From IMG/VR virus record IMGVR_UViG_3300035703_000010, positions 1-64,000 of that record: 64,000 nt of DNA; one strand, 5' to 3'. Position numbers and translations under genes: made by a program. The notes beneath the pieces are model-generated. The model was given only the letters and a program-made list of their open reading frames with translations. It made no database searches and was not told the DNA's origin. How positions within the stretch are numbered: the stretch's first letter is position 1; the number at the start of each line of letters is the position of its first letter. This document shows positions 1 through 64,000 of this stretch, piece after piece.

Positions 1-2
1 GT

Positions 3-947
3 GCCATCGTCGGATTCTCTGTGCAGCTTGCAGAAACTCTTTCGACTCGTTATGAGGATGGTAAGGGTATCATCATCGAAGACCCGGTCATGTATCCTGT
101 TCGTGTCGAACCGAAGTTGGATGGTCTTAGGTGCGTTGCCGTAAAGCATAACGGCGAAGTGACGATGTTCACACGGAATGGTACGGTCCTTGAGACTCTT
201 CCACGAATCAAGTCTTTGATTGAAGCGGCTCCATGGGATGAGTTTGTTCTCGATGGCGAAGTGATGGGTGTGGACTGGAACGAATCAGCTTCTGTCGTGA
301 TGTCTCACAAGAAAGGTAAGGATGATTCGAATATGATCTTCCACGTCTTCGACGCCCTTCACTTCTCTGACTGGCGCGACCAAGATAATCACCTAGACCT
401 CGAGGATCGAGTCGAACTCGTTAAGGAACTCGTTGGACAGGTAGGAAACTCGTCTGTCGTTCAAGTTCCAGGTCGATTGGTCAGTAACGAAAAGGAGTTA
501 CTTGAAGCATATGTCGCCGACACTGATGCTGGCTACGAAGGCATCATGGTGAAGGACTTGGTGGCTCCATACCTCTTTAAAAGATCTTCGAATATTCGTA
601 AGATGAAACCTGTGGCGACATATGAAGGAATTATTGTGGGTCATTATGAGGGCCGCAGGGGATCGAAGAGAGAAGGCTTGTGGGGAGGCTTTGAAGTTGT
701 CCTGCCAAATGGAGTTGTGACTCGAGTCGCGGGGGGATTTACCGACAAGATGAAGGCCGAAATCAATGTTGATCCAAATTCGTGGATCGGTCGAATCGTC
801 GAGATGGAAGGCCAACCTGATCCGCAGACTGGCGATGGTCTCACGAAGGATGGAAAAGTTAGATTTCCTGTGTTTATTCGAGAAAGAGACCCTCGCGACG
901 TCGATCAAAAGGTGGTTGTCGCAGGGCAAACTTATCTCAATAAGTGA
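3..947 (+). CDS. lig: ATP-dependent DNA ligase (5'-truncated by window edge)
   Basis: Ligase motifs EPKLDG (KxDG adenylation lysine), VLDGEV, FDAL, YEGIMVK, KMKP and C-terminal OB-fold RFPVF. The frame is open back to position 3 (AIVGFSVQLA), so the GTG at 21 is probably internal. Confidence 0.95.
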   Translation, partial: AIVGFSVQLAETLSTRYEDGKGIIIEDPVMYPVRVEPKLDGLRCVAVKHNGEVTMFTRNGTVLETLPRIKSLIEAAPWDEFVLDGEVMGVDWNESASVVMSHKKGKDDSNMIFHVFDALHFSDWRDQDNHLDLEDRVELVKELVGQVGNSSVVQVPGRLVSNEKELLEAYVADTDAGYEGIMVKDLVAPYLFKRSSNIRKMKPVATYEGIIVGHYEGRRGSKREGLWGGFEVVLPNGVVTRVAGGFTDKMKAEINVDPNSWIGRIVEMEGQPDPQTGDGLTKDGKVRFPVFIRERDPRDVDQKVVVAGQTYLNK

Positions 948-1049
948 ATTGTAATACAATGTAAATTGTTAATACAACTCATCTCATCATGTATATTTTA
1001 TGATCGCGTAATCTTGAAGATTACATTTGGTTACTAAATGGAGAAAAAA

Positions 1050-1259
1050 ATGAAGAACTTTGTATTACTTTCAATTGTTTCATGCTGCATTGCTGGATGC
1101 CCTGGTAAGGATCCTGTTGCAACTGATTCAACCGTTTCAGCTGTTGTTACTGCAGAAGCCGCACCATCAGCTGTTCCAACAGCCACTGCATCCGCAGCTG
1201 TCGAAGCCGCACCAGCTCCTTCAGCTAGCGCATCAGCAGCACCAGTTGAGAAGAAGTGA
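1050..1259 (+). CDS. Small predicted lipoprotein with Ala/Ser/Pro/Thr-rich tail
   Basis: MKN + hydrophobic stretch + lipobox IAG-C (Cys17), then low-complexity PSAVPTATASAA/PSASASAAP. GGAG at 1040-1043 favours ATG 1050 over 1038. Confidence 0.7.
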   Translation: MKNFVLLSIVSCCIAGCPGKDPVATDSTVSAVVTAEAAPSAVPTATASAAVEAAPAPSASASAAPVEKK

Positions 1260-1287
1260 AAAAATATAATTGAGTTTTTAAATTATA
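1260..1287 (-). terminator. Possible AU-rich terminator hairpin ending the fibre operon
   Basis: TATAATT (1265-1271) / AATTATA (1281-1287) inverted repeat followed on the minus strand by a T run; lies between convergent genes. Weak stem. Confidence 0.3.
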
Positions 1288-1289
1288 CG

Positions 1290-1362
1290 GTGACCTCGTC
1301 CTCTAAATCTAAGATACGGACAACATCTTCCGAAATCAGAGTGAAAGCCTCTGCGAGGTCAC
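1290..1362. ncRNA. Candidate structured RNA element (three-way junction)
   Basis: Perfect 9-bp closing stem GTGACCTCG/CGAGGTCAC enclosing hairpins AAGAT..ATCTT and CAGAG..CTCTG; GC-richer than flanks; intergenic. Confidence 0.35.
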
Positions 1363-1366
1363 AAAA

Positions 1367-1639
1367 TCAATCGATGATTGATTCAATATTAGGTGAGTTA
1401 ATTTTGTCATTTAACAAGCTGTATAGCTTGTTTTTTACAGCCTCATAAAGAGGTTGCTCAAACTCAACATTTGCTAAATCGACTTTGTCATGCTCTTTTG
1501 AAACAAAGTTTCCTGATCCGTCGATAAAACCCAAAGAATAATGAATCGTAACTAGTCCGCTTTCAGGCGTAACTACAAATTGGGTTATTTTCACGGTGTC
1601 TATAACGATTGTTTCTGGACTGTTAAGAGTTAAAGGCAT
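1367..1639 (-). CDS. Hypothetical protein (possible fibre assembly/accessory protein)
   Basis: 90 aa ORF directly downstream of the long fibre gene on the same strand; function inferred from position only. Confidence 0.55.
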   Translation of the reverse strand: MPLTLNSPETIVIDTVKITQFVVTPESGLVTIHYSLGFIDGSGNFVSKEHDKVDLANVEFEQPLYEAVKNKLYSLLNDKINSPNIESIID

Positions 1640-1664
1640 AATTTAATTATTCTTTCTTAGTACG

Positions 1665-4600
1665 TCATGCAACAATAAAATTGACTTTTAAAGTTCCGTT
1701 TGTTGAATTAGTATTGTGAGCATTACAAATTCTAATATTGAAAGCTCCTGATGTAATAGAGTCTACCATTACATATGGATGACCATCTGTGCCTATTGTA
1801 CCTGAATAATCTCCAATTGTTGCGACGACGACTGATGAACTAGCGACTGCGCTGTTCGTTACGGTAAAGGAAGACGAGCTATTTGCGCTGATGGCCGTTG
1901 AAACTGTTGTGATAACACCTGATGATGAGTTTATCGTAACTCCAGTAGTAATCGATCCAGTTTGAGTTACAGTCGCTTGTCCAAGGTTGAAAAGTTTTCC
2001 TTGCGTTAAAGCTGTGTTCGCAGTTAGAGAAACTCCTCCGCTTCCAGCATTAAGTGTCAAAGACGAAGTGCTATTTGTAGATCCAAGAGTAACTGTCTGG
2101 GCGGCTGCGCCTGTGGCAATGCTTGTAGTTCTGGCTGAAGCGCTAGTACCAATGTTTATTTGACCTGTACCAGCGTTGATTGTGACGGCTGACGCACCAG
2201 TCGATGCTCCTATGGAAACAGCTGAAAGTCCTGTACCTGCTCCGATAGTGATCGTCTGTGTATTGGACGTATTGTTACCGCTGCTTCCAATGTTAATTGT
2301 GTTTGTAGCAGTTGATCGTCCGAACGTCATAGTTCCAGTAGCGTCAGCCGATCCAAATGTATACGTACCTGCCGTTGCGCAAGCTAGAGAAAAATTACCT
2401 GAACCTGTTAGGTTAAAACCGCCTGTTCCTGATCTTAGGATCGTAAAACCTGTGCTGGTCGATAAGCTTCCAATCGTAATATTGTTTCTTCCTGTAGTAG
2501 AGGCAATGTTGACTGTTTGTATAAGGGTACCGTTGTTACCAGCTGCGCCAATATTAATCGTGTTAGAAGATGTTGAACGTCCTAACGTTATCGTGCCTGT
2601 GCCTGTTTCTCCGCCGACAGTATATGTTGTCGATGTAGATCCGGTTAATAACATGTTACCGGTTCCTGCTTCAAGCATTAACGAAGAAGCTCCGAAAATA
2701 GAGCCTACTGTTACTGCCTGAATTGCATCAGCTGTACCTAAGTTAACTGCGCGCGACGAAGGAGTCGTTCCTATGTTTAGAATCGATGCACTTTGAAGAA
2801 GATTGAATGTCGAAGCCGTCGTGTTAAGATTACCGCCGTTTACGTTAACATCGCCAGTAAAAGAAGTTCCGCTGACGGTTGCAACAATAGAATCATTAAT
2901 AGCTAAAACAACTGAGCTATTTGCACCGCCGTCTGTAAGTGTTAATCCAGTTCCTGCGCCTAGAGTTCTTTCGTTAGTCAATGTAGAGTCAGAAGAAATT
3001 ACAACATAAGAAGCAGTCACTGGAGCTATTTCAGAAACGTGTGCTAATTCTCTTGGAACTCCTCCAATTAAGGAATTAGGACGACCAGTCGTCGTGTTCA
3101 TACCTAAATCTCCAGCAGAAAGAGGAGTTGAAGTCGCATTAAACCTAAACAAAGCTCCTGGTGCTGAGCCGCTGACGTTTATAATTCCTGCTCCACCTCT
3201 GATGAATCCTGCATCTTTTGCTTGACCTAACCCAGGTTGGAATCCGACGGTTGTAGATGGCGGGAATAAAAGATCAGCATTATGTTCTATTGTTGTTACA
3301 GAACCTCCTCTAGTCCAACGGTATACTGCTGTAGATGCTTGAATTAGTTCAGCAAAGTCGGTCGTGCCGATTCTAAATGACGGGCTGGTTCCTATATGTA
3401 GAGTTCGTACAGGAGTTGTTGTGTTTATCCCAAGTCTATTGTTGTCAGAATCCCAAACAAAAGCAGAATCTTGTTGAATTATTCCGTTAGCTTGATAAAG
3501 CACGCCGCTAAGAATTGTTAAGTTTGAAGCTCCTAAACTTCCTGTAATCCCAACGTTTCCCCTGAATTGAGTGCCGCTAACAGTGGCAACTATGTTATCG
3601 TTGATTGCTAGCGTAACATCACCTGAAGATCCTCCTCCTGTCAGACCGGTTCCAGCATTAACTGCAGTAATGTCGCCAACCGTTCCATCATTCGTGATTG
3701 TGATTGCACCAGAAGAGCCCGTGGTGATAGAGATACCACTTCCTGCAATGAGGTATGATGTTCCGTTAGTTAATTTTGTTAATGAACCGCTGAGACCTTG
3801 GGAGAACTTCGTTTGGCCGGAGACGGTGTTTGTTCCAGAAGAATTTCCTATGTTTAGTGCTGTCGATGCCGCGCCGGCGAAGTTGACAGTCGTTGAGTTC
3901 GTGTTGAAAACGTTTGCTGTCGTGTTTGAAGTGGAGATTAATCCAGAATCGCCGATCGAAACATCACCGATCGTGAGGATGTTTGTCGTTTTATTATAAG
4001 TAAATTCGGCGTCACCACCGAATGTAGATCCTCCATCGTTGAACTGAACGTATGTGTCTAATCCTCCCGGCGTCGTTGGAGATACACCACCACCTCCTGT
4101 AGAAGTTATGCTTCTAAAGAGACCGCCTTGAACAAACCTAGCCTGAGCTGTATCTGATAGATTGCTTGCATTACCTTTTACTAACAGCGAGGCGACGTAG
4201 ATCGCTCCATTTTGCGTGTTTTTTCCTTCAGTAAATGTTTCTGTTGGAATAGCAGCTTCAGCTAAGTCTAACGAATTGTACGTAGCGTTACCGTAATAAA
4301 CATAGAAAGCTCTATTTGCAGAATTCGGGAACCAATAGACTCTCTGTATCGTAAACTGTCCTGCCGTGACGCTTCCAAGCGTTCCGTTGTTGTTGTACTT
4401 TGTTGGATCGATTACGGTATAACCTGCTCCACCTACGCCGGAATCGATGATATCTGTAGAGCCACTGACATATTCTCTGTATATCTTTGAAACAGTGACA
4501 GCCGTGTCTGTCGTCGACATGACGTAGTTTGGATCGTCTGGATCGACGGTGTAATTTCTGCCTTCCGCATATGATTCACCGGCTGATTTTATTAACGATA

Positions 4601-5423
4601 ATGTAGACCCGCTAGCTGCTAGCACGTGACCAGAAATCTTTAAGGGTCCAAACGCGCGGACGAAATGGCTCGTTTGTTGCGGGACAGAGTATGCTGTAGA
4701 TGGAGTCGTGGCCGTACCGTTCGTGACGCTACCTGATTGGTGTAGCACCTGACCTATTTTGACGTAGTCTAAAAAGTCTCCATTCGTGAATGGCGTTGTC
4801 TGCTGAATAATTCCACCGTTCTGATTAATACCAACGTATGTGATCTGATGGGTCGCGACGTACGTCAACGATTGGCTAACGTAGGTGGGCCATTCGACAT
4901 ATTGCACTGTTGGATACGGATCTGAAATTAATGATGCATTCGGCGCGATGATAAGAGCCGAGCCTGAAGTGATTGAAAACGTTGTCGTACCGTTTTGTGT
5001 TGATAGAACCCCGCCGTGGAGAAGACCCGTCGACATTATCGATTCTAACCAACGAAGACGTGTCGTGTTCGTGTAACCAGTCCCTGGCTGGTATTGAGTG
5101 AAGTAGAGGTCGTTTGTGGATCCTGAGGTATAGATGTAAGAAGCCGACTGATTCGTTGGGATTCTAAGCGCCCCGACTGGTTTCATCTGGATGTATTCAG
5201 AGACGCCGAAGGCCCCAGAAGCGAATGTATCACCTTTGAAAACGATGGATGGGGTATCGGCCCCCGAAGCCGTTGAGCTACCAGAGACGAAGAAGGTGAC
5301 GGTAGGATTTGGAAAAGAAGGGAAGGATGAACCTGGCTGGTTCGCGAATATGACGCTACCTGTAATGCCAATTCTCGAAGAGTTACTAGCCGATCCAGAA
5401 ATATTATTCGCAATTAAAGCCAT
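1665..5423 (-). CDS. Long tail/head fibre protein (1252 aa), G/S/T-rich
   Basis: Beta-rich G/S/T/N composition, internal repeats, YVQFNDGG..FGG..FTYN motif typical of phage fibres, C-terminal TVTQ..SITTGVTIN..SFTVTN module; shares segments with the neighbouring fibres. Confidence 0.8.
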   Translation of the reverse strand: MALIANNISGSASNSSRIGITGSVIFANQPGSSFPSFPNPTVTFFVSGSSTASGADTPSIVFKGDTFASGAFGVSEYIQMKPVGALRIPTNQSASYIYTSGSTNDLYFTQYQPGTGYTNTTRLRWLESIMSTGLLHGGVLSTQNGTTTFSITSGSALIIAPNASLISDPYPTVQYVEWPTYVSQSLTYVATHQITYVGINQNGGIIQQTTPFTNGDFLDYVKIGQVLHQSGSVTNGTATTPSTAYSVPQQTSHFVRAFGPLKISGHVLAASGSTLSLIKSAGESYAEGRNYTVDPDDPNYVMSTTDTAVTVSKIYREYVSGSTDIIDSGVGGAGYTVIDPTKYNNNGTLGSVTAGQFTIQRVYWFPNSANRAFYVYYGNATYNSLDLAEAAIPTETFTEGKNTQNGAIYVASLLVKGNASNLSDTAQARFVQGGLFRSITSTGGGGVSPTTPGGLDTYVQFNDGGSTFGGDAEFTYNKTTNILTIGDVSIGDSGLISTSNTTANVFNTNSTTVNFAGAASTALNIGNSSGTNTVSGQTKFSQGLSGSLTKLTNGTSYLIAGSGISITTGSSGAITITNDGTVGDITAVNAGTGLTGGGSSGDVTLAINDNIVATVSGTQFRGNVGITGSLGASNLTILSGVLYQANGIIQQDSAFVWDSDNNRLGINTTTPVRTLHIGTSPSFRIGTTDFAELIQASTAVYRWTRGGSVTTIEHNADLLFPPSTTVGFQPGLGQAKDAGFIRGGAGIINVSGSAPGALFRFNATSTPLSAGDLGMNTTTGRPNSLIGGVPRELAHVSEIAPVTASYVVISSDSTLTNERTLGAGTGLTLTDGGANSSVVLAINDSIVATVSGTSFTGDVNVNGGNLNTTASTFNLLQSASILNIGTTPSSRAVNLGTADAIQAVTVGSIFGASSLMLEAGTGNMLLTGSTSTTYTVGGETGTGTITLGRSTSSNTINIGAAGNNGTLIQTVNIASTTGRNNITIGSLSTSTGFTILRSGTGGFNLTGSGNFSLACATAGTYTFGSADATGTMTFGRSTATNTINIGSSGNNTSNTQTITIGAGTGLSAVSIGASTGASAVTINAGTGQINIGTSASARTTSIATGAAAQTVTLGSTNSTSSLTLNAGSGGVSLTANTALTQGKLFNLGQATVTQTGSITTGVTINSSSGVITTVSTAISANSSSSFTVTNSAVASSSVVVATIGDYSGTIGTDGHPYVMVDSITSGAFNIRICNAHNTNSTNGTLKVNFIVA
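2026..2727 (-). repeat. Protein-level tandem repeats in the long fibre
   Basis: TGTITLGRSTSSNTINIG (2548-2600) vs TGTMTFGRSTATNTINIG (2287-2339); several xVT(V/I/L)GS..xSS(L/V)x(L/I)xAG(T/S)G units. Confidence 0.75.
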
Positions 5424-5466
5424 TGTTCATCCTTCCGATTTATCTTGATTTAAATAAACGTTAATG

Positions 5467-6822
5467 TCAGAACTTGAGCTGTGGATCCTCATCAAGGTGA
5501 GGAACAGCTTCAAGTAAGAACTTGTAACGTTTACCGGTCTTGTTGAAACGAATTGTCAGCATATCCTCTTCTTCGATGAGGGTATAGTCGCCACGGTCGT
5601 TTCTGAGGTGTAAGTCGCCTGTATACACGTTAGCCCAACGGTTCGTTGCAGAACCAAGGTTTTGAGCATTATCTCCAGAAGGTATAATATCAGAATTGAC
5701 TCTTGCTGTGAATGTAACAGTATCAGAAGTAGTATCACCAAGAGCAACAGATCCAGAAACCCCTAAATCAGCTGCAATCCATAAAGATGTATCACCGTTT
5801 GTCGTAAGAGAAGAATTTCTTAAAACTTTTCCTGTTGTATCATCGAACAATGCAACAGCGTATTGCGTAGACGATCCAGGTCCTGTAACATCTCCAATTA
5901 CTAAAGAGCTTATCGTAACTGCACCATTTGATGCAGATGAGATAGAAATTCCAGATCCCGCGATCATGTATGAAGTTCCATCCATCAAGCGAGTTAATGA
6001 TCCGCTAAATCCGAGGCTTGCAGAAACTATGTTTGCTTGAATGTCGTTTGTATGAAGGTTTGAATAAGATGATATTGCAAAGCTTCCTGTTGCTGATGAG
6101 GTAGTGGTTGCAAATGCAAATTCAGAATTTGTGTTATCCCACTTATTCATTACATTTGTGCCACCAGTCGTAAGGCCTCCAATCCACCCGCGATCTCCGT
6201 TTGTTTGCGCTATCGTACCTGAAGCGAATCCAAGACCAATCACTGAATCTTTGACTTCAAGATTCGTTGTGTTAACAGTAGCCATCGTACCATTAACCGT
6301 AAGATCACCTGTTACTGTTACATTTTTTGAAACAATAAGGTTGTTGTTTACAGTCGTTGTACCGGTACCAGCAGCAGATCCTATTATTAATGCAGTTGCA
6401 GATGAACCGATTGCAACGTTTGTTGCGTTAGCATTGAATAATGTAGCTGTTGCGGAAGTTGTAGTAATATCTCCACCGTTAACAGCGATGTCTCCGCTTG
6501 TCGTTATGTTTCCTGTTGAAAGCGTAATTGAAACTGTGCTTCCTATGGAAACACCAACCGTGCTAGCAGAAAAAGAATTAGTTCCAGTGCTTGGGTTCTT
6601 TACGAGAAGCGTGCCGGAATTTACAAGATCTCCTCCGAATACAGCCCTGTCGATTCCGGTGGCTGCTCCGGACGACGACGATCCTGAAACGAAGAACGTT
6701 ACGTCAGTTCCTGGTAACGATGGAAACAGTGAACTTGGACGGTTCGCTATAATTACTGATCCAGAAACTCCGATGACTGAATTCGATTGTGTACTACCTG
6801 ATATGTGACCGACTAATGCCAT
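5467..6822 (-). CDS. Fibre protein (451 aa) with C-terminal YTGDLHLRND domain
   Basis: N-terminus homologous to the 1252 aa fibre (MAL..ISGS..S.IG.(S/T)GSVI.AN.P.S.FPS.P...VTFFVSGSS); VTGDLTVNGT..TVNTTNLEVKD fibre motif; SD-like AGGAG upstream. Confidence 0.8.
   Translation of the reverse strand: MALVGHISGSTQSNSVIGVSGSVIIANRPSSLFPSLPGTDVTFFVSGSSSSGAATGIDRAVFGGDLVNSGTLLVKNPSTGTNSFSASTVGVSIGSTVSITLSTGNITTSGDIAVNGGDITTTSATATLFNANATNVAIGSSATALIIGSAAGTGTTTVNNNLIVSKNVTVTGDLTVNGTMATVNTTNLEVKDSVIGLGFASGTIAQTNGDRGWIGGLTTGGTNVMNKWDNTNSEFAFATTTSSATGSFAISSYSNLHTNDIQANIVSASLGFSGSLTRLMDGTSYMIAGSGISISSASNGAVTISSLVIGDVTGPGSSTQYAVALFDDTTGKVLRNSSLTTNGDTSLWIAADLGVSGSVALGDTTSDTVTFTARVNSDIIPSGDNAQNLGSATNRWANVYTGDLHLRNDRGDYTLIEEEDMLTIRFNKTGKRYKFLLEAVPHLDEDPQLKF
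5591..5625. repeat. 35-nt direct repeat, copy 1 (34/35 identical to 6979-7013)
   Basis: ccacggtcgtttctgagGtgtaagtcgcctgtata; encodes YTGDLHLRNDRG in the fibre C-terminus. Confidence 0.9.
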
Positions 6823-6875
6823 GAAAGATTACTCCTGCTGTTATAAAAGCTATTAAATGACAAGAGTAAATATTG

Positions 6876-8480
6876 TCAAGATTCGCTATCGATCGGTTGC
6901 AACATCATTTTGTACTTTTTACCTGTTATATTATTGATAACACAGAGATAATCACGTTCCTCTACGATTGTCCAATCTCCACGGTCGTTTCTGAGATGTA
7001 AGTCGCCTGTATAAACATGACCCCATCTTTTTTCAGACGTTCCTAAAGTATAAGTTGTATCTTCATCTGGTATGATATTACCTTTCATACCAAAAGATCC
7101 AGTCAAAGACAAAAGGTTTGTAGAAGAATTAAAATTTAAATTCGCAGAAGCCCCAAAAGATCCTGCATTATTAAATTGTAACTCAGTATTGCTACCAGCT
7201 GGCGTTCCACCGCCGGTAGATGAAATTGTTACTTGACCGTTTGACGCCGATGATATTGTAACGTTTGTTCCAGCAACAAGATATGAAGTACCATCAGTTA
7301 ATCTAGTAAGAGAACCTGATAATCCAAGAGTTGCTGCAAAAGAACCTGTAACTTCAACGATTCCTCTTCCTATTGAGATTCCTTTATTTACGCGTACTAT
7401 ATCTCCACGCGTAGCATTGCTGGTTGAAGTCCCGTCACCAATGATGAACAATGATGTAGAATTATTTCTTAAATTGTATTGTCCAAAGACATTTTGTCCA
7501 GAACCTGAAGCTATTGTTCCTATACCTGCTGCTAGCGAATAAGTACCTACAGCTTCAGTAGAACTACCTTCAGCATGTGATGCAATTCCAGAAGCTGTTG
7601 TTGATGCGCCTTCAGCATGAGAATACCATCCAGAAGCAATCGTAAATTGACCTTCTGCATGTGAAGCAATTGCTGAAGCTGTTGTGGTAAGTCCTTCAGC
7701 ATGTGAGTAAATGCCAGAAGCCGTAGTATTTGCGCCTTCAGCATGCGCACCAGAAGCAGAAGCCGTAGTGCTAGATCCTTCTGCATGCGCGGCAGCACCA
7801 GAAGCCGTGGTAGTTTGGCCTTCAGCGTGTGAATACAACCCTGATGCGTTTACTAATAAACCTTGTCTTAAAGATCCACTTATGACAACATCGCCACCAA
7901 ATAATGAGCGCTTATCATCCACTCCGCTTCCGCTAATCGATCCTGAGATATAAAAGAATACGTTTGTTCCTTTATCTGATGGAGAATCAATCCCGGCTTC
8001 ATTACCAATGAATGCCGCAGATCCTGTTGTGAAAATGGATCCATTCGTAGTGCTGCTGAAAAAGTTATTGGTAGCTGCAGTAGAAGAGATTGTTACAGAA
8101 CCATTTGAAGAAGAAAATATCGATATGTTATTTCCAGCGATTAAATAACTTGTACCGTCTACTAATGTTGTAAGCGATCCTGAAAGTCCTAATGTATGCT
8201 TCGTAACTCCAGTAAATGTTGATCCGCTGATCGTTGCTACTTCACCATCATTTATGGACAACGTGTAATTTGAATTTGCGCCTCCATCAGTGGCTTTTAA
8301 TCCGATGCTCGGAATAAATCGTCTTTCATTGGATAGTGAAGACGTCAATGATAGAACTAGATACGATGCGTCAGGGTCGCCTCCTCCAGTTGTACCTCCA
8401 CCCCCACCACCAGATGCATAGACAGGTTGCTGCCTATAAAATGAATACGTTTTTCTTAACCTATTTTTATCTTCGACCAT
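6876..8480 (-). CDS. Fibre/adhesin protein (534 aa) with YadA-like head repeats
   Basis: 14-aa SHAEG repeats, two GLSGSLT.L.DGTSYL.AG modules, PAGSNTELQFNNAGSFG motif, C-terminal YTGDLHLRNDRGDW domain. Confidence 0.85.
   Translation of the reverse strand: MVEDKNRLRKTYSFYRQQPVYASGGGGGGTTGGGDPDASYLVLSLTSSLSNERRFIPSIGLKATDGGANSNYTLSINDGEVATISGSTFTGVTKHTLGLSGSLTTLVDGTSYLIAGNNISIFSSSNGSVTISSTAATNNFFSSTTNGSIFTTGSAAFIGNEAGIDSPSDKGTNVFFYISGSISGSGVDDKRSLFGGDVVISGSLRQGLLVNASGLYSHAEGQTTTASGAAAHAEGSSTTASASGAHAEGANTTASGIYSHAEGLTTTASAIASHAEGQFTIASGWYSHAEGASTTASGIASHAEGSSTEAVGTYSLAAGIGTIASGSGQNVFGQYNLRNNSTSLFIIGDGTSTSNATRGDIVRVNKGISIGRGIVEVTGSFAATLGLSGSLTRLTDGTSYLVAGTNVTISSASNGQVTISSTGGGTPAGSNTELQFNNAGSFGASANLNFNSSTNLLSLTGSFGMKGNIIPDEDTTYTLGTSEKRWGHVYTGDLHLRNDRGDWTIVEERDYLCVINNITGKKYKMMLQPIDSES
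6979..7013. repeat. 35-nt direct repeat, copy 2
   Basis: ccacggtcgtttctgagAtgtaagtcgcctgtata; one synonymous mismatch to 5591-5625. Confidence 0.9.
7494..7850 (-). repeat. Eight 14-aa YadA-head-like repeats (ASGxxSHAEGxxTT)
   Basis: Seven HAEG units plus one degenerate (SLAAG) at 42-nt period. Confidence 0.85.
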
Positions 8481-8607
8481 TTGGGGGACAACCCATGAGA
8501 TTGTATTACATATTATGCAGAATTATATCCTACGGAGTAAAATTATTTACTTTTAAACATTGCTTGCCCAATTTTGTGCTGTAATAATAAAAAACGAATA
8601 TTTATAG

Positions 8608-9150
8608 ATGTTAACCATGAATCTGGTTAAACAATACTGGAATATGCTTGTAAAGGATCATGCGTGTGATCCCGACCATCATAGAAATATTTTTAATAAT
8701 CATGATAATAAAATCATAGGATTTAATAAGAAAAATAATTCTGAATTTCTTTCTAACTTCTATCCTTCAACAATCTATTTTGAAGGTGACTTATATCCAA
8801 CTGTAGAACATGCATACCAAGCTTCAAAAAGTTTAAATCTTGATACAAGAAGCTTGATCAAAAAAGCAAAATCTCCTTATGAAGCTAAAAAGTTAGGGAA
8901 ATCAGTCATCCTGTATGAGGGTTGGCATGATTTGAAAGTAGACACAATGAGATTTTTAATAAATGAAAAATTTAAAAATCCATTTTTACGATACATGTTG
9001 TTGTTAACAGATGGATATAATCTAATTAACGAAAATAAATGGAATGACAAGTTTTGGGGAATGACAAATGGTATAGGCCAAAATTGGCTTGGAAAGATTT
9101 TAGAGGAGGTGAGAAGTCAAATTATTGCTGAAGATTCTTCTGACGTTTAG
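8608..9150 (+). CDS. NADAR family protein (YbiA-like)
   Basis: FLSNFY, TVEHAYQA.K, A.KLG, KF..P.L...LL.T, ND.FWG, G.N.LG.IL.EVR motifs. Confidence 0.92.
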   Translation: MLTMNLVKQYWNMLVKDHACDPDHHRNIFNNHDNKIIGFNKKNNSEFLSNFYPSTIYFEGDLYPTVEHAYQASKSLNLDTRSLIKKAKSPYEAKKLGKSVILYEGWHDLKVDTMRFLINEKFKNPFLRYMLLLTDGYNLINENKWNDKFWGMTNGIGQNWLGKILEEVRSQIIAEDSSDV

Positions 9151-9164
9151 TTTACGGAGGTAAC

Positions 9165-9542
9165 ATGACTGGATTGAAACAAGCTATAATAGTTAGAAAA
9201 GATTTGAATCTGAACAAGAGACAAGTTGCTAACACAGTTGCGCAAGCTTCGCTAAAATTTATTTTAGAAAACAATGAGGCAGATAGAGGAGGAAAGCTAG
9301 TCGTAAGTTTATCAAGCGATGAAGTAGCATGGTTGACAGGATCTTTTTCTCAAGATATTTTAGAGGTAAAAAATCAAGAACAATTAAATGATATAATGTT
9401 CCGCGCACAAATTTTAGGAATAGAAGCATATCCAGTTTTCGATAAAAAAAATGAAGAATCAGAAGAAACTGTTTGTATTGCGTTAGGTCCTGATGAAGAA
9501 AATGTCATAGACAAGCTTATTCATGGACTAAAACCATTATAA
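9165..9542 (+). CDS. Degenerate peptidyl-tRNA hydrolase 2 (Pth2)-fold protein
   Basis: KQAIIVRKDL, IALGP and IDKLI.GLKPL match Pth2; the GK, AH and DAGxT motifs are altered. SD GGAGGT. Confidence 0.8.
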   Translation: MTGLKQAIIVRKDLNLNKRQVANTVAQASLKFILENNEADRGGKLVVSLSSDEVAWLTGSFSQDILEVKNQEQLNDIMFRAQILGIEAYPVFDKKNEESEETVCIALGPDEENVIDKLIHGLKPL

Positions 9543-9581
9543 GATTTAAACTGTTGTTATATAGTAGATAAAATTACATAA

Positions 9582-10061
9582 ATGAAGAAATGTAAGATAA
9601 CGCTTGATCAAGGAGCGAAGAAAAAATTTTTTTATTTAGCTCCTAATGCAGAATTGTTGTATTTAACGGCGGCTATCTCTACGAATAAAACTATAATAAA
9701 AAACCTTAAATCCAACCCTGATGTAGAAGAAATTTGTCTTGATCAAAACGAATGGATAGAGGCAGAATGGAACGGATGCCAGAACGTTACTGACGATTTT
9801 TCGACAATAAGAATGAATTATGTACGTTTGGTAAAAGTTTCTAAATTAACTTCTAATCAAGAAAATGATGATGCGCTGGTTTCAGTTTATTTCGGATGGA
9901 TGCTTAGAGATCATTTACGCTTTAAGAACCATAAAAAGAATAAACTGTGCGTAAAATTACTTGAATCGACTGATGAACAGTATGATTTTTCTGAGTTATT
10001 TCAAGATAATGAAACAGCTGATGATATAATAAGAAATTCTGAAGTTTCTAATTCTTGCTGA
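9582..10061 (+). CDS. Hypothetical protein
   Basis: 159 aa ORF continuing the + strand trio; no recognisable motif. Confidence 0.6.
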   Translation: MKKCKITLDQGAKKKFFYLAPNAELLYLTAAISTNKTIIKNLKSNPDVEEICLDQNEWIEAEWNGCQNVTDDFSTIRMNYVRLVKVSKLTSNQENDDALVSVYFGWMLRDHLRFKNHKKNKLCVKLLESTDEQYDFSELFQDNETADDIIRNSEVSNSC

Positions 10062-10067
10062 TATAAA

Positions 10068-10550
10068 TTATATCACCATCCATCCTTCTCCGTGCCAGCA
10101 CAATCTGGTAGAACCATAATTCGTAGCTATAGTTTGATAGCTTGCTCCATCTATCAATAATCCACCTTCGGTTGTTATTCTAATTGGAATAACCCCAGAA
10201 GCTCCTGAAAAGTCTTTAACTATTAAAAGTTGACCATGCCTAGAATTATTAGGTAAAACGACGGAAGAATACCCCCTTGAAGGTCTTTCTGCAATGGAGT
10301 ATGAAGTTATTATACTTGCAATTGTAACATTATCATCTATGTTTATTGACCAGGAATTCGAATTACTAATTGTATATTTTTTTTCAGATAAACAAATTTT
10401 TCCTTTTAGTATCATATCGGCTGGTGTTTGTGACAAACCAACTTGAAAACTTGAAGGACTTGCAACTAATTGTATGTTATTAGTAGCGCTATTTCTGACT
10501 AATAAAAAAGCTGATTCATCAATTTTCTTTTTTGTTTCTACTTGTTTCAT
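10068..10550 (-). CDS. Virion accessory protein with fibre-tip-type C-terminal domain
   Basis: VLP....GQLLIVKDFSG.....I.I.....LIDG....I.TNYGS..L.W.G..W pattern common at the C-termini of phage fibre proteins. Confidence 0.6.
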   Translation of the reverse strand: MKQVETKKKIDESAFLLVRNSATNNIQLVASPSSFQVGLSQTPADMILKGKICLSEKKYTISNSNSWSINIDDNVTIASIITSYSIAERPSRGYSSVVLPNNSRHGQLLIVKDFSGASGVIPIRITTEGGLLIDGASYQTIATNYGSTRLCWHGEGWMVI

Positions 10551-10552
10551 GA

Positions 10553-12025
10553 TTAAATAGTTACATTTCCTACATCATCAATTGAAAAGCCTATTAACGT
10601 TAAATTCGACATTAATGGAACGTTAGATCTATTCCTTTGTTGCAAATCAAAGTATGGTAATGAAGAAGTCGCAAATTGACTTAAATTTTGTGACATTGTA
10701 AGTTCAGGATCAGTTATATTTTCATTTTGATCTAAAAACTTTACAGTAATTGGTCCATCCGATATTTGCGTTCGTGATATTAATTCTTCTTTATTTTCTA
10801 ATAACGTTTTTGTATATATCCTTTGTTCCAACATGTCTCTATACTGTCCGTATCTGCCTTGACGATAGTACATTGATGTATAATCTGGTAAGCCATTATA
10901 AATGCCGTATTTCCATCCGCGTATAACAGGTGATGTACACCATATGCTTCCAGTGTAGTTTTCGTATCCTATATAAGCCCCTCCAAGCGGAGGGACTGTT
11001 GTTATTTTGTTCGTCCTAAATTCTGGCCAGTTATTAGTTCCTCTTCTACCATATCCTGTTATGCTAGAAGTTGAAATAAGGCTTCTATCATAAAACGTAG
11101 TTATTGCATCTCCAAATCCGAATAAAATTTTTATTGTGTCTTCAACGTTGCAAGCACCGGTTACATATGTTGAAAATCCTCCTCCTAAACTAACTGTTGA
11201 TCCTAAATTTACGTCAGCACCCCATCTGTGGTAAAAATTTCCGCTAATCGGAGGAGAATAAGAACCTGAAGTAACATTACTTCTAAAAATGTTTTGTGGA
11301 CCGAATGTTCCTATGACTAATCCGCTTTTCTTTCTAGGTATATTAGTATAATAAAAACTAGCAGACGTGAAACCATCTCTAAAAAAAGATCCTATTAATT
11401 TAGTTTCTATGTTAGAAAAATTTTGATATTTTTCTCTCTTTATTGAAGAATATCTTGGTTCAAACGGAAATGTTTTAGTCCAATGTTTGTCAACACCAGG
11501 ATTTATTGAACCTGTTATTCCATTCCAGATTGTTTCTGTTCCCCCTGGTAAGAAACGTATATTATCTTCTGGAACGTAGGTATCAAACATGATAAATGCA
11601 GAACCAAATGTGTCCACGCCTGTATAATCCTTTCTCTGCCCAGGAGTGGAATAAGGATTATTATTCGTTGCAAATACGCTAGCACCATTAATGTTAAAAC
11701 ACTTTAATGGATTTGGTAACGTCGTATCATATATTCTTTCTTCTTGACAAATAAATTTAGCAGCTCTACAATTCCCTGATTTTTCTTTATACGGTTGTAG
11801 TCTATAAGATAATGAAGTGTTAGAATCAAATATTCCAGTACCAGGTTGTTGCGCTTGATTACTGTTTATTGATCCATAAACAACACCCCTGTTGGAATAG
11901 ATGTACTTTTTTATTCCAAATTCTGTCACTTGCTTAAACATTTTTCCCATGACAATTTGGTCATAAGATCCTGAAATATAACATTCTTTATATTCTACTT
12001 CAAATTGATCTAAAACGGTGGTCAT
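10553..12025 (-). CDS. Hypothetical virion (baseplate-region) protein
   Basis: 490 aa; ATGA overlap with the upstream gene; lies in the structural block. Confidence 0.6.
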   Translation of the reverse strand: MTTVLDQFEVEYKECYISGSYDQIVMGKMFKQVTEFGIKKYIYSNRGVVYGSINSNQAQQPGTGIFDSNTSLSYRLQPYKEKSGNCRAAKFICQEERIYDTTLPNPLKCFNINGASVFATNNNPYSTPGQRKDYTGVDTFGSAFIMFDTYVPEDNIRFLPGGTETIWNGITGSINPGVDKHWTKTFPFEPRYSSIKREKYQNFSNIETKLIGSFFRDGFTSASFYYTNIPRKKSGLVIGTFGPQNIFRSNVTSGSYSPPISGNFYHRWGADVNLGSTVSLGGGFSTYVTGACNVEDTIKILFGFGDAITTFYDRSLISTSSITGYGRRGTNNWPEFRTNKITTVPPLGGAYIGYENYTGSIWCTSPVIRGWKYGIYNGLPDYTSMYYRQGRYGQYRDMLEQRIYTKTLLENKEELISRTQISDGPITVKFLDQNENITDPELTMSQNLSQFATSSLPYFDLQQRNRSNVPLMSNLTLIGFSIDDVGNVTI

Positions 12026-14895
12026 TTCTTTGTTTCTCCAATGACAACTTCATGTACTGCGCCTGATGATAAAGGTTGATTCAAAGTATCATGGAATTCG
12101 CTACCATTTGACACTAGACTTCCATATAAAGTTATGTTTATGCTTCCTGTTGAAAATTTAATATCATGTTGTATAGATCCAGAAGTCCAAGGGGAAGAAG
12201 TTAGCGTAGAAAAAAACGCTGGTCTAGATTTGGAAGCTGCTAAAATCAGTCTATCTCCAGGAAGTAAAAGATATGGAGAAGTAAACGATTTACTTCTATT
12301 TACGATAGATGATGCTATTACTACTCCTTTAGCATCGGCATAAGATCCAATAGCATTTTTTATATCAGAAAGAGTAGTGGTCCCTTGGTAAAGGTAAAAT
12401 GGATTATCATAATAATCTAAATTTCCTTGAGTTGTAATGTATTCTTTACCTAATAATGATCTTCCTGAAGGTTCGAATCCAACCCCTCCACGACCAAAAT
12501 TATTTATTGATAAAATTTCCTTATATCTAAATGAAGACAATCCTCCATAAGGATTTGGATTAAAAAAGTATTCTGATCCTTCATACTTCCATGTAGAAGA
12601 ACTAAATAACAAATCTAACTTAGCCTTAGCTAAATTGATGTCATTCCCTCCAGAACCGTTATTATAACCTTCATTAATTAATATTGAATCTCTTATTAAT
12701 GTTCCATTCGATATTTCTGATTTACACTTAAAAACAACACTTCCTGTGTAATAATAATTTCCTCCAACATTTTCTGGAATGATTACAGCTGAAGGCGTTC
12801 CGTACGCATTAAATCCTTGAGGAACCACTTGCCAGACTTGTCCTCCGTTATCAACCCAATTGCTACTTGCTGCATCAATGTCAGGAAAATTAGAAAAAAC
12901 TATTTCAGCTGTATTGTCTAGTTGATGCGTGACAGTTCCACTCAAAATTAAGTCTCTTCTAGTTTTGTTAGGACCAATAAAAACTTGATTGTACAAACAT
13001 ATTGTTAAGCCTGGACCTCCTATATCAAAACAATGATTTAATTCATCTGGAGCATATGGAGAATCATCTGTTAACGGTATAAAACATTTTGTTTTATCGT
13101 TAAACCATCCAGGACCAGCTTCTAAAGGTAATTCAATCACTGCTTTTTCTAATAAAAATGGTTGTTGAATTGGTATGCTTATAGATTCATCTTCTATTGC
13201 TGAATACCGCTGATCTGTTTGTATACTTTTATTATAAGATTTAGTTATTGCCTTAATTTCATTTTGCCTGGTCCAATTTGTGCCGATAAATTCGTCAGTT
13301 CCTAAAGAGCTATAACTTCTCGTATTGCTTCCTGAAGATATATTAAATCCGAAAGCATTAAACCCTCTATCTGTTTCTATAATTCTAACATTTGAAGCAT
13401 CTGCATAAGGATCAGCTATGTCAAATCCTTGCAAAAATGATGATGTCGGATACTGCCATCTTCCGGTTCTTTTGTTAAAATAATATATGCTTGATGATGC
13501 TCCAAACATCGTCGTTTTGTGATCAACTCTATAAGATAATCTAATTTGCGTTTTTGATTTTAGCGGACTGGTAAAACCTTCGCCTACATCTTTTAATGTA
13601 GAACCTACCGTAAAAAATGGATCAATATCTGAACCTGGATCATTTTCAAATAATTTATTTTCAGTAAATGGAGAGATATAACTTTTAGAATTATCTTCTA
13701 GAAAATCTTGTACTAAAGTTTTATTAACAGAACCGGTTGTTATTATATCTTCTGAAAAAAGATTCTGATTTGCTATTTCTGAAAATGATGTTGGAGCATA
13801 GAATCTAGGAAGAGTTGTTGGATAATTTATGTCATTTCTTGTTGTGTAATTAATTGATTTTCTATCGTCGAATGTAGATGAACCGTTTCCAGGTCTAGAA
13901 GAATCTCCTGTTCTAGCGACTGTAGGTAAAGTTATTTTAGAGTCTTTTTCTCTTAATGATAGTCTTGGTAAAATTTTTCTTCTATTTAGGGGTGGTTGAA
14001 ATGTAAAAACAGCTCCTGAATTTGTCTGGCCTGGCCAGTAGTTGTTAACTGTTAAATTTCCGCCATAAGGAACATTTTCATACGTCATTGTAAAGTCATC
14101 TAAAACAGAATCAACATATGACCCAGAAATTGATCCACCTAAAGAATATTTGATACGAGAAGACTGATCATATCCTAACTCATATGAAAAATCACGAAAT
14201 CTATAAGTTCCATTTGGCATAAAAATGCCAATTGTTGCGCTTTCATTTACCGGAAAATCAAAAACAGAAATTTGATTTCTTGGAGCATATCTAAATTCTA
14301 TTTTTCCATTTTCATAAAAAATTATCTCAAATTCTAATCTATTACTTAATCCACCAGCGTTTGTTGAATTCCATCTTACAATTAAACGCCTTCCTTCGAA
14401 GGGCAATATGTCATTACAGTATTGAATCGCAAATTTTCTTGGATTAACTCTTGCTAATGGAGGTTCTATTCCTTTATTATATCCATCAGTTCCTAAGATT
14501 TCTGCGTTGCTAGAATTTGTTAAGTTAGACCACCATACTGCAAAAAAAGCATGGTTTGCTAAGAAAGTAGGTTTAATAATATTTGCATAAGGAGTAGAAC
14601 CTCCTAAAACATCTGAAGCTGTAAACGTTGTAGCAGGATCAACTAAAACTATCCATCCATCGACGCTAACGTTAAACTTTGTATAAGTTATTCCATCAAA
14701 AATAAAAGGAAACCCTATATCTGTATCTCCACTTAACCCCCCGCTTTGTCCAGATTTACCTGCATTTCCTGGTGCTTGTGAAAATCTTTCTTGAGGAACC
14801 TTAGTTAATCCTAAGTTGCTGTCTACTGATAACGTTAGAATATAATTCTCGAATATTCTAGCGGGCGCTTGGCGTAATGATTTTGGAGTTGGCAT
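12022..14895 (-). CDS. Large virion protein with N-terminal nidogen(NIDO)-like domain
   Basis: IGFPFIFDG.TYT.F.VS.DGWI...FAVWW.NL...IVRWN...FEIIFYENGKIEFRY...ATIGI resembles NIDO-like modules of surface proteins. Confidence 0.6.
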   Translation of the reverse strand: MPTPKSLRQAPARIFENYILTLSVDSNLGLTKVPQERFSQAPGNAGKSGQSGGLSGDTDIGFPFIFDGITYTKFNVSVDGWIVLVDPATTFTASDVLGGSTPYANIIKPTFLANHAFFAVWWSNLTNSSNAEILGTDGYNKGIEPPLARVNPRKFAIQYCNDILPFEGRRLIVRWNSTNAGGLSNRLEFEIIFYENGKIEFRYAPRNQISVFDFPVNESATIGIFMPNGTYRFRDFSYELGYDQSSRIKYSLGGSISGSYVDSVLDDFTMTYENVPYGGNLTVNNYWPGQTNSGAVFTFQPPLNRRKILPRLSLREKDSKITLPTVARTGDSSRPGNGSSTFDDRKSINYTTRNDINYPTTLPRFYAPTSFSEIANQNLFSEDIITTGSVNKTLVQDFLEDNSKSYISPFTENKLFENDPGSDIDPFFTVGSTLKDVGEGFTSPLKSKTQIRLSYRVDHKTTMFGASSSIYYFNKRTGRWQYPTSSFLQGFDIADPYADASNVRIIETDRGFNAFGFNISSGSNTRSYSSLGTDEFIGTNWTRQNEIKAITKSYNKSIQTDQRYSAIEDESISIPIQQPFLLEKAVIELPLEAGPGWFNDKTKCFIPLTDDSPYAPDELNHCFDIGGPGLTICLYNQVFIGPNKTRRDLILSGTVTHQLDNTAEIVFSNFPDIDAASSNWVDNGGQVWQVVPQGFNAYGTPSAVIIPENVGGNYYYTGSVVFKCKSEISNGTLIRDSILINEGYNNGSGGNDINLAKAKLDLLFSSSTWKYEGSEYFFNPNPYGGLSSFRYKEILSINNFGRGGVGFEPSGRSLLGKEYITTQGNLDYYDNPFYLYQGTTTLSDIKNAIGSYADAKGVVIASSIVNRSKSFTSPYLLLPGDRLILAASKSRPAFFSTLTSSPWTSGSIQHDIKFSTGSINITLYGSLVSNGSEFHDTLNQPLSSGAVHEVVIGETKK

Positions 14896-15800
14896 CAGTA
14901 ACCTAAGCCTCCATATGCTAGAGAGTCTGTACCCTTTGTTGTAACATCATCGTACATCCATCCGCATCCTGCAGAGATTTCATTTTCAGAAATATAATTT
15001 TCTGTCGACCCAACTAATTTTAAAGCATCATCAAGCATATCTTGTGGAAGGTTTGTTGACAATTGTACTTTGTTTAAAGAATCATTAAAAGGATTTATGT
15101 AAGATTTATCATCATTAAAGTATGCCATTGTGGGAATTTTTTTTACTGTTCCCATCATGTCTATCAAATCTAGCCACGGTTGAATTTTATAGTTTTCTTT
15201 TTTTAATTTTATGTTGCTGATTCTGCTCGTCGACGTCGTTATATCTGAATTTCCATCCATCATCATTCCTTTGATAGAATGAGCTTCGAATGGAACGTCA
15301 ATGCTGTATAAAGCCGCAACAGCTCTTATTGATAGCGGTTCTATTACACCGTTAAAATTATAATTTTCAGTTTCATCGCTATCATGCGTTACTAAAGGGT
15401 AGGTTATTATCTGCTCAAAATTTATATACTTTAATGCGTCGTAATATTCTAACTCTTTAAAATGATTTTGACGTAAGAAATTTCTATCTGCTCCATAGAA
15501 ATTTTTTCTTATAACATGACCAGGTTCACCAGCATGTATTCTAATAGAATTACCAGCATAAAAGTGAGAATATTGTGTTATCTCTACACCTTGCCTAAAC
15601 CCGTCTATTAATTTTGTGTCTATAGATCCGGTGATCAAATATTGATTAGCATTTGAATTTTTTATTCTTTCATTTAAATCTACGCCTGGGCTATCATCAA
15701 AAAATAAAACATCTTTTTTTGGCAAATAATTGTAAAAAAACGCTTCATTTTTTTTAGGTGTTAATAGCTGATTAGCACGATTTAATATTTGCTTTGACAT
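14895..15800 (-). CDS. Hypothetical virion protein
   Basis: 301 aa; abuts the next gene; structural block context. Confidence 0.6.
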   Translation of the reverse strand: MSKQILNRANQLLTPKKNEAFFYNYLPKKDVLFFDDSPGVDLNERIKNSNANQYLITGSIDTKLIDGFRQGVEITQYSHFYAGNSIRIHAGEPGHVIRKNFYGADRNFLRQNHFKELEYYDALKYINFEQIITYPLVTHDSDETENYNFNGVIEPLSIRAVAALYSIDVPFEAHSIKGMMMDGNSDITTSTSRISNIKLKKENYKIQPWLDLIDMMGTVKKIPTMAYFNDDKSYINPFNDSLNKVQLSTNLPQDMLDDALKLVGSTENYISENEISAGCGWMYDDVTTKGTDSLAYGGLGY

Positions 15801-15821
15801 AAGAACTATCTATGAATTTGT

Positions 15822-18800
15822 TCAACTTCCCATCCCGGAATCAAATTGCGTTTTTCTTGAATTGCTTGAAATGAAATAATTGTTAGAAAACTTATATTCA
15901 AATTTATGCCTTTCTAACATATGTGATTCAACCAAAAAGTTTGTTCCCTTAAACACAGTTTTTCTAGGGATTAACTGTTCTATAAAAGAGCTAATAGAAT
16001 TATCGAACCAACTATAAAATTCAAAAAACGCTTTAAAATTAAGTTTGTTTTTTAGTTTATTAAAATAAACCATTCTTAGTTTTTCTAAATCAGGATAATC
16101 TGAAGAAAACATCAATTCTGGATTTCCTAAATAGTTTTGAATGGAATCAAATGTAGAAAACATGTTGATTATGTCTTTATTTAACGCATCAACTAAAGAA
16201 AAATCTATAGAAAATCTTGTGTCATCTATCGGAGATTCTGATCTAACGATTTCATAAACAGGTGCTTTTTGTGACCATTGATTCCTGTTTATGAGCTCTT
16301 CATTTTTATAACCTCTTACTCTTATTTTGTCATTAGTAATCAATTCATCAAAATATGGAGAAAGATGAGAATAACGAATTATTTCAGGAGTTATGCAATT
16401 TCTGTCATTTGGAAATCCGCTTCCTGAAAGATGAGCATTGTTTTCACTAAAATCTATAAATTCTATATTTCCGTTGTTATCTGCTTTTTTAACTTCTTGT
16501 TTAGATAAAGAATCTATTCGAAGTCTTTCAAAAGATCCAGTTAATATCTTTTCATAATTGAAATTTTTTAATGGATCATTCACTCCTAAAGATTGATAAT
16601 TTCTTATGTGTTCTATCCATTCATTTTCTTCAAAAGATTTTGACCAAAATCTCAATTTCATTGCTCTTCCATCAAACGTCGTTTGGCGAGCTGCGTTATC
16701 AAAAACTTTTGTTTCGTTATTTAAAAACCTATATGACGTTGAACTGCCAGCTGAAATTGCCTGATTGGTTCCTAAACAAATGAAAGATCCAGACACGTTC
16801 GTTTGATGAACTAAATCTAATGTTCTAAATACGTTAGAGTTTAGTGGTGAAGAAGATCCAGTTAATTCATAAAAATATGAAGAAGTTGATAACAGATAAC
16901 TTATTTCTCCATCATTTTGTAATCCAACTCTTAAAAAGTATGATGATGATGAAATAGAAGAAAAAGAATCATTTCTTTTGCAACCAAAAGAAACGTTCCA
17001 TACATCTCCCCCGAATATTGCATCTTTCGGAAGGTCTAAAGACATGTTTAAAACTGGAGCATCAAAATCGTTTCCTGGCCTTAAAAACAAAGATACTCTT
17101 GGAGAAGTTTCATCGTAGTATCCTACTAGATTTGCTACTAATCCTGGATTTTGTATTCCAGATCCAGTAACACACAATCTTGCTAAAGATTGTGTCAAAG
17201 AATTTAATTCTACTGTATTCAAATTGTATTTGTAAGAACATTCAAATGTCCATGATCCTGATGTTAGCAAACCATCATTTAGAGAATTTGATATGCCGTG
17301 AGGTGGATACTCTTGTTTGTTTGTAAATGTTCCTTCAGGATATGGATATCCAACTTCAGTTCTAGAACCAGATAAGAAAGCAGACGTAACAAGAGAACCA
17401 GTCGAAAAGCTTACGATTCCTACTACGTCAGTTTTTGATTCTCTTGAATCTGAAATGTTTTTATAATTTGCTCCGCCATATTCTCTAAATCTCATGCTTG
17501 CATCTGGTTCTATTCCAATAGAACGTAAAAATGCTTTGATGCTATGCTGAGTTCCTTTCGAGCGGATAACTGAAGGTAAATTGATTAAAATTCTTCTTAA
17601 AAGTTCATGTTGAACTGATTGCAATGAAAGGTTTTCGTTTCCTTTGACCAAGGGGTCGATGTTTTCAGCAGAAACGTATTGCTCAATTGTTGAAGTCGTA
17701 AAAAGAGGAGGTATAAAAAACCCATAATGTTTTGCGACGTCAAATAAAAGATTATTAGGTATGCTTTTGTTTAAGTCATAATCGACTGTTTTTAAAGAGC
17801 TAAATGCGTCTAAAAACAGTTTTATTTCATCAAAAAACTTTGCCCAAATATAAAGCAAAGAAAGCATAACTTGGACATTGTTTAATTCTCCTTGTCCAGG
17901 TATTCCGTTTCCACCGTATTTTGTTCCATCATTTTGATCTTCAGATATGAAACCTTCAGAAGCGCTTCCTTCCAACAAATAATGCTTAGGAATTAATTTA
18001 GTAATGATATTTGGATTTTCTTCATCATAGCTTGAAGCGCTAGTTAACAATTCCACGTTCAGAGTAATGACATCATCATAAGCAGGAAAAAGAACAGGAG
18101 ATAAACTGTCTTTTTCGTATGTCATATTACTGTCTGCATCATTTTCCGTAGATTGTCTTAAGCTTCCCGTGAAGTTTGAAATGTATGAATGTAATGCATT
18201 TCCAGAGCTATCTAAAACGATTGAATTGACTAAGTCGTTAGTAATAGGAGATAATGGTGGAGGTGGCTCATTAAATTTATAGTACAGTTTTAAGTCTGGT
18301 GATGAATAAATCGATTTTTTAGCATACGATTTTAATTGACCCAGAGTACGAACGGAATGAAAGATTCTAAGCTCATCCATGCTACCAGACAATGTCTGTT
18401 GAGGAGCAATAAAAGATCCTAATACGGTATAACTAGATCCACTTCCTATTAATAGATCCGCATAATTTATGTTTAAGTTATCTATCTTTGTTTGATTCGT
18501 TGATACGGCAGCTAAAGATTCTTGATTGTAAATTTTTAGATTATGAAGACCCGAGTCCCTGTCAAATATAAAACATAAATGATTGAATTTTCCTTTGTCT
18601 ATATTTGTAGAAACAGACATACTGGAAGATCCAGAAAAAACGTCAAAAACAGTTTCTACTATTGATGTCGACACAGTCGGATTCAAACGTATAGAGAACC
18701 CTTGGTTGTCATCAGGATTAATTTTCTGTAATATGATTTGTGTTCCATCGGTAGAAATCTCAGGAATTTTTAATTGCATTTCTATGCTTAAAGAATTGTT

Positions 18801-19304
18801 GTTTCCTGGATTGATTATTGAAGATTTTGCTGATGCATCTGGACTTAGACCAGGGAATAAAGATCCTGGTATGTCTTTTACTTGAATGTACGTTCCGAAG
18901 GAAGGAGATGCTTCTGAAAGTTGCGTTCCTGAAAAATGTAGCTGTCCTTTAAACTTTGGAAATCTATCAAAAACCCATTTATCAAACCCTGTTAAGTCAG
19001 AAAAAAAGTTTTCTATTTCTTCTCTGTTTCCGTCGAATGGATATCCGTTAATAATCTGTTCAAAAGCTAAATTAACTTTAGCTTCTGCGGACATGAAAAA
19101 TGTGTGATTTTCAAATTTTGACCAGTCTACATTTAATTGTTGGGTTGACTTTAAACCTGTTCCTTGTATAGAATACCCAAAAGAATTTTCATTGTTAATG
19201 TTTGAGCCTGAAACGTCTGAAAACGTTAAAGAAATTGATCTTCCGTTTTGAGAAGCTGCTTTTAAAAATGAAGGAATATATTGCGATTGATTGTAATTTG
19301 ACAT
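15822..19304 (-). CDS. Baseplate protein with LamG/concanavalin-like domains and P2 gpI/T4 gp7-like segment
   Basis: FNHLCF..LLIG..SGSMDELRIFHSVR..LYYKFNE..DSSGN LamG pattern; AKHYGF..RRIL.NLP...RSKGT..SIKAFLR.IGI baseplate-wedge pattern. Confidence 0.7.
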   Translation of the reverse strand: MSNYNQSQYIPSFLKAASQNGRSISLTFSDVSGSNINNENSFGYSIQGTGLKSTQQLNVDWSKFENHTFFMSAEAKVNLAFEQIINGYPFDGNREEIENFFSDLTGFDKWVFDRFPKFKGQLHFSGTQLSEASPSFGTYIQVKDIPGSLFPGLSPDASAKSSIINPGNNNSLSIEMQLKIPEISTDGTQIILQKINPDDNQGFSIRLNPTVSTSIVETVFDVFSGSSSMSVSTNIDKGKFNHLCFIFDRDSGLHNLKIYNQESLAAVSTNQTKIDNLNINYADLLIGSGSSYTVLGSFIAPQQTLSGSMDELRIFHSVRTLGQLKSYAKKSIYSSPDLKLYYKFNEPPPPLSPITNDLVNSIVLDSSGNALHSYISNFTGSLRQSTENDADSNMTYEKDSLSPVLFPAYDDVITLNVELLTSASSYDEENPNIITKLIPKHYLLEGSASEGFISEDQNDGTKYGGNGIPGQGELNNVQVMLSLLYIWAKFFDEIKLFLDAFSSLKTVDYDLNKSIPNNLLFDVAKHYGFFIPPLFTTSTIEQYVSAENIDPLVKGNENLSLQSVQHELLRRILINLPSVIRSKGTQHSIKAFLRSIGIEPDASMRFREYGGANYKNISDSRESKTDVVGIVSFSTGSLVTSAFLSGSRTEVGYPYPEGTFTNKQEYPPHGISNSLNDGLLTSGSWTFECSYKYNLNTVELNSLTQSLARLCVTGSGIQNPGLVANLVGYYDETSPRVSLFLRPGNDFDAPVLNMSLDLPKDAIFGGDVWNVSFGCKRNDSFSSISSSSYFLRVGLQNDGEISYLLSTSSYFYELTGSSSPLNSNVFRTLDLVHQTNVSGSFICLGTNQAISAGSSTSYRFLNNETKVFDNAARQTTFDGRAMKLRFWSKSFEENEWIEHIRNYQSLGVNDPLKNFNYEKILTGSFERLRIDSLSKQEVKKADNNGNIEFIDFSENNAHLSGSGFPNDRNCITPEIIRYSHLSPYFDELITNDKIRVRGYKNEELINRNQWSQKAPVYEIVRSESPIDDTRFSIDFSLVDALNKDIINMFSTFDSIQNYLGNPELMFSSDYPDLEKLRMVYFNKLKNKLNFKAFFEFYSWFDNSISSFIEQLIPRKTVFKGTNFLVESHMLERHKFEYKFSNNYFISSNSRKTQFDSGMGS

Positions 19305-19306
19305 TT

Positions 19307-20851
19307 TTAAGCAACCTGTGTATCACTGATTTTAAAGACGTTTGAAACAGATTTAAAGGTTTTCTTAGTTCCACCTAAAACCAACATTACATCTATAACA
19401 TAGCTTCTTTCTTTCATTAGATTAGAAGTGTCTAAAACGAAATACATTCCGCTAAAATCGCTGCTAACTTTTGTAGAACCATATGTTTCATCAAAAGATA
19501 GAATGATTTCATTTGTAGAAATATCTCTTACTTGATAATAAGCTTTTCTTACGACTACTCCTGATAGCTCAATCGGTCTTTTCACTAGTTTTATTGTGGG
19601 AGACGTATGATCGAATATGTTTAATCTAATGAAAACTTTTTCATCAGTTCTGTGTAATGCTTGAAGTCCTGAAGTAGTAACAACGTAATTCTTGAAATCT
19701 ATCGTTGAATTTGATCTTTGAGAAGGATAGACTGTCAATTTGCTACCGGTGAAATATGCTACAGATTCATCAAGAGACAACCAGATTGGTGTGAACGTAA
19801 CCGATCCTGAATGCTGAAGTTCTTTATACAGAGTTTGATTTGTTTGAGGTATTGTAAACGAAGCAGAATATAACCCTGGATAATAGTTTACACCATCTGA
19901 ATGCTGAGATCCTGTAAAAATTAAAGAGTAGCTTCCGTTTCCAGACACTGCGGTTACTAATTTTAAAAGTAGACTGTTAGATCCAGTTATAGAAGTTAAA
20001 GATGATCCGCTTAAAATATTTGCAGGCTCTCCGTGTAAATAATTCCTTAAAAATATAGTAGAGTTTTGATCAAATCTTAAATTTTGAGAATCGTCTTGCA
20101 CTGAATCGTCATATCTAACGATTAGACGCGGGTGCTTAGTAGAATCATAAGCTGTTCTGCTAGAGAATCTTTTTACAAAGTACGAATATTTGTCATCTTC
20201 AAGATTCGATTTTAATGATAACCTGAATCCGCTATCTGGTAGAATTCCTGCTAAAGTCGCAGAAACTATCTTCGTCACGTCAACAGTTAGGTCTTCTTCT
20301 CCTGTGGAGAAGTGTTGAGTAACTTCAAGATTCGTTCCTCCTAAATCGACTGAAGAAGTTATATAATCGCAGACTTCTTCAGCTCCTCCACCTTTTCCAG
20401 ACCCTGACATTTCCCAGCTTGTACCAATTGATGAAGAAGAAAAATTGCAAGCGTCATAATCAGAATAGTAAACGACGTCTCTTCCGACACCTTCATCAAA
20501 AGATTTTGACATTGGGAATATAGAAACATCAAAATTTGAAGGAGTTGTTTGGCCGCCATATACATCAAAAAGCTTCAATGAACAATTGAATGTTTTATGA
20601 TTGATATTAATAGAGCTTGAATAAATTAGATCTTTTATAGGTTGCAAATCAAAATGAATCAAGATCCTGCTTAATTCCAAGTTAGGAAAAGATGGATTGT
20701 TGTCTGCAAACGTAACTCCATAGAGTTTGAACAAATCTAAAGTTCCTGCTGCGCCTACATTCGAACCTGTACGCAATGAACCTGAACTTGCTATTTTAAT
20801 AAATCTATTTGTTATGTAAGCATCTTTATCTGCTTTTAATATCTTATACAT
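19307..20851 (-). CDS. Baseplate-associated protein, DNRLRE/CBM96-like N-terminal domain
   Basis: A.KDAYI, SRILI.FDL, W..SG, DVT.IV, ..GF.L, F.SR....P.L.V.YDD pattern. Confidence 0.55.
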   Translation of the reverse strand: MYKILKADKDAYITNRFIKIASSGSLRTGSNVGAAGTLDLFKLYGVTFADNNPSFPNLELSRILIHFDLQPIKDLIYSSSININHKTFNCSLKLFDVYGGQTTPSNFDVSIFPMSKSFDEGVGRDVVYYSDYDACNFSSSSIGTSWEMSGSGKGGGAEEVCDYITSSVDLGGTNLEVTQHFSTGEEDLTVDVTKIVSATLAGILPDSGFRLSLKSNLEDDKYSYFVKRFSSRTAYDSTKHPRLIVRYDDSVQDDSQNLRFDQNSTIFLRNYLHGEPANILSGSSLTSITGSNSLLLKLVTAVSGNGSYSLIFTGSQHSDGVNYYPGLYSASFTIPQTNQTLYKELQHSGSVTFTPIWLSLDESVAYFTGSKLTVYPSQRSNSTIDFKNYVVTTSGLQALHRTDEKVFIRLNIFDHTSPTIKLVKRPIELSGVVVRKAYYQVRDISTNEIILSFDETYGSTKVSSDFSGMYFVLDTSNLMKERSYVIDVMLVLGGTKKTFKSVSNVFKISDTQVA

Positions 20852-20852
20852 G

Positions 20853-22688
20853 TTATAAAGCAGTCCTTCCTACTATATCAAATTCAGGATATTTAAATTC
20901 AAATATTCCGCCTTCAGGTGGATATAGCAATCCTTTTCTAGTGTTGTTCTTTACGTCATAGCTTACATCGCTATATTGTCTTCCATTCACTATGCCGTTG
21001 ACGTTTCTGAACTCCATGTTGGTAACTGATATTACGCCAGAAACAGTATATATTATGTTTTGAATATCAGATAAAACTATAGGTTGATCTATATAGAATC
21101 TTTTTGTGTTAAATTGTTCTACAAGCAAAGTAATAATTTCTTGTAATACGATTTGTTGATTTAGCGAAGGATCAATTAATACGTCAAATTGAAACGATAA
21201 ATTGACTATTTTTGCATCTAAAATGTCTATGGCGTCCGTGATTAAACGATAAGGAGCTAAATATTTTCTTATGTTTTCTTTCAACGTATCTGGAGCATGT
21301 ATTAAAGTCGACAAAGAATCTCTGCAAACTATGAATAGCTGGGTAGACAGCGGATTTGTAGGATTAGACCTCACAGTAGCTCTGAATGGTCTTCCAAAGT
21401 TTGATGGGATCGAGTAAATTCTAGCAAGCAAATCTTCTCTAGTAACAATTCTTTCTTGAGAGTTTCTTATTGATGATATCAACGCTCTTAATTCGTCAAT
21501 CGTGGGAGCATCTTCTCCTCCTGCTGCTGGTCTTTCATTTGTTAATGAAAAACTTTTTCTAACAAAATTCACTATTTCTAAGCTTGGATTTAACGGAAAC
21601 TCTAAAAGAAGTTGTGAAACATTTGTTAAGTTGTTTGCAGCGATATTATGGCTTAATCCTCCTCCATATCTGTAAGTAACTGTTAATATAGAGTTTGGAG
21701 CATATACCCCTAAAGTTCTTGTATTTAAAAGTTTTAATGGATTTACTGAAGTTCTAGAAAAAGTCTTTGAGTAAGGAAATGATATTGCAAATTCAGAAGG
21801 ATCTGGGACTGCATCATCATCTATATTGTTGTCATCACCAGCTCCTAAAATAAGAGTCGTCGACCTTGATCCTAAGTCTACAACGCTAACAAATCTATAA
21901 GGCGCTGGAACGACTTTCAATGAATCAGGTACGTCTGCAGAATCACTAGCTGTGTTTAAGACGTTTCTATATACAACATCTTCTGTCAAATTTCCAACTT
22001 CATAGTATGAATTTCCTAAACTATCATTTACTGATATGATGTCAGTTACACTGTTTTGAGCTAATGTGATCGACTTGAAGGGAATAAAGTTAGAAAGGTT
22101 AAATTTTTCCGTTGTTTGCGTACCAGAAATGCATAATCCTCTGGTCGCCATAGTAAAAGTGTTAGGATTACCGTTTTGGTTTAATTTTGCAACTTTTATT
22201 TCTGCAATATAGTTTCCGTCGGCATCTTTTTTTGCAAAATCTACGTCTGATAATAGAATAAAATTTGTTCCAGTTATAGAAGTAAACGTTGAATTTGCTT
22301 TTACAATTGGTAAAGAACCTGGTCTTGGAACATAGCTTCCTTCAGATAATACTGCTGGAACTTCAATAAAGAAAGTAACCTCTACAGTAGCCGGCGTAGC
22401 TCCTGTTATTGGAACGCCGGCTGATCTAATAAGTTTCTCTATATTTTGAGTTTCTATTGCAGTGTTTGGATCAAGTTCGTTATATTGATGATCAAGATAA
22501 AATGACATGACATCACCAGTGTATGCAGCCATGTCAAGCAATAGTCCACCGACTGAAGTCTCTGAAAAATCTTGTATTCTATCAGGGTAATATAATCTTG
22601 CGTATTGAATTAAATTTGCGCGCAACGCATCAAAATCTTTAGCAAGATAACTTCTACTTCTAAAACGTTTTAATTCTGTTTTTGCCAT
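20853..22688 (-). CDS. Baseplate wedge subunit (T4 gp6 / baseplate J-like)
   Basis: KDFDALRANLI.YA..YYP....DFSE.S.G..LLD..AY.GDV.SFYLD.Q.NE N-terminus; AAGGED; Q.R.VT.ED...R. Confidence 0.9.
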   Translation of the reverse strand: MAKTELKRFRSRSYLAKDFDALRANLIQYARLYYPDRIQDFSETSVGGLLLDMAAYTGDVMSFYLDHQYNELDPNTAIETQNIEKLIRSAGVPITGATPATVEVTFFIEVPAVLSEGSYVPRPGSLPIVKANSTFTSITGTNFILLSDVDFAKKDADGNYIAEIKVAKLNQNGNPNTFTMATRGLCISGTQTTEKFNLSNFIPFKSITLAQNSVTDIISVNDSLGNSYYEVGNLTEDVVYRNVLNTASDSADVPDSLKVVPAPYRFVSVVDLGSRSTTLILGAGDDNNIDDDAVPDPSEFAISFPYSKTFSRTSVNPLKLLNTRTLGVYAPNSILTVTYRYGGGLSHNIAANNLTNVSQLLLEFPLNPSLEIVNFVRKSFSLTNERPAAGGEDAPTIDELRALISSIRNSQERIVTREDLLARIYSIPSNFGRPFRATVRSNPTNPLSTQLFIVCRDSLSTLIHAPDTLKENIRKYLAPYRLITDAIDILDAKIVNLSFQFDVLIDPSLNQQIVLQEIITLLVEQFNTKRFYIDQPIVLSDIQNIIYTVSGVISVTNMEFRNVNGIVNGRQYSDVSYDVKNNTRKGLLYPPEGGIFEFKYPEFDIVGRTAL

Positions 22689-22689
22689 T

Positions 22690-23154
22690 TTACGTCACAT
22701 ACATTGATATTTGAAGTGCTTTATCTTTTATTCCTAATTCATTAACATTATAAGTTATTATTATTTTTAATATACCTACATGTCTGTTTTCTTCTCTGTC
22801 GATAGAAGAAGCAAAGTTTTGCAAACTAACAAATGGCATCCATTTTGAAACTGCATTTCTTATTCTAGTTATAGCTTCATCATCGAAAGTTTCTATGTCT
22901 GTATACTCTGAAGTCAACTCTTTTAAGTTTGCACCAAACTCGTAAAGACCAAGTCTTTCACCCCAGTTTGTAAGAAGTAAATTTCTTAAGTTATCATGTA
23001 TTTGGTCTGCAAAACTATAGTGCATTGCAAATATGTTCTTTTCATCTAATCTAAGAGGGGTTTTAATTCCAACAGGGGTTCTCGTTACTAAAACTTTCTC
23101 TGTTTCAATAACGGATGCTGTTTTACCGACGCTCTTAAACTTGTAAGAAGACAT
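22690..23154 (-). CDS. Baseplate gp25-like protein (GPW/gp25 family)
   Basis: QI.DNL.NLLLT..GER....FG..L......I..A...WMPFV signature; adjacent to gp6-like. Confidence 0.9.
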   Translation of the reverse strand: MSSYKFKSVGKTASVIETEKVLVTRTPVGIKTPLRLDEKNIFAMHYSFADQIHDNLRNLLLTNWGERLGLYEFGANLKELTSEYTDIETFDDEAITRIRNAVSKWMPFVSLQNFASSIDREENRHVGILKIIITYNVNELGIKDKALQISMYVT

Positions 23155-23223
23155 TTATTTCTCTAACGGTAAATATAATTAGAGCAATTTTCTTTGCACA
23201 TAAATTATGCAAAATTTTGTGTA

Positions 23224-26070
23224 TCATGAAAGAGTATCTTTATTTTTTTCAGATTCATTTTTTTCAGATTCTTTGTAAGGTCTACAATAATTTGGAAATA
23301 CGTAAGGACCAAAAGGGTTATATACTCGTTTAATTCTTTTAAAGTTCTTAGAACTGTTTACTGATATTTCATCCATATAGTCAGCTGCTATAGCAGCTAA
23401 TGGTCCTGAATTTTCTTCTTTATTGCAGTAGTTATCCGTCTTATAAATTGCAATAATTCTTCTTTCATTAGGAGATATTACGATTCCATCTTTAGAATTA
23501 ATTGTGCTAGCTTGTGGTAATTTAGAACAACCGATAAAAAAACCATCGTCACCATCAAAATTATTAGAGATATATTTCTTATTGTAATGACGAAACAGCC
23601 CTAAATCATACACATTTTCTAAAATAGCTGATGGTTTACCTACTTCTTTAGCAAAAGAAATAGTGATGTTATCACCAGCGTTTAGTCCATCAAAACTTGC
23701 TTGGTAACCTTTTATTTCATCGGCTGATACTTGCGTTGCGACATTATTAGAAAACTTTTTCCGTATTCTTAATTGATATCCTATGTTTTCTCTTATTTTT
23801 TTATTCGTTTCTTCATTATCTGATTTTATGAATTTTTCTTCTTTTTCTACATATTTTGAATTATAGTCGTCGATTGATCCACCTTCAATAGCTTGTATAC
23901 TGTATGATAACGTATCAAACTTAGGACCTCCTTGTTTAAACGGTTTATAGTCATATCCAGCTTTTCTATCAACATCAACAAGCAAAACGTGCTCTCCGTT
24001 TATAGCCCAATCAGATGTTTTGCCATATGTGTTAGGACCCGGGTTAGCAGTCCTGACGATTAGAACTGCATCTCCTTTTGACAAAGAAGGAAACCCTAGT
24101 TCTTCAGAGTTATTGTTTCTTAACATTATTCCTATATCAAAACCGCTTAAAATAGCTCGTTCTTGTCTTGGTTTGAGATAAGGTTTTAAAAATTGCAAAT
24201 TTTCTGAAGGAACAATATTTGCTTGATCTGCTTTTAAACTCCAGTCTTCGTTAAATGCATCTGTAGCTAACATTTCTCCTACATGTAACGCCATGCGACC
24301 ACTATCTTTACTTGTCTTCATTTCAGCGCCGGAGCCCAGATTATATCTGCATTTTTCCCCTGCATACTTTTCTAGTTTTTCTTTTAGTTGTTTTACAGTA
24401 AGACCAGTTCCAGGTATTACAGTTGTTTCTACTCTTGGCGTTATAATTGGTTGTTTCGTTTTTTCATCTATAGTAACGTCATATAAATCATTTATAATTC
24501 CTCTGCCACCAGTAGGATTTTCAAAGTTATATTCATAATTTGGACTTTTACACCCTTTTGAAACCCAACGGAAATTTCTCATTAATCCTATGTTCAATCC
24601 TATCCTAACCGTTCCTTCGTCTGAAGAAAACGTTGATAAGAAAAAACGGTTTAAAGCTCCACCAGCTCTTAAGCACGACCGAACAAACATTCCACATGAT
24701 GATAAATTACCAGAATTGTTTTCAGCTTCTCTAAAAAACCCTGTTTTGTCGTGAACAGGTGTTGCTTCCAAAACTTGAATGTCTTGTGAAATTTCGCTTA
24801 ACAAACGTTTTGGACCAACATCAAACTTAATCGCGTTTTCTGGATTGGTTACTGGTTCTCCGAATACATTTAAAAAGTTGTCTGGAAAGCTTTGAAATAG
24901 ATGTTCTGTGTAAAATAGCCCTTGTAAGTACCGTGTTCTTTCAGAAGCGTGTTCGGCATTCCCGTAATAAGAATTTTTTAATCCTACTGCATAAGAATGC
25001 GCCTTTTCTGATGGTCTTAGTTCTTCTTTTTCTAATGGTTGTTTTCTTTCTATAACTACAGGTCTGTATTTAGCTGCAGGTTCTTTTGCGCTAGTTATTT
25101 GAGTTATACTTGTCGTCATAGATCCAGGAGCAGAACCTATCGTTAATGCTAAAGTTGCGACTAGGTTCATTTCTGCTATTTTCACAGCAAGAACTGAGCT
25201 ACTTGCTCTTTCTAAGACTGCAAATTCGTTTGGTTCAGGACCTAACATTCCTGATTTTTTTATGATTCCTGCTATTTCTGAAACTATCTCTATAGGATTT
25301 CCTATCTTAGAAATAAAGTTTGGAACTTTAGAAACTGTTTCTGATAGTACTTTTGGAAGATTTTGAAAAGCTGCAAATTCTTTTGCTGCCAAGAAAGAAA
25401 ATATTACTTCTGGAGGCTTTGGAGCATTTGCGATTATTTGTTCTGGGGTTAATTCAAATTTTGGCAAAGAGTCAGGAATATTTGGTAAAGAAAATCCTAA
25501 AGGAGGTAACGGTGGAACAATAATAGGAGGTTTTGGAATTGCTGGCGGGGGAGGGAGGTTTTTTTCTAGTAACGTTTTCAATAATTTTGCAGGTCCATCT
25601 GGAGCTAGAAATTTAACTTCTCCTGCATCTATTAAATCTCCAATCATTTTTATTGGAAGTAGACCGGTCAAATACTGTATGAATCCTCCTGGGAAATCTA
25701 TGAGGGGAAGATCTACATTAAAAGCATCTTTACCTAATGCTATAGGGTCAGCAATAGCTGGTAACAGACTATAATTTGGTTTTAGGTTATAATCATTTGC
25801 AAGTTTTTCATACCTTGCTATCCAGGTTTCATAAAATGAAGAATAAACAACTTCATCTTTTAAAAAATTTGGATTTCTTCTTATTAAGTCTTTAAATACA
25901 GGAGACGGAGCAATTTTATCAGGAAATGGAATGGGAGGTTTTAGTGCTTCTGGTATATTATCTGTACCGTATTCAAGAATTAAAAGAACTTGAGAAATGA
26001 AACTATTTTTTGCTTCTTTAGTAAGTTTTCCATTTTCGTCTAAAATACCTACGTGTTGTTGGCAACTCAT
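23224..26070 (-). CDS. Large baseplate-region protein, Pro-rich, possible divergent Cys/His peptidoglycan hydrolase
   Basis: 948 aa between gp5-like and gp25-like genes; Pro-rich segment; SCGMFVRSCL, GDAVLIV and GEHVLLV motifs reminiscent of CHAP/NlpC-P60. Confidence 0.5.
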   Translation of the reverse strand: MSCQQHVGILDENGKLTKEAKNSFISQVLLILEYGTDNIPEALKPPIPFPDKIAPSPVFKDLIRRNPNFLKDEVVYSSFYETWIARYEKLANDYNLKPNYSLLPAIADPIALGKDAFNVDLPLIDFPGGFIQYLTGLLPIKMIGDLIDAGEVKFLAPDGPAKLLKTLLEKNLPPPPAIPKPPIIVPPLPPLGFSLPNIPDSLPKFELTPEQIIANAPKPPEVIFSFLAAKEFAAFQNLPKVLSETVSKVPNFISKIGNPIEIVSEIAGIIKKSGMLGPEPNEFAVLERASSSVLAVKIAEMNLVATLALTIGSAPGSMTTSITQITSAKEPAAKYRPVVIERKQPLEKEELRPSEKAHSYAVGLKNSYYGNAEHASERTRYLQGLFYTEHLFQSFPDNFLNVFGEPVTNPENAIKFDVGPKRLLSEISQDIQVLEATPVHDKTGFFREAENNSGNLSSCGMFVRSCLRAGGALNRFFLSTFSSDEGTVRIGLNIGLMRNFRWVSKGCKSPNYEYNFENPTGGRGIINDLYDVTIDEKTKQPIITPRVETTVIPGTGLTVKQLKEKLEKYAGEKCRYNLGSGAEMKTSKDSGRMALHVGEMLATDAFNEDWSLKADQANIVPSENLQFLKPYLKPRQERAILSGFDIGIMLRNNNSEELGFPSLSKGDAVLIVRTANPGPNTYGKTSDWAINGEHVLLVDVDRKAGYDYKPFKQGGPKFDTLSYSIQAIEGGSIDDYNSKYVEKEEKFIKSDNEETNKKIRENIGYQLRIRKKFSNNVATQVSADEIKGYQASFDGLNAGDNITISFAKEVGKPSAILENVYDLGLFRHYNKKYISNNFDGDDGFFIGCSKLPQASTINSKDGIVISPNERRIIAIYKTDNYCNKEENSGPLAAIAADYMDEISVNSSKNFKRIKRVYNPFGPYVFPNYCRPYKESEKNESEKNKDTLS

Positions 26071-26083
26071 AGCTTTACCCTTA

Positions 26084-27718
26084 TCATTTAATCAAAACTT
26101 TATTAGCAAAAGTCCCTAAATCAGCATTTCCTTGTTGCGGAAGAGCTGGTATATTTCCAGAAGGCGATGGGTTTTGCGAACCAGCAATGAGTCCGCCACC
26201 ATTCGTCATTATAGAAGTACCTGCTATTCCACCGTTTACGGCAATAACAGGTTGAGCAGTGCATACTATTCCTCTATTTGCGTCTTCTCCACCTAACTTT
26301 ATATACCCTGTATCTGATGGTTCAAATACGATGTCACCGTTAGATTTTATAGTTATCGATGCCCACTTTTTTGAATCAGAATTTTGGGTTTTTATAGAGT
26401 TTTCTCCTATTTGCTGAGTTGTGTTATTAGCAGAATTGTCGTTGGAAATCGTATCAGGTTCATAGTCACCGACTGCACTTTCTATTGGTTCTTCAGAAAA
26501 TCCAGTTACTAAAATTTGCACATCTGATCTTGCAAAAATCCTAACTTTGTCAGATTTTATTATTATTCCTGCATCTCCATTTTCTGAATCTAATACTTTA
26601 GGAGTTCTTGAAGAATTTTTTTGAGTTAATAAAAGGCTTTCATCGACTCTTGTGTTTTGAGAGACATAAATTCTACTTCTATCGTTTAAAAAATCTGGAT
26701 CTCCTTCATTTGAAAATTGAGTTGTTGAAACTTTATCTTTAGCTAATTCTTGGTTTTGAAGATGATTAATAACTTTCTTACCACCAGTTTCTGGTCGTTG
26801 TCCTCTTCCAGCTACGATGTCTATAGATCCTGCATTTTTCTTAGATAGATTTGGATTTGTTCTATCAACAGAAAATGAATTTTCAAAAATATCATTAGGA
26901 TTGTATGAAGCAACTCTTCCTAACCTATCTCTGCCTAGAACAATAAGGGTGTTATTACTTCCTTCTAGCGCAATATCTCCTGGCCTTTTTTTAAACCTAG
27001 GAACTGCTTCGTAGACAGAAGCTTTTGCTGCGTCTGACTGTTGAATGATTTTTTCGTATTCTCCTTCATCGCCCGATATTAGAGCGCTGTCTGGATCTAC
27101 TATCGTTGAATCATCATCTAAAAATATTTTTTTATAGACCCCGTTTTTGAAATGATATCTTGGTTTTTTTATTTTTTCTTGATGTTTAAATCTTGCTTCT
27201 ACATTTTCTTCTTTTGATATTAAAAATGTTTCGTCATATTCTCTTGGATGATGTGAGTGATTTACGTCATCAACATGTCCAGAACCTACGATAGAACATA
27301 CCCAATACCCTAATATTTGTCTTTGTGTTAATGATTCGAACATGACCCAGACGTGTTCTCCGGGTTTACAAGGCATGGATAACGCTGATGGAAAAAGGGG
27401 ATATAAAAATAAGTTTGTTTTAGCGTATGTTATGTCTCCATCAGCTGATTTATAGACAGGTCTTGCTAATATGGAGTTTCTTGGTAAAGTTTTGTCAATC
27501 GCAAATTCGCGATTTCTTATTTCTCCGTGCAATCCTTCAAGCTCTTTAATTTTATCTAAAGTTATAATATTCGGATCAAAAACAGTTTCTAAAACTACCC
27601 AGCGTTGAAAAACTGGCGGGAGATTTAATTGATTTCCTCTAACCGTATTATATCGGTTTTGTACTTCATTATCTCGCTTTAGAAAACCTTCTGCTGTTTT
27701 TACATGTATTTCAGACAT
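26084..27718 (-). CDS. Baseplate hub/central spike protein (gp5/VgrG-like OB fold)
   Basis: YPLFP.....P.KPGE.VWV.F.....GYW OB-fold pattern; GD..LEG....I.LG and I.SD.V.I.A beta-helix-type repeats. Confidence 0.7.
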   Translation of the reverse strand: MSEIHVKTAEGFLKRDNEVQNRYNTVRGNQLNLPPVFQRWVVLETVFDPNIITLDKIKELEGLHGEIRNREFAIDKTLPRNSILARPVYKSADGDITYAKTNLFLYPLFPSALSMPCKPGEHVWVMFESLTQRQILGYWVCSIVGSGHVDDVNHSHHPREYDETFLISKEENVEARFKHQEKIKKPRYHFKNGVYKKIFLDDDSTIVDPDSALISGDEGEYEKIIQQSDAAKASVYEAVPRFKKRPGDIALEGSNNTLIVLGRDRLGRVASYNPNDIFENSFSVDRTNPNLSKKNAGSIDIVAGRGQRPETGGKKVINHLQNQELAKDKVSTTQFSNEGDPDFLNDRSRIYVSQNTRVDESLLLTQKNSSRTPKVLDSENGDAGIIIKSDKVRIFARSDVQILVTGFSEEPIESAVGDYEPDTISNDNSANNTTQQIGENSIKTQNSDSKKWASITIKSNGDIVFEPSDTGYIKLGGEDANRGIVCTAQPVIAVNGGIAGTSIMTNGGGLIAGSQNPSPSGNIPALPQQGNADLGTFANKVLIK

Positions 27719-27719
27719 A

Positions 27720-28103
27720 TTAGTTTTTTATTTTATCAAATAAATCTTCTGGATTTATGGATTCTGAAGCAGCCTCTGCCCTTGCAACTAGTTCAGCTAA
27801 TTTTATTAGCTGATCGTTCGCTTTACTCATTCTTTCGATGTATGAAGATATCGTCCTTCCATGTACTGCATGTTCGGTGCTTTTATCTTGGACTATCATA
27901 ACGAGTTTAGTGAACATTATGTACGCATTTTGTCTGTCACAAATTGCATTTTCATAAATTTCTTTCCACAGTTGTTTCTTTTTATCATTGATAGATTCAA
28001 TCTGGTTTAAAAGACCACTAAAATCCTTGATTCTGTCTTTTATACTTCTATCTGATATCTCAACAATTTCTGTTTGTGAAGCGTCTTGGTCGTCATCAGA
28101 CAT
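27720..28103 (-). CDS. Hypothetical helical protein
   Basis: 127 aa, helical/coiled-coil pattern; SD-like AAGGAA. Confidence 0.7.
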   Translation of the reverse strand: MSDDDQDASQTEIVEISDRSIKDRIKDFSGLLNQIESINDKKKQLWKEIYENAICDRQNAYIMFTKLVMIVQDKSTEHAVHGRTISSYIERMSKANDQLIKLAELVARAEAASESINPEDLFDKIKN

Positions 28104-28139
28104 GTTATCAATTCCTTATTAGCTATCTATAAAAATTAT

Positions 28140-28892
28140 TTAATAATTTGAAACTTGTTCCACTTTTAATTTATTGTAATGTTTTTTTACCGCCTGCATC
28201 GAAGTAGTTAATTGTTTAGGACTCAAGCCAGATAGTTCTCTTATGTATAGAAGAATTGCGCTTTTATTTAAGATGTCAATGTCATTAATATTTTCAAATA
28301 TCGTTATAACTGAATTGATACAAAGCAATTCATTTTCAACTTTTACTCTAGATCGTATCTCATACATCATCTTTAATATTTCTGCAATGTTTTCAGAATT
28401 TTCTAAGAAGTAATCTTGAGATGGAATCATTCTTCTTTCTTCTACGACTTGAATTTCTGAGGTGCTTAATCCTTTCGGATCATCTATGCTGACATCTCTT
28501 CTTCCTCTTTGCACCTTTTGTTTTGTCTTTATGATCAACCAGTTTTTTGCGACGACGTTAAAATAAGAAAACGCATTTGTACCCATGTCTGGATTAAATT
28601 TATGAATCGTTTCAAAAAGAAAATTAACGCAATCATTCTTTAAATCTTCGTACGTGTCATGAAGGCCACTAAACTTGTGAATGTTGATTAAATTTTCTAC
28701 AAGCTTTTCGAATGCAGGTAATATTTTTTCAACATAAAGCTTTTCTCTTACTTTACGATCTGAAGATTTTTGAAATTCCACGATTGCTTCTTGAGTTTCA
28801 TTCGTAAAATAAAACTTTGGATTTTGTGGATCCGCTTTTACTTCTTCGTTTTTTAATTTTTTGTTATTTCTTTTATTTTTTCCAGTCGTCAC
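28140..28892 (-). CDS. Phage sigma factor (sigma70 region 2, gp55-like; probable late sigma)
   Basis: YFT.ET..AI, DLK.D...FL.E...KF.P..G..AFSYF..VAKN.LI region-2 pattern; divergent C-terminal HTH-like segment; GTG start overlaps the upstream stop. Confidence 0.8.
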   Translation of the reverse strand: MTTGKNKRNNKKLKNEEVKADPQNPKFYFTNETQEAIVEFQKSSDRKVREKLYVEKILPAFEKLVENLINIHKFSGLHDTYEDLKNDCVNFLFETIHKFNPDMGTNAFSYFNVVAKNWLIIKTKQKVQRGRRDVSIDDPKGLSTSEIQVVEERRMIPSQDYFLENSENIAEILKMMYEIRSRVKVENELLCINSVITIFENINDIDILNKSAILLYIRELSGLSPKQLTTSMQAVKKHYNKLKVEQVSNY

Positions 28893-29194
28893 GATATCAT
28901 CCCATCTTCTTTTTCTTTTTCAAAAGGTACAATGACTTTGTTTGCAATTAATAACATAGCCTCTCTAGCGTTTTTTACATCTTTTACCATTGATATAACG
29001 ACTGGATCATCGAATAATACAGGAGATTTTAGATGCCTAGATACGTCTTGATAAGATTTATCTATAATGTCTAAAGATTCTTCTATTTGCGACCCTATCT
29101 CATCTATTTGCTCTACTAACTTTAACGATTTTTTTATCATCGTTAGTAGCGAAAACAATGTAATGAGATTTGTTATTAGTAAAAGATATATCAT
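28889..29194 (-). CDS. Small membrane-anchored coiled-coil protein
   Basis: N-terminal hydrophobic helix MIYLLLITNLITLFSLLTMI; overlaps both neighbours by 4 nt. Confidence 0.65.
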   Translation of the reverse strand: MIYLLLITNLITLFSLLTMIKKSLKLVEQIDEIGSQIEESLDIIDKSYQDVSRHLKSPVLFDDPVVISMVKDVKNAREAMLLIANKVIVPFEKEKEDGMIS

Positions 29195-30351
29195 GTTAAA
29201 TATTTCGAAAGTTTTTCATCATAAATCTTTGAAATTTGAGAATGGCTATACAGCTCAATTATTTTTTTTGAACCTTGTTCAGCCCATTCTTTTGGCGCAT
29301 TTGGAGCGCTTTTAAATTTTAAGATTTTTTTCTTAAAATCTTTTTCAACGGCTTCTGCCCATTTTGCATTTTTTACAAATATCTTTTCATCGACTCTACT
29401 TTGGTGTATTTGCTTAAGTTCATAATCTACATTTATGAACTTAGTATGATTCATAAAGTCCATATGTCCAGACCACCCAGTAGCGATGACAGGAAGACCA
29501 GATGCAGCTGCTTCTAGAAGAGGTAATCCATATCCTTCTCCTCTAGTTAAAGAAACTAAAGCTTTTATCTTTGGATGTTTATAAAGTGCAGATACGTCTT
29601 CATCGTTCATATCTCCATGAAGCAAATAAAATTTTGGAAATTGAGTTTTTCTTACTTCTTTAAGAAGAGCTTCTAAGTTTCTTAAAACAATATTTTTGTC
29701 TATCTTCGTATTTCTGCCTGCGTTTGTTTTTATTACTATTCCAACATCTTCATCTTTAGAAAATGTTTCACAAATCCACTTAATGGTAAAAAGTAAGTTT
29801 TTTCTATCATTATATGGATTGTTTCCGGTCATTTGTCCAAACAACAAAAAGTTAAATGAAGTCTTGATATTCGACAAGTCTATTTCTTTTTTAGACGTTA
29901 AAATTTCTTCTGGAAATGATTCAGGTATTATGTACGATGGTGTTTGTAACTCTGCTGAGTTTTGCAAACTTTGCAATGAATGTTTAGAAGGAACAACTAT
30001 GCAAGACATTTTATTGCAGTTTGAAACCCAAGATGGATTTGCTATATCCGTTTCAACTGCTGCAGTAATTCCAATGTTTGTTTTGCACAGATTTGGATCC
30101 CACTCATTCGGTAGTTGTAGCTGGATTGAAACGTCTGCTCTATAATCAGGATTAACTGTTCTTTCCATTATTTTTGAAATAAGACCATTGTCTTTATTTC
30201 TATCTAAAATCCATGGCGTGTCTCCCCATGGAGTTAATAAAAACTTAACATCTATATCATTTCTAGACAACAACCATTTTGCTACTTGTCTACTATGAAC
30301 GCCATATCCAGATTGAGTTAAAGCAGGCCCTCTAAAAATTACTTTTTTCAT
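29191..30351 (-). CDS. Glycosyltransferase family 4 (GT-B)
   Basis: SGYGVHSR N-terminal motif; VSLTRGEGYGLPLLEAAASGLPVIA (EX7E). Confidence 0.92.
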   Translation of the reverse strand: MKKVIFRGPALTQSGYGVHSRQVAKWLLSRNDIDVKFLLTPWGDTPWILDRNKDNGLISKIMERTVNPDYRADVSIQLQLPNEWDPNLCKTNIGITAAVETDIANPSWVSNCNKMSCIVVPSKHSLQSLQNSAELQTPSYIIPESFPEEILTSKKEIDLSNIKTSFNFLLFGQMTGNNPYNDRKNLLFTIKWICETFSKDEDVGIVIKTNAGRNTKIDKNIVLRNLEALLKEVRKTQFPKFYLLHGDMNDEDVSALYKHPKIKALVSLTRGEGYGLPLLEAAASGLPVIATGWSGHMDFMNHTKFINVDYELKQIHQSRVDEKIFVKNAKWAEAVEKDFKKKILKFKSAPNAPKEWAEQGSKKIIELYSHSQISKIYDEKLSKYLT

Positions 30352-30354
30352 TTT

Positions 30355-31599
30355 TCAAACCTCTGTAAGATTCCAGCTTTTGTATTTTTCGCTCCAGCTT
30401 TCGCATAAATCCGTCAAAGTTTCATCCCATTGTAAGATGACATTTTCGATATTGTAATCTTTTTGTGCATGTTCAAATGCTCTTTGACCAATTGATTTTC
30501 TTTTTTCAGGACCCCATTCATACATCTTCATAAACGCGTTTGTTAAAGATTCATGCGTGACATAATCTTCATAAATGTAAGGAACTAATTGATTTCCTAC
30601 AAGAGAGCTTGCATCAGGAGTTAGTGCAATTCCATATTGCTCACCAGTTTCATGATCTTCAACTTGTCGAGTCAAACCACCAGTTTTTATTGCTATAATT
30701 GGTTTTCCACACATCATTGCTTCTAATGTTGATAACCCAAATCCTTCATTACAGCTACGGTTTACAACCGTGTCGCAAGCGTTGTATAACTTGTTCATGT
30801 CTTTAAATTCTATTCTATCTTTTGAAAATACTACATGATCTCTTAGTCCCAACATTTCTACGACATGAAATAAATTTGGTCCTTCAGGATCTAACGGTTC
30901 AGTGTGCATTATTAATGTTGCTTTTGTATGACCGTGCTTTTCTCTTAATTGGTCAATGAACTTTTTCCAAGAAACGAGTATATCTGATGGCATTTTTCTA
31001 CGAGCATTTCTTGAAACGAATAACGCAGTAAAATGATCAACTTTTTCTTTTCCTAACAATGAAGACTTATATTTTTTTTGTTCTTCTTCAGGAAGAGGAT
31101 GATAGATTTCTTTAGGAATTGCATGAGGAATATAATTCGTTTTTTCAGGAAATCTTGAATGTACCATTTCATATGTTGGCCAATTAATACAATTTATTAA
31201 ATCGGTAGATTCATACAAAACTTTATTAAACTCTGGCCAAGGATAGTTATCCCATAGATGGTTATATGCTATTGGGCACACTTGATGAATTTCATCTTCC
31301 ATTTCCCAAACCCAAATAAAAAATCTTGGATCTGTAAAAAGCAATAAAACGTCGGGTTTTTCTGTAGCTAAAACCTGACGTAACATATTTCTATCTCCAA
31401 ATCCATTAGTGGGTTTGATTATAAAATCGTCGTTAACTACGACAGTTCTATAATCTTCATGTTTAACAGCTCCTCCAAAACACTTAAACTTCCATTTTCC
31501 AGTTGCGATTAATCCGTGAATTAACCACCTAGCTTGTGTACCTACGCCGCTTGAACTTAACGGATGGTCTGAAAGCATTAATACTGTTTTTTTCTGCAT
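30355..31599 (-). CDS. Glycosyltransferase family 4 (GT-B)
   Basis: SGVGTQAR; RNARRK; NEGFGLSTLEAMMCGKPII (EX7E). Confidence 0.92.
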   Translation of the reverse strand: MQKKTVLMLSDHPLSSSGVGTQARWLIHGLIATGKWKFKCFGGAVKHEDYRTVVVNDDFIIKPTNGFGDRNMLRQVLATEKPDVLLLFTDPRFFIWVWEMEDEIHQVCPIAYNHLWDNYPWPEFNKVLYESTDLINCINWPTYEMVHSRFPEKTNYIPHAIPKEIYHPLPEEEQKKYKSSLLGKEKVDHFTALFVSRNARRKMPSDILVSWKKFIDQLREKHGHTKATLIMHTEPLDPEGPNLFHVVEMLGLRDHVVFSKDRIEFKDMNKLYNACDTVVNRSCNEGFGLSTLEAMMCGKPIIAIKTGGLTRQVEDHETGEQYGIALTPDASSLVGNQLVPYIYEDYVTHESLTNAFMKMYEWGPEKRKSIGQRAFEHAQKDYNIENVILQWDETLTDLCESWSEKYKSWNLTEV

Positions 31600-31637
31600 G
31601 TCGTTATATTACTAACTTTTGAAAAATTTGTAATATT

Positions 31638-32456
31638 TTAAGTGCAGTGTTCACTATTTTTAAATTCACACCACGTACAAGCATCTCTATTCTTTAGAGC
31701 GATACCTCTTTTTACTGAGGTTATCATATTGCTAACAACTTTTAAAGATCGTTTAATAGGAACTTCTCCAAGCGAAACCGAGAACAATTCGCAATGTTCG
31801 CCTGGCTTCGCAGACTTTTTTAACAACACGAATCCACAACGTACATCTTTAACTGGGACATTGGGATGTTTTTGACACCAATAGTTTTTATAAAGCGCCA
31901 ACTGCGCCTTGACCATATCATCGGATCGTTTTTCACGAAACCAACCACGGGCGGTTGTCTTCCAGTCTAGGATCCAGTAAATAGTCTCTCCTCGCTTACC
32001 CTTAGCTTTAATGACACCGTCAATAAACCCCTTGAAAGCATGCGGATGATTCTCTACGGCTTCGTAGAGCTGATGTTCTGCGTCAACGACTTCCCATTCT
32101 GGAAAAGTATCGTCTAAAAACTTTGGAACTTCCGATAAAATAATTTCAGCTTCAACTTTAGCTTTAGATAATGACTGTTTACTAAAGTCTTGATTTCCTT
32201 CATGCTGTGCCCATGCTTTTTCCATGTGCTCAAAAGCAATTTCAAATTTCATTTCTCTAGTCAATAGATAATGTTCGCATGAAGCATGTACTGCAGTTCC
32301 AAATTCAAGAACAGGAGATGGTTTCGAAAGGTCAATTTTTTTGATATGGATAAGATTGTGTCTATACGAACACTCTTTCCATAGCTTAATTTCTGAAAAT
32401 GAAACATGAGGTTTACCAGTAGGTAATACCTCAAAAGGGGGTGTTACTTCTTGCAT
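31638..32456 (-). CDS. PD-(D/E)XK nuclease, Cas4/AddB-like with Fe-S cysteines
   Basis: SFSEI..W.EC, FGTAVH, KGFIDG, ILDWKT, QL.LY, C-terminal CTWC..C. Confidence 0.9.
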   Translation of the reverse strand: MQEVTPPFEVLPTGKPHVSFSEIKLWKECSYRHNLIHIKKIDLSKPSPVLEFGTAVHASCEHYLLTREMKFEIAFEHMEKAWAQHEGNQDFSKQSLSKAKVEAEIILSEVPKFLDDTFPEWEVVDAEHQLYEAVENHPHAFKGFIDGVIKAKGKRGETIYWILDWKTTARGWFREKRSDDMVKAQLALYKNYWCQKHPNVPVKDVRCGFVLLKKSAKPGEHCELFSVSLGEVPIKRSLKVVSNMITSVKRGIALKNRDACTWCEFKNSEHCT

Positions 32457-32488
32457 TTAACGATAGTAACACCCTCTTAATTGTTAGT

Positions 32489-33454
32489 TCAAACTTTAGG
32501 TTTCTTTGAGATTGCTCTACCTACTAGCTTTTCCCAATCTCTTTGTGGACGAACTTCCATGTTTTTGTGCCAAGCGCCATTCATTACTTTTGGATCTACT
32601 CCAAGCGTCTTTGCAATGCTAATCAAAGCGTTAATATCTTTAACAAAGCAGCTTCCTCCGAAACCGAAAGCAGGTTCTCCTGTATCATCTGCAGGCATTG
32701 GACCAGGAACTTTCCAATGCGAATTTCCTAGTCGCTTGTCTAAGGTCGCGTACTCAATTACTTTATCATAATCGATATTTGCTCCTGAAGAGTCTAAAGC
32801 TTGACAAATTTGATAAAACTCGTTTGCAAGAGCGACTTTGACAGCAAGATGAATGTTGGTAACATATTTTACCATTTCTGCTGTTGTTGATGAAGTTTTG
32901 ATAATTGGAACATTTGGAAATGCTGATTCAAAAACTTGCTTAACTTTGTTAATCCAAGGACGAGGGCCTCCAAGGATAATTCTGTTTTGATTTCGCATGT
33001 CATCGACTGCATTTGCTTCTGTTAAAAATTCTGGATTAAAAATCACTTTCAATCCAGTTTCAGCAAACTTTTTATTCCACATTTCTACTGAGCCTGGTGG
33101 AACGGTTGATTTGACGACTGCAATTCTTTCGCCTGGTACTGCGGCTAATTCTTTTAAAGCACCTTCGACGATGCTAAGATCGGCAGAGCCATCCTCAAAC
33201 ATAGGTGTAGGAAGGCACACAAAATAAACTTTAGAAAAGCCCGGTGTTCCACCTTCCTCATTATCTCCGATTAATTCTGCAATAGACCCAGGATAACCAG
33301 CAGCTGAATCTCCATGAGAAGGTAAAGATCCTTTAGCATATTTGCCTGCTTTGTCATAAGCATATACATCAAATCCGCGTTCTGAGAAAACAGTCGTAAG
33401 AGATCCTCCTACGAACCCTTGACCAATTACAGCGATAGATTTATTTTTTTTCAT
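32489..33454 (-). CDS. ugd: UDP-glucose/GDP-mannose dehydrogenase family, short form lacking C-terminal domain
   Basis: IGQGFVG Rossmann motif, VCLPTP, KSTVPPG, NPEFL.E, AEMVKY, GFGGSCFVKD catalytic Cys; only 321 aa. Confidence 0.88.
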   Translation of the reverse strand: MKKNKSIAVIGQGFVGGSLTTVFSERGFDVYAYDKAGKYAKGSLPSHGDSAAGYPGSIAELIGDNEEGGTPGFSKVYFVCLPTPMFEDGSADLSIVEGALKELAAVPGERIAVVKSTVPPGSVEMWNKKFAETGLKVIFNPEFLTEANAVDDMRNQNRIILGGPRPWINKVKQVFESAFPNVPIIKTSSTTAEMVKYVTNIHLAVKVALANEFYQICQALDSSGANIDYDKVIEYATLDKRLGNSHWKVPGPMPADDTGEPAFGFGGSCFVKDINALISIAKTLGVDPKVMNGAWHKNMEVRPQRDWEKLVGRAISKKPKV

Positions 33455-33486
33455 AGATTTTTATATAATCTAAAAAATGCTAAAGT

Positions 33487-34389
33487 TCATTTGATGACGT
33501 TGATAATGGATTTCCATCCTTCATCATTTCTGATAAACTCAACTGAAGAATTTATTTTTTCTTGAGTTTCTTCAACGTTATCAAGAGTTTTTGTTATTAA
33601 ATCCAAGGACTCTTCAAAACTTTTATAAGTCAAAATTGAAGAAATATTATTTGTGTAATTCACACATTCTTCCTCATAATCCCTAATGCTTATGCATCCT
33701 CGTGAAGCAGCTTCTATGTCTTTAACCCATAACGCGTTTGCTGATATTTTATTCGAATTTACAACCCATTCTACTTGTTCGTTGTGTATAAAAATTTTTA
33801 TTTTAGATAAATTTTGTAAAAAGCCGTTATAAGATGATTGTTGCAAAATCGTAACGTTAATATTTTTTGATTTTAAAAAATCAAAAAACTTTTTTCTATA
33901 AGGGTGAATTTGTCCACAAAATCCAACGTCAATTTCTCTATCCTTCCAAGCAGGATCAGAAGAACAATACTCTGGTAAAACCCACATTTTTACAAACGTA
34001 GATTTCATACCTTTATCGATGATAAAGTTACTCCACCATTTTGAAGTATTTAAAAACGATTTAACATTTAGTTCATTATAAATTTTTTGATACGATCCTT
34101 TGTAACGAGAATCATCTTTAAAAGATTCCCAAGGATCTTGTTCATATACGAATATTTCTTGATTGTTAAGATACTTTTTTACTAAAGAAATATTATTGTA
34201 CAGAGTTCTTAGTTTTAAACATGATAAAAACTTATCAGCATGAGGCAAACTTTTTCCTGAGGCTACGTCGGAAATAGTACTAAAACTAAGATTAGTTTCA
34301 TCTTGCAACGTTTTAAATAACTGATGTTGAAAACAATTGCTTTTTACATATTGGTAATCATCAATAATTACGTGAAGATTTAATTTCAT
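33487..34389 (-). CDS. Putative glycosyltransferase (CgeB/YkvP-like GT-B)
   Basis: REIDVGFCGQ.HPYR.....FL, KIKIFIH, K.IEAA.RGC pattern. Confidence 0.65.
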   Translation of the reverse strand: MKLNLHVIIDDYQYVKSNCFQHQLFKTLQDETNLSFSTISDVASGKSLPHADKFLSCLKLRTLYNNISLVKKYLNNQEIFVYEQDPWESFKDDSRYKGSYQKIYNELNVKSFLNTSKWWSNFIIDKGMKSTFVKMWVLPEYCSSDPAWKDREIDVGFCGQIHPYRKKFFDFLKSKNINVTILQQSSYNGFLQNLSKIKIFIHNEQVEWVVNSNKISANALWVKDIEAASRGCISIRDYEEECVNYTNNISSILTYKSFEESLDLITKTLDNVEETQEKINSSVEFIRNDEGWKSIINVIK

Positions 34390-35089
34390 TTAGTATTAAT
34401 TCCTTTGAATAATTTTTAATAGAAAAATTAAATGCATTTTGAAAATCATCATCAGAATAGTCTACATCATTATATTTTGATGAAAGATTAAATCCTAATA
34501 AACATAAACCTCTTATTTTATCGAAGTTATTTTTTTGCCAAGCATCATAAACTTTGTTGAAAATATCTGACTGATTTTTTTTGCCTCTATGAAACCCATA
34601 GTGAAATGCTTGTTTATCTGAAGGAAACCAACAATGCATTCCAGCGGGTATTAATTCTTTAGGAAGTTCATTTCCTCTAATAACAATGTTATGTCCAGAA
34701 TCTGCTCGATCTGGATATAACTTGTTTACTTTTGTTGATACGTTCACTGTATTTCTTAAACATGTGAGTCCGTATATTAGGCTATCGGTCATGTAATCAT
34801 GAAGCCATGCTTGAACTCCAGTTAGCTTATTATTAATTTTAAAAAGTTCAGCAAATGTTTTTATAACTAAATTGTGAGACAATATTGTGTCTGCATCTAC
34901 TTTTAAAAAAAGATCATAATCTTTTTTTGATTTATTCCATTCTAAAAAAAGCTTTTCATGTGCTTCTTTTTCAGGCAAGTTAGAAACAACATAATGAAAT
35001 GTTTGAACATCTATTTGAGAAGCTATCGATTCCTTGCATTTCTCAAATTCATTTTCTCCACACTCCATCGTTCCTACAAAAACTTTCAT
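34361..35089 (-). CDS. Putative glycosyltransferase (GT-A, DxD)
   Basis: YDLFLKVDADT DxD motif; island context. Confidence 0.65.
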   Translation of the reverse strand: MKVFVGTMECGENEFEKCKESIASQIDVQTFHYVVSNLPEKEAHEKLFLEWNKSKKDYDLFLKVDADTILSHNLVIKTFAELFKINNKLTGVQAWLHDYMTDSLIYGLTCLRNTVNVSTKVNKLYPDRADSGHNIVIRGNELPKELIPAGMHCWFPSDKQAFHYGFHRGKKNQSDIFNKVYDAWQKNNFDKIRGLCLLGFNLSSKYNDVDYSDDDFQNAFNFSIKNYSKELILNEIKSSRNY

Positions 35090-35107
35090 TTATTTCTCCA
35101 AATAAAA

Positions 35108-35599
35108 TTATAAAATTTTGTACATACAAATTTGATCAAAAAATTTTTCATCTCTGTATAAAGAAGAAATTAATTTACCTTCTTCTATAAACCCAAGATT
35201 TTTATATACTCTTTGACCTATTAGATTGTATTCTGCTGTCGTTAAACTTACTCTATGAAGTCCGATCTCTTTACAATAATCTAACATTAACGACCACATG
35301 AATTTTGCATATCCTTTACCTCTAAAATTTTTATGAATATCTGCTCCTAATATGCAATTTCTATTAGTAAAATCTATATTGTAAAATTTAGTAAATCCTA
35401 CTCTTTCAGAATTTATTTCAAATATTTTTCTTTTTTGAGAATTATCTTTTGATATTTTTTCCCACCAAGATAAATGTTGATTTAAAGTTATAGGATTTGG
35501 ATTGGTTAAATTTTTTAAAACTTCTGGATCATTGTGTAATTCAACTAACCATTCATGGTCGCCATGATTAATCTCTCTTAATATCATGTTTTGTTGCAT
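35108..35599 (-). CDS. GNAT N-acetyltransferase, PseH/RimJ-like
   Basis: LREI...D...L..L.ND, FRGKGYA acetyl-CoA motif, N......Y..LGF..EG; adjacent to the aminotransferase. Confidence 0.88.
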   Translation of the reverse strand: MQQNMILREINHGDHEWLVELHNDPEVLKNLTNPNPITLNQHLSWWEKISKDNSQKRKIFEINSERVGFTKFYNIDFTNRNCILGADIHKNFRGKGYAKFMWSLMLDYCKEIGLHRVSLTTAEYNLIGQRVYKNLGFIEEGKLISSLYRDEKFFDQICMYKIL

Positions 35600-35602
35600 A
35601 TG

Positions 35603-36742
35603 TCATTTTTTAGATAATTTTATTGTTAGATTTGCGATGTAAGTTATGTCATCTTCATTTAACCACCATCCGCATGGCAAAGAAAATTGATAAGAAGAAA
35701 ATTCTCTAACTCCAGGTAAATTAGATTTAAATTTTTTAAAAGTAGTGTAGTCATCGTTAGGAACGTGTACAACACCAGCTTGAATTCCTTCTTTATTTAA
35801 CTTTTCTAATAGTTCATCTCTAGAAATTTTTTTATTTTTTAATTTCATGGTATAAACCCACGACGATGATTCAGAAAGACTAGGCTTCTTTGCAGGAATT
35901 ACATCTTTGCTTTTACTAAATAGTTTATCATATAAAGCAGAATTTTGTTTATGTTTATTGATAATGAAATCGATATAAGGAAGTTGTGATAATCCAACTG
36001 CTGCAGTTAGATTATTCATATTAAATTTGTATCCAGCTTCTAATATGTCGACGTCCCATTGTTGACCCTTCCAATTTCCTTTTGAGTCTTTTGCAAAATC
36101 TCTATCTAATCCAAACCATTTTAAAGATTTTGACTTTTTATAATCATTTTCGTCTAAACAAACTAATGCCCCACCATCTCCAGTTGTTATGTGTTTAATT
36201 GCTTGAAAACTATAACAAGTAAAATCTGCGTAATTATGAATTTGCGAATTGTTATAACGAGATCCAAACGCATGAGCTGCATCTAAAATTAGTTTTATAT
36301 TTTTTTCTTTGCAAATTTTACTTAGTTCTAAAAGTTCAGGTGGAGTTCCTGCCCAAGCTACAGCCATAACTGCTTTTGTTTTGTCAGTAATTTTTTTTGC
36401 AACATCGGCTGGATCAATCATTCCATGATCTGGGTTTATATCCGCCCAAATTATATTTGCACCAATAGTATGAATTGGAGTATTAGTAGCTACGCAAGTC
36501 ATTGGAGTCGTGATGACTTCATCACCTTGTTGAACTCCAGCTAATTTTAAAGCTAGAGTTAAAGCAGAAGTGCAACTATTAACTAATATTAGTTTATTAG
36601 TTTCAAATATTTCTTGCATTTTTTGAGTTAGCTCAGTGACTTGAATTCCTTCATTAATGAATCCTGATTCTAATACATCTTTAATTTTTTCTAAAGATTC
36701 TTTTACTGGTATATGAACTTTAAAAAGAGGATAGCTTTTCAT
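35603..36742 (-). CDS. DegT/DnrJ/EryC1/StrS PLP-dependent sugar aminotransferase (PseC-like)
   Basis: NSCTSAL, GDEVIT, DAAHAFG, SFQAIKHITTGDGG (PLP lysine), LPCG. Confidence 0.93.
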   Translation of the reverse strand: MKSYPLFKVHIPVKESLEKIKDVLESGFINEGIQVTELTQKMQEIFETNKLILVNSCTSALTLALKLAGVQQGDEVITTPMTCVATNTPIHTIGANIIWADINPDHGMIDPADVAKKITDKTKAVMAVAWAGTPPELLELSKICKEKNIKLILDAAHAFGSRYNNSQIHNYADFTCYSFQAIKHITTGDGGALVCLDENDYKKSKSLKWFGLDRDFAKDSKGNWKGQQWDVDILEAGYKFNMNNLTAAVGLSQLPYIDFIINKHKQNSALYDKLFSKSKDVIPAKKPSLSESSSWVYTMKLKNKKISRDELLEKLNKEGIQAGVVHVPNDDYTTFKKFKSNLPGVREFSSYQFSLPCGWWLNEDDITYIANLTIKLSKK

Positions 36743-36745
36743 TTT

Positions 36746-37768
36746 TTACTTTCTATTAGTTGCAATTTCTTCTATTTTTAAACCTTGAAATTTTTCTAGT
36801 GGCATGTCAATTATGCCAAGATCTTTTAACTTTTCAAGTAATTGTTGCTTTGACATAACGTCATCTGCGCTAGTGTAGGTAAATCTTTTTTCAGAACCAG
36901 CATGATAAGCAGGTCCTATTACAAAATGAGTGTTTATATCTTTTGTTCGAACGGATTCTGATTCATTAACTAAATCTTCATGTTTTTTCTCACCAGGTCT
37001 TAGTCCTATTGTTTTTATAGGTTTATTATATAATGTTGAGAAAATTTCTGCAAGATCCCCAATTCTCATTGAAGGAATTTTTGGTATCCAAGTTTCTCCG
37101 CTATTTCCATTTTGTAAAGCTGATACTATTAGATCTACGCTGTCATCTAAAGTCATAACAAATCTTGTCATGTCAGGATCAGTGACAGTTAAATAATCAG
37201 AACTTTCAGCTTGATATTTAAATAAAGGTATAATGCTTCCTCTAGACTCTAGAACGTTGCCATATCTAGTGCATAAAAATTTGATGTTTGTTAAATCATT
37301 CTTTGATTGAGAAGTAACCAATCTTTCAGATATACCTTTGCACATGCCGTAAACATTGACTGGAGAACAGGCTTTATCGGTACTCACGAATAAAACTTTC
37401 TCTAATTTCCAACTGTCATTAAAATTTGAAGAAAGCTCTTTAACAGACTTTATTACGTTTTGAGTTCCTAAAAGATTTGTTTGAACGCTTTCAAATGGAC
37501 TTAATTCGCATGTATCTACTTGCTTTAAAGCAGCAGCGATAATTATTACTTGAGGTCTATAATGATAAATGACTTCTTTTACTCTAGAAAAATCTCTAAT
37601 ATCTCCTACAAAAAATTCTAAATTTTTTGGATAAGACAATTCATTTTTTATCGTCCAATGTTTTGCTTCATCTCTTGAATAAACAGCTACATCATTATTG
37701 GATGATAAAAATCTAGTAATTAATTTTCTTCCTAAAGAGCCTGTCCCACCAAATATTAGATATTTCAT
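36746..37768 (-). CDS. pseB: UDP-GlcNAc 4,6-dehydratase, PseB/FlaA1-type
   Basis: GGTGSLG, YSRDE.K, AAALKQV, STDKA, YGMCK (YxxxK with Tyr, as in PseB rather than the Met of FnlA/CapE), RYGNV..SRGS, MTRF, GLRPGEK.HE. Confidence 0.8.
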   Translation of the reverse strand: MKYLIFGGTGSLGRKLITRFLSSNNDVAVYSRDEAKHWTIKNELSYPKNLEFFVGDIRDFSRVKEVIYHYRPQVIIIAAALKQVDTCELSPFESVQTNLLGTQNVIKSVKELSSNFNDSWKLEKVLFVSTDKACSPVNVYGMCKGISERLVTSQSKNDLTNIKFLCTRYGNVLESRGSIIPLFKYQAESSDYLTVTDPDMTRFVMTLDDSVDLIVSALQNGNSGETWIPKIPSMRIGDLAEIFSTLYNKPIKTIGLRPGEKKHEDLVNESESVRTKDINTHFVIGPAYHAGSEKRFTYTSADDVMSKQQLLEKLKDLGIIDMPLEKFQGLKIEEIATNRK

Positions 37769-37800
37769 TTTTATATTGTATTTTTTTACAAAAACGTTGT

Positions 37801-38637
37801 TTAAAGTTTAACAACACTTTCAAACGAAATATCAAAAAGTTCATCAGTTCTTGTCGGTTTATAATCAATAGACAAATTGTAATTTCTGCTTCCATTTATA
37901 ACTAGATGAGGGTTTTCATTTCCTAGTTTAGAGTGCCAAATTCCACCATCTATAATTGCTGACTTTTGATACTTTTTATAATAAATTTTTTGATAATCTG
38001 TTTCATTAAACTTTTTAAGATTGAAAAGTTCAAAAAAAACTTCTTTCATTGTTTGCATTCTTGTAAGAGAAGGAAGTTTTGGTAAAAAATTGCAAGTGTA
38101 TATCTCGTGATCTTTATCAACAAGATTAAACTCTACTTTTTTATTTTCTATGAAATTATCTTGAACCACCCACGCGTATCTTTTGGAGTCTTTGTTTATA
38201 TTTCTTTTATCATATAAGTTTCTTTTTGAAACGGAAAATTCTTCAGTCCTTACAAATCCAACATCATTATGCTTGTTTAAAAACTCTTCACAATGTTTTA
38301 ACTTGCTGAATGCATCATCAAAATGAATAATGTCTGATTCTATTATGTAAAGATACTTGTAATCTTTATTCATTATTTTTTGGTAATTTTTTAAACACCA
38401 AAAAATAGCGCTCCAAAATCCAATATTAGTTTTACTTTTAAGAACGTTTTTAAAGTTGTCTTTTAAAAGATCTATACTTCCTGGATAAGTAGAATCATTA
38501 TCAAATACTAAAAGATCTTTCTTTAAATCATCATCTAAAAGACTTGAAAGATTATTTACGACTTGCTTCAACACTTCAAATCTAGTGCTTTCTTTCGTAC
38601 ATGTTACTAAAAGAATTAGTGTATCATTCATAAACAC
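37801..38637 (-). CDS. Putative glycosyltransferase family 2
   Basis: LLVFDNDS, NIGF..A, YLYIIESD motifs. Confidence 0.75.
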   Translation of the reverse strand: MFMNDTLILLVTCTKESTRFEVLKQVVNNLSSLLDDDLKKDLLVFDNDSTYPGSIDLLKDNFKNVLKSKTNIGFWSAIFWCLKNYQKIMNKDYKYLYIIESDIIHFDDAFSKLKHCEEFLNKHNDVGFVRTEEFSVSKRNLYDKRNINKDSKRYAWVVQDNFIENKKVEFNLVDKDHEIYTCNFLPKLPSLTRMQTMKEVFFELFNLKKFNETDYQKIYYKKYQKSAIIDGGIWHSKLGNENPHLVINGSRNYNLSIDYKPTRTDELFDISFESVVKL

Positions 38638-39757
38638 CTTTTAGAAATTTTTCCCAAACTTCCCAGTAATAATCATTAAAAATTTTAAGATTCATTTCTT
38701 CCATCCCAAATTTTAAGCTCCTTTCATAACCTGGATCTTTTAAAATTTTTTCTATTGCTTCTGCAGCTTCATTTGGAGTTTCAACAATAACTGAGTTAAT
38801 TTTGTCTACTAAATAGTTTGTAGAATTAGATGAAAGAACATATTTTTTTGTTGTAATAATAGGAATTCCTGAGTTTAAACAATAATAAAAAACTCCGCCG
38901 CCCCAATCAGTTTGTTTGAAGTGTACTGCTGCTTTTAAATTTTTAGTAATTTTATAAGATTGCCTTGGAGAAATTGTCGAAAATTTACCAGTTACGCCAT
39001 TTTTTTCAGAAAATCTTATATCTGCGCCGGCTGACCGAATGTTTCCTCCAAAATTTTTTACTTCTTCAACGTTTTTTTCTTTTAAAATTAAATTCATTTT
39101 AACAAAAAACTTGTAGTCATCTGGTTGCCTGACTTCAAAATTATGATTAAATGATGCAAATTGTAATGAATCTACAACATTAAACTCGCTATCTATGTCT
39201 AACAATTTAGTTTCAAAATCTACGCAAAAAACATTAACGTTATTAACGTTCGTATGTTTAGATTCATAGTTAGCTGGAATAAACTTAGCTACGTTTTTTG
39301 GTCTGTGATTTCCAGGATCATGGTTCCATGCATTCATTGTTGATGAAACCCATTTTGCGTTTGGAAAATATTCGTTAGCTACCTTGAAGTAATGTAATAA
39401 ACTTTCTTCGCCTCCTCTTAAAGTATGAAAAATTTCTATTCCGGGATTTTTTTCATTTAAATCTATTATTTCGCAAGATATGTCTTCATCATATAAGCAA
39501 CATGATTTAAATGTTTTCAGAAAAAAATCTTCTCCAAAAAATGCATTGTTTTCCTGGAATGGATAAAGATCAAGATTTCTTTTGCTTTTATCAATTGAAG
39601 ATTTGCACAATAAGATAGGCCATGTAGCTATTTTTTCCCATTTAAGTCCTAAAGTGCCAGGTTTTGGTACAAAAACTTTATGGCCTAACTTTGAATAATG
39701 ATAGATCATAGATGTTAATCCACTTCTATCATCAGTTGGAAAAATAAAAATATTCAT
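38624..39757 (-). CDS. Putative glycosyltransferase (divergent GT-B)
   Basis: KLGHKVF; C-terminal AVHFK..DWGGG.FYY.L..GIPII...D..N..IVET..EAAEAI. Confidence 0.7.
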   Translation of the reverse strand: MNIFIFPTDDRSGLTSMIYHYSKLGHKVFVPKPGTLGLKWEKIATWPILLCKSSIDKSKRNLDLYPFQENNAFFGEDFFLKTFKSCCLYDEDISCEIIDLNEKNPGIEIFHTLRGGEESLLHYFKVANEYFPNAKWVSSTMNAWNHDPGNHRPKNVAKFIPANYESKHTNVNNVNVFCVDFETKLLDIDSEFNVVDSLQFASFNHNFEVRQPDDYKFFVKMNLILKEKNVEEVKNFGGNIRSAGADIRFSEKNGVTGKFSTISPRQSYKITKNLKAAVHFKQTDWGGGVFYYCLNSGIPIITTKKYVLSSNSTNYLVDKINSVIVETPNEAAEAIEKILKDPGYERSLKFGMEEMNLKIFNDYYWEVWEKFLKGVYE

Positions 39758-39775
39758 ATTATTTCTTTTATTAGA

Positions 39776-40687
39776 TTAAAAATCAAATTCTGGTCCTTCT
39801 AACAAAACCTTGCTTTGAGGATATTTTTTTTGATCTCCATTTTCAGTCTGATAAGTCCATCCAATAGGATTGCATACATCAACAAAACTTAAAGGAGCGA
39901 AAGAATCTTGTTTTTTATAATACTCTTCTGGAGAAATTTTTTCATAATATTCTCCAGAAGAAGAAGGAGCATCTAAATAATACCCATATCGTTTATTGCC
40001 TCGTATGAAAGCGTATCCTCCTCTTGGGTCGTTCCATACAGGGGCAAATAAAGGAACCCAACTGCAATAATTCAATTGCAAATTAGGCAATTTTGATTTT
40101 AAATGAGAATCGTACCAGTCTTCTGATCTACCCCAAAATTCTTGAGTTTGTGGCCAATCAACTGGATAATTTCCAAACTTTTCAAAAATTTCTTTTTTAA
40201 AGAAACCCATAGTCGGAAAGTGGTTATCTAACGGCAAATAGTATTTGTAGTTTTTATTTTTTATTACTAAATTTTTATTAAATTTATTTTGAATAGTGGA
40301 TCTTCTAACCGCGTTAACTTCCAGAGAAAGCATTTCTTTAGAAGAATAGAAATCTTCTACAACTTTTTCTAAAACTTCTTTATTGCCAATAAATTGTAAA
40401 TCATCTTGAAGAAACAAGATTACATCATGCTTTGCATTTTCTATGATAATGTTTTTTGCAATATATTCATCATTAACCCAATTTCTTTCTTCAGGACTTC
40501 TAGAAAATAGTTGATGAATAACCCCGCTTTTTTTCTGCTCTTCAAGATATTCTTTAAGACCATGTTCTATGCTACAATTGTCAACAGCAATAACTTGATG
40601 ATCATTAGAAATTTCTTTTATGCTATTAAAAAGAGATTTTGTGTATTTTAAACGATTAAACGTTGTTATTCCAATTGTTATGTTCAC
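39776..40687 (-). CDS. Glycosyltransferase family 2
   Basis: ITIGITTFNR, IAVDNCS, ILFLQDD. Confidence 0.88.
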   Translation of the reverse strand: MNITIGITTFNRLKYTKSLFNSIKEISNDHQVIAVDNCSIEHGLKEYLEEQKKSGVIHQLFSRSPEERNWVNDEYIAKNIIIENAKHDVILFLQDDLQFIGNKEVLEKVVEDFYSSKEMLSLEVNAVRRSTIQNKFNKNLVIKNKNYKYYLPLDNHFPTMGFFKKEIFEKFGNYPVDWPQTQEFWGRSEDWYDSHLKSKLPNLQLNYCSWVPLFAPVWNDPRGGYAFIRGNKRYGYYLDAPSSSGEYYEKISPEEYYKKQDSFAPLSFVDVCNPIGWTYQTENGDQKKYPQSKVLLEGPEFDF

Positions 40688-40696
40688 TTTTTAACC

Positions 40697-41584
40697 TCAG
40701 CTTAAAATAATCTTCCAAAACGATTCCATAGATTCTTTCCACTTTGGAGGAGTTTTAGAATTTTTTAAAAAATTTCTTTTTGATAATATCTGTTCAATTT
40801 CAAAGAAATTTTTATAAACATGTTGTTTACCTACAAATTCAACGGCGCCGCCTCCTTCAGCATGAACGTATGTTGGAAGTCCAACTGCAATTGATTCTAA
40901 AACGTGATTAGGTCCAGGATCATGTCTAGACGCGCTAACATAAACGTCATATTTACATAATTCATCAGCTAAAGCTTTTCCGTATAGCGGAGGTATCGTT
41001 TTTGAATTAGAAAAAGTTCCTCTATCTCTTCCTATATACGTGAATGATATTTTATCGTTTTTAGTACTTAAGTAATCTAAAAATTCGTAAACATCAAAAC
41101 CTTTTAAGTAGTTATTAGACCAATGATGAGTTACAATTTTTAAAACATCATCATTCTTTTCTTGATAATTTGTATTAAAAAAATCTTCATCAACTCCGTT
41201 ATATAAAACGGATTGATTTTTGCAAATCCACCCTTTGTTATTAAAGTAATTTTTCATCCAATTACTTACAAAAATAGTTTTTGTATTAATCGCGCTACAT
41301 TGTAATAACAATTGATCCATATGTTCTGTGTTTTTTCTTGCGTCACATTCATTAATCCTTTGAATGACGGGTATTTTTTTTCTTGATATAAATTTTGCAG
41401 CATCATTTATATCGAATGATTTATCTCTTCGAGGATCGACCAAAAAAATTAGATCAGTATCATCAGTTAACTTATCAGTTAATTCAACTCCATCTGGAAC
41501 AGATGAATAAACTGCTTTAACAAAATTATTGCCACCGCCGTACGGTCCAGAAATAGGAGCTCTATTAATTGCAATTTTAACCAT
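40697..41584 (-). CDS. Glycosyltransferase family 4-like
   Basis: GPYGGG, YNGVD, KG.D, DVYVSASRHDPGPNHVLES.AVGLP. Confidence 0.85.
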   Translation of the reverse strand: MVKIAINRAPISGPYGGGNNFVKAVYSSVPDGVELTDKLTDDTDLIFLVDPRRDKSFDINDAAKFISRKKIPVIQRINECDARKNTEHMDQLLLQCSAINTKTIFVSNWMKNYFNNKGWICKNQSVLYNGVDEDFFNTNYQEKNDDVLKIVTHHWSNNYLKGFDVYEFLDYLSTKNDKISFTYIGRDRGTFSNSKTIPPLYGKALADELCKYDVYVSASRHDPGPNHVLESIAVGLPTYVHAEGGGAVEFVGKQHVYKNFFEIEQILSKRNFLKNSKTPPKWKESMESFWKIILS

Positions 41585-41603
41585 TCATAAAATTTTATAA
41601 ATT

Positions 41604-42506
41604 TTATAATGATTGTATCAAAGTTCTATAAGGATCATATCCTTTAGGAAGTTTCCATTCTTCTACGTCTGGTATGCTAGGAATTGCAAAAGTTACATCG
41701 TCTGAAATTGACGATTGAGGTAAAATTTGAGAAGCAATTCCTATGTTTCTAGAAACCACTGGAATGTTTAAAAGACCGCATTCAATAAGCGATTGTGGAC
41801 CTCCTTCGCATCTAGCAGTTACAGGATATAAATCTAATGTTTGATATAGCTCATTAATCGTTTTTTGATCTGGTCTATCGAAATATGTAAATGAAATATT
41901 CGACGCAGTTAATCGATTGATAATATACTGCCTTCTCCATCCTGCTAAAACTACATGTAAATTTTGTTTTTCTTTTGACCATTTTTCTATTGCGTCAGCT
42001 AGAAGATCTGGTCCTTTTTCTAGTTTTGGAGAAATTAAGTCTTTACCTTCTGTATCTCTTTGAAATGATCCAATTAAAAATCCATTTTCAGGTAAATTAT
42101 GTTTTTTTCTTAGACTTTGTTTTTCTTCTGTTTGATACCAAATATTTTGATTTGCCCAATACTTTAATAAGTGAATAGGCTTAGAAGTAAACTTTCTAAT
42201 AAAGTCTGACGTTTGTTCATTGTAAACATGATATGCTGTAGTAATTTTATCTCTTAACAAAAAATTATGAACGTCAATGTCTTTAAACTTTTCTGGAACT
42301 ATATGATGTACTGTCGTTAGAACTTTTTTATTTTTTAATAGTCCTTTAAAAAACATTTGTTCCCAACACCAATCAGCAAGTAGCCAAACAACATCAGCGT
42401 CTTTGGGATTTAACACGCTGATATCTTTGTTGTCTTCATTCCACTCTTTTACAAAACGGTCAACAATCCAGTCTTCTGATGGCGGGAGGACATACACTTT
42501 ATTCAT
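41604..42506 (-). CDS. Glycosyltransferase family 4-like
   Basis: IGSFQRD, KGPD, DLYPVTARCEGGPQSLIEC....PVVS. Confidence 0.85.
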   Translation of the reverse strand: MNKVYVLPPSEDWIVDRFVKEWNEDNKDISVLNPKDADVVWLLADWCWEQMFFKGLLKNKKVLTTVHHIVPEKFKDIDVHNFLLRDKITTAYHVYNEQTSDFIRKFTSKPIHLLKYWANQNIWYQTEEKQSLRKKHNLPENGFLIGSFQRDTEGKDLISPKLEKGPDLLADAIEKWSKEKQNLHVVLAGWRRQYIINRLTASNISFTYFDRPDQKTINELYQTLDLYPVTARCEGGPQSLIECGLLNIPVVSRNIGIASQILPQSSISDDVTFAIPSIPDVEEWKLPKGYDPYRTLIQSL

Positions 42507-43438
42507 GAATGTAAAACGCTTTCTAAAAACGAAAGATAATCATTTAATGTTCGTTGCATTGAAACATCAAAACAGTGAGATAAATCATTCTTATGGGGTA
42601 AACGATTCTTTATTTGTGCTACGTCAATTTTAGGAGGATTATCGTAGTCAGTTAGTTCAAAGTTATATTCTTTTTCTTCTTTTAAAATAACTCCATACCC
42701 CTGAACTAGTTCTTTTGTTCCTCCATGTTCAGAACAAATAACTGGTGTTCCTTGTGATAAGGATTCTACTACAGTATTTGGACAATGGTCTAACCATGCA
42801 AGATGTAACATCCAATTAGCTGCAGAAAATATTTCTAAACAAACTTCGTGGGGTTGAGATCCTGCATAAAAAACGTGAGGATCAGCGACTTTTATTGGAT
42901 TAGATCCTAAAACTATAAGAGCAGCTGAAGAATAAAAATTTCTTAAATGTTTATATAACTCTATGTTTTGTAACAAACGTTTTTGAGGATGCCAATTTGC
43001 AGAACATACGAATAACATTTCGTATTGTTGTCTAATTTGTTCTAATACAGGTATTTGAAATTTTTTAATTTCTGGTGCATTAATACCGTTTCGAATTATT
43101 TCGAATTTTTTTGGATATCCCCACCACTTCGTAGTCATGCCTTTATCAAATGCTGACTGCCATATTACAGCATCAGCTGATTGATAAAGCTTTTTTATAG
43201 AAGAGTTTTTTGTTTCAAACTCTTCAGGAGAAAACCAAATTCCATCAAGCCTTTGAACAACTTTTTTTGCTAATGGTCTGCCAGTAGGTTCAATAAAAAC
43301 TATTGAAATTTCAGCTTTTCTACCATCATATAATTCAACTTCATGACCAGATTCTATTAACGCCATAGCTAATCTCTTTCCAAAAGAATTTGGACCAGAG
43401 TTTGAGCTCATATTAACGTTGTCAAGATGTATTTTCAT
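42503..43438 (-). CDS. Glycosyltransferase family 4-like
   Basis: SGP.SF..RL, IRNGI, KRL, LHLAWLDHCPNTVVESLSQGTPVICSEHGGTKELV. Confidence 0.88.
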   Translation of the reverse strand: MKIHLDNVNMSSNSGPNSFGKRLAMALIESGHEVELYDGRKAEISIVFIEPTGRPLAKKVVQRLDGIWFSPEEFETKNSSIKKLYQSADAVIWQSAFDKGMTTKWWGYPKKFEIIRNGINAPEIKKFQIPVLEQIRQQYEMLFVCSANWHPQKRLLQNIELYKHLRNFYSSAALIVLGSNPIKVADPHVFYAGSQPHEVCLEIFSAANWMLHLAWLDHCPNTVVESLSQGTPVICSEHGGTKELVQGYGVILKEEKEYNFELTDYDNPPKIDVAQIKNRLPHKNDLSHCFDVSMQRTLNDYLSFLESVLHS

Positions 43439-43800
43439 GATCTCTTTTTTACTTCAGCAATAAAAGGAATTGCAAATGGAGTCTTATTAAACATCATTGC
43501 CATCAAAGCAATTTCTTTTGTTTCTATGTTAGAAAGACTAGCTCTTTGCGTAAATATATTTGGATCTAACTCTTGATTTCCATTTATAGTTACAGCATCA
43601 TAATACATCTGTGCTATAAAATTTACAGATTCATTAGTCAAAGGAACTGAAGATTCTTTAATGATTTCAGATAAAGAAAAGAAAATATCTTGATAAATTT
43701 CTGAACAAATTTGTGGTGTTAGTTTTTCACCTTTTCTTTTAAATAAGCGTTCAGATAAAAGCTTAGAAATAGATTCATGAAGAGCTTCGCCTTGCATCAT
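43435..43800 (-). CDS. Hypothetical protein within glycosylation island
   Basis: 121 aa helical ORF with ATGA overlaps on both sides. Confidence 0.7.
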   Translation of the reverse strand: MMQGEALHESISKLLSERLFKRKGEKLTPQICSEIYQDIFFSLSEIIKESSVPLTNESVNFIAQMYYDAVTINGNQELDPNIFTQRASLSNIETKEIALMAMMFNKTPFAIPFIAEVKKRS

Positions 43801-44531
43801 TTTACATACCCTCTGTTCCTTAAAAAAACAGCTTCATCCCTTTGAAATATAGCATCATTTGTTTGATATGTTTCAGGAACATCATTAATTGTGTAATGAT
43901 ACATTACTCTAGGTAAGAAAAATCTTTTTTTAGAATTATGAAGAGCTGGTAAATAAATTGCTTGATCTCCTGCTCTTCTGATATAACTTCCATCTTCTCC
44001 TCTATAGTTTTCATCTTTTACTTCATTTAGTAATTTTTTTCTAAATGTTTTTAAATGACTAGAAACCCAAGCATGTTTATACGGATCAACTTCTTGTGAC
44101 ATTGGACAACTTATGTTTTTGTCACTAAATCCCCAACGATGAGCTGTCCATAAAGTATCACATGAAGTTTGAACATAAGCAGAATTGATTATCATCAAAC
44201 AATCAGAATCTGTTAGCCAGTCATCTGCATCAATTCTACAGACGATGTCTTCATCATCACACATTGATAACCCTTGTAATACATTTGCAACTTCCCATTT
44301 TTTTTCAGAGTTCCAAATATTAATGATTCTATTTTGATAAGTTTTTCCTAAGATATTTTTAAAATCATCACAAATTTGAAGAGATTTTTTTGAATGATTT
44401 TCTGAAGACACATCATCGATTAAAATAATTTTCCAATTATCATATGATTGACCGCAAATAGAATGAAGCATTCTGGGTAATGTTTCAGACGCATTATACA
44501 TTGGAGAAATAAACACAAATCTATTATTCAT
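43797..44531 (-). CDS. Glycosyltransferase family 2
   Basis: FISPMYNA, SI..QSY.NW.IILIDD.S, RIDADDWL. Confidence 0.9.
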   Translation of the reverse strand: MNNRFVFISPMYNASETLPRMLHSICGQSYDNWKIILIDDVSSENHSKKSLQICDDFKNILGKTYQNRIINIWNSEKKWEVANVLQGLSMCDDEDIVCRIDADDWLTDSDCLMIINSAYVQTSCDTLWTAHRWGFSDKNISCPMSQEVDPYKHAWVSSHLKTFRKKLLNEVKDENYRGEDGSYIRRAGDQAIYLPALHNSKKRFFLPRVMYHYTINDVPETYQTNDAIFQRDEAVFLRNRGYVK

Positions 44532-45238
44532 TTCATCATCTCATTTGCTTTTTTATAAGATTCATGCGTACCAGCATCTATCCAACCAGTTTCAACATTT
44601 GTGAAAGTTCCAATTCTGTTTTTTACCATGAAAGAGTTTATGTCGCTTACTTCATATTCTCCTCTTGCTGATGGTTTTAAACTTTTAATAACATTAAAAG
44701 CTTCTGGAGTGTAGCAATATACTCCGACTATAGCATCATTGCAAGTTGGATGTTTAGGTTTTTCAACTACATCGGCTATTTTTCCATTTTGATAAACTGG
44801 AATTCCGAATCTTTCTGGATCATGTACTTTTTTAGTAAACAACGCATAGTCATCGTTTGAATCGCTAAATTTTTTTATAGAGTTTGTTATTTTTGAGTAG
44901 TTTTCAAAAATATTGTCTCCTAAGATTGTTACAAATTTTTGATTTCCGACGAATCCTTCGCATAATTGAATTGCTGAAGCAATTCCGTTAGCTACTTCTT
45001 GTATGCAGTAATAAATTGAGCATCCATATTCAGTTCCGGAACCAAGCAACATGGCGAATTGTCCAATGTGCTCTTGTCTAGTAATAATGCAAATTTCCTT
45101 GATACCAGATTCTACTAAAAGATTTATAGAATGAATTATCATAGGCTTTTCGCCTACTGGAAGTAGACATTTACTGGTAAATTTTGTTAAAGGCTGAAGT
45201 CGACTGCTAATCCCTCCAGTTAGAATAATTCCTTTCAT
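44528..45238 (-). CDS. Sugar-1-phosphate nucleotidyltransferase, short RmlA/SpsI-like
   Basis: MKGIIL.GG..SRL.PLT....K.LLPV..KPMI, GIA.A, LGDNIF, PERFG, EKP, PS.RGE.E, W.DAGT.ES...AN. Confidence 0.9.
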   Translation of the reverse strand: MKGIILTGGISSRLQPLTKFTSKCLLPVGEKPMIIHSINLLVESGIKEICIITRQEHIGQFAMLLGSGTEYGCSIYYCIQEVANGIASAIQLCEGFVGNQKFVTILGDNIFENYSKITNSIKKFSDSNDDYALFTKKVHDPERFGIPVYQNGKIADVVEKPKHPTCNDAIVGVYCYTPEAFNVIKSLKPSARGEYEVSDINSFMVKNRIGTFTNVETGWIDAGTHESYKKANEMMK

Positions 45239-47175
45239 TTTTTATTCCTGTTTAACATGATTTTTGGTTGCGCTTTTTCAACTGTTAAATGAGGAGTTGT
45301 AGTTTTGCCATCCCATTTTTGATGCCAAATCCATCCGCCTAATTTTTCTTTAAGCTCTTTAGCTCTTTTTTCAATCATTTCGTCAGTAACTTCTTGCCAA
45401 GGATGATCAAACATCATATTTGAAGCTGAAGTATCTTCGTATTTTTTACCAGATAATGATTCCCAATGTTTTGTCCAATAATCTTTATATAATTTGATCT
45501 TTCTTTCAAGATTATACCAGCTATAATGAAAAACGCCTGGTAAATTATTAACGACATTATTAAACCAAGCATTATAGTCTTTTAATGCTTTTTGATTTCC
45601 TAATAATGCAGATCTTCTTATTTGATCTGCTTCTGCAGTATAGAATGTAACATGATTGATTCTATTTCCAGTTTTAGAATCAATCATGTCGCAACCATCT
45701 GTACCTTCAGCTGCATACAAATCTCCGTTAGAGTCATATCTTCTAAGTTCAACAGGAATGCCATGAGTTATGTTTTGCTTATTTCTACTTAACCTCCACT
45801 TCCAAGGCATGATATCAAGTCGAACCTTTTCAGGACCACCCCAATACTCAATGACTGGTAATGATATTAAATCAACATTTGCTGGAAACTTTGAACACAA
45901 ATCAATTATTTTTTCTGCATCTGACTCATGAACAATTTCATCTGAATCCATTTGCCAACAGAAAGTTGATTTACACATGGATCTTGCTTCTGCTTTTTGC
46001 ATTCCATCAAACACTGCAAATCGTGGATGGTTCCAATCTCTATGAATTTGTTTTATGACAATCTTGTCATTTTTTTCAGATAATTCTTTTAGTTTTTCCC
46101 ATGTGCCGTCAGAAGAACCTCCATCTACAACACATACTTCTTCGCAAAATTGAAGCATAGATTCGATGCATTCTACAAAAGGATAGTCTTGTTTAATGCA
46201 ATTATATACAGTTGTGTATCCACTTATAGATGGCTTATAATCCATCATCTTCTTTATTCCATTCCAAAAAATTGTTGGAGCTGTAAAAAGATATTCTTCA
46301 ATTTCTTTGATGTTTTCTGTATTAAACCATTCTTCATCTTTGTGTTGAACGTTATCATTAAGATGAAGCTTACATCCTAACAATTTTGCTTCTATAACCA
46401 TTCTTGGACACGTATCTTTTCCTTCAGGAAGATATACAAATCCTTCTGCTTTCGAAAACCTATTTAGCATTTCATCATATGAAATATTCCAAACTACGTC
46501 ATGCTCTTTTTTATTTTCTTGGCACCAAAGTTTCGCATTTTTAGCTCCTTTTACCCAAGAATCTGATCCAAGTACTATCCAAGATTTTCTAGGCGTAGAA
46601 GATGAATTAGATTGTTCTCTAAGAAGCTTGATCATTCCTAGAGTATTTTTTGAAAATACGCTGGATAAAACAATGTTCGTTTTTTCTAATAAAAATGGGA
46701 ATAAATTTAGATACCACTCTTTTTGAGCTTCTGACATCCACCATAGTCCTCTAGAACCATAGTAGAAAGCTGATATCAATTTTCCATTAAGTTGTTCTTG
46801 ACAATCGCAATCTTTTCCTGATGCTGATTTATGTTTTTCTGGGGATCTATATCGACAGTATTTATAGTCGTATTCTAATATGCTATATTTTAAATTTCCT
46901 ATGATGGTAGGAATTAATTCTGGATTCAATTGAGCAAAATTTCCAAATATCCAGAATTTGTCGACGCCTTGTTTAAGAAGATCTAAACTTAAATCTTTTG
47001 ATAAAATTTTTGTGTACGGAAGAGGACATTCATCTATTAAAGCTTGAGTTGTTAATTCTGCTCCTCCGACATAATGCTCTGCAAAAAGATCAGCAACAAA
47101 AATTATCTTTGCATCTTGTGGGATAGATAAATCTATCATTTTTGTGCTAAAAATACTTTCATTAAAGTTATTCAA
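45235..47175 (-). CDS. Bifunctional glycosyltransferase (GT-B + GT2 fusion)
   Basis: N-half: GGAELT, FVYLP.GKDTCPRMVIEAKLLGC; C-half: ISGYTTVYN, VVDGGSSDGT, QMDSDE. TTG start with GAGGG SD. Confidence 0.88.
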   Translation of the reverse strand: MNNFNESIFSTKMIDLSIPQDAKIIFVADLFAEHYVGGAELTTQALIDECPLPYTKILSKDLSLDLLKQGVDKFWIFGNFAQLNPELIPTIIGNLKYSILEYDYKYCRYRSPEKHKSASGKDCDCQEQLNGKLISAFYYGSRGLWWMSEAQKEWYLNLFPFLLEKTNIVLSSVFSKNTLGMIKLLREQSNSSSTPRKSWIVLGSDSWVKGAKNAKLWCQENKKEHDVVWNISYDEMLNRFSKAEGFVYLPEGKDTCPRMVIEAKLLGCKLHLNDNVQHKDEEWFNTENIKEIEEYLFTAPTIFWNGIKKMMDYKPSISGYTTVYNCIKQDYPFVECIESMLQFCEEVCVVDGGSSDGTWEKLKELSEKNDKIVIKQIHRDWNHPRFAVFDGMQKAEARSMCKSTFCWQMDSDEIVHESDAEKIIDLCSKFPANVDLISLPVIEYWGGPEKVRLDIMPWKWRLSRNKQNITHGIPVELRRYDSNGDLYAAEGTDGCDMIDSKTGNRINHVTFYTAEADQIRRSALLGNQKALKDYNAWFNNVVNNLPGVFHYSWYNLERKIKLYKDYWTKHWESLSGKKYEDTSASNMMFDHPWQEVTDEMIEKRAKELKEKLGGWIWHQKWDGKTTTPHLTVEKAQPKIMLNRNKK

Positions 47176-47213
47176 TTTTCCCTCAAAAATTACTGTTAAA
47201 GAATATTTAATTA

Positions 47214-47280
47214 AAGATCTAATTCTTATTAGATTTATTCTAAGAAATATCTTAGATATAGATCTATTGTCTTTATAGAT
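47214..47280. promoter_or_regulatory. Array of three tandem TCTA..TAGA palindromes at the divergent strand switch
   Basis: ATCTAAT/ATTAGAT (47217-47234), TCTAAGA/TCTTAGA (47239-47256), ATCTAT/ATAGAT (47262-47280) plus TAGATCTA (47259-47266). Confidence 0.45.
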
Positions 47281-47300
47281 TATTTATAATAGCTAAATAA

Positions 47301-47933
47301 ATGAGGTTGTATATGCCTAGGGGAAAAAATAGCGAAAAAAGTAATTCACTTATGAAAAAAGCTGGACGTCCTAGGAAATATCAATCTTCTGTAGAAGAAG
47401 TTGAACAAGGCTCAGAACATTCAAAAAAAGCTATTGAAACTATTGAAAATAGTTATAAACAAATCATGGAAATGCAAGATAGAATCTTGTCAGCCCCAGC
47501 GATGAATGGTGGATTTACAACTTTGATGTATAAGGTTGAGAACATAGAAAAATCTCAAAGCCAGCTGGTACAAAAAGTTGATCAAATTCATGGAGTTCTT
47601 TACGAACCTGACACAGGCTTGTATGCCAGGCTAAAAAAAGTAGAAAATGATTGCGCTCCAAACGAAATGATAGATGAAATCGAAAAAGATATTCAAGAAA
47701 TAAAGCTTTGGAAAAACTCAGAAGAAAAGCAATCTGAAAAAGAAGAAGTTAAAGACGTAGAAAAAGAAAAAATCTTATCCGATCATGAGACGACAATAAA
47801 AGATCTACAAAGAAGCATAAACAAATACAATGCAGCAACGAAATGGATTGCTGTATCTTTAGGCGGCGGCATAATAAGCATGATTATTAAACTCATATAT
47901 GAATATGTTAGTGGTCACGTAAAAATAGTTTGA
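47301..47933 (+). CDS. Coiled-coil protein with C-terminal membrane anchor
   Basis: Basic N-terminus, long heptad pattern, C-terminal WIAVSLGGGIISMIIKLIYEYV hydrophobic helix. Confidence 0.7.
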   Translation: MRLYMPRGKNSEKSNSLMKKAGRPRKYQSSVEEVEQGSEHSKKAIETIENSYKQIMEMQDRILSAPAMNGGFTTLMYKVENIEKSQSQLVQKVDQIHGVLYEPDTGLYARLKKVENDCAPNEMIDEIEKDIQEIKLWKNSEEKQSEKEEVKDVEKEKILSDHETTIKDLQRSINKYNAATKWIAVSLGGGIISMIIKLIYEYVSGHVKIV

Positions 47934-47959
47934 ACATCATCAATAAATTGAAACATAAT
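47930..47959 (+). promoter_or_regulatory. Possible sigma70-type promoter
   Basis: TTGAAC-N18-CATAAT upstream of 47967; weak in an AT-rich background. Confidence 0.25.
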
Positions 47960-47966
47960 AAAAATT

Positions 47967-49166
47967 ATGTCAGTTTTTCTAAACGAAGAAGTATCTTTAA
48001 AGATATCTTACGTTTTTAAAAAGCTTAAAGAAATTATTGAAAATTCAAAAAATTCTATATCATCAAAAAAAGAAAAAGTTTTGTTTAAAACAGACATACA
48101 GGCATGTTTAAACTATAAGTTTGAAGATGCTTTAGAAGAATCTATTAAAAAAATTATAATTGATCATGCTTTTAAAGCAGAGCAATTATCTCCTGGTTCT
48201 TTTAAAGAAACTATTTTAATTTCTAATGATTTATTGATGAATGAAAATAGAAATGAACATGATGTAAAAGTTTCATTCCATCCAAAATTAGAAGATTTAA
48301 AAAAAATAATTGATGTGTTTTCTACAGATGAAGTTGTTTCAGCTTTATGTTTTGAAGCTATAAATTTATCTGGATTTGGCGGAAAAATTTCTATAGAAAA
48401 AAGTTTAAATTCTGAGACGTCTGTTGAACTTATTGACGGATATTCGTTTAAACATGATAACTTAGGAATTCATCCAATAAAAATAAAAAAGCCTAGAATT
48501 ATTTGCATTGATGGATATATCGAATCTGTTTCTGAAGCAAACTTATTGTTTGAAGGAGCTGTGCAATTAAAACATCCACTAATTCTAGTTTGTAGAGGAA
48601 TGAGTGATGAAGTTCTTCAAACAATAAAAGTTAACAAGGATAGAAAAACTATGTTTATTTATCCTATTAAAATACCTTTTGATTTGCAAGGAATTAATAC
48701 AATAGCTGATATTAGCACTGTGATAGGATTAAATCCAGTATCTTGTAATTTAGGTGATCTTATATCTGCTACAAAAATAGAAGATTCGGTAGAAATAGAT
48801 GAGATTTTTATTACTGGAAATTCTTTAATAATAAAGAATTCAAAAACTAGAAAAAATGTTAACTTACATTTAAGATCTTTAATAGAAAAAAGACATTCTT
48901 CGAATGTTGATGTAGAAGAGTTATTAACAGTTAGAATAAAATCATTATCCAATAATTGTGTAATTATAAGATTGCCTAATGATTCAAAGTATGTATCAAC
49001 TTCTCAATCAATTGATTATGTACTTAGGTCAGTAAAATCTATGCTAGATTATGGGATATTTTTTGACAATAATAAAATTAAACTTTATGGAAGTCGCCAA
49101 TTTTCTATTGACATGTCGAAAAAACTTTATTCTTTAATAAAAAACATTCATGCATTTTTAGAGTAA
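47967..49166 (+). CDS. Truncated, ATPase-degenerate GroEL/Cpn60-like protein
   Basis: Colinear similarity to GroEL intermediate/apical domains (EAI..G..G.I.IE......VELIDG..F; P.I..IDG.I; PL.L......E.L.T...N; DI....G; E.L..RI..L....IIR); GDGTTT replaced by PGSFKET; only 399 aa. Confidence 0.8.
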   Translation: MSVFLNEEVSLKISYVFKKLKEIIENSKNSISSKKEKVLFKTDIQACLNYKFEDALEESIKKIIIDHAFKAEQLSPGSFKETILISNDLLMNENRNEHDVKVSFHPKLEDLKKIIDVFSTDEVVSALCFEAINLSGFGGKISIEKSLNSETSVELIDGYSFKHDNLGIHPIKIKKPRIICIDGYIESVSEANLLFEGAVQLKHPLILVCRGMSDEVLQTIKVNKDRKTMFIYPIKIPFDLQGINTIADISTVIGLNPVSCNLGDLISATKIEDSVEIDEIFITGNSLIIKNSKTRKNVNLHLRSLIEKRHSSNVDVEELLTVRIKSLSNNCVIIRLPNDSKYVSTSQSIDYVLRSVKSMLDYGIFFDNNKIKLYGSRQFSIDMSKKLYSLIKNIHAFLE

Positions 49167-49227
49167 AAACATCTTTTGTAAAGATTTCCAGTTTACTTTG
49201 TTAAAGATGATGCATAACATATAGATT

Positions 49228-49491
49228 ATGTCAAACGTAAATTTAGATAAAGCTTCTTGGGAATTAGTTGAAGTGTTGAAAGATACTGCTAAGAAAAATC
49301 TTCTTAACGCTGTAAAAAATGATCAACTTAAATTAGATCAAGAAATTTTACCAAAACTTTTTACCTTGATTGATTCTTCAATGTCTGAAGGTTATAATAA
49401 AAGTTATAAAGCTTTTTCAACAAAGTTTTTAAAAGTAAGCAAAGATTTAGCTGCTACAGCTGATAAAGATTCTTTAAAAAAAAGAAAGTGA
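49228..49491 (+). CDS. Hypothetical small helical protein
   Basis: 87 aa ORF in the co-oriented block. Confidence 0.65.
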   Translation: MSNVNLDKASWELVEVLKDTAKKNLLNAVKNDQLKLDQEILPKLFTLIDSSMSEGYNKSYKAFSTKFLKVSKDLAATADKDSLKKRK

Positions 49492-49507
49492 ACTTCTTTA
49501 AAAGAAT

Positions 49508-49984
49508 ATGGCTATCTTTGGTCAAAAACACTTAATAAAGTGTAGATGCGTATTACCACAGTTTAAAAACTCTTCAGACCCAGAGAAAAAACAACATAGA
49601 TTCACTGTTTTTTCAGAAATTGTTGATGATGTTGTTAAACAAAAATTTTCTCAATGTAACAATTGCGGTCTTATTCATAAAGTTACAGATATATGCACTT
49701 CTGAAATAATGTCAGGTAAAGAAGCAATGTCATCAATTTTAACAATTGAAGATATAAAGTCGGGTCTTCATCCTTCTTTAACTTCAATTCTTGAAAGATA
49801 TCAATGTGATTTACCTACATGGGAACAAGCACAATTTATTACGGAAAATAAGCGTTGGGGTGAAATAATCATCTTAACTAGCGACGTTGAAGATGACTCT
49901 AAAGTTATAAAATATCTTAGAGTTTTAGGGGAAACTTTATTTAAAGTTGATTCTCATTCTAGAAAAGAAACATTAGGTGTTTGA
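49508..49984 (+). CDS. Hypothetical Zn-binding protein
   Basis: CRC ... CNNC...H....C cysteine pattern. Confidence 0.65.
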   Translation: MAIFGQKHLIKCRCVLPQFKNSSDPEKKQHRFTVFSEIVDDVVKQKFSQCNNCGLIHKVTDICTSEIMSGKEAMSSILTIEDIKSGLHPSLTSILERYQCDLPTWEQAQFITENKRWGEIIILTSDVEDDSKVIKYLRVLGETLFKVDSHSRKETLGV

Positions 49985-50225
49985 TATGCATTATGGACAA
50001 TTATCTTCAGAAAAATCAGCTAAAGAAAATGAAGATTGCAGAAGAATTGTAAAAGAAATTTTAAATGTAGGATTGACTCAACGTCAACATATGTTTCTTA
50101 TTTATTTACTTTCTCTTGAATTAGAAAACATTGAATACGTACAAGCTTTAGCGGATACTATTAAAGAAATAGCTGGAGATCAGATTTTTATTTCAAAGAG
50201 AGAAGAAAATGGGACGAACAGTTGA
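49977..50225 (+). CDS. Hypothetical small helical protein
   Basis: 82 aa; overlaps both neighbours. Confidence 0.6.
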   Translation: MFDMHYGQLSSEKSAKENEDCRRIVKEILNVGLTQRQHMFLIYLLSLELENIEYVQALADTIKEIAGDQIFISKREENGTNS

Positions 50226-50814
50226 ACCTCAAAATTTGCGAACCGCTCATTCAGGAAAAACAAACTCAGATGGGCAAGATGCTGCTATATTAATGTCTCC
50301 AAGCGAAGATTCTAGAATAGTAGTTCTTTATGGAGGAGTAAGCGAGCAATCAATAGCTGCAACTATAGTTCAACTTCTTTATTTAGCAAATCAAAATCAT
50401 AAACCAATTCATCTTGTAGTTTCTACTTATGGCGGATCAGTTGATGAGATGTTTTCTCTTTATGACACTATTAAGTTTTTACCATGTCCAGTTCACACTA
50501 TCGCTCTAGGCAAAGTTATGTCTGCCGGCGTTCTATTGTTGGCCTCGGGCGTCAAAGGCAAAAGAATGATTGGTTCATCTGCTAGACTTATGATGCATCC
50601 AATTTCAGGCGGATTTTATGGAAACGTTTTTGAATCAGTAAATGAGACAAATGAACATAAGAGACTTCATCATTTAATGACTACAGCTCTTCAAGATGAA
50701 ACAAAGATGACAGTTGAGCAAATTGAATCGATCATGAAGTCAGGTCATGATTACTATCTGACCCCTGAAGATGCGATAAAGTTAGGAATCGTCGACAAAA
50801 TCATCGGCAAATGA
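50209..50814 (+). CDS. clpP: ClpP-family serine protease
   Basis: GGSV, KVMSAG (catalytic Ser), KR...SSARLMMHP (His), HDYYLTPEDA.KLG.VD (Asp). Confidence 0.92.
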   Translation: MGRTVEPQNLRTAHSGKTNSDGQDAAILMSPSEDSRIVVLYGGVSEQSIAATIVQLLYLANQNHKPIHLVVSTYGGSVDEMFSLYDTIKFLPCPVHTIALGKVMSAGVLLLASGVKGKRMIGSSARLMMHPISGGFYGNVFESVNETNEHKRLHHLMTTALQDETKMTVEQIESIMKSGHDYYLTPEDAIKLGIVDKIIGK

Positions 50815-50853
50815 TTGTGCAATGTTTGCAGGATTAGTTGTACCTTTGTACGC

Positions 50854-52500
50854 ATGCCTCTTAACGATTATGTAAGATATTTTCCTTTTCAAAAGATCAG
50901 AAAAGAGCAATCTAAAGCCATCGAATTTGCTTTAGATTCTTATGAATCTGGAAAAAGATTTGTAATTCTTGAATTAGGTACTGGAGTTGGAAAATCAGCA
51001 ATTGGAATTACAATTGCTAGATACATGGAGGCACATGGATCAAGAATTAGAGATCAAAAAGGAGATTTGATGACAGGATCATATGTCATCACGACTCAAA
51101 AAATTCTTCAAGAACAATATCTTAGAGACTTTGGTGGTAGTCCTACAAAATCTTCTTTAGTAAGATCGATTAAGTCTAGTTCAAATTATCAGTGTTCATT
51201 TTATCCTGATCAAACATGCGCAGAATCTAGAAGATTGCTAAGTAGCCTTACGAAACAATTAAGTGGAACTGAATTTCAAAAGCAATGTAAAAACCAATGT
51301 CCTTACGCTTTAGAAAAGCAAGAATTCATTGATTCACCAATTTCAGTAACAAACTTTTCTTATTTTCTTGCAGAAACAATGTATGCTGGAAAATTAGAAC
51401 CAAGAGGATTGTTGGTTGTTGATGAAGCGCATAATACAGAAACTGAATTAGGAAAATTCATTGAAGTAACTTTTTCAGAAAAGTTTGCTAGAGATGTTTT
51501 GAAATGTAAGTTACCAAAAAGTTTAGATCAAGAATCTGTTTTTGAATGGGTAAGTAAAACCTACAAAAAAGCAGCTTCAAAGTATTCTAAAGAACTAGAA
51601 AAAAACTTAGCAAAACTTAGTGGTGATATTGAAGGATATGGATCGTTTTCTAAGCAATACGAAATGCTGGACAAACATGTTTGCAAGGTTAATCGATTTT
51701 TAGAAGTTTATAAATCGAACAATTGGGTGATGAACGTTTCATACCCATCTCCTGACAACAAGAAAGCCGGAAAAAAATTCGAATTTAAACCTATTGATGT
51801 TTCACCATATAGTCATGATGTATTTTTTAAACATGGTGGAAGAGTCTTATTGATGTCCGCAACGATTGTTAACAAAGAAATATTTTGCGAGTCTTTAGGA
51901 ATACATCACGATGATGTTGCATTTTTGAATATTCCATCACCATTTCCTATTGAAAATAGACCAATTCATTTTATTCCTGTTGGTTCAATGTCTAAAAGTA
52001 GCATTGATCAAACGTTGCCTAAGATGGCAGAAGCAGTTAAGATGCTTTTAGAAAAACATTCAAATGAAAAAGGAATAATTCATTGTTCAAATTACAAGGT
52101 TGCAAAATTTATCAATGAATCGCTTGTTTCTCATAGGGTTCTTATGCATGATTCTTCAAATCGTGATCAAATGTTAAAGATTCATTTAGAATCTTCTGAA
52201 CCAACTGTTTTATTGAGTCCATCTATGATGGAAGGTGTCGATTTATTTGATGATCATAGCAGATTTCAAATAATTTGCAAAATTCCATTCCCTTATTTAG
52301 GAGATCTAGTCGTAAAGAAGAGAATGGAAAAAAATAAATTTTGGTATCCTTATATGACAGCTAAATCCGTGATTCAGTCATTAGGAAGATCAATTAGAAA
52401 TGAAAAAGATCACGCGGTCTCTTACATACTAGACGGAGATTGGGATAGATTTTTTAAAATGAATAGAACTATGTTTCCAGATGATTTTGTCATATCATAA
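50854..52500 (+). CDS. DinG/XPD/YoaA-family Fe-S helicase
   Basis: GTGVGKS Walker A, four Cys after motif Ia, VDEAH, LMSAT, EG.D, KIPFP, QS.GR.IR..D. ATG 50854 preferred to TTG 50815. Confidence 0.9.
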   Translation: MPLNDYVRYFPFQKIRKEQSKAIEFALDSYESGKRFVILELGTGVGKSAIGITIARYMEAHGSRIRDQKGDLMTGSYVITTQKILQEQYLRDFGGSPTKSSLVRSIKSSSNYQCSFYPDQTCAESRRLLSSLTKQLSGTEFQKQCKNQCPYALEKQEFIDSPISVTNFSYFLAETMYAGKLEPRGLLVVDEAHNTETELGKFIEVTFSEKFARDVLKCKLPKSLDQESVFEWVSKTYKKAASKYSKELEKNLAKLSGDIEGYGSFSKQYEMLDKHVCKVNRFLEVYKSNNWVMNVSYPSPDNKKAGKKFEFKPIDVSPYSHDVFFKHGGRVLLMSATIVNKEIFCESLGIHHDDVAFLNIPSPFPIENRPIHFIPVGSMSKSSIDQTLPKMAEAVKMLLEKHSNEKGIIHCSNYKVAKFINESLVSHRVLMHDSSNRDQMLKIHLESSEPTVLLSPSMMEGVDLFDDHSRFQIICKIPFPYLGDLVVKKRMEKNKFWYPYMTAKSVIQSLGRSIRNEKDHAVSYILDGDWDRFFKMNRTMFPDDFVIS

Positions 52501-52553
52501 ATTTTACTCTTGATTCATGATGCCTATATTTTTCGTCAGGAGGATAATCCAAA

Positions 52554-52754
52554 ATGTCAGAAAATGAAGTTTTAGCAAAGTGGTCAGATCTTAAATCTCT
52601 AGTAGAAGCTCTAGAGCATGATGTTGCAAAGAACGCAAAAGGTACTGCAGCTGCAGGCGTTAGAGTAAGAAAAGGTCTTAGAGATTTAAAGGTAAAAGCA
52701 GGAGAACTTGTTAAGTTAACTCTTACTTTAGACAAGACCAAGAAAAAGGATTGA
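52554..52754 (+). CDS. Histone H1-like protein Hc1 family
   Basis: L..L.E.LE.D.AK...G..AAG.R.RK.L..LK....ELVK pattern; strong SD AGGAGG. Confidence 0.75.
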   Translation: MSENEVLAKWSDLKSLVEALEHDVAKNAKGTAAAGVRVRKGLRDLKVKAGELVKLTLTLDKTKKKD

Positions 52755-52776
52755 TTTTAAATTGGTCAGTATTTGA

Positions 52777-52808
52777 AATGGGATACATATATGTTTGTGT
52801 ATCCCATT
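52777..52808 (+). terminator. Intrinsic terminator-like hairpin after the Hc1 gene
   Basis: Perfect 11-bp stem AATGGGATACA/TGTATCCCATT, 10-nt loop, followed by GTTATTT. Confidence 0.6.
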
Positions 52809-52842
52809 GTTATTTAACAAGTACTTAACTAAGAGGTTTTAA

Positions 52843-53217
52843 ATGCCAGCACCACGTAGAGCAATTTTAGCAAATATTCATGAACAAAAACTAGATCCAA
52901 AGAAGTCTTATTCAAAACTAGACAAAAGTGGAAAGCTTGTTGAAGAATCTTCTTTTACAGATAATAAAAAAGTAAAAGAAGACAAGCCTATTGTTTTTGC
53001 TTCATTAGATAAAGTTGAAAAAACTCAAAATGATGTTTTAGATCAAGAAATATTGCAAGCTTCGCAACAAGCAAAAGAAGAAATTCTTGAATCTAAAACA
53101 GAAAATTTAGTTGAATCTTTAGCCGAAACGACTGAAATTCAACAAGAAAAAATTGAAATTAATCAGCAATTTATGAAAAAGAAGCAAAAGAAAAAAGAAC
53201 AATCAAATCAAAATTGA
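52843..53217 (+). CDS. Hypothetical charged low-complexity protein
   Basis: 124 aa, E/K/Q-rich, basic termini; SD-like GAGG. Confidence 0.6.
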   Translation: MPAPRRAILANIHEQKLDPKKSYSKLDKSGKLVEESSFTDNKKVKEDKPIVFASLDKVEKTQNDVLDQEILQASQQAKEEILESKTENLVESLAETTEIQQEKIEINQQFMKKKQKKKEQSNQN

Positions 53218-53451
53218 GTTTTTGATTTTTTGAATGATTGTTTTTTCTATTTGGCAAATTCTCATTCTTGTTAATCCGTATATTTTCCCAATTTTTTGAA
53301 GAGTATACGGTCCGTTTTGAGATGCAATTACAACACAGTTAAAGCTGTCATCATTATTGATATAATGTTTACAGCTTTTCTTTTGGCAATTTACTTTATT
53401 TGCAGAATGTGCTTCGAAACATTTTGTGTTGTTAATAACTGGTAATTTCAT
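53203..53451 (-). CDS. Stand-alone sigma70 region 4 HTH with N-terminal Cys4 motif
   Basis: YTLQKIGKIYGLTRMRICQIE matches sigma 4.2 (TL.EIG..FGVTRERIRQIE); four Cys upstream. Confidence 0.85.
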   Translation of the reverse strand: MKLPVINNTKCFEAHSANKVNCQKKSCKHYINNDDSFNCVVIASQNGPYTLQKIGKIYGLTRMRICQIEKTIIQKIKNSILI

Positions 53452-53513
53452 TTTTCTTCTATCAATTAGTTTATAATCTAAATGTTAAATTTACATTGTT
53501 CATATAGAATAAC

Positions 53514-54878
53514 ATGACAAAAACATATGTTTTAGATACAAACGTCTTGCTAAGTGATCCTGATAGCATTCATAGCTTTGAAGATAATGATTTATTGATT
53601 CCAATTTTAGTTTTAGAGGAATTAGATAAACATAAAACTAGAAATGATGATGTAGGAAGAAACGCTAGACAGGTAAGCAGAATGCTAGATTCCATGAGAA
53701 ATGAATCTAGTTTTCATGATGGAGTTAAAACTCGTGGTGGAGGAACTATAAAAATAGTTTCTTCAGAGGATGATCCACGTTCTCTTTTACCAAAGGAATT
53801 ATTAAAAAGCTCCAGTTTGGATAACATGATCATTGGATTCATGCTAACTCAAAAAGACAAGAATCTAGTTCTTGTTTCTAAAGATATAAACATAAGAGTT
53901 AAATGTGATGCTTTAGGTCTTAAGTGTCAAGACTATTTAAACATGAGAGTTTCATCAGACATAGATGAACTTTACAGAGGCGTGAAGCTTGTTCATGTTA
54001 ATGAAGACATCGTTGATTCTTTTTACAAAGATGGAAAGATTCAAAAATCAGATGCAACAGATGAACAAACTTATCCAAATCAAATCGTTATTTTAAAAAC
54101 AGTTGACGATAGAGGAAACACTATTAAGTCTGCTATGTCACGCTTTCATGAAGATGGAACTTTAAGATCATTAGCAAAAATTGATAGCGTGTTTGGATTG
54201 AGACCTAGAAATAAAGAACAACTTTTTTCTTTAGACTTACTCATGGATGAAAACATAAAACTTTTATCCATGATAGGTAAAGCCGGTTGCGGTAAAACAC
54301 TATTAGCTATAGCAGCTGGATTAGAACAATTAAATTCTATAGGTTCACAATCAAAATATCAAAAGTTGATTGTGTCTCGTCCAGTTCAACCCGTTGGAAA
54401 AGACATCGGTTACTTACCAGGAACATTAGAAGAAAAAATGGAACCATGGATAGCACCTGTTAAAGACAATCTAGATTTTCTTTTAGGTATTAATGGTAAG
54501 AAACCTGGTAGAAAATCAAAAGATAATCTAATGACATCTGATCCTTATCTTGAGTTGATGCAACAAAGAGGATTGATAGAAATTGAAGCGATATCATTTA
54601 TTAGAGGTCGTTCAATTCCAAATGCATTCATTATAATAGATGAAGCTCAAAATTTGTCAATGCATGAATTAAAAACGATCGTAACTCGTGTAGGAGAAGG
54701 AACAAAAATCGTTTTAACTGGAGATATTGAGCAAATTGACAATGTTGACGTCGATGCTTACACGAACGGTCTTACATATGCAATTGAAAAATTTAAAGAA
54801 CATTCAATTGCTGCTCACGTTACTCTTCTAAAAGGAGAAAGAAGTCCATTGGCTACTTTAGCTTCTAAGATTTTGTAA
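53514..54878 (+). CDS. phoH: PIN-PhoH (PhoH2/YlaK-type) protein
   Basis: YVLDTNVLL PIN domain, VLEELD..K, SKD.N.R.K, GKAGCGKT, RP....G..IG.LPG, RGRS, IIDEAQN, GD..QID. Confidence 0.93.
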   Translation: MTKTYVLDTNVLLSDPDSIHSFEDNDLLIPILVLEELDKHKTRNDDVGRNARQVSRMLDSMRNESSFHDGVKTRGGGTIKIVSSEDDPRSLLPKELLKSSSLDNMIIGFMLTQKDKNLVLVSKDINIRVKCDALGLKCQDYLNMRVSSDIDELYRGVKLVHVNEDIVDSFYKDGKIQKSDATDEQTYPNQIVILKTVDDRGNTIKSAMSRFHEDGTLRSLAKIDSVFGLRPRNKEQLFSLDLLMDENIKLLSMIGKAGCGKTLLAIAAGLEQLNSIGSQSKYQKLIVSRPVQPVGKDIGYLPGTLEEKMEPWIAPVKDNLDFLLGINGKKPGRKSKDNLMTSDPYLELMQQRGLIEIEAISFIRGRSIPNAFIIIDEAQNLSMHELKTIVTRVGEGTKIVLTGDIEQIDNVDVDAYTNGLTYAIEKFKEHSIAAHVTLLKGERSPLATLASKIL

Positions 54879-54915
54879 GTTATCTTGTGTGATTTAATAA
54901 ATAGTTGATATCAAC

Positions 54916-55902
54916 ATGAGTGGAATCTTAGATAATAGAACGAGAATAATGGATACCATCGTCACTTTAGAAGGTCGACGACAAATGGCTGATGGTAAAC
55001 TAAGAATAGAATATGTCAGTTTTACAGATAATTCTACATTCTATGATCCAGATGTTGTCAGTGGATCAGCTGATGCCACCAATAGATTATATTTTGAACA
55101 ATGTCATTTGCCTCAAGATCAAATAACTTTTGAAGCTGATGATTCTGGAAGATTAAAACCATTTAAAAATTCTAAAAACGTTAACGTATCTAACTCTGGA
55201 AAAATTTTCGTTTCTTCTTCAGCGGATATAGAATTTTTAACAGGAACTGAATTTACTTCAACAGCTGAAGATTTAATTGCATCATCTATTAATAATTTCA
55301 ATAATTTGCAAGCTATTGGAACTAAAGATTATGTTTTTGAAAATGAAGGATTTGAATTAGGGCCTTCAGAGATATCTTATACTGTTAATTACAATATAAA
55401 AAATGGAAAAGAAGAAATTGTTAATAATTTTAATGAAAATTTTCTAGAAACAAGAAACTTAGAAGAATTTCCTAGTTTGTTTAATTCTAAATGGTTAGAA
55501 AACGTTATTAATTTTAAGTATTTGCCTCCAATAAATAAAAATAATGATAAGAGTATAGACAAATCCAATATTTCGTTTTTAGAAGCTAACAAAATTGGGA
55601 ATTACCAAAATTTAAAATCAGACAAGCCTTATGATTATGTTTCTATTGAAAAAGATTTAGCAAATCTTGAAAAGAATGGATTAAAAAAATCTATAACTTT
55701 TGATCCTACGTCTTTAAATAATAACTTGGTTTCTCAATTTTTAGAAATAAGCAATGTAGAAATGCAAAAATTAGATGTTATTGATTACGGAACGTATATT
55801 AATAACGGTAAAACAAAACATATGTTCTTTGTTGGGAAAATAAAGACAGATGTTGATGATTCACAATGCTTTATTAATTTATTTACTTTAGTTTTTGAAT
55901 GA
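54916..55902 (+). CDS. Putative tail-associated structural protein
   Basis: N-terminus DTIVT.EGR....G.L.IEYVSF.D resembles phage tail collar/fibre-base N-termini. Confidence 0.45.
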   Translation: MSGILDNRTRIMDTIVTLEGRRQMADGKLRIEYVSFTDNSTFYDPDVVSGSADATNRLYFEQCHLPQDQITFEADDSGRLKPFKNSKNVNVSNSGKIFVSSSADIEFLTGTEFTSTAEDLIASSINNFNNLQAIGTKDYVFENEGFELGPSEISYTVNYNIKNGKEEIVNNFNENFLETRNLEEFPSLFNSKWLENVINFKYLPPINKNNDKSIDKSNISFLEANKIGNYQNLKSDKPYDYVSIEKDLANLEKNGLKKSITFDPTSLNNNLVSQFLEISNVEMQKLDVIDYGTYINNGKTKHMFFVGKIKTDVDDSQCFINLFTLVFE

Positions 55903-58381
55903 GGATCCGATGTACGTAGAAGGTATAGACAAAAAAAGAGGAATTCTATTTGTAGAGGATAATTTCGCCAGTCTCGAAAAAATTGATCCTTTAAATGATG
56001 CTATAACAAACATAAATAAAGATCTTCACTTCAAATTTTATTTTAAAGTTTCTCAAACAAAAGCAATTCAAGAAGGTTGTTTTTCTGTTGTTGTAACCTT
56101 AAGAAGCGCAAATAAGCAAATACCTGTTATTGTTCCGAATGTAAGAAATGGAGAAATCAATACAGAGACTCTTTTAGATAACATCTTAACCAACAAACAA
56201 AAAATAAAAAATCAAAGCATTCAAGATGAAACGTTTATTGTTTCAGAAAAAACTGCAGATATTAGTTCAAGAATAGATAATAAGTTTCTAACGTCTTTAA
56301 GATCAGGTGCTATAGATGAATCGCAGTTTGGAAAAACAAAAGTAATTGTTAGAAAAAAAAGAAATGTCCAAGACATCGATACAAGCTTTGATAAAAATGG
56401 ACTAAATAATAGAGTTTTAACGAGGACTGCTTTTGGAGATTTAGCAATGCTAAAATCAACCCCTAAACTGGAACCAGAAGCAATAAAAAAACGTTTTAAA
56501 TTGTTGAACTCTTTAATACCTCCATCTTCTGTTACATCTGTTTCAAATAAAACTATAACTCCTTATTCTTCATTAACTGGGTGTGTAAACACTTTACAAA
56601 AAAATAATTTTAGAAATTCTTTATTGGATTCTTTATCCTATTTTCATCACACTTTTGATATTCAAGATGAAAAGACTCAAAAAGACAGAAATGATTATGA
56701 AACGATAATTGAACAAAAATTTGATGATTTAATAAACATTAACGTTGATTTTGTTTTAAAACAATCATACATGTATCAACCGTTCTTTATTGTAGAATTT
56801 AAACTAGTAAAAAGAATAGTAGATTCCAGAAAACAAGTTCAACAAATCGTAATAGAAACAGTAGAAAAAAAGCTAGACGTTAAATCACATTATGATGAAT
56901 TTCTTTTTAATGATTACAAACCATTATCAGTAGGTGTATCTAAAAAAGGTCAAGAAGTTTTTTTGCAGATATGCAATCCTAATGAAGGAGCTTGTTCTGC
57001 AGAAATATATGGAAAACATATAAAAAACTTTAATGAATCTTCATTTTATAAAGTCGGATCATTAGTTTTTGATTCAAAGAATCAAATAGCATTTAAAAAG
57101 TTAATCGATAATGACATAGATTCAATTTATAGAGTCGTTGCATCGAACATAAGAAATGGTAATTTATCAAATGATTTTACAGATGTTGTTGTAAAAAATC
57201 CAAGAAAAATCACGAACAATGAAGTTATTGTAATTCCTCAGTTGGGATCTGGAAAAATTAATTTAACCGTAATTAACAATTCTTATAATTCAGGAATTAT
57301 TGCATGTAAGATTTTATATAGAAATGTTACTAAAAAAGAAAATAGTTATCAAATTTCTCAAATTTTAAATTTTTCTGAGCAAAAACAACAGTCTATTTTG
57401 ATTACTTCTGCGTTAATTCCTTATAACGACTATGAAATTACTACTAAACTTATTTATGAAAATGGAGTAGAAATATTTTCTCAAAATTCTAATTTGATAA
57501 AATATATTCCTTATTTGGGTAACGTGTCGACGACTCAAGCAACAAACGTAGTTACTTCAACAGGATTTAATGTTACGTTTGACCTAAATGCAAGTCTAGA
57601 ACAAAGTGAATTATCTCAAATAAATGATCTTCTTGCTAGCGTCTCCACAGTTTTTGATACTGAGTATTATGATTCTAAAATTTCAGAATATGAGAAGTTT
57701 ATTGCATTTCAAATTTTTAGATACAACAAACTAGATGGTAGCTGTTCAGATTTAGGGATATTAAGCAATAATTCTTCTTTTTCAGATGTCGATCAATCTA
57801 ATTTAAGAGGAATAAGTCCAGCAATACAAGGAGGAAAATACAGATATGTAGTTTATCCCTTGTTAAGAGACCCAGAAACAATATTACAAACTAAAAAAGA
57901 ATTAATAGATCAAGAAACAAAGAAAAAATATACTGCGAACATTAGAAAACATAAGCATCCTCTAACTTTAATGAGAGGAAGCGTTTTATCAAAATCAAAA
58001 ATTGACAATGACACCGTTCCTGATATGCTGTATGGTATGATCGGAAATTCTATTCATATTGATGTTGACGTAGGAATTAATCAATTTCCTATGATAAAAA
58101 ACTTTGTTGCAAATCAAATAAACAATAAAAAAGTTATTTTAACGTGGAATATAGAAGGAGATATAAAGAAGTTTGATCATATTTTAGTTTTAAAAGATGA
58201 AGGTGGAATAAAAACATTAATAGGAAAAACTCACTGTTTGCAGCAAGAATTTAAATTCGGTTATGATTTATCAAGCGATGATATAGGTAACATTAGATTT
58301 GTTTTAACTCCGATATTACAAGATTATTCGACTGGAAGGTCAATAATGTCAGATTATGTTTTAGTTAATGATGTTGAGTAA
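55895..58381 (+). CDS. Large hypothetical protein with Ig/FN3-like beta segments
   Basis: 828 aa; VILTWNI, Y.Y.VYP, F.LTP strand patterns. Confidence 0.6.
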   Translation: MNEDPMYVEGIDKKRGILFVEDNFASLEKIDPLNDAITNINKDLHFKFYFKVSQTKAIQEGCFSVVVTLRSANKQIPVIVPNVRNGEINTETLLDNILTNKQKIKNQSIQDETFIVSEKTADISSRIDNKFLTSLRSGAIDESQFGKTKVIVRKKRNVQDIDTSFDKNGLNNRVLTRTAFGDLAMLKSTPKLEPEAIKKRFKLLNSLIPPSSVTSVSNKTITPYSSLTGCVNTLQKNNFRNSLLDSLSYFHHTFDIQDEKTQKDRNDYETIIEQKFDDLININVDFVLKQSYMYQPFFIVEFKLVKRIVDSRKQVQQIVIETVEKKLDVKSHYDEFLFNDYKPLSVGVSKKGQEVFLQICNPNEGACSAEIYGKHIKNFNESSFYKVGSLVFDSKNQIAFKKLIDNDIDSIYRVVASNIRNGNLSNDFTDVVVKNPRKITNNEVIVIPQLGSGKINLTVINNSYNSGIIACKILYRNVTKKENSYQISQILNFSEQKQQSILITSALIPYNDYEITTKLIYENGVEIFSQNSNLIKYIPYLGNVSTTQATNVVTSTGFNVTFDLNASLEQSELSQINDLLASVSTVFDTEYYDSKISEYEKFIAFQIFRYNKLDGSCSDLGILSNNSSFSDVDQSNLRGISPAIQGGKYRYVVYPLLRDPETILQTKKELIDQETKKKYTANIRKHKHPLTLMRGSVLSKSKIDNDTVPDMLYGMIGNSIHIDVDVGINQFPMIKNFVANQINNKKVILTWNIEGDIKKFDHILVLKDEGGIKTLIGKTHCLQQEFKFGYDLSSDDIGNIRFVLTPILQDYSTGRSIMSDYVLVNDVE

Positions 58382-58383
58382 AA

Positions 58384-61300
58384 ATGATTAAAATTCCAAG
58401 GATAAAAAAAGATTCTAGAGCAAAATTAGGAACTCCAACATCACAGGCTGTTCCTAAAAAAGTTGTAATAAATCAAAACGTACCAACTCAAATTACTACA
58501 ACTGTACCTGCTTCAGCACAAATATTTCAAACAGGACAAACTGCTCAAACTGTAAGACCAATTGTAGAAGGCAGCGCTGTTGGTCCATCTTCACGAACAG
58601 ATCAAAATATAATAGGTGGCACAGCAAATCAAACTTCTCAAGATTCTCAACCTTCTAAAAAAAATGATAAAAAGTATCAAGATCCGCAAAAAACAGCGCC
58701 TGGAATAATCCCTCCAGCTAATGACCTTAAACCAGAAGGAATGCAGCCAGGCAAGCTGCTTGAACCTGAAAAGCCTGACTATAATTCTGAAGAGTATAAA
58801 TCATCAATAACTTTATATCGTCCTGAAATAATAGCATTAACTAAGTTTAATCCTCTATATGATGAAAGTTTGAATCATACTGAGTATGGAAAGCTTTTTG
58901 AAGCTTTGGTAGAAACCTTAAGAAAATCTGATGTTGCTGCTAGAAACCTCGTAAATTCATCGCAGCAGCAGCAAGATTCAATTTTAAAAAATAATCAAAA
59001 ATTGAATGAAGAATTAAATGTTTTAAATTCAAAAATAAACGAATTGTCATCTTATATTCAAACTTTCGTTTCTTTACAAGATTCAATTGATTTATCTAAG
59101 TTTAGTTTTTCTCCTCAAGAATTTTTATCTTATGAATTCCAAAATCCTCAATCTTTTTCTACATACGATTCATTGAATAGCTACGTATCTAGATTAGAAA
59201 AAAATCTAACTTTAAACAAAGCTTTACATTATAGTCTGTCTTACAAAAACAAAAATCAAGATAAAGAAGGAAATTATTTTAATTCTCCCCCTACTAGATC
59301 ATGGATAGTATCTCTAGAAGAAATGAAACAAATGATTCATTCTCATTCTAGAAAAAAGATGAATGTAAAAACAAATGATGGAATATCATTAGCATTTCTT
59401 TCATTACCTGATTTAATTTCAAATGATAGAATTACAGCTCAAAAAATCATCGATTTAGGTAATGAAATTATAGGAGAAACAGAAGATATTCTTGAAGGAT
59501 CGAATAGATTTCTTTCTATTCAAGAACACATTTCAAGGTTTAATAGGCAAGTAGACGGTGTTTCTATTCTTTTATATGTGATGCTAAAAGAAATAAGGCA
59601 AAGAGCTTGCTTGCAAATGTCAAATCAAAATATTACTTTGCAATCTAGAAATGAAAAAATAAATTCATTAATTTTAAGTTATTATCCAGTAAACGGAAAT
59701 GTTTATAAAAGAAGTAATGAAAACGTATTTTCTGGTACAAAATTGTATGATATAGGCGTATTTGGAGAGTTTGGAGATCGATCTAGATTAGTTTTTCCTC
59801 TTGAGAAACAAAAACCGCCTGGAATCACTAACGGAAATGATTACTTTTTTAAAGACTTTGGAAGTGAGTCATTTTTTACGCAAATCCTTTCTCAAGAAGG
59901 ATCTTCTGACAAGATTAGAATAGATGATTTTACTTCAACGCTAAATGAAGTTGACAAACTTTTTTCTGATTACTTGTTAAATTCAGGAATATTACCGATA
60001 GATGACTCGAAGGTATCAAACGTTAGATTTTCTACTGACCCAGTTAGATTTTTACAAGACGTTTGTTCAAAACTTTTAGATACAAAAGGAAGATTTTTAT
60101 TAACTAAAAATCTTGCAGGAACAACAAGTTTAAGCGGATATGCTGGAGCAGGAAATTATGATTTAGATGCATTGATGCTATTTGGATTAGCTTCTGGAAA
60201 TTCAATATCTAAATCAAAAATGGGATCTAAAGATCTTCCAATAAAAAATGAATCTACAAAAGCTGGAACTTATAGACTTCAAGTAGAACCTAGAACTCCT
60301 GAAAAAAATATATCAATATTGAAAAATGCACTTTATTCTTATGTGTTAAAAAGACTTTCAGGAGAAACTCAAATTGATGAAGCTACTAAGTCTATAGCTT
60401 ATAGAATATATTATGTTTTAACAAATATTGCAGACGTCGTCGGGGCAGGATTAATAACTAACGATGATTATAAAGATCTAACAGTTAACGAGGGTTTTGG
60501 CGAGCAATTTCAAGAAGGAGAGCAACAAAGCGTTTTAGTATCATCAGATCCAGATAATGGATTTAGTGCAGAAGAAAGAGCTATTGTAGGTCCAACGACA
60601 ACTGGAAATCCTTTTCCAAGGAATGCTTCTCCATCTGATGAATTCATTAAATGGGGAATGTGGAGTATACAGACTCAGCCTGAAGGGTCTGACCCTTCTT
60701 CAAATGCTGAACCTTTTGCGATTCAAGACATTATAACTACTCTACAAAGTTCTAAGTTTATTGATGAGGTTGTAGAGTTGATGAGACCGGTTTCAGAATC
60801 AGATATATCACAGGATTTTTCTTTAGTTTACTTTGATGTAATTTGCAATCTAATTGGTGGATTAGCGCCTATAAAAAACATTAGAGTATATATCGATGAT
60901 TATATGATGGTTGATGAAGGTGGTGTAGCAGGTTCTACATTCGGTACTGACAACGAAATTAGAAGCGCTTTGGTGTTTTTTACCCACTTTCATAGATCTG
61001 AATCTGTTGCAGCAGAAGCTGCTGCAACATATAAGCAAGAAATTATCAATAACTTGATAGAAGAGACAAATTCTTTAATTTCATTATCATTTTCTACTCT
61101 TAACGTAGTTACTAGATTTTTAAATAATTTTAAAGAAATTAATAATAAGCTTTATTCTTTTAAATCAGAAATAGCAGAATACTTTGCAGCTTACTTAAAC
61201 AATGATCCTAAAAAGTTTGCATTAATGTTTAATGAGCAACAGCTTTCTTTAATCGTTAATTTATTTCAAGACTTTTATAATTCTTACAATTTTTTCTTAG

Positions 61301-62478
61301 AACAAAATGAAAATGAAACGCCTACTGATCAATTGTTTAGTAAGCAATTAGATAGTTTATCGTATTCTACAAAGATTGTCAAGGCTACAAGACAATTCTT
61401 TAAAGATTCAGACTACAATATGTCTAAGGGGTATAACAAACAAATTTTGACTGTTGGTATTCCGCAAGGGCTATTAAAAGATTTATTCAATAAATCTATA
61501 GCAAAATCTATTAATTCAGATGAAAAAGATATATCAAAATCTAACGATATATTCAAAATTCTTGTCTATAAAATTGATCTATTGAACGATAATATCGTTT
61601 ATTTACCGCAAGAATTTCTGTTTGAAACATCAAGATTTGTAGTAAAAGATTACTCAAAAATTGAAGATACTGATCTAATAGTAAGCAACGTTTCAGACTT
61701 TGAGAATTCATTATTTAAAGTTTTTTCAACTAGAAATTTTGAAATTTTTAGTAAAAAATCTAACAGTCTTTTTCAAGAATTTAAAGCAAAATCTAGTCCA
61801 AAAGAAGCGTTTGCATCAGCCGACTATACGAAGTTTCTTGATGATGAACAAATGTCTTCTATACTAAAAAACCATATAGTAAGTTTTATATTGGAAAACT
61901 ACTTACAGATAGTATCTGGAATTAAATTCAGTGAATCTTCATTCATACTATCAGATCCTAACGACGTTGAACTTTTATATAAAGATTTTATAGATATTCC
62001 TGTTGATAGTCAAGGTAATTTTATAAGCTTAGGCTCCGGTCGAGGTAGTCGGCAAGATAGAGCAGGTGGTCCAAATAGTCCAGAAAGAATAGCAAAAAAA
62101 CTTTCATTGACTGCAGATGTATTATTGAAAAATTTATTACATCCAAAATCTTTTGATAGAGTTTTCAATATAATATTTGATCCAGATTCGTTTATCGTTG
62201 ATGAATCTAAAACTAGTGTAGATACATTAGTCAAAATGAGAGAAATTGGAAGAATAAGACAGATTACATATAAGGGAAAGATCTACCACGTTGACAATGA
62301 TAGATCTTTTAAAGATCCTACTTTAAATTCTTATTTTGTCAATATAGAAACCCTTAATTCTACCAAACCGATTATTCCGTCAAATTCTTCAAATCCTATG
62401 ACACAATCTGGTGGTACTAATCAAAACATTCTAGATACTGCATTAAAAGTTAAAGTATTTGATGTTTGGAAAAACTAA
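58384..62478 (+). CDS. Very large hypothetical protein (1364 aa)
   Basis: Disordered Q/T/P-rich N-terminus, coiled coil, helical body; no recognised family. Confidence 0.7.
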   Translation: MIKIPRIKKDSRAKLGTPTSQAVPKKVVINQNVPTQITTTVPASAQIFQTGQTAQTVRPIVEGSAVGPSSRTDQNIIGGTANQTSQDSQPSKKNDKKYQDPQKTAPGIIPPANDLKPEGMQPGKLLEPEKPDYNSEEYKSSITLYRPEIIALTKFNPLYDESLNHTEYGKLFEALVETLRKSDVAARNLVNSSQQQQDSILKNNQKLNEELNVLNSKINELSSYIQTFVSLQDSIDLSKFSFSPQEFLSYEFQNPQSFSTYDSLNSYVSRLEKNLTLNKALHYSLSYKNKNQDKEGNYFNSPPTRSWIVSLEEMKQMIHSHSRKKMNVKTNDGISLAFLSLPDLISNDRITAQKIIDLGNEIIGETEDILEGSNRFLSIQEHISRFNRQVDGVSILLYVMLKEIRQRACLQMSNQNITLQSRNEKINSLILSYYPVNGNVYKRSNENVFSGTKLYDIGVFGEFGDRSRLVFPLEKQKPPGITNGNDYFFKDFGSESFFTQILSQEGSSDKIRIDDFTSTLNEVDKLFSDYLLNSGILPIDDSKVSNVRFSTDPVRFLQDVCSKLLDTKGRFLLTKNLAGTTSLSGYAGAGNYDLDALMLFGLASGNSISKSKMGSKDLPIKNESTKAGTYRLQVEPRTPEKNISILKNALYSYVLKRLSGETQIDEATKSIAYRIYYVLTNIADVVGAGLITNDDYKDLTVNEGFGEQFQEGEQQSVLVSSDPDNGFSAEERAIVGPTTTGNPFPRNASPSDEFIKWGMWSIQTQPEGSDPSSNAEPFAIQDIITTLQSSKFIDEVVELMRPVSESDISQDFSLVYFDVICNLIGGLAPIKNIRVYIDDYMMVDEGGVAGSTFGTDNEIRSALVFFTHFHRSESVAAEAAATYKQEIINNLIEETNSLISLSFSTLNVVTRFLNNFKEINNKLYSFKSEIAEYFAAYLNNDPKKFALMFNEQQLSLIVNLFQDFYNSYNFFLEQNENETPTDQLFSKQLDSLSYSTKIVKATRQFFKDSDYNMSKGYNKQILTVGIPQGLLKDLFNKSIAKSINSDEKDISKSNDIFKILVYKIDLLNDNIVYLPQEFLFETSRFVVKDYSKIEDTDLIVSNVSDFENSLFKVFSTRNFEIFSKKSNSLFQEFKAKSSPKEAFASADYTKFLDDEQMSSILKNHIVSFILENYLQIVSGIKFSESSFILSDPNDVELLYKDFIDIPVDSQGNFISLGSGRGSRQDRAGGPNSPERIAKKLSLTADVLLKNLLHPKSFDRVFNIIFDPDSFIVDESKTSVDTLVKMREIGRIRQITYKGKIYHVDNDRSFKDPTLNSYFVNIETLNSTKPIIPSNSSNPMTQSGGTNQNILDTALKVKVFDVWKN

Positions 62479-62509
62479 ATTATAATTTTAATCAAATTAA
62501 GTAATTCAT

Positions 62510-64000
62510 ATGCCAAAGATATCATCTATACCATCTAAACTGATATATTCAGTTGATGTTCCTGAAGTTGAAAACTTTCAAGCACAATTTGTATACAACT
62601 ATTATGTTCCAAATGAATCGATACAAGATTATAAAGATGATAAATTTGGGGAGTCTATTTTATTAGACAAAATGAATCTTAATCTTGATGTTTTAAAACA
62701 GCCTGGATATGAAATAGAAGGTTTTTTAAACAAAAATTCTAGAATTTCTGATCTAAAAAAGTTACCTCGGTATATAAAACTGACTTGGGCTAATGACTTT
62801 AAACTTTTGTCTAAAAGTAAATATGGTTTTTTTTATAAAGACAAAGTTAATAATGAAATTAAAGGAAAAGGTCTGACCGATTCTGATATATCAAAAATTG
62901 TAAGAGAGGATCAGTTTGCTAGCAGCTATTATACGTCTATAGAATCTAGCAACAGGAATATCATAAATGGAATATCTTCTGTTTTTGACTCGATAGACAA
63001 TACTTTGTTAAAAGATCCAGATCTTAGAAACAATTTTCCAAAATCAGTTAAAGAAGTTAATACAGTTTATAAAGATTCTGAAGCTGATAATACAATTCAA
63101 GCTTCTATGTCTGCAATTGCGTATCAAAAGGGAGGTCTTGAATTAAAGAACCAAACCAAAGATTCGTATTTGCAAAAATTATCATCAACAAAATTTTATT
63201 CGCAAATTAATAATAATTTTTTGCACAGCGTAGTAATAAATGCGTTAAGTTCTCAACATCCGAACAACTCAATTTTTCAAAGCTTTATAGATTATTCAAA
63301 AAAAATTAATAAGCTAAACATAAACCGCAAGCTTTCTGATTCTGAGTATAAGGCTTCAATACCATACCATACTACTTACCAATGGGACGCAAGATCAAAT
63401 TTAGATAATGAGTCTACATTTAATGTTACTGGATATGTTATAGAAAAAGTCGAAATGTTTTCTGATGGAACAGTAAAACGATTTAATCCTATCGTGATAA
63501 GAGGAGGGGAAAAAAATAGTTACATAGATTTTCAAGTTAGATATGGAGCTATGTATTTCTATAGCATTAGAACTATCATGGATATAACATACAATGCTAT
63601 AGACAATAAAGAATATAAGTTCATGAGAGTAGGATCTTTTATTGCTTCAAAAGATACGACTATTGACGTACAAACGATAGAAAATGTTGCTCCTCCTCCT
63701 CCACAAGATTTGATGTTTGTCTGGAATTATGATAGAGTAAATCAAAATACGATTGTTTTTGATCATCAAAACAATAAGCCATTTCCAAATACAGGAGTAC
63801 CAGGATCATTAATGATAGCTTGGTCAATGCCAGTTAACTCTCAAATGGATATAAAAAAATTCCAAGTTTTTAGAAGAAAATCTGTTAATGATCCATTTGA
63901 ATTAATAAAAATGTACGATTTCGATGACTCTATTTCAAAGTTTGAAACTTTAGAAAACAACATAAATCCAACGTTGATTACTAAGAGCAAAGATCCTGTT
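62510..64000 (+). CDS. Hypothetical protein with FN3-like domains (3'-truncated; absent from ORF track)
   Basis: ATG at 62510 (MPKISSIPSK...) with an open frame to the window end; GYVIEK, YFYSIR, APPPPQDL, LMIAWSMP..IKKFQVFRR are FN3-like. Confidence 0.75.
   Translation, partial: MPKISSIPSKLIYSVDVPEVENFQAQFVYNYYVPNESIQDYKDDKFGESILLDKMNLNLDVLKQPGYEIEGFLNKNSRISDLKKLPRYIKLTWANDFKLLSKSKYGFFYKDKVNNEIKGKGLTDSDISKIVREDQFASSYYTSIESSNRNIINGISSVFDSIDNTLLKDPDLRNNFPKSVKEVNTVYKDSEADNTIQASMSAIAYQKGGLELKNQTKDSYLQKLSSTKFYSQINNNFLHSVVINALSSQHPNNSIFQSFIDYSKKINKLNINRKLSDSEYKASIPYHTTYQWDARSNLDNESTFNVTGYVIEKVEMFSDGTVKRFNPIVIRGGEKNSYIDFQVRYGAMYFYSIRTIMDITYNAIDNKEYKFMRVGSFIASKDTTIDVQTIENVAPPPPQDLMFVWNYDRVNQNTIVFDHQNNKPFPNTGVPGSLMIAWSMPVNSQMDIKKFQVFRRKSVNDPFELIKMYDFDDSISKFETLENNINPTLITKSKDPV

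Follow-up and report, generated by a model that had tools for sequence, protein, structure and literature searches.

Do the Ser/Thr-Gly-Ser tripeptides ([ST]GS) that recur in the distal tail proteins of an uncultured aquatic phage mark a site for sugar attachment, or are they simply a way of building these proteins? The locus lies in a 64,000-nucleotide stretch of DNA (positions 1 to 64,000 of IMG/VR record IMGVR_UViG_3300035703_000010, hereafter the window), in which a preliminary description had counted the motif by eye, had noted its absence from the gp6-, gp25- and gp5-like proteins, and had proposed that a complete virion-glycosylation system with about 12 cytoplasmic glycosyltransferases (GTs) writes O-glycans onto it. 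The observation holds up, and every count given in that description is right. Its interpretation is only partly supported, in that the motif may be a sugar-attachment site but nothing in the present analysis proves it, and both "complete system" and "about 12 GTs" are overstated.

The excess over chance was first measured against shuffled sequences. The 1160 aa protein (15822..19304, minus strand, as are all features below) contains 13 sites against 1.76 expected, and 0 of 2000 shuffles reach 13. The 514 aa protein that directly follows the gp6-like protein (19307..20851) contains 8 against 1.09, the 957 aa distal tail protein (12022..14895) 6 against 1.66, and the 490 aa distal tail protein (10553..12025) 4 against 0.77. 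In the three fibres, the 1252 aa protein (1665..5423) has 15 sites against 5.7 (P=0.0005 by shuffling), the 451 aa protein (5467..6822) 6 against 1.95, and the 534 aa protein (6876..8480) 10 against 3.06. The enrichment is therefore 5-7 fold in the four non-fibre proteins and 2.6-3.3 fold in the fibres. The N-terminal region of the 1252 aa fibre, with 3 sites, is shared with the 451 aa fibre, and the central region of the 534 aa fibre resembles the head repeats of trimeric autotransporter adhesins (BpaC repeats, PDB 7o23, E=9.5e-6). In contrast, there are no sites in the gp6-like baseplate wedge protein (20853..22688), the gp25-like baseplate protein (22690..23154), or the 544, 948, 828 and 1364 aa proteins, and only single sites occur in the PseB-like enzyme, the helicase, PTH2 and the 328 aa protein. 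The gp25-like protein scores 27.9 bits against a threshold of 27.2 for Pfam GPW_gp25, whereas the gp6-like protein scores only 15.9 against 21.1 for Baseplate_J but aligns over its full length, at about 30% identity, with the annotated baseplate wedge protein of Flavobacterium phage immuto.

Of all 8000 tripeptides, TGS (14 vs 2.0) and SGS (17 vs 3.3) rank first and second in the four outer baseplate proteins, with P about 1e-8 against 1e-4 for the next. The excess survives domain-wise shuffling (mean 1.9, maximum 10, observed 13) and a first-order Markov expectation (62 observed vs 33.6). Codons at the motif are diverse, so the signal resides in the protein and is not a DNA word. At family level TGS is enriched 5.7x and SGS 4.5x, whereas NGS is 1.0x, AGS 1.3x and other xGS about 1. 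As such, the motif requires a hydroxyl residue followed by Gly and Ser, and [ND]GS is not enriched although Asx turns are the commoner structural solution.

Is this a property of one phage or of a lineage? The enrichment holds in 27-76 IMG/VR orthologues per family: 612 observed vs 115 expected in 73 orthologues of the 1160 aa protein, 443 vs 69 in 75 orthologues of the 514 aa protein, 267 vs 74 in the 957 aa family and 69 vs 15.6 in the 490 aa family. The 301 aa protein between the LamG and 957 aa proteins (14895..15800) has 1 site in the window, but its family is enriched (80 vs 21.3). For 76 orthologues of the gp6-like protein the figure is 4 vs 36.4. Three cultured distant relatives are also enriched, namely immuto (about 60 vs 12.7), Microcystis phage Mel-JY01 (45 vs 5.9) and Rhodothermus phage RM378 (a cluster with 21 vs 3.3), as are 35 further Mel-JY01-like IMG/VR loci (mostly 4-7x). 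T4, P2 and Flavobacterium phage FCL-2 lack it. The hosts span Bacteroidota, Cyanobacteria and Rhodothermus, which points to a phage-encoded agent. The motif-bearing beta-sandwich parts are not detectably homologous between the window and immuto or Mel-JY01, with only the helical cores aligning, and the excess is therefore not just inherited sites.

Structural models help to place the sites. The 1160 aa protein is predicted (AlphaFold2 pLDDT 75.5) to contain two LamG/pentraxin-like jelly rolls and a helical core, and none of its 13 sites lies in the helical parts. This is consistent with its Pfam Laminin_G_3 score (44.8 bits vs a threshold of 27.6) and with Foldseek matches to LamG, pentraxin, CBM and PAPP-A LamG domains (probability 1.0 for the LamG, pentraxin and PAPP-A matches). 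The 514 aa protein is predicted (pLDDT 87.4) to be an array of CBM/Ig-like beta-sandwiches, with CBM 8wab as the top Foldseek hit. In the models, 19 of 21 sites abut or start a strand or lie in 2-5 residue hairpins. The sites in the models are thus strand caps or tight turns, an outcome that the preliminary description had listed as refuting glycosylation, although turns alone do not explain why T4, P2 and FCL-2 lack the excess. Among orthologues of the 1160 aa protein, site G683 is 100% SGS, and sites 923, 714 and 289 are 74-91% conserved.

Which enzymes could act on such a motif? Upstream of the baseplate genes lie two adjacent GT4 enzymes, a 386-like one (29191..30351) and a 414-like partner (30355..31599), scoring 38.7 and 59.8 bits against a cut-off of 26.4 for Pfam Glycos_transf_1 (PF00534). 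Beside them lies a PD-(D/E)XK nuclease (31638..32456; PDDEXK_1, 61.6 bits) that travels with the pair in nearly all lineages. The remaining sugar island (32489..47175) varies between relatives and, by Pfam and NCBIfam searches, encodes a short NDP-sugar dehydrogenase, a PseH/PseC/PseB-like trio, three GT2, three more GT4 (300 aa, 37.5 bits; 311 aa, 36.0 bits; and a 295 aa ORF that scores only 17.1), an RmlA-like nucleotidyltransferase and five ORFs to which these and further searches gave no assignment. Pfam thus recognises eight GTs, one of them weakly, and no island ORF has a predicted membrane segment. The pseudaminic acid pathway is incomplete: the PseB-like, PseC-like and PseH-like proteins score 270.6 vs 407.75, 243.7 vs 423.5 and 61.8 vs 93.1 at equivalog level, and no PseG, PseI or PseF was found. 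The likely product is a UDP-2,4-diacetamido-trideoxyhexose, not a nonulosonic acid.

Every enriched lineage carries the adjacent, soluble GT4 pair. The EX7E motif and basic phosphate-binding residues are at least 95% conserved or invariant, as E285...E293 and R201/K202 in the 414 family (n=27) and E272...E280 and R183/K184 in the 386 family (n=39). The exception is RM378, whose diverged 386-like copy has a degenerate second Glu, yet RM378 is still enriched. The 386-like gene is syntenic in nearly all relatives of the window, where the pair sits directly upstream of the baseplate genes on the same strand and the 386-like stop codon overlaps the start of the next baseplate-side ORF. In immuto, Mel-JY01 and RM378, by comparison, the pair lies among replication and nucleotide-metabolism genes beside a nuclease, not among tail genes, which does not support a role on tail proteins. 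One natural contrast is nested among these phages. By gp6, LR756508 is closer to Mel-JY01 (44%) than the window is; it has the 414-like GT4, also among replication genes, but no 386-like one was detected by synteny, hhalign or tblastn of the whole record. Its orthologous distal proteins carry only 5-6 sites against about 2.2-2.5 expected, a much weaker enrichment.

Taken together, our leading but tentative reading, which we hold to be less likely than not, is that [ST]GS is a lineage-specific acceptor motif on exposed, strand-capping turns of baseplate-distal and fibre proteins. In this view the pair of soluble retaining GT4 enzymes, above all the 386-like one, would O-glycosylate a Ser or Thr of the motif in the cytoplasm, on folded or folding beta-sandwich and beta-helical domains, before or during tail assembly, while the variable remainder of the island would supply the donors (a UDP-2,4-diacetamido-trideoxyhexose-type sugar, hexuronate, dTDP/UDP-hexose) and extend the glycan. 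What the analysis establishes is the enrichment, its specificity, its distribution across lineages, the position of the sites in the models, and the solubility and, RM378's partner aside, intact catalytic motif of the pair. That any site is glycosylated, that the pair acts on these proteins, that it recognises the motif, and that a glycan would serve shielding, stability or adhesion are all inferred. No glycan has been observed, and the association rests on one deep lineage plus a single loss, so that phylogenetic independence is minimal. Only the GT4 pair within the island is conserved, about half of the sites are positionally conserved strand caps or tight turns, and rare private sites occur at about the chance rate (113 vs 117), giving no sign of ongoing excess gain. 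Likewise, the motif is not reliably depleted in non-target proteins, and no paper found in our literature searches describes an [ST]GS sequon.

A purely structural motif is nearly as likely. Hydrophobic-[ST]-G-S-hydrophobic may be the habitual way in which this lineage caps beta-strands and makes tight turns in the beta-sandwich and beta-helical modules that its tail genes exchange, with no modification taking place and with the GT island serving another acceptor, either host envelope polysaccharide or phage DNA. The placement of the modelled sites is consistent with this view, as are the 5-6 columns per protein that are conserved in at least 50% of orthologues and the chance rate of private sites. 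In addition, the fibre repeat GLSGSLTxLxDGTSYLI recurs as a module, and sites 306 and 922 of the 1160 aa protein occupy the canonical LamG xGxiDEvRiy position, an ordinary structural role. The company of the GT4 pair, a PD-(D/E)XK nuclease and, outside the window family, replication genes, including a thymidylate-synthase-family gene in LR756508, also fits another acceptor. However, turn preferences are universal, yet tail proteins of similar fold classes in T4, P2 and FCL-2 show no excess, and Asn/Asp-Gly-Ser is not enriched. The excess also appears in several different folds and in domains without detectable homology between sub-lineages, and LR756508 orthologues do without the motif. No hydroxymethylase gene was seen in the window, and amino-trideoxyhexose pathways are not known for DNA glycosylation.

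It is less likely, though not excluded, that the motif is read by some other lineage-specific factor or functions directly, whether as a site of another O-modification (phosphorylation, acylation), a recognition element for a tail chaperone, or a small main-chain nest that binds anionic groups of host surface glycans in lectin-like domains. The hydroxyl specificity, lineage specificity and restriction to distal, receptor-facing proteins fit any trans-acting reader, and the carrier domains are lectin/CBM-like. In contrast, no kinase or acyltransferase was seen travelling with the lineage in the regions examined, the one correlated loss involves a GT4, and the sites are scattered over different faces and folds rather than one binding pocket. 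A chance or compositional artefact of Ser/Thr/Gly-rich fibre sequence, suggested by fibres that are 12-15% Ser and 12-14% Gly and show the weakest enrichment, is refuted by the shuffles of the two globular proteins (0 of 2000 for each), the domain-wise and Markov controls, and replication in hundreds of orthologues and three cultured phages.

If the motif is a sequon, which is possible but not favored over the alternatives combined, an abundant aquatic lineage of T4-like phages (at least 600 gp6 matches and at least 262 matches to the 386-like GT4 in IMG/VR), with cultured members, would coat its baseplate periphery and fibres with O-glycans, and [ST]GS would be the first defined sequon for phage virion glycosylation. 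Such glycosylation would then be no actinophage curiosity but a core trait of a very common group of aquatic myoviruses, with a site rule simple enough to predict glycosites from sequence. This would affect how their receptor-binding proteins are modelled, how host range and environmental decay are understood, and how recombinant tail proteins should be produced. If it is not a sequon, the finding is still a clean, lineage-specific tripeptide signature that marks distal tail proteins in unannotated metagenomic phage contigs. It also leaves a conserved nuclease-GT4-GT4 module of unknown function that is widespread in marine contigs, many of them binned into MAGs of unrelated organisms.

A lipid-linked, PglL-type en bloc O-glycosylation system, as in the general system of Bacteroidota, relies on a membrane oligosaccharyltransferase, a flippase and an initiating transferase; it is not supported, because no island ORF has a membrane segment and the D[ST][AILVMT] sequon is not enriched in any target protein (z between -0.9 and 1.1). 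Nor is cytoplasmic N-glycosylation of the HMW1C/NGT type, since N[^P][ST] reaches at most z=2.6, in one fibre, and is about 0 elsewhere, and no GT41 hit was found. Phage DNA glycosylation (T4 alpha/beta-glucosyltransferases; diverse DNA-glycan GTs, Pyle et al. 2024 as cited in PMC12619734) likewise involves soluble GTs near nucleases and nucleotide-metabolism genes, as the GT4 genes are in immuto, Mel-JY01, RM378 and LR756508, but it needs a hydroxymethylated base and would not explain the protein motif. The bacterial autotransporter heptosyltransferases TibC/AAH, acting on TibA/AIDA-I, offer a precedent for cytoplasmic, Ser-specific hyperglycosylation at many sites in loops of a beta-structure, with Ser followed by Gly or Ala (PMC4358343). 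The resemblance is limited to this acceptor logic, as that enzyme is a dodecameric GT-B heptosyltransferase with an iron finger that uses ADP-heptose, whereas only GT4 and GT2 families were detected here. GtfA/GtfB is a pair of adjacent GT4-type proteins that starts cytoplasmic O-glycosylation of Ser in serine-rich repeat adhesins; GtfB is non-catalytic and the acceptor is a disordered Ser-rich repeat, whereas in the window family both partners keep EX7E and the candidate sites lie in folded domains. Chloroviruses and giant viruses glycosylate capsids or fibrils with virus-encoded soluble GT clusters and non-canonical acceptor motifs, and chlorovirus B736L (3oy2) is the best PDB sequence match of the 386-like GT4 and one of the better matches of the 414-like GT4. 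Those are eukaryotic viruses with mostly N-linked glycans on the major capsid protein, however, and the similarity is at generic GT4 level (E 4e-7 and 3e-3). In mycobacteriophage virion glycosylation (Freeman et al. 2023, as cited in PMC12619734), phage-encoded soluble GTs are thought to decorate virion proteins in the cytoplasm. Distant GT4 relatives of the pair lie inside the structural operons of actinophages, with GT4-MTase-GT2 between the capsid and neck genes of phiPsal1, although TJE1 and phiPsal1 show no [ST]GS excess. In the mycobacteriophages the acceptors are reported to be the C-terminal tails of capsid and tail-tube subunits of siphoviruses, whereas the candidates here are internal turns of baseplate and fibre proteins of a T4-like myovirus lineage, with a defined tripeptide.

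The window is part of the 204,651 bp IMG/VR contig IMGVR_UViG_3300035703_000010. One minus-strand block runs from a sugar and glycosyltransferase island (47175 down to 29191) through baseplate genes to three fibre genes (8480 down to 1665). No cultured phage is close at the DNA level, while the gp6-like protein is about 30% identical to those of Flavobacterium phage immuto, Microcystis phage Mel-JY01 and the uncultured 484 kb phage LR756508. The fibre-gene end of the window (1-8000) has 42–45% G+C against 27–36% elsewhere, which may reflect Gly/Ser/Thr/Ala-rich coding or recent acquisition of the fibre genes. At 8608-10061 (+) three plus-strand genes, encoding a NADAR domain protein, a PTH2 peptidyl-tRNA hydrolase and a 159 aa ORF, interrupt the minus-strand tail block and look like an inserted counter-defence or translation-rescue cassette. 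The plus-strand block encodes a PIN-PhoH fusion protein and a ClpP protease (53514-54878 (+) and 50209-50814 (+)).

The observation of a recurring [ST]GS motif in the distal tail proteins holds: the counts in the preliminary description are all exact, as is its expectation of 1–2 sites for the LamG protein, for which we obtain 1.76. In the four non-fibre proteins, TGS (14 observed vs 2.0 expected) and SGS (17 vs 3.3) are the two most enriched of all tripeptides, with P of about 1e-8, four orders of magnitude beyond the next. The excess survives shuffling within structural domains (mean 1.9, maximum 10 in 5000 shuffles, observed 13) as well as a first-order Markov expectation that already absorbs the SG and GS dipeptides (62 vs 33.6), and in the LamG and 514 aa proteins 18–22% of all glycines sit in the motif. 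A DNA-level word is ruled out because 41 different 9-mers encode the 62 sites, such that the signal is in the protein and not in the DNA. In the 534 aa fibre (6876-8480 (-)), residues 211–345 contain YadA/BpaC-like trimeric autotransporter head repeats (HAEG...TTASG), which explains the excess of HAE and AEG tripeptides.

To ask whether the motif is a family trait, ORFs were called from the first start codon by our own script in 114 IMG/VR loci, assigned to window proteins by BLAST, and scored over non-identical orthologues of 35–85% identity. Against composition-based expectations, the LamG 1160 aa family has 612 sites vs 115 expected in 73 orthologues (5.3x), the 514 aa family 443 vs 69 in 75 (6.4x), the 957 aa family 267 vs 74 in 43 (3.6x), the 490 aa family 69 vs 15.6 in 26 (4.4x), and the 301 aa family 80 vs 21 in 55 (3.8x), whereas the gp6-like family has 4 vs 36.4 in 76 (0.11x); these pooled counts are not phylogenetically independent. 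In the LamG alignment, six columns carry the motif in at least half of the sequences, with G683 being SGS in all 74 and sites 923, 714 and 289 being 74–91% conserved, and at these columns Ser and Thr interchange at positions 1 and 3. Of 625 LamG sites, 354 lie in those six columns, 158 in clade-specific columns and 113 in rare columns, the last figure matching the chance expectation of 117. The excess is therefore made of retained sites, without a measurable surplus of new ones. The low count in gp6 raised the possibility that the motif is avoided in non-target proteins, and SGS is 0.25x in pooled non-targets, but the deficit is not significant in the window alone (4 vs 8.06, P=0.10) and is not seen in RM378 or in marine GT-island loci, so we make no claim of avoidance.

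Pooled over the target families, position 1 of the motif is T (5.7x) or S (4.5x), the next best being I at 1.7x, with N at 1.0x; position 2 is G, with SAS at 2.3x; and position 3 is S, with SGT at 2.7x and TGT at 1.4x. The residue before the motif is usually hydrophobic. Neither [ND]GS nor [ST]G[ND] is enriched in the window proteins, nor are the known sequons, namely the Bacteroidota O-glycosylation sequon D[ST][AILVMT] and N-x-[ST]. Our literature search likewise found no description of an [ST]GS sequon, and a link to the 'moraphages' (PMC12619734) is no more than possible.

With alignments of 69 and 60 sequences, AlphaFold2 gave a confident model of the 514 aa protein (pLDDT 87.4, pTM 0.85) and a usable model of the 1160 aa protein (pLDDT 75.5). 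The 514 aa protein is predicted to be an array of CBM/Ig-like sandwiches, while the 1160 aa protein is predicted to have two LamG/pentraxin-like jelly rolls, at about 120–345 and 604–980, set in a helical core; no site falls in the helical parts. Mapping of the sites by eye on the DSSP strings placed 19 of 21 at a strand end, at the opening of a strand or in short hairpins, and two within strands. Sites 306 and 922 occupy the same canonical LamG position in the two jelly rolls. The sites are thus plausible surface turns, as judged from the DSSP strings of the models alone.

The excess is not a general property of tail proteins. In T4, 16 baseplate, whisker, neck, terminase and fibre proteins have 7 sites vs about 8.9 expected, the structural proteins of P2 have 6 vs 2.3 with none in fibre H, and those of the Flavobacterium myovirus FCL-2 have 3 vs 2.8. 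In contrast, the proteins after gp6 have about 60 vs 12.7 in immuto, whose host is Flavobacterium sp. LMO8, and 45 vs 5.9 in Mel-JY01, and six large ORFs at 64.8–76 kb of Rhodothermus phage RM378, one of which matches a PHROG virion structural protein, have 21 vs 3.3. Thirty-five further IMG/VR loci of the Mel-JY01 gp6 clade, which has at least 600 matches in the collection, are mostly 4–7x enriched downstream of gp6. Between the window and immuto or Mel-JY01, only the helical cores of the 514 and 1160 homologues align, not the sandwich domains that carry the sites.

In the sugar island, Pfam recognises five GT4 (one below threshold) and three GT2, where the preliminary description had counted about 12 cytoplasmic glycosyltransferases. 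Pfam and NCBIfam also recognise an RmlA-like nucleotidyltransferase, an NDP-sugar dehydrogenase, and a PseB/PseC/PseH-like trio whose members all score below the equivalog cut-offs. The dehydrogenase (32489-33454 (-)) is only 321 aa and matches profile positions 2–295 of 413; it lacks the C-terminal domain, the last third, and may be inactive or may work with a partner. Five ORFs (300, 242, 278, 377 and 121 aa) returned nothing in Pfam, PHROGs, NCBIfam or PDB sequence searches. No island ORF has a membrane segment, and no flippase, polymerase, initiating transferase or oligosaccharyltransferase is present. The only membrane-like segment between the GT pair and the baseplate genes is the strongly hydrophobic N-terminus (residues 1–22) of a 101 aa ORF at 28889-29194 (-), whose start overlaps the stop of the 386 aa GT4.

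Only three genes are conserved across lineages, a PD-(D/E)XK nuclease and the two GT4s of 414 and 386 aa, and both GT4 families keep EX7E and the basic pair. In the window family the three sit directly upstream of the baseplate genes, with stop and start codons overlapping, whereas in immuto and Mel-JY01 the same trio lies tens of kilobases from the baseplate among replication genes, followed by a different set of sugar enzymes. In RM378 the arrangement is exonuclease, GT4, then a diverged 386-like protein (hhalign probability 97.5%) whose second catalytic Glu is degenerate. The trio, often with a 646-like GT2 and a PseB-like gene, is also common in marine contigs binned into MAGs of unrelated organisms (loci L130-L166), labelled Pelagibacter, Thaumarchaeota, Methanobacteriota, Pacearchaeota, Halobacteriovorax and others, which are probably phage contigs mis-binned into MAGs. 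One relative, the 461 kb contig IMGVR_UViG_3300005974_000004 (L110), keeps strong enrichment (10 vs 1.6 and 7 vs 0.75) but has no GT4 pair within 10 kb of its baseplate genes. The best 80 IMG/VR matches to gp6 and the best 80 to the GT4 pair did not overlap, and lists limited in this way do not bear on presence or absence of the pair in L110 or in two low-enrichment contigs (L252, 1.8x, and L264, 2.3x).

The one informative contrast is LR756508. Its gp6 is closer to Mel-JY01 (44%) and immuto (38.5%) than the window's is (30.6%), so it nests inside the enriched group. It has the nuclease and the 414-like GT4, but the next ORF is unrelated to the 386 family (hhalign probability 0.13), and neither the window's nor Mel-JY01's 386-like protein finds anything in the whole 484 kb record at E up to 0.1. 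At this locus (297432-314706), a cytidylyltransferase and a GT29 sialyltransferase-like gene lie downstream of that ORF, next to the single GT4, and a DNA methylase and a thymidylate-synthase-family gene lie upstream. Its orthologous distal proteins carry far fewer sites: the 420 aa protein has 0 against 4 in the Mel-JY01 orthologue and 3 in that of immuto, the 1400 aa protein 2 against 11 and 5, and the 304 aa protein 0 against 5 and 5. This is a single event and could be coincidence.

Taken together, a lineage-specific excess that needs a hydroxyl residue, spans several folds and occurs in phages of three host phyla argues for a phage-encoded reader of the motif, and the GT4 pair is the only candidate seen to co-vary with it. 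The interpretation in the preliminary description, that [ST]GS is an O-glycosylation sequon written by the island, is partly supported. What our analysis establishes is the excess, its specificity, its distribution across lineages and the position of the sites in the models, together with a soluble GT4 pair that preserves its catalytic motif in the window family; that the pair acts on these proteins and recognises the motif is inferred, and nothing shows a sugar on any protein. Against this interpretation, every site has an ordinary structural place, the pair's neighbours outside the window family suggest DNA metabolism, and there is no robust avoidance of the motif elsewhere. Virion O-glycosylation remains a tentative reading, the leading one but short of even odds. 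Almost as possible is a purely structural motif with the island serving another acceptor. Another reader or function is unlikely, and generic low complexity of the fibres is rejected by the shuffles, the domain-wise shuffles, the Markov control and T4, P2 and FCL-2.

The best PDB sequence matches of the two GT4s are generic GT4s, including chlorovirus B736L. A GtfB-like inactive partner is rejected for the window family, where EX7E is kept. The link does not extend to all related GT4s, as the distant GT4 carriers TJE1 and phiPsal1 show no enrichment. Cytoplasmic Ser-specific glycosylation of Ser-Gly/Ala turns in a beta-structure does, however, have a precedent in TibC/AIDA.

What the first reader, a model, noticed from the sequence alone, without database searches (positions are those of the whole stretch)
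29191..47175. 18 kb phage glycosylation island lacking any membrane export or polymerisation machinery
Seen: 19 co-oriented genes with about 12 GTs (GT4-like, GT2/GT-A, CgeB-like, one fusion). I see no obvious TM segments, Wzx/Wzy/ABC transporter or undecaprenyl-phosphate transferase. The island links by 4-nt overlaps (29191-29194, 28889-28892) into the sigma gene and baseplate block. Established: host O-antigen loci and seroconverting prophage gtr cassettes need membrane components; T4-type DNA glucosylation needs only 1-2 GTs. Inference: the acceptor is cytoplasmic (virion protein, or less likely DNA) and the glycan is a long, defined oligosaccharide.
Basis: partly seen in the sequence, partly recalled or inferred. 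Interest (0 to 1): 0.8.

Follow-up and report, generated by a model that had tools for sequence, protein, structure and literature searches.

The report
Jumbo-phage cytoplasmic glycosylation island
An uncultured T4-like jumbo phage carries an 18-kb block of 12 soluble sugar-transferase genes plus rare-sugar synthesis genes and no membrane export parts, so it most likely sugar-coats its own particles inside the cell, though this is inferred and not shown.

Summary
Window 29191-47175 (-) has 19 tightly packed, co-oriented ORFs. Twelve are glycosyltransferase genes with 13 GT domains, one a GT-B+GT-A fusion. The rest are an RmlA-like nucleotidyltransferase, a PseB/PseC/PseH-like trio, a short NDP-sugar dehydrogenase, a PD-(D/E)XK nuclease and one unknown gene.

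- **No membrane machinery:** none of the 19 products has a TM segment. No Wzx, Wzy/ligase, phosphoglycosyl transferase or ABC-2 permease was found in the 204-kb contig or in four or five near-complete relatives, one of them complete.
- **Not a misassembly:** at least 92 metagenomic phage contigs show the same layout.
- **Composite structure:** the ends are conserved and the central cassette is exchangeable.
- **Best reading (about 0.45):** a lipid-carrier-free cytoplasmic pathway that glycosylates virion proteins. It resembles giant-virus fibril and mycobacteriophage virion glycosylation.
- **Main rival, DNA glycosylation:** the clade encodes cytosine C5-hydroxymethylases. However, a separate GT-epimerase-hydroxymethylase module lies 110 kb away. 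A cultured Flavobacterium phage with a homologous island has no glycosylated nucleoside reported in its DNA.

Large GT clusters in big phages are already described, so I rate this a new member of a known kind with an unresolved acceptor.

The parts
45235..47175 (-). 646-aa fusion glycosyltransferase: N-terminal GT-B (GT4-like, aa 20-315), GT-A/GT2 (aa 318-470), helical C-terminal domain. First gene of the island and a clade-wide core gene.
   Evidence: Pfam GT2. AF2 pLDDT 90.9. VIA Z 20.6 to GT4 enzymes. Foldseek best hit SunS/ThuS S-glycosyltransferases, 3e-11. 92 relatives found in IMG/VR, the 80 listed at 48-90% identity over the full length. None in GenBank phages.
44528..45238 (-). Sugar-1-phosphate nucleotidylyltransferase (RmlA/G1P-thymidylyltransferase-like)
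   Evidence: PF00483 6e-47. TIGR01208 2e-60, below the equivalog cut-off. Present in only 15 related loci.
43797..44531 (-). GT2 glycosyltransferase, conserved core
   Evidence: PF00535 6e-17. Found in 62 related loci, median 62% identity.
43435..43800 (-). Conserved 121-aa protein of unknown function
   Evidence: No Pfam, PHROG, NCBIfam or PDB match. Found in 55 related loci.
40697..43438 (-). Three short GT4-type (GT-B) glycosyltransferases (42503-43438, 41604-42506, 40697-41584), conserved core
   Evidence: PF00534 6e-9, 2e-9 and 4e-3. phrog_2170 glycosyltransferase 1e-5 for 40697. Found in 47-56 related loci.
33487..40687 (-). Exchangeable central cassette: GT2 (39776-40687), GT-B (38624-39757), GT-A (37801-38637), PseB-like 4,6-dehydratase (36746-37768), PseC-like aminotransferase (35603-36742), PseH-like N-acetyltransferase (35108-35599), GT-A (34361-35089), CgeB-like GT-B (33487-34389)
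   Evidence: Pfam and NCBIfam. Atlas structure matches. AF2 plus Foldseek for 34361. Found in only 6-29 related loci. Absent from the closest relatives but present at 61-81% identity in a more distant one. Lowest GC of the window, 0.275-0.31.
32489..33454 (-). Short NDP-sugar dehydrogenase: UDP-Glc/ManNAc dehydrogenase N-terminal and central domains, no C-terminal UDP-binding domain
   Evidence: PF03721 plus PF00984 only. TIGR03026 matches profile positions 2-295 of 413. Conserved at about 66-95% identity in 34 loci. G001 has both a full-length and a short copy.
31638..32456 (-). PD-(D/E)XK (Cas4/RecB-like) nuclease, conserved next to the GT4 pair
   Evidence: PF12705 1e-16. PHROG exonuclease 8e-20. 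Found in 68 loci. The same nuclease-GT-GT order occurs in Flavobacterium phage immuto; in Microcystis phage Mel-JY01 a GuaB gene sits between the nuclease and the GTs.
29191..31599 (-). Pair of GT4 glycosyltransferases (30355-31599, 29191-30351), the most conserved genes of the island
   Evidence: PF00534 3e-16 and 1e-9, with weak PF20706 and PF13524. Found in 69 and 78 loci, median 69% and 58% identity. Both genes have adjacent homologs in immuto and Mel-JY01; 30355 also has a homolog in RM378.
28889..29194 (-). Small ORF between the island and the sigma gene: 101 aa by longest ORF, probably 83 aa
   Evidence: JGI gene call is 83 aa. Conservation in G001 begins at residue 19.
28140..28892 (-). 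Probable late sigma factor (T4 gp55-like), conserved anchor on the downstream side of the island
   Evidence: phrog_234 1.2e-5. 140 relatives found in IMG/VR; the 80 listed are 62-95% identical.
47176..47300 (.). Divergent intergenic region upstream of the island. It holds one of only five TATAAATA sites in the genome (47281-47288, minus strand).
   Evidence: Promoter function is not shown.
1665..8480 (-). Three Ser/Thr/Gly-rich fibre-like proteins at the far end of the tail/baseplate block. They are candidate acceptors by inference only.
   Evidence: 26-28% Ser+Thr, the highest in the genome. Sequence inspected. GC 0.42-0.45.

Best explanation
The island is a self-contained cytoplasmic glycosylation toolbox of a T4-like jumbo phage.

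Proposed mechanism:
1. Phage enzymes make activated sugars. These are an NDP-hexose (RmlA-like), a UDP-2,4-diacetamido-2,4,6-trideoxyhexose (PseB/PseC/PseH-like, stopping before any nonulosonate step) and probably a uronic acid.
2. Twelve soluble Leloir glycosyltransferases add these sugars directly and stepwise to Ser/Thr-type sites on phage structural proteins. Candidates are capsid, decoration or fibre proteins.
3. No lipid carrier, flippase, polymerase or oligosaccharyltransferase is involved.
4. The conserved end genes would start and build the common part of the glycan. The exchangeable central cassette would add the strain-specific outer sugars, so close relatives carry different glycan 'serotypes'.

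Shown: gene content, lack of membrane parts, phage origin, and the pattern of conserved ends with a swapped centre.
Inferred: the protein acceptor, the order of steps and the number of glycans.
For: (1) There are 12 GT genes and 13 GT domains, all without TM segments.
(2) No Wzx, Wzy/ligase, PGT (both families) or ABC-2 permease was found in G000 or in the four or five relatives at least 86% complete that were searched for each family, including the complete DTR-bearing G001. No polytopic ORF occurs in G000 or G001. None lies on the island side of the 160 related loci, 2.8 Mb in all.
(3) The core GTs are as conserved as the baseplate and helicase genes across at least 80 contigs. They are therefore phage core functions, not recent morons.
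(4) The number of GTs and the sugars point to surface glycans. Ours makes a diacetamido-trideoxyhexose. A close relative instead has GFO_IDH x2, DegT x2, an acetyltransferase, an ATP-grasp enzyme and heptose-type genes. This far exceeds the 1-3 sugars known on phage DNA (10.1101/2023.12.21.572611; PMC13326640).
(5) NeuB is absent, so the Pse-like branch ends at a UDP-sugar usable by a Leloir GT.
(6) The GT-A domain of the fusion and the 34361 product both have the cytoplasmic peptide glycosyltransferase SunS as best PDB match.
(7) DNA glycosylation has its own candidate module next to the hydroxymethylase.
(8) Phage immuto has a homologous nuclease-GT4-GT4 block and an 11-kb sugar cluster. Its virion DNA contains only dA, dC, dT and fdPreQ1 (PMC10516641).
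(9) In Pontimonas phage phiPsal1, a distant GT homolog sits between the major capsid and neck genes.
(10) Precedents exist: Megavirinae fibril glycosylation clusters of 6-33 genes with rare bacterial sugars (PMC10117803), and mycobacteriophage capsid and tail-tube glycans (as summarised in PMC12619734).
Against: - No acceptor protein is identified and no glycoprotein data exist for this clade or for immuto.
- The clade encodes cytosine hydroxymethylases, so hmC DNA needing glycosylation is likely. G001 lacks the hydroxymethylase-linked GT. Outside its island it has only one Pfam-detectable GT.
- The GT4 pair is linked to a nuclease here. In Mel-JY01 and RM378 it sits among replication genes, which is a DNA-metabolism context.
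- The island reads into the late-sigma gene. That suggests expression before late genes, at the time of DNA replication.
- GT4-type GT-B enzymes do serve as DNA arabinosyl/glucosyltransferases in RB69, DLP3 and RL38J1 (PMC13326640).
- Peripheral GTs of O-antigen loci also lack TM segments. Absence of TM in the GTs alone is therefore weak evidence.
Confidence: 0.45

Rival explanations
1. DNA glycosylation. Some or all island GTs transfer sugars to 5-hydroxymethylcytosine in phage DNA, protecting it from host nucleases, as in T-even, RB69/DLP3 and RL38J1 phages. In the most plausible partial version, only the conserved nuclease-GT4-GT4 block serves DNA and the rest serves proteins.
For: - G000 and G003 have a MilA-type cytosine hydroxymethylase: PDB 5b6d 4e-45, Asp at the ThyA N177 position, D169 kept.
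- G001, G002 and G005 have a T4 gp42-type dCMP hydroxymethylase (1b49, 3.6e-74).
- An SDR sugar epimerase overlaps the hydroxymethylase gene by 4 nt in both G000 and G001, although the hydroxymethylase types differ.
- The PD-(D/E)XK nuclease is conserved beside the GT4 pair here and in immuto. It lies near the pair in Mel-JY01. In RM378 a GT4 homolog lies between a Pol I-like gene and ribonucleotide reductase.
- Known DNA GTs of RB69, DLP3 and RL38J1 are GT4-like GT-B enzymes that use phage-made NDP-sugars (PMC13326640).
- From memory, not tested: the T4 gene order 46/47 nuclease, a-gt, gene 55 resembles nuclease, GT4, GT4, sigma here.
Against: - Known DNA glycans have 3 sugars or fewer made by 3 GTs or fewer. 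Here there are 13 GT domains.
- A dedicated GT-SDR-hydroxymethylase cluster exists 110 kb away and recurs in other jumbo contigs, one with a UDP-galactopyranose mutase.
- No T4 alpha- or beta-GT family member is present.
- Mel-JY01 and RM378 have GT4 homologs but no thymidylate-synthase-family gene.
- Phage immuto DNA shows no glycosylated nucleoside.
- G004 (93% complete) has the fusion GT, the island's anchor gene, but no match to the hydroxymethylase query.
Confidence: 0.22
2. Remodelling of a host envelope polysaccharide. The soluble phage GTs and sugar-nucleotide enzymes act on the host's own undecaprenyl-linked intermediates. They rely on the host's initiating transferase, flippase and polymerase, and change the cell surface during infection (superinfection exclusion or grazing avoidance). 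This has been proposed for the 'LPS/cell-wall' gene clusters of large cyanophages.
For: - Peripheral GTs of O-antigen and capsule loci also lack TM segments.
- Conserved flanks with a low-GC variable centre mimic O-antigen loci.
- Large cyanomyoviruses with 13 GTs and sugar epimerases are interpreted this way (PMC12801897).
- The likely hosts, suggested by the hosts of the nearest cultured phages with the GT pair, have many surface-polysaccharide loci (own knowledge).
Against: - No relative encodes any membrane step, even those with 28-kb islands.
- Diacetamido-trideoxyhexoses normally enter lipid-linked glycans through a membrane phosphoglycosyl transferase, which is missing.
- The core GTs are conserved at 50-70% identity across a broad phage clade, whereas host surface glycans vary from strain to strain.
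- The phages appear lytic. No integrase was looked for, so this point is not tested.
Confidence: 0.15
3. Other soluble acceptors. The GTs might modify host proteins, small molecules or lipids, or build a free cytoplasmic polysaccharide, as a takeover or counter-defence function.
For: The GT4 pair gives weak matches to PF20706 'GT4 in conflict systems'. No acceptor is identified.
Against: Twelve GTs plus rare-sugar pathways and a cassette-type variable region are hard to explain for an intracellular target. There is no precedent of this size.
Confidence: 0.08
4. Artefact. The island is host chromosomal DNA misassembled into a phage contig.
For: The gene content resembles bacterial polysaccharide loci. 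GC is somewhat lower than the contig mean.
Against: - The same anchor genes (fusion GT on one side, sigma and baseplate on the other) and the same core island genes occur in at least 80 IMG/VR contigs from many samples. These include a 369-kb genome with terminal repeats.
- An independent Logan assembly of SRR11566518 reproduces 12.7 kb of the island gene for gene.
- There is tight operon packing into phage genes.
Confidence: 0.01

Closest known systems
Megavirinae (Mimivirus-group) fibril glycosylation gene clusters and chlorovirus capsid glycosylation
   Same: - Virus-encoded clusters of 6-33 genes combine nucleotide-sugar pathways for rare bacterial amino-sugars with soluble, often multi-domain GTs.
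- Cluster content is clade-specific.
- Glycans are built without the cell's membrane glycosylation route (PMC10117803).
- Foldseek matches of our models include Mimivirus R699 and PBCV-1 A64R.
   Different: Those are eukaryotic giant viruses whose glycans have been chemically characterised on fibrils or capsid. Here the host is bacterial, the virus is a T4-like tailed phage, and no glycan or acceptor has been observed.
Mycobacteriophage virion glycosylation (Freeman et al. 2023, as summarised in PMC12619734)
   Same: Phage-encoded soluble GTs modify capsid and tail-tube subunits in the cytoplasm, with no export machinery.
   Different: From own knowledge, those phages carry only a few GT genes and no rare-sugar pathway. 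Here there are 12 GT genes, 5 sugar-nucleotide genes and a swappable cassette. No Ser/Thr-rich C-terminal tail on the capsid protein was looked for.
'LPS / cell-wall synthesis and modification' clusters of large cyanomyoviruses (P-SSM2, S-SCSM1, S-SCSM2R)
   Same: Large T4-like phages with up to 13 GTs plus NDP-sugar epimerases. The acceptor has never been determined (PMC12801897).
   Different: - No sequence relationship was tested.
- S-SCSM2R also has Kdo genes and an export-related PgaA homolog.
- Our clade's genes form one contiguous island between fixed anchor genes.
Flavobacterium phage vB_FspM_immuto gp87-gp101 (cultured, 160 kb)
   Same: It has the same nuclease - GT4 - GT4 order (31-32% identity over the full length). 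This is followed by GT2, aminotransferases, an acetyltransferase ('pilin glycosylation protein'), an NDP-sugar epimerase and more GTs.
   Different: - It is a smaller genome with no homolog of the 646-aa fusion.
- Its island sits downstream of the GT pair.
- Its DNA carries a deazaguanine (fdPreQ1), not a cytosine modification (PMC10516641).
Phage DNA sugar hypermodification (T4 glucosyl-hmC; RB69/DLP3 arabinosyl-5hoC; RL38J1; 5mYOX-linked GTs)
   Same: Soluble GT-A or GT4-like GT-B enzymes use phage-made NDP-sugars on a hydroxylated cytosine. Our genome has a cytosine hydroxymethylase, two SDR epimerases and a GT in one cluster.
   Different: That cluster lies outside the island. The island has four or more times as many GTs as any known DNA pathway. 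No T4 alpha- or beta-GT family member is present.
Wzx/Wzy- or ABC-dependent O-antigen and capsule loci; gtrABC seroconversion cassettes
   Same: Sugar-nucleotide genes plus many GTs, with a low-GC variable centre between conserved flanks.
   Different: All membrane parts are missing: initiating transferase, flippase, polymerase/ligase and GtrA/GtrC-type proteins.

Membership tests
Wzx/Wzy- or ABC-transporter-dependent surface polysaccharide locus | Initiating phosphoglycosyl transferase (Bac_transf PF02397 or WecA/MraY-type PF00953) | tested here: not met
   No match in G000 or in G001-G005. Controls ring in 10-13 of 14 genomes.
Wzx/Wzy- or ABC-transporter-dependent surface polysaccharide locus | Flippase (Wzx PF01943) or ABC-2 permease (PF01061) | tested here: not met
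   No match. No polytopic ORF in G000 or G001, and none on the island side of the 160 related loci.
Wzx/Wzy- or ABC-transporter-dependent surface polysaccharide locus | Polymerase or ligase (Wzy_C PF04932) | tested here: not met
   No match in G000, G001, G002, G004 or G005.
Wzx/Wzy- or ABC-transporter-dependent surface polysaccharide locus | Sugar-nucleotide genes plus several GTs, with a variable centre between conserved flanks | tested here: met
gtrABC-type seroconversion cassette | Small GtrA flippase, membrane-anchored GtrB and polytopic GtrC | tested here: not met
   No TM segment in any island product. No polytopic ORF in the contig. GtrA Pfam itself was not searched. The GtrB-like PHROG match of the fusion is marginal (E 0.007).
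T4-type DNA glucosylation | Cytosine (dCMP) C5-hydroxymethylase in the genome | tested here: met
   G000:160480-161481 is MilA-type with Asp at the N177 position. It lies 113 kb from the island.
T4-type DNA glucosylation | GT of the T4 alpha-GT (PF11440) or beta-GT (PF09198) family | tested here: not met
   No match in G000 at E<=1. The general GT-B fold similarity to 1y6f (Z 16.7) is lower than to many GT4 enzymes.
T4-type DNA glucosylation | Glycosylated nucleosides in virion DNA | not testable with these tools
   There is only an indirect datum. Phage immuto, which has a homologous GT pair and sugar cluster, shows dA, dC, dT and fdPreQ1 only (PMC10516641).
Virus-encoded autonomous virion glycosylation (Megavirinae, chlorovirus, mycobacteriophage type) | Virus-encoded soluble GTs, with or without sugar-nucleotide pathways, and no lipid-carrier machinery | tested here: met
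Virus-encoded autonomous virion glycosylation (Megavirinae, chlorovirus, mycobacteriophage type) | Clade- or strain-specific variation of cluster content | tested here: met
   The central cassette is replaced in the closest relatives. The anchor-to-anchor distance is 16-29 kb.
Virus-encoded autonomous virion glycosylation (Megavirinae, chlorovirus, mycobacteriophage type) | Glycans demonstrated on structural proteins | not testable with these tools
   The phage is known only from metagenomes. The candidate acceptors (fibres 1665-8480; gp23-like capsid protein G000:84888-86822) are inference.
Pseudaminic acid (Pse) biosynthesis pathway | PseB, PseC and PseH equivalogs | tested here: inconclusive
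   The best NCBIfam hits are PseB (271 bits, cut-off 408), PseC (244, cut-off 424) and PseH (62, cut-off 93). All fall below the equivalog cut-offs.
Pseudaminic acid (Pse) biosynthesis pathway | Nonulosonate synthase PseI (NeuB family), with PseG and PseF | tested here: not met
   No NeuB (PF03102) in G000, G001, G002, G003 or G005. No CMP-transferase hit in the island. The pathway therefore stops at a UDP-diacetamido-trideoxyhexose.
'Moraphage' lineage of aquatic jumbo phages (PMC12619734) | Membership by marker-gene phylogeny. Described traits are 200-307 kb genomes, four core GT orthogroups, a sigma factor and no RNA polymerase. | not tested
   The sequences of those genomes were not available to the tools. 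The traits are compatible, but relatives here reach 369 kb.

The most novel reading that the evidence does not exclude
A widespread clade of uncultured T4-like jumbo phages coats its virions with complex glycans built wholly in the cytoplasm. The outer part of the glycan is encoded by a recombination-exchangeable cassette between fixed anchor genes. This would be a phage equivalent of O-antigen serotypes, with the same phages separately glycosylating their hmC DNA through a second, dedicated module.
Probability: 0.35. Interest if true: 0.75.

Novelty: new member of a known kind. Interest (0 to 1): 0.5.

Why it matters
If virions of abundant aquatic jumbo phages carry variable glycan coats, several things follow.
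- Particle stability, host recognition, grazing and any antibody or lectin recognition would depend on a phage-encoded 'serotype'. It could be read from the cassette.
- The island is a compact source of soluble, carrier-independent GTs and rare-sugar enzymes for glycoengineering.
- The finding sharpens an old open question: what do the large GT clusters of big phages act on? It offers a testable system, namely the cultured Flavobacterium phage immuto with a homologous block.
- It also separates a candidate DNA-glycosylation module from a probable protein-glycosylation island in one genome.

Tried and rejected
- **Nucleotide and protein searches of GenBank phages.** Megablast of the island found no match. 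tblastn of the fusion GT found no match.
- **My first reading was wrong.** I read it as 'the hydroxymethylase is present in only 1 of 5 relatives, so DNA is excluded'. The shorter homologs are T4 gp42-type dCMP hydroxymethylases. I withdrew the argument.
- **Promoter timing led nowhere.**
  - Sigma-70-like sites are not above chance (81 found against 90 expected).
  - TATAAATA occurs only 5 times in the genome. Two are intergenic, including upstream of the island and of a fibre gene. That is too few to be the general late promoter.
  - AATATTTA is enriched upstream of genes (9 of 15 occurrences), but its role is unknown.
- **PDB profile searches.** Searches for 34361 and for the 121-aa protein gave no hit. 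hhalign of 34361 against the GT2 family gave only weak support (probability 11%). AF2 plus Foldseek later settled 34361 as GT-A.
- **N-terminal TM segment of the 101-aa ORF.** It is probably an artefact of the longest-ORF start.
- **Full pseudaminic acid pathway.** Rejected, because NeuB is absent.
- **Not used:** Read laying and the look-up of sequencing runs, since read data cannot reveal the acceptor.

Full report
**Context**

The window is the first 64 kb of a single 204,651-bp IMG/VR contig (JGI 3300035703, Ga0310140_0000123). The contig has 36% GC, is linear, and CheckV estimates it at 60% complete.

It is a tailed phage of the T4 type:
- gp25- and J/gp6-like baseplate genes at 20853-23154;
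- a gp55-like late sigma at 28140-28892;
- a gp23-family capsid protein at G000:84888-86822;
- ClpP, a helicase, PhoH and a ligase.

No near relative exists among GenBank phages. IMG/VR, however, holds at least 140 contigs with the sigma homolog and at least 92 with the island's first gene. They include genomes of 309-369 kb, one with terminal repeats. The 'moraphage' lineage of aquatic jumbo phages has four core GT orthogroups and a sigma factor (PMC12619734). It may be the same or a related group, but I could not test that.

**The observation**

Nineteen minus-strand ORFs fill 29191-47175 with overlaps or gaps of 38 nt or less. In order of transcription they are:

| Coordinates | Product | Evidence |
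|---|---|---|
| 45235-47175 | 646-aa fusion | see below |
| 44528-45238 | RmlA-like nucleotidyltransferase | |
| 43797-44531 | GT2 | |
| 43435-43800 | conserved 121-aa unknown | |
| 42503-43438, 41604-42506, 40697-41584 | three short GT4 enzymes | |
| 39776-40687 | GT2 | |
| 38624-39757 | GT-B | |
| 37801-38637 | GT-A | |
| 36746-37768, 35603-36742, 35108-35599 | PseB-, PseC- and PseH-like enzymes | |
| 34361-35089 | GT-A | AF2 pLDDT 91; only GT-A matches; |
| 33487-34389 | CgeB-like GT-B | |
| 32489-33454 | NDP-sugar dehydrogenase lacking its C-terminal domain | |
| 31638-32456 | PD-(D/E)XK nuclease | |
| 30355-31599, 29191-30351 | two GT4 enzymes | |

The AF2 model of the fusion (pLDDT 90.9) shows a GT4-like GT-B domain at residues 20-315 (Z 20.6). 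A GT-A domain and a helical tail follow. The best PDB matches of that part are the cytoplasmic peptide S-glycosyltransferases SunS and ThuS.

None of the 19 products has a hydrophobic segment. Two details need correction. The 4-nt overlap at 29191-29194 and the 'TM' of the small ORF both depend on an upstream start. That start is probably not used.

**No membrane machinery, also in complete relatives**

- Wzx, Wzy_C, Bac_transf, WecA/MraY-type transferases and ABC-2 permeases are absent from G000 and from the four or five relatives searched for each family. Positive controls ring in 10-14 of 14 genomes.
- A six-frame hydropathy scan finds no polytopic ORF in G000 or in the complete 369-kb G001. 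It finds none on the island side of the 160 related loci, 2.8 Mb in all.
- NeuB is absent, so the Pse-like branch ends at a UDP-2,4-diacetamido-2,4,6-trideoxyhexose.

**Phage origin and architecture**

The misassembly idea is refuted. The fusion GT on one side and sigma plus baseplate on the other bracket the island in many contigs from many samples. An independent Logan assembly reproduces 12.7 kb of it.

The island is composite:
- **Conserved in 47-80 loci at 43-69% median identity:** the fusion, the GT2 at 43797, the 121-aa gene, the three short GT4s, the nuclease and the terminal GT4 pair.
- **Found in only 6-29 loci:** the block 33487-40687. The RmlA-like gene (15 loci) and the short dehydrogenase (34 loci) are also patchy.
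- **Cassette exchange:** relatives whose flanks are 80-95% identical lack the central cassette. A more distant phage has it in the same order at 61-81% identity.
- **A different cassette in a close relative:** one has instead two GFO_IDH oxidoreductases, two aminotransferases, a hexapeptide acetyltransferase, an ATP-grasp enzyme and kinase/phosphatase/cytidylyltransferase genes.
- **Unrelated insertions:** in G001 the island is 28 kb. It contains NAD-salvage and other unrelated genes between the dehydrogenase and the nuclease.
- **Composition:** the cassette has the lowest GC of the window.

This is the pattern of a serotype-type locus, not of one fixed operon for one defined oligosaccharide.

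**The DNA rival**

G000 encodes a thymidylate-synthase homolog at 160480-161481. Its best structural relatives are MilA CMP hydroxymethylases (4e-45, against 1e-19 for ThyA). It has Asp at the ThyA N177 position and keeps D169. By the rule in PMC13326640 this indicates a cytosine hydroxymethylase, not a 5-hydroxycytosine synthase.

I first misread the shorter homologs of G001, G002 and G005 as plain ThyA. They are T4 gp42-type dCMP hydroxymethylases (3.6e-74). Five of six genomes therefore probably make hmC DNA, and DNA glycosylation in this clade is likely.

However, the hydroxymethylase sits in its own module. An SDR sugar epimerase overlaps it by 4 nt in both G000 and G001, although the hydroxymethylase types differ. 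In G000 the module also holds a second SDR and a 341-aa protein whose homologs carry the CgeB-like GT domain. The order GT - SDR - hydroxymethylase - SDR - TK recurs in other jumbo contigs, one with a UDP-galactopyranose mutase. This resembles the epimerase-plus-GT pathways of Pyle et al. (10.1101/2023.12.21.572611) and RL38J1 (PMC13326640). DNA glycosylation therefore has a better candidate than the island.

Points that keep the rival alive:
- G001 lacks that GT. Outside its island it has only one Pfam-detectable GT.
- The nuclease-GT4-GT4 block is conserved. In Mel-JY01 and RM378 the GT4 homologs sit among replication genes.
- GT4-like enzymes do glycosylate DNA in RB69, DLP3 and RL38J1.

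Points against it:
- Mel-JY01 and RM378 have no thymidylate-synthase-family gene.
- No T4 alpha- or beta-GT family member is present.
- Known DNA glycans need three GTs or fewer.

**Evidence from a cultured phage**

Flavobacterium phage vB_FspM_immuto carries nuclease (gp87), GT (gp89) and GT (gp90) in the same order, at 31-32% identity. An 11-kb cluster of GTs, aminotransferases, an acetyltransferase and an epimerase follows.

LC-UV-MS of its virion DNA showed dA, dC, dT and fdPreQ1 replacing dG. No sugar-bearing nucleoside was reported (PMC10516641). This is indirect, but it is the only experimental datum bearing on the acceptor, and it points away from DNA.

A distant homolog in Pontimonas phage phiPsal1 lies between the major capsid and neck genes.

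**Verdict**

The most likely function (about 0.45) is carrier-free cytoplasmic glycosylation of virion proteins. The Ser/Thr-rich fibres at 1665-8480 and the capsid protein are candidate acceptors.

| Reading | Probability |
|---|---|
| Virion protein glycosylation | about 0.45 |
| DNA glycosylation by part or all of the island | about 0.22 |
| Host-envelope remodelling through host membrane machinery | about 0.15 |
| Other soluble acceptors | about 0.08 |
| Misassembly | about 0.01 |

Large GT and sugar clusters in large phages and giant viruses are already described (PMC12801897, PMC10117803, PMC12619734). This is therefore a new member of a known kind.

Its useful new features are the fixed-anchor, swappable-cassette architecture, the clade-wide absence of membrane parts, and the coexistence of a separate DNA-modification module.

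Noticed in passing
G000:C1:155744-162536 (outside the window; loci L166, L189): A probable DNA hypermodification module: CgeB-like GT (341 aa), SDR, 259-aa ORF, Zn-ribbon, 239-aa ORF (-), SDR, MilA-type cytosine C5-hydroxymethylase, thymidine kinase, dCMP deaminase. The GT-SDR-hydroxymethylase-SDR-TK order recurs in other jumbo-phage contigs, one with a UDP-galactopyranose mutase.
   Followed up: partly
G000:160480-161481 versus G001:C1:181786-182553 (L164:1423-2190): Non-orthologous displacement in place. The same SDR-[hydroxymethylase]-TK slot holds a MilA-type enzyme in G000 and G003 and a T4 gp42-type dCMP hydroxymethylase in G001. G002 and G005 also have the gp42 type, but their gene neighbourhood was not examined.
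   Followed up: partly
G000:C1:150312-155206 (L166:312-5206): The DnaE-type DNA polymerase III alpha gene is split into two ORFs carrying intein splicing halves. A 314-320-aa ORF lies between them, possibly a homing endonuclease.
   Followed up: no
window 1665-8480 (-); also G000:182204-185083: Three consecutive fibre-like proteins have 26-28% Ser+Thr and about 13% Gly, with local GC of 0.42-0.45 against 0.30-0.35 nearby. A fourth such protein lies elsewhere in the contig.
   Followed up: partly
window 32489-33454 (-): An NDP-sugar dehydrogenase lacks the C-terminal UDP-binding domain, yet it is conserved at 66-95% identity in 34 loci. G001 keeps a full-length copy beside the short one. It is therefore probably a functional short form, not a pseudogene.
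   Followed up: partly
window 28889-29194 (-): The longest ORF (101 aa) begins with a hydrophobic stretch. JGI aa, and conservation in G001 starts at residue 19. An AATATTTA motif sits just upstream, at 29197.
   Followed up: partly
whole contig; window sites 6867, 8597, 29197, 47202: The octamer AATATTTA is 12-fold enriched within 100 nt upstream of gene starts (9 of 15 genome occurrences). TATAAATA is strongly depleted: 5 in 204 kb, 2 of them intergenic. Either could be a phage promoter element.
   Followed up: partly
G001:C1:331088-336960 (L188:11088-16960): In the complete relative, NAD-salvage genes (NMNAT-Nudix, NAMPT), a dual-specificity phosphatase, PTH2, a tRNA-binding protein and an HD protein are inserted between the sugar dehydrogenase and the nuclease. 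This site is an insertion hot spot.
   Followed up: no
G000:C1:203637-203993 (-): This is the only Pfam-detectable GT (GT2, ORF 437 aa) outside the island. It lies at the very end of the contig.
   Followed up: no
window 47967-49166 (+), 50209-50814 (+): A divergent GroEL-like protein (phrog_5725) and a ClpP protease are encoded just across the divergent promoter region from the island.
   Followed up: no

What the first reader, a model, noticed from the sequence alone, without database searches (positions are those of the whole stretch)
35108..37768. PseB-PseC-PseH-like trio without PseG/PseI/PseF: a rare diacetamido-deoxyhexose as likely donor
Seen: consecutive dehydratase (STDK, YxxxK), PLP aminotransferase and GNAT in pathway order; no PseG hydrolase, PseI synthase or PseF CMP-transferase in the window. 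Established: PseB/C/H make UDP-2,4-diacetamido-2,4,6-trideoxy-L-altrose en route to pseudaminic acid, and PglF/E/D make UDP-diNAc-bacillosamine, the linking sugar of several bacterial protein glycosylation systems. Inference: the phage stops at the UDP-diacetamido sugar and transfers it directly, possibly as the protein-linking sugar.
Basis: partly seen in the sequence, partly recalled or inferred. Interest (0 to 1): 0.6.

Follow-up and report, generated by a model that had tools for sequence, protein, structure and literature searches.

The report
Phage amino-sugar pathway feeding a glycosylation module
A freshwater jumbo phage carries three enzymes that most likely turn UDP-GlcNAc into a rare N-acylated diamino-deoxy sugar, set inside a conserved block of about eleven soluble glycosyltransferases, which points to a phage-built glycan rather than a pseudaminic acid pathway.

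Summary
Three tightly packed minus-strand genes at 35108-37768 encode a Polysacc_synt_2 4,6-dehydratase, a DegT aminotransferase and a GNAT, with their catalytic motifs intact.

They are not PseB/C/H orthologues. All three score below NCBIfam's curated cut-offs. The dehydratase belongs to a viral clade next to Megavirus Mg534, an inverting UDP-GlcNAc 4,6-dehydratase/5-epimerase. It lies apart from the cellular dehydratases that sit beside NeuB/PseI.

No PseG, PseI/NeuB or CMP-transferase is found in the 204-kb record. None is found in three collinear relatives that are 91-100% complete. So the "stops at the nucleotide sugar" reading is supported.

The trio lies in a roughly 18-kb module of 11 predicted soluble glycosyltransferases, whose core is conserved in order in about 33 viral loci. 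In relatives the slot after the aminotransferase holds a formyltransferase, a hexapeptide acyltransferase or other acylation genes in place of, or beside, the GNAT. That supports N-acylation of a 4-amino sugar.

The sugar's stereochemistry and the acceptor remain inferred. Virion protein is favoured as acceptor. DNA and the host envelope are not excluded. Nothing supports a "protein-linking" position.

The parts
36746..37768 (-). NAD-dependent nucleotide-sugar 4,6-dehydratase (340 aa), Mg534-like. The likely reaction is inverting UDP-GlcNAc 4,6-dehydration with 5-epimerisation.
   Evidence: Pfam PF02719 E 5e-79. NCBIfam PseB 271 bits and FnlA 214 bits, both below cut-off. PDB 4tqg (Mg534) E 6e-85, CapE 2e-60, PseB 3e-55, PglF 2e-35. 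4tqg is identified as Mg534 in PMC10117803. Motifs. Clade placement.
35603..36742 (-). PLP-dependent sugar aminotransferase (379 aa), probably a 4-aminotransferase acting on the 4-keto product.
   Evidence: Pfam PF01041 E 1.3e-84. NCBIfam PseC 244 bits against a cut-off of 424, LegC 194, ArnB 192. PDB AtmS13 8e-55, CalS13 3e-48, PseC 1.6e-42, PglE 1e-26. K183 in SFQAIK. It follows the dehydratase directly in all loci of the phage clade.
35108..35599 (-). GNAT N-acetyltransferase (163 aa), the likely N-acetylase of the 4-amino sugar.
   Evidence: Pfam PF13302 E 2e-17. NCBIfam PseH is the top model for 22 of 22 clade members but below cut-off. By PDB profile, SpeG scores 85 bits, H. pylori PseH 37 and C. 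jejuni PseH 29. In relatives the slot holds formyl- or hexapeptide acyltransferases, in place of or beside the GNAT.
34361..35089 (-). GT-A fold glycosyltransferase (242 aa) with no Pfam hit. It is conserved directly after the acyltransferase slot.
   Evidence: AF2 pLDDT 91.6. Best Foldseek matches are the SunS/ThuS S-glycosyltransferases, WrtF, TarP and SpsA. D65-A-D67 is invariant in 25 homologues. Found in 32 loci.
33487..34389 (-). Compact GT-B fold glycosyltransferase (300 aa) with no Pfam hit. It is not PseG-like.
   Evidence: AF2 pLDDT 94.1. Best Foldseek matches are Gtf3/GtfC, an Actinobacillus glucosyltransferase, SenB and PimA. No PseG entry appears among the matches listed. Found in 31 loci.
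32489..33454 (-). Truncated UDP-glucose/GDP-mannose dehydrogenase-like protein (321 aa). The catalytic Cys motif is kept and the C-terminal UDP-binding domain is missing.
   Evidence: Pfam PF03721 and PF00984 only. TIGR03026 189.3 bits against a cut-off of 189.8, matching profile positions 2-295 of 413. GFGGSCFVKD motif present. No PF03720 anywhere in the record. Found in 34 loci.
37801..38637 (-). GT-A (GT2-like) glycosyltransferase (278 aa), conserved directly upstream of the dehydratase.
   Evidence: ESM Atlas feature score 0.97 and structure TM 0.60-0.67 to Glycos_transf_2 clusters. DN.S and ESD motifs are conserved. Found in 33 loci.
38624..39757 (-). Protein of unknown function (377 aa), present only in the closer relatives.
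   Evidence: No Pfam, NCBIfam or PHROG hit. Found in 8 loci.
39776..40687 (-). GT2 glycosyltransferase (303 aa).
   Evidence: PF00535 E 2.4e-10.
40697..41584 (-). Probable GT-B glycosyltransferase (295 aa); the match is weak.
   Evidence: PF00534 E 0.004, below cut-off. Conserved in 29 loci.
41604..42506 (-). GT4-type glycosyltransferase (300 aa).
   Evidence: PF00534 E 2.3e-9. Found in 31 loci.
42503..43438 (-). GT4-type glycosyltransferase (311 aa).
   Evidence: PF00534 E 6.3e-9. Found in 29 loci.
43435..43800 (-). Conserved small protein of unknown function (121 aa).
   Evidence: No family hit. Found in 27 loci.
43797..44531 (-). GT2 glycosyltransferase (244 aa).
   Evidence: PF00535 E 6e-17. 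Found in 29 loci.
44528..45238 (-). RmlA-like sugar-1-phosphate nucleotidylyltransferase (236 aa).
   Evidence: PF00483 E 6e-47. rmlA_long 204 bits, below cut-off. Present only in the window and two relatives.
45235..47175 (-). Large GT2-domain protein (646 aa) and first gene of the module.
   Evidence: PF00535 at residues 333-454. Found in 25 loci.
31638..32456 (-). PD-(D/E)XK nuclease (272 aa) embedded in the module.
   Evidence: PF12705 E 1.4e-16. PHROG exonuclease families.
30355..31599 (-). GT4 glycosyltransferase (414 aa).
   Evidence: PF00534 E 3e-16.
29191..30351 (-). GT4 glycosyltransferase (386 aa) and last glycosyltransferase of the module. Tail and baseplate genes follow on the same strand.
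   Evidence: PF00534 E 1e-9. Baseplate wedge protein at 20853-22688.

Best explanation
The trio is a phage-encoded nucleotide-sugar pathway. It ends at the activated sugar and feeds the surrounding glycosyltransferases.

Proposed steps (all inferred from homology):
1. The Mg534-like dehydratase converts UDP-GlcNAc to UDP-2-acetamido-2,6-dideoxy-L-arabino-hex-4-ulose.
2. The DegT enzyme aminates C4.
3. The GNAT acetylates that amine. The product is a UDP-2,4-diacetamido-2,4,6-trideoxy-hexose, most likely L-configured. The L-altro form made by PseH is one candidate.

The product is not hydrolysed and condensed to a nonulosonic acid. It is used by one of 11 soluble glycosyltransferases of a conserved, roughly 18-kb module.

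Shown here:
- the gene content and gene order;
- the absence of the later pseudaminic acid genes;
- the absence of membrane machinery;
- the swapping of acyltransferases among relatives.

Inferred: because no flippase, polymerase, initiating transferase or oligosaccharyltransferase is present, the glycan is probably built in the cytoplasm directly on a soluble acceptor. Virion structural protein is the most likely acceptor, as in giant-virus fibrils and mycobacteriophage capsids. The substrate, the stereochemistry and the acceptor are all inferred.
For: Enzyme identities and intact motifs.

The closest characterised dehydratase is Mg534, an inverting UDP-GlcNAc 4,6-dehydratase/5-epimerase.

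Dehydratase tree:
- The phage dehydratase-aminotransferase clade has 31 rows with SH-aLRT 94.
- It is sister (support 99) to a clade of giant-virus and other viral contigs plus three Bacteroidota contigs, many of which carry an RmlD-like reductase nearby.
- Dehydratases with NeuB within 10 kb fall in another clade.

NeuB, PseG and CTP_transf_3 searches:
- NeuB, PseG and PseI are absent from the own record, and PF02348 gives only a weak match on the RmlA-like gene.
- NeuB is absent from 18 related viral records.
- PseG and CTP_transf_3 are absent from five large relatives, three of them 91-100% complete.
- The same approach finds NeuB right beside PseB-like dehydratases in cellular genomes, which serves as a positive control.

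The conserved order GT...GT-dehydratase-aminotransferase-[acyltransferase]-GT-GT holds in about 33 viral loci.

The acyltransferase slot varies among relatives: GNAT, Formyl_trans_N, hexapeptide acyltransferase, SDR plus GNAT-like, ATP-grasp plus HAD.

The two unknown genes after the trio fold as GT-A and GT-B transferases, not as PseG.

Membrane machinery is missing:
- No transmembrane segment in any glycosyltransferase or sugar enzyme of the module; only the small 101-aa ORF at 28889-29194 has one N-terminal hydrophobic stretch.
- No polytopic membrane protein in the 204 kb.
- No Wzx/Wzy-like protein in the complete 369-kb relative.

The module is co-directional and contiguous with the baseplate and tail genes.
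Against: - No enzyme reaches a curated equivalog threshold, so substrate and stereochemistry are extrapolated.
- The aminotransferase's nearest solved relatives act on dTDP-sugars.
- By solved structures the GNAT resembles polyamine acetyltransferases more than PseH.
- The record is only about 60% complete.
- Peripheral, soluble glycosyltransferases are also normal in lipid-linked O-antigen assembly, so a host-envelope target is not excluded.
- A divergent ThyA-like gene elsewhere in the genome leaves room for a modified-base acceptor.
- There are no expression or glycan data. No RNA run holds the locus.
Confidence: 0.6

Rival explanations
1. The trio is the front half of a true pseudaminic (or related nonulosonic) acid pathway. 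PseG, PseI and PseF would be supplied by the host, or by the unsequenced 40% of the genome.
For: The best NCBIfam models are PseB, PseC and PseH. The record is only 60% complete. One unrelated viral contig, L064, does carry a dehydratase, an aminotransferase and NeuB together.
Against: Collinear relatives that are 100%, 99% and 91% complete lack NeuB, PseG and CTP_transf_3. The dehydratase lies outside the NeuB-linked clade. The lineage spans genomes of 31% to 56% GC, so a shared host Pse pathway is unlikely. The genes after the trio are glycosyltransferases.
Confidence: 0.07
2. The product is the D-gluco sugar diNAc-bacillosamine (or its galacto epimer), made through the retaining 4-keto intermediate as in PglF/E/D.
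For: The chemistry (dehydratase, 4-aminotransferase, N-acetyltransferase) is the same. From background knowledge, PseB-type enzymes can slowly release the D-xylo 4-keto sugar. Giant viruses do make diNAcBac.
Against: The dehydratase scores 125 bits to PglF against 288 to Mg534, and it is a short soluble protein. The aminotransferase scores 97 bits to PglE against 149 to PseC. The acetyltransferase is a GNAT, not a PglD-type hexapeptide enzyme.
Confidence: 0.12
3. The module glycosylates phage DNA (hypermodified hydroxymethyl-pyrimidines) rather than protein.
For: A divergent thymidylate-synthase-family gene (93 bits against a cut-off of 327) sits beside a thymidine kinase at 160-162 kb. T4 alpha-glucosyltransferase is among the structural matches of the 300-aa GT-B protein. 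All glycosyltransferases are soluble.
Against: By my background knowledge, eleven glycosyltransferases plus a swappable N-acyl tailoring slot exceed any described DNA glycan. The ThyA-like gene is poorly conserved in the collinear relative (27% identity). The module sits with the tail and baseplate genes, not with the nucleotide-metabolism genes.
Confidence: 0.1
4. The module rebuilds a host envelope glycan (O-antigen, capsule or S-layer glycan) on the host's lipid carrier during infection.
For: Soluble GT2 and GT4 enzymes are typical of lipid-linked glycan assembly. The N-acyl diversity resembles O-antigen diversity.
Against: The complete relative has no initiating phosphoglycosyltransferase, flippase, polymerase or ligase. 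The module is a core, syntenic part of a lytic-looking myophage genome next to structural genes.
Confidence: 0.15
5. The GNAT is not part of the sugar pathway. It would be a SpeG-like polyamine or protein acetyltransferase, and the sugar would be transferred as the free 4-amine.
For: By PDB profile, SpeG scores 85 bits against 37 and 29 for the PseH structures.
Against: The gene keeps a fixed position between the aminotransferase and the next glycosyltransferase in 27 loci. Several loci without it carry formyl- or hexapeptide acyltransferases there, and L026/L027 carry none directly after the aminotransferase. PseH is the top NCBIfam model in 22 of 22 members.
Confidence: 0.08

Closest known systems
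Megavirus chilensis Mg534-Mg539 fibril glycosylation cluster (UDP-L-RhaNAc / L-QuiNAc)
   Same: The dehydratase is the closest characterised homologue (4tqg, E 6e-85) and the two groups are sister clades. In both cases the dehydratase sits in a virus-encoded cluster with several soluble glycosyltransferases and no host-type membrane machinery.
   Different: Megavirus reduces the 4-keto sugar (Mg535) and 2-epimerises it (Mg536). The phage transaminates and N-acylates it instead. No reductase was found in the window's module, though RmlD-like reductases occur in 11 loci, several of them phage-clade relatives. The host domain and virion type also differ.
PseB/PseC/PseH, the first three steps of CMP-pseudaminic acid synthesis
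   Same: The three reaction types and the gene order are the same. They are the best NCBIfam models. A GNAT-type acetyltransferase is used, as with PseH.
   Different: All three score below the equivalog cut-offs. The dehydratase lies outside the NeuB-linked clade. No PseG, PseI or PseF is present in the lineage.
PglF/PglE/PglD (UDP-diNAc-bacillosamine) and the Moumouvirus australiensis diNAcBac genes
   Same: Both use a dehydratase, an aminotransferase and an N-acetyltransferase, and the UDP-diacetamido-trideoxyhexose is used directly as a donor. A viral precedent exists in Moumouvirus.
   Different: The dehydratase is not PglF-like (125 bits, no membrane domain). The aminotransferase is farther from PglE than from PseC. 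The acetyltransferase is a GNAT, not a hexapeptide-repeat enzyme.
Mycobacteriophage virion glycosylation (Freeman et al. 2023, as cited in PMC12619734)
   Same: Phage-encoded glycosyltransferases are thought to decorate structural proteins in the cytoplasm.
   Different: By background knowledge, those phages carry about two glycosyltransferases and use host sugars. Here there are 11 glycosyltransferases plus a dedicated rare-sugar pathway. Virion glycosylation is not shown here.
'Moraphages', freshwater jumbo phages with four core glycosyltransferase orthogroups (PMC12619734)
   Same: They share the habitat, the genome size class, a distant T4-like myovirus nature and core glycosyltransferases. 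Their predicted Bacteroidota hosts fit this window's nearest cultured relative for the baseplate protein, a Flavobacterium phage.
   Different: Membership was not tested, because no shared identifiers were available. The paper does not mention a dehydratase, an aminotransferase or an amino-sugar pathway.

Membership tests
PseB (TIGR03589, inverting UDP-GlcNAc 4,6-dehydratase of the Pse pathway) | Score above the curated equivalog cut-off (407.75 bits) | tested here: not met
   270.6 bits.
PseB | Groups with dehydratases that are genomically linked to PseI/NeuB | tested here: not met
   In the tree, NeuB-linked dehydratases form another clade. No NeuB lies within 10 kb in any phage-clade locus.
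PseB / FnlA / Mg534 class of short soluble Polysacc_synt_2 dehydratases | SDR fold with a GxxGxxG motif, a TDK motif and YxxxK | tested here: met
   GGTGSLG at 7-13, STDK at 129-132 and Y140/K144. The protein aligns along its length to Mg534, CapE and PseB.
Mg534-like viral dehydratases | Closest sequence relationship and sister-clade position | tested here: met
   4tqg scores 288 bits against at most 207 for any other solved structure. The phage clade is sister to the clade of giant-virus and other viral contigs, support 99.
Mg534-like viral dehydratases | UDP-GlcNAc as substrate with inversion at C5 | not testable with these tools
   This needs an enzyme assay with NMR.
PseC (TIGR03588) | Score above the curated cut-off (423.5 bits) | tested here: not met
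   243.7 bits. AtmS13 and CalS13 score higher than PseC among solved structures.
DegT/DnrJ/EryC1 sugar aminotransferases | Family domain and PLP-binding lysine | tested here: met
   PF01041 at 284.9 bits. K183 lies in SFQAIK and aligns with the AtmS13 motif.
PseH (TIGR03585) | Score above the curated cut-off (93.1 bits) | tested here: not met
   61.8 bits. It is the top model in 22 of 22 clade members, yet the solved PseH structures score only 37 and 29 bits against 85 for SpeG.
Complete pseudaminic acid pathway | PseG hydrolase, PseI synthase and PseF CMP-transferase present | tested here: not met
   All are absent from the own record. NeuB is also absent from 18 relatives, and PseG and PF02348 from five large relatives, three of them 91-100% complete.
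PglF/E/D bacillosamine pathway | PglF-type dehydratase and a hexapeptide-repeat PglD acetyltransferase | tested here: not met
   PglF scores 125 bits against 288 for Mg534. The acetyltransferase is a GNAT. Hexapeptide acyltransferases occur only in some relatives.
Lipid-carrier (Wzx/Wzy or OTase-dependent) glycan assembly | Initiating transferase, flippase, polymerase or oligosaccharyltransferase, i.e. polytopic membrane proteins | tested here: not met
   A hydropathy scan finds no ORF with four or more transmembrane segments in the 204 kb and none that looks Wzx/Wzy-like in the complete 369-kb relative. The scan is crude, and a PglC-type monotopic enzyme would be missed.

The most novel reading that the evidence does not exclude
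A widespread lineage of freshwater jumbo myophages has collinear genomes ranging from 31% to 56% GC. It carries a core, lipid-carrier-independent glycosylation factory of about 11 soluble glycosyltransferases. The factory's signature sugar would be an L-configured 2-acetamido-4-acylamido-2,4,6-trideoxyhexose, a sugar I know only as a pathway intermediate and not as a glycan residue. It would be made with a dehydratase shared with giant viruses, and its N-acyl group (acetyl, formyl and others) would be swapped between relatives. The glycan would decorate the virion, making it a bacteriophage counterpart of Megavirinae fibril glycans.
Probability: 0.35. Interest if true: 0.75.

Novelty: new variant of a known kind. 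Interest (0 to 1): 0.6.

Why it matters
Virus-encoded synthesis of rare bacterial-type sugars is established for giant viruses. Virion glycosylation by one or two glycosyltransferases is established for mycobacteriophages.

A conserved module with a dedicated amino-sugar pathway and about 11 glycosyltransferases in tailed phages would extend autonomous viral glycosylation to bacteriophages on a much larger scale. The shared dehydratase lineage would link phage and giant-virus sugar pathways. The module would also supply a natural set of interchangeable N-acyl tailoring enzymes and compact soluble glycosyltransferases for glyco-engineering.

If the glycan is on the particle, it bears on phage-host recognition and on how phages present themselves to grazers or to immune systems.

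Tried and rejected
- **Megablast of the locus against GenBank phages:** no match. A protein search found no cultured phage with a dehydratase above 42% identity.
- **Profile searches of the 242-, 300- and 278-aa proteins against PDB sequences:** nothing significant. Folds had to come from AF2/Foldseek and the ESM Atlas.
- **The 300-aa protein as a cryptic PseG:** rejected. It is a Gtf3/GtfC-like GT-B transferase, and TIGR03590 finds nothing.
- **T4-type late promoter TATAAATA:** there are only 5 copies in 204 kb, although two of them head the two minus-strand gene arrays in the window. This is too few to call it a promoter class.
- **Sigma-70 promoter and terminator scan:** uninformative. All terminator-like sites lie within coding sequence.
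- **First attempt at NeuB seeds:** it picked the wrong ORFs. It was corrected, and the weak "NEUB" hits of 20-26% are to be ignored.
- **RNA evidence:** no RNA run holds the locus.
- **Literature searches for a phage PseB/C/H-type pathway or jumbo-phage nucleotide-sugar clusters:** no prior description found.


Full report
**1. The observation**

The finding's coordinates match three consecutive minus-strand ORFs exactly: 37768..36746 (340 aa), 36742..35603 (379 aa) and 35599..35108 (163 aa). They are separated by 3-nt gaps.

Pfam assigns them as follows:
- Polysacc_synt_2, E 5e-79
- DegT_DnrJ_EryC1, E 1.3e-84
- GNAT/Acetyltransf_3, E 2e-17

The dehydratase has GGTGSLG at 7-13, STDK at 129-132 and Y140xxxK144. 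The aminotransferase has K183 in SFQAIK. The GNAT has an RGKGYA acetyl-CoA loop.

The order is not an assembly artefact. In an independent aquatic metagenome, one 4,474-nt contig spans 34276-38637 with six differences. Near-identical sequence (a quarter or more of the sampled words) occurs in freshwater or aquatic runs of at least five further studies.

**2. Where the window comes from**

The window is the first 64 kb of a 204,651-bp IMG/VR virus record, which CheckV rates as 60% complete.

The flanking genes include:
- a baseplate wedge protein;
- ClpP, a helicase and a PIN-PhoH protein.

The nearest cultured relatives of the baseplate protein are Flavobacterium and Microcystis myophages, at about 30% identity.

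A complete relative of 369,475 bp with terminal repeats (G003) is collinear with this genome over 112 ORFs, with a mean amino-acid identity of 47%. Its GC content is 56%, against about 31% here.

**3. What the three enzymes are**

PseB, PseC and PseH are the best NCBIfam models, but each falls below its curated cut-off:

| Enzyme | Model | Score (bits) | Cut-off (bits) |
|---|---|---|---|
| Dehydratase | PseB | 271 | 408 |
| Aminotransferase | PseC | 244 | 424 |
| GNAT | PseH | 62 | 93 |

Dehydratase. Among solved structures it is by far closest to 4tqg (E 6e-85, 288 bits). CapE scores 207, FnlA 196, PseB 191 and PglF 125. PMC10117803 identifies 4tqg as Megavirus chilensis Mg534, an inverting UDP-GlcNAc 4,6-dehydratase/5-epimerase.

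Aminotransferase. It is closest to the 4-aminotransferases AtmS13 and CalS13 (190 and 168 bits). PseC scores 149 and PglE 97.

GNAT. It resembles SpeG more than the solved PseH structures (profile scores of 85 against 37 and 29 bits). Even so, PseH is the top NCBIfam model for all 22 clade members.

**4. Dehydratase phylogeny**

I built a tree of 119 dehydratases from viral and cellular loci. Left out were the near-duplicates L004, L007, L018, L021, L022, L039 and L129, and rows shorter than 250 aa.

The tree shows the following:
- The window falls in a clade of 31 phage sequences (SH-aLRT 94).
- This clade is sister (support 99) to a clade of giant-virus MAG contigs and other viral contigs plus three Bacteroidota contigs. 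Many loci of that clade carry an RmlD-like reductase near the dehydratase, and only a few carry a weak aminotransferase hit.
- Dehydratases with a NeuB/PseI gene within 10 kb form a different clade. These are 16 cellular loci and one viral contig.

In GTDB species genomes, the closest cellular hit is 58% identical. It lies on a 13.5-kb contig of a MAG that carries the phage-type trio. All other cellular hits are at or below 46%.

**5. Is the rest of the pseudaminic acid pathway anywhere?**

- PseI, NeuB and PseG are absent from the 204 kb. PF02348 touches only the RmlA-like gene, and weakly.
- NeuB is absent from 18 related viral records.
- PseG and CTP_transf_3 are absent from five large relatives, of which three are 100%, 99% and 91% complete.
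- The method finds NeuB directly beside PseB-like dehydratases in a Nitratidesulfovibrio genome and in others, which is a positive control.
- The two unannotated genes after the trio are not hidden pathway enzymes:
  - The 242-aa protein folds with high confidence (pLDDT 91.6) as a GT-A transferase with an invariant DxD motif. Its best matches are SunS/ThuS, WrtF and TarP.
  - The 300-aa protein (pLDDT 94.1) folds as a compact GT-B transferase. Its best matches are Gtf3/GtfC, an Actinobacillus glucosyltransferase and SenB. No PseG entry is among the matches listed.
- The 278-aa gene upstream of the dehydratase is also GT2-like.

**6. The module and its relatives**

From 47175 down to 29191, the minus strand carries 11 predicted glycosyltransferases, an RmlA-like nucleotidylyltransferase, the trio, a truncated UDP-glucose-dehydrogenase-like gene, a PD-(D/E)XK nuclease and two genes of unknown function.

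The array runs on without large gaps into the tail and baseplate genes.

About 33 viral loci share this order:

GT2(646)-GT2(244)-GT(295)-121-GT4(311)-GT4(300)-GT-A(278)-dehydratase-aminotransferase-[slot]-GT-A(242)-GT-B(300)-...-UGDH-like

The slot after the aminotransferase varies:
- It holds the GNAT in 27 loci.
- Several loci without the GNAT hold a Formyl_trans_N protein or a hexapeptide acyltransferase there. L026 and L027 have the aminotransferase followed directly by the GT-A gene, with the hexapeptide gene further downstream. Some loci carry such an acyltransferase as well as the GNAT.
- Further variants nearby are a FabG-like SDR with a GNAT-like protein, an ATP-grasp enzyme with a HAD hydrolase, and a glyoxalase-like protein with a HAD-like protein. 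RmlD-like reductases and methyltransferases also occur nearby.

This is the pattern expected if the aminotransferase product is N-acylated and the acyl group is under diversifying selection.

**7. Acceptor**

- None of the module's glycosyltransferases or sugar enzymes has a predicted transmembrane segment. Only the small 101-aa ORF at 28889-29194 has one N-terminal hydrophobic stretch.
- The 204-kb record has no ORF with four or more such segments.
- The complete relative has nothing that looks like Wzx or Wzy.

This favours cytoplasmic assembly on a soluble acceptor. The module's position beside structural genes, its kinship with the Megavirus fibril cluster and the protein- or peptide-directed nearest structural neighbours of two glycosyltransferases all make virion protein the most likely acceptor. 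None of this is proof.

Two alternatives remain open:
- A divergent ThyA-family gene next to a thymidine kinase leaves a DNA acceptor possible.
- A host-envelope target using host machinery cannot be excluded.

Nothing indicates that this particular sugar is the linking residue.

**8. Comparison with what is known, and novelty**

The chemistry is that of PseB/C/H or PglF/E/D, but membership in either family fails the tests run here. The closest known system is the glycosylation gene cluster of giant viruses.

A 2025 paper on freshwater 'moraphages' notes four core glycosyltransferase orthogroups but no sugar pathway. Whether this phage belongs to that lineage was not tested.

Literature searches found no description of such a phage pathway.

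I rate it a new variant of a known kind. It is of moderate to high interest, mainly because of the size, conservation and modular acyl-swapping of the module.

Noticed in passing
window 32489-33454 (-): A UDP-glucose/GDP-mannose dehydrogenase-like protein of 321 aa. It keeps the NAD domain, the central domain and the catalytic GFGGSCFVKD cysteine motif but lacks the C-terminal UDP-binding domain. PF03720 occurs nowhere in the 204-kb record. The truncated form is conserved (58-94% identity) in about 33 related phage loci, and some relatives carry a second, distant paralogue.
   Followed up: partly
window 1665-8480 (-), three ORFs of 1252, 451 and 534 aa: Fibre-like proteins rich in Ser/Thr (about 27%). 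At least the first two share an N-terminal motif. The region has raised GC (0.42-0.45, against about 0.31 elsewhere). None has a counterpart in the collinear 369-kb relative. They could be receptor-binding fibres and are candidate glycan acceptors.
   Followed up: partly
G003 (loci L131-L149), whole record, compared with G000: The complete 369-kb relative is collinear with this genome (112 shared ORFs, mean identity 47%) but has 56% GC against about 31%. One phage lineage with the same glycosylation module therefore appears to infect hosts of very different base composition.
   Followed up: partly
G000 159515-162056 (outside the window; locus L130): A GalE/TviC-like epimerase, a divergent thymidylate-synthase-family protein (93 bits against a cut-off of 327) and a thymidine kinase lie in a row. 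The ThyA-like protein could be a pyrimidine hydroxymethylase. Its specificity residue was not checked.
   Followed up: partly
window 31638-32456 (-); L002 11035-11574, 14004-14576 and 15426-16007; L015 15642-16385: Nuclease genes sit inside the glycosylation module: a PD-(D/E)XK nuclease here, and NUMOD3 and Endonuclease VII type genes in relatives. Some lie between the dehydratase and the aminotransferase. They look like mobile homing endonucleases and may drive the exchange of tailoring genes.
   Followed up: no
window 8599-8606 (-) and 47281-47288 (-): TATAAATA is rare in this AT-rich genome: 5 copies in 204 kb, and 3 in the window against 8.8 expected. Its only two intergenic copies lie 119 and 106 nt upstream of the first genes of the two long minus-strand arrays, the fibre genes and the glycosylation-plus-tail array.
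   Followed up: partly
window 28140-28892 (-): A 250-aa protein between the glycosyltransferases and the structural genes gives a weak PHROG match (E 1.2e-5) to a T4 gp55-type late sigma factor.
   Followed up: no
L064 (IMGVR_UViG_3300005939_000434), about 8.9-10.8 kb: An unrelated 24.9-kb viral contig carries a PseB-like dehydratase (36% identity), an aminotransferase and a NeuB/PseI homologue together. Some viral contigs may therefore encode a fuller nonulosonic acid pathway, in contrast to the lineage studied here.
   Followed up: no
window 53514-54878 (+): A fusion protein with a PIN domain and PhoH (454 aa), next to ClpP (50209-50814) and a DEAD_2/Helicase_C_2 helicase (50815-52500).
   Followed up: no
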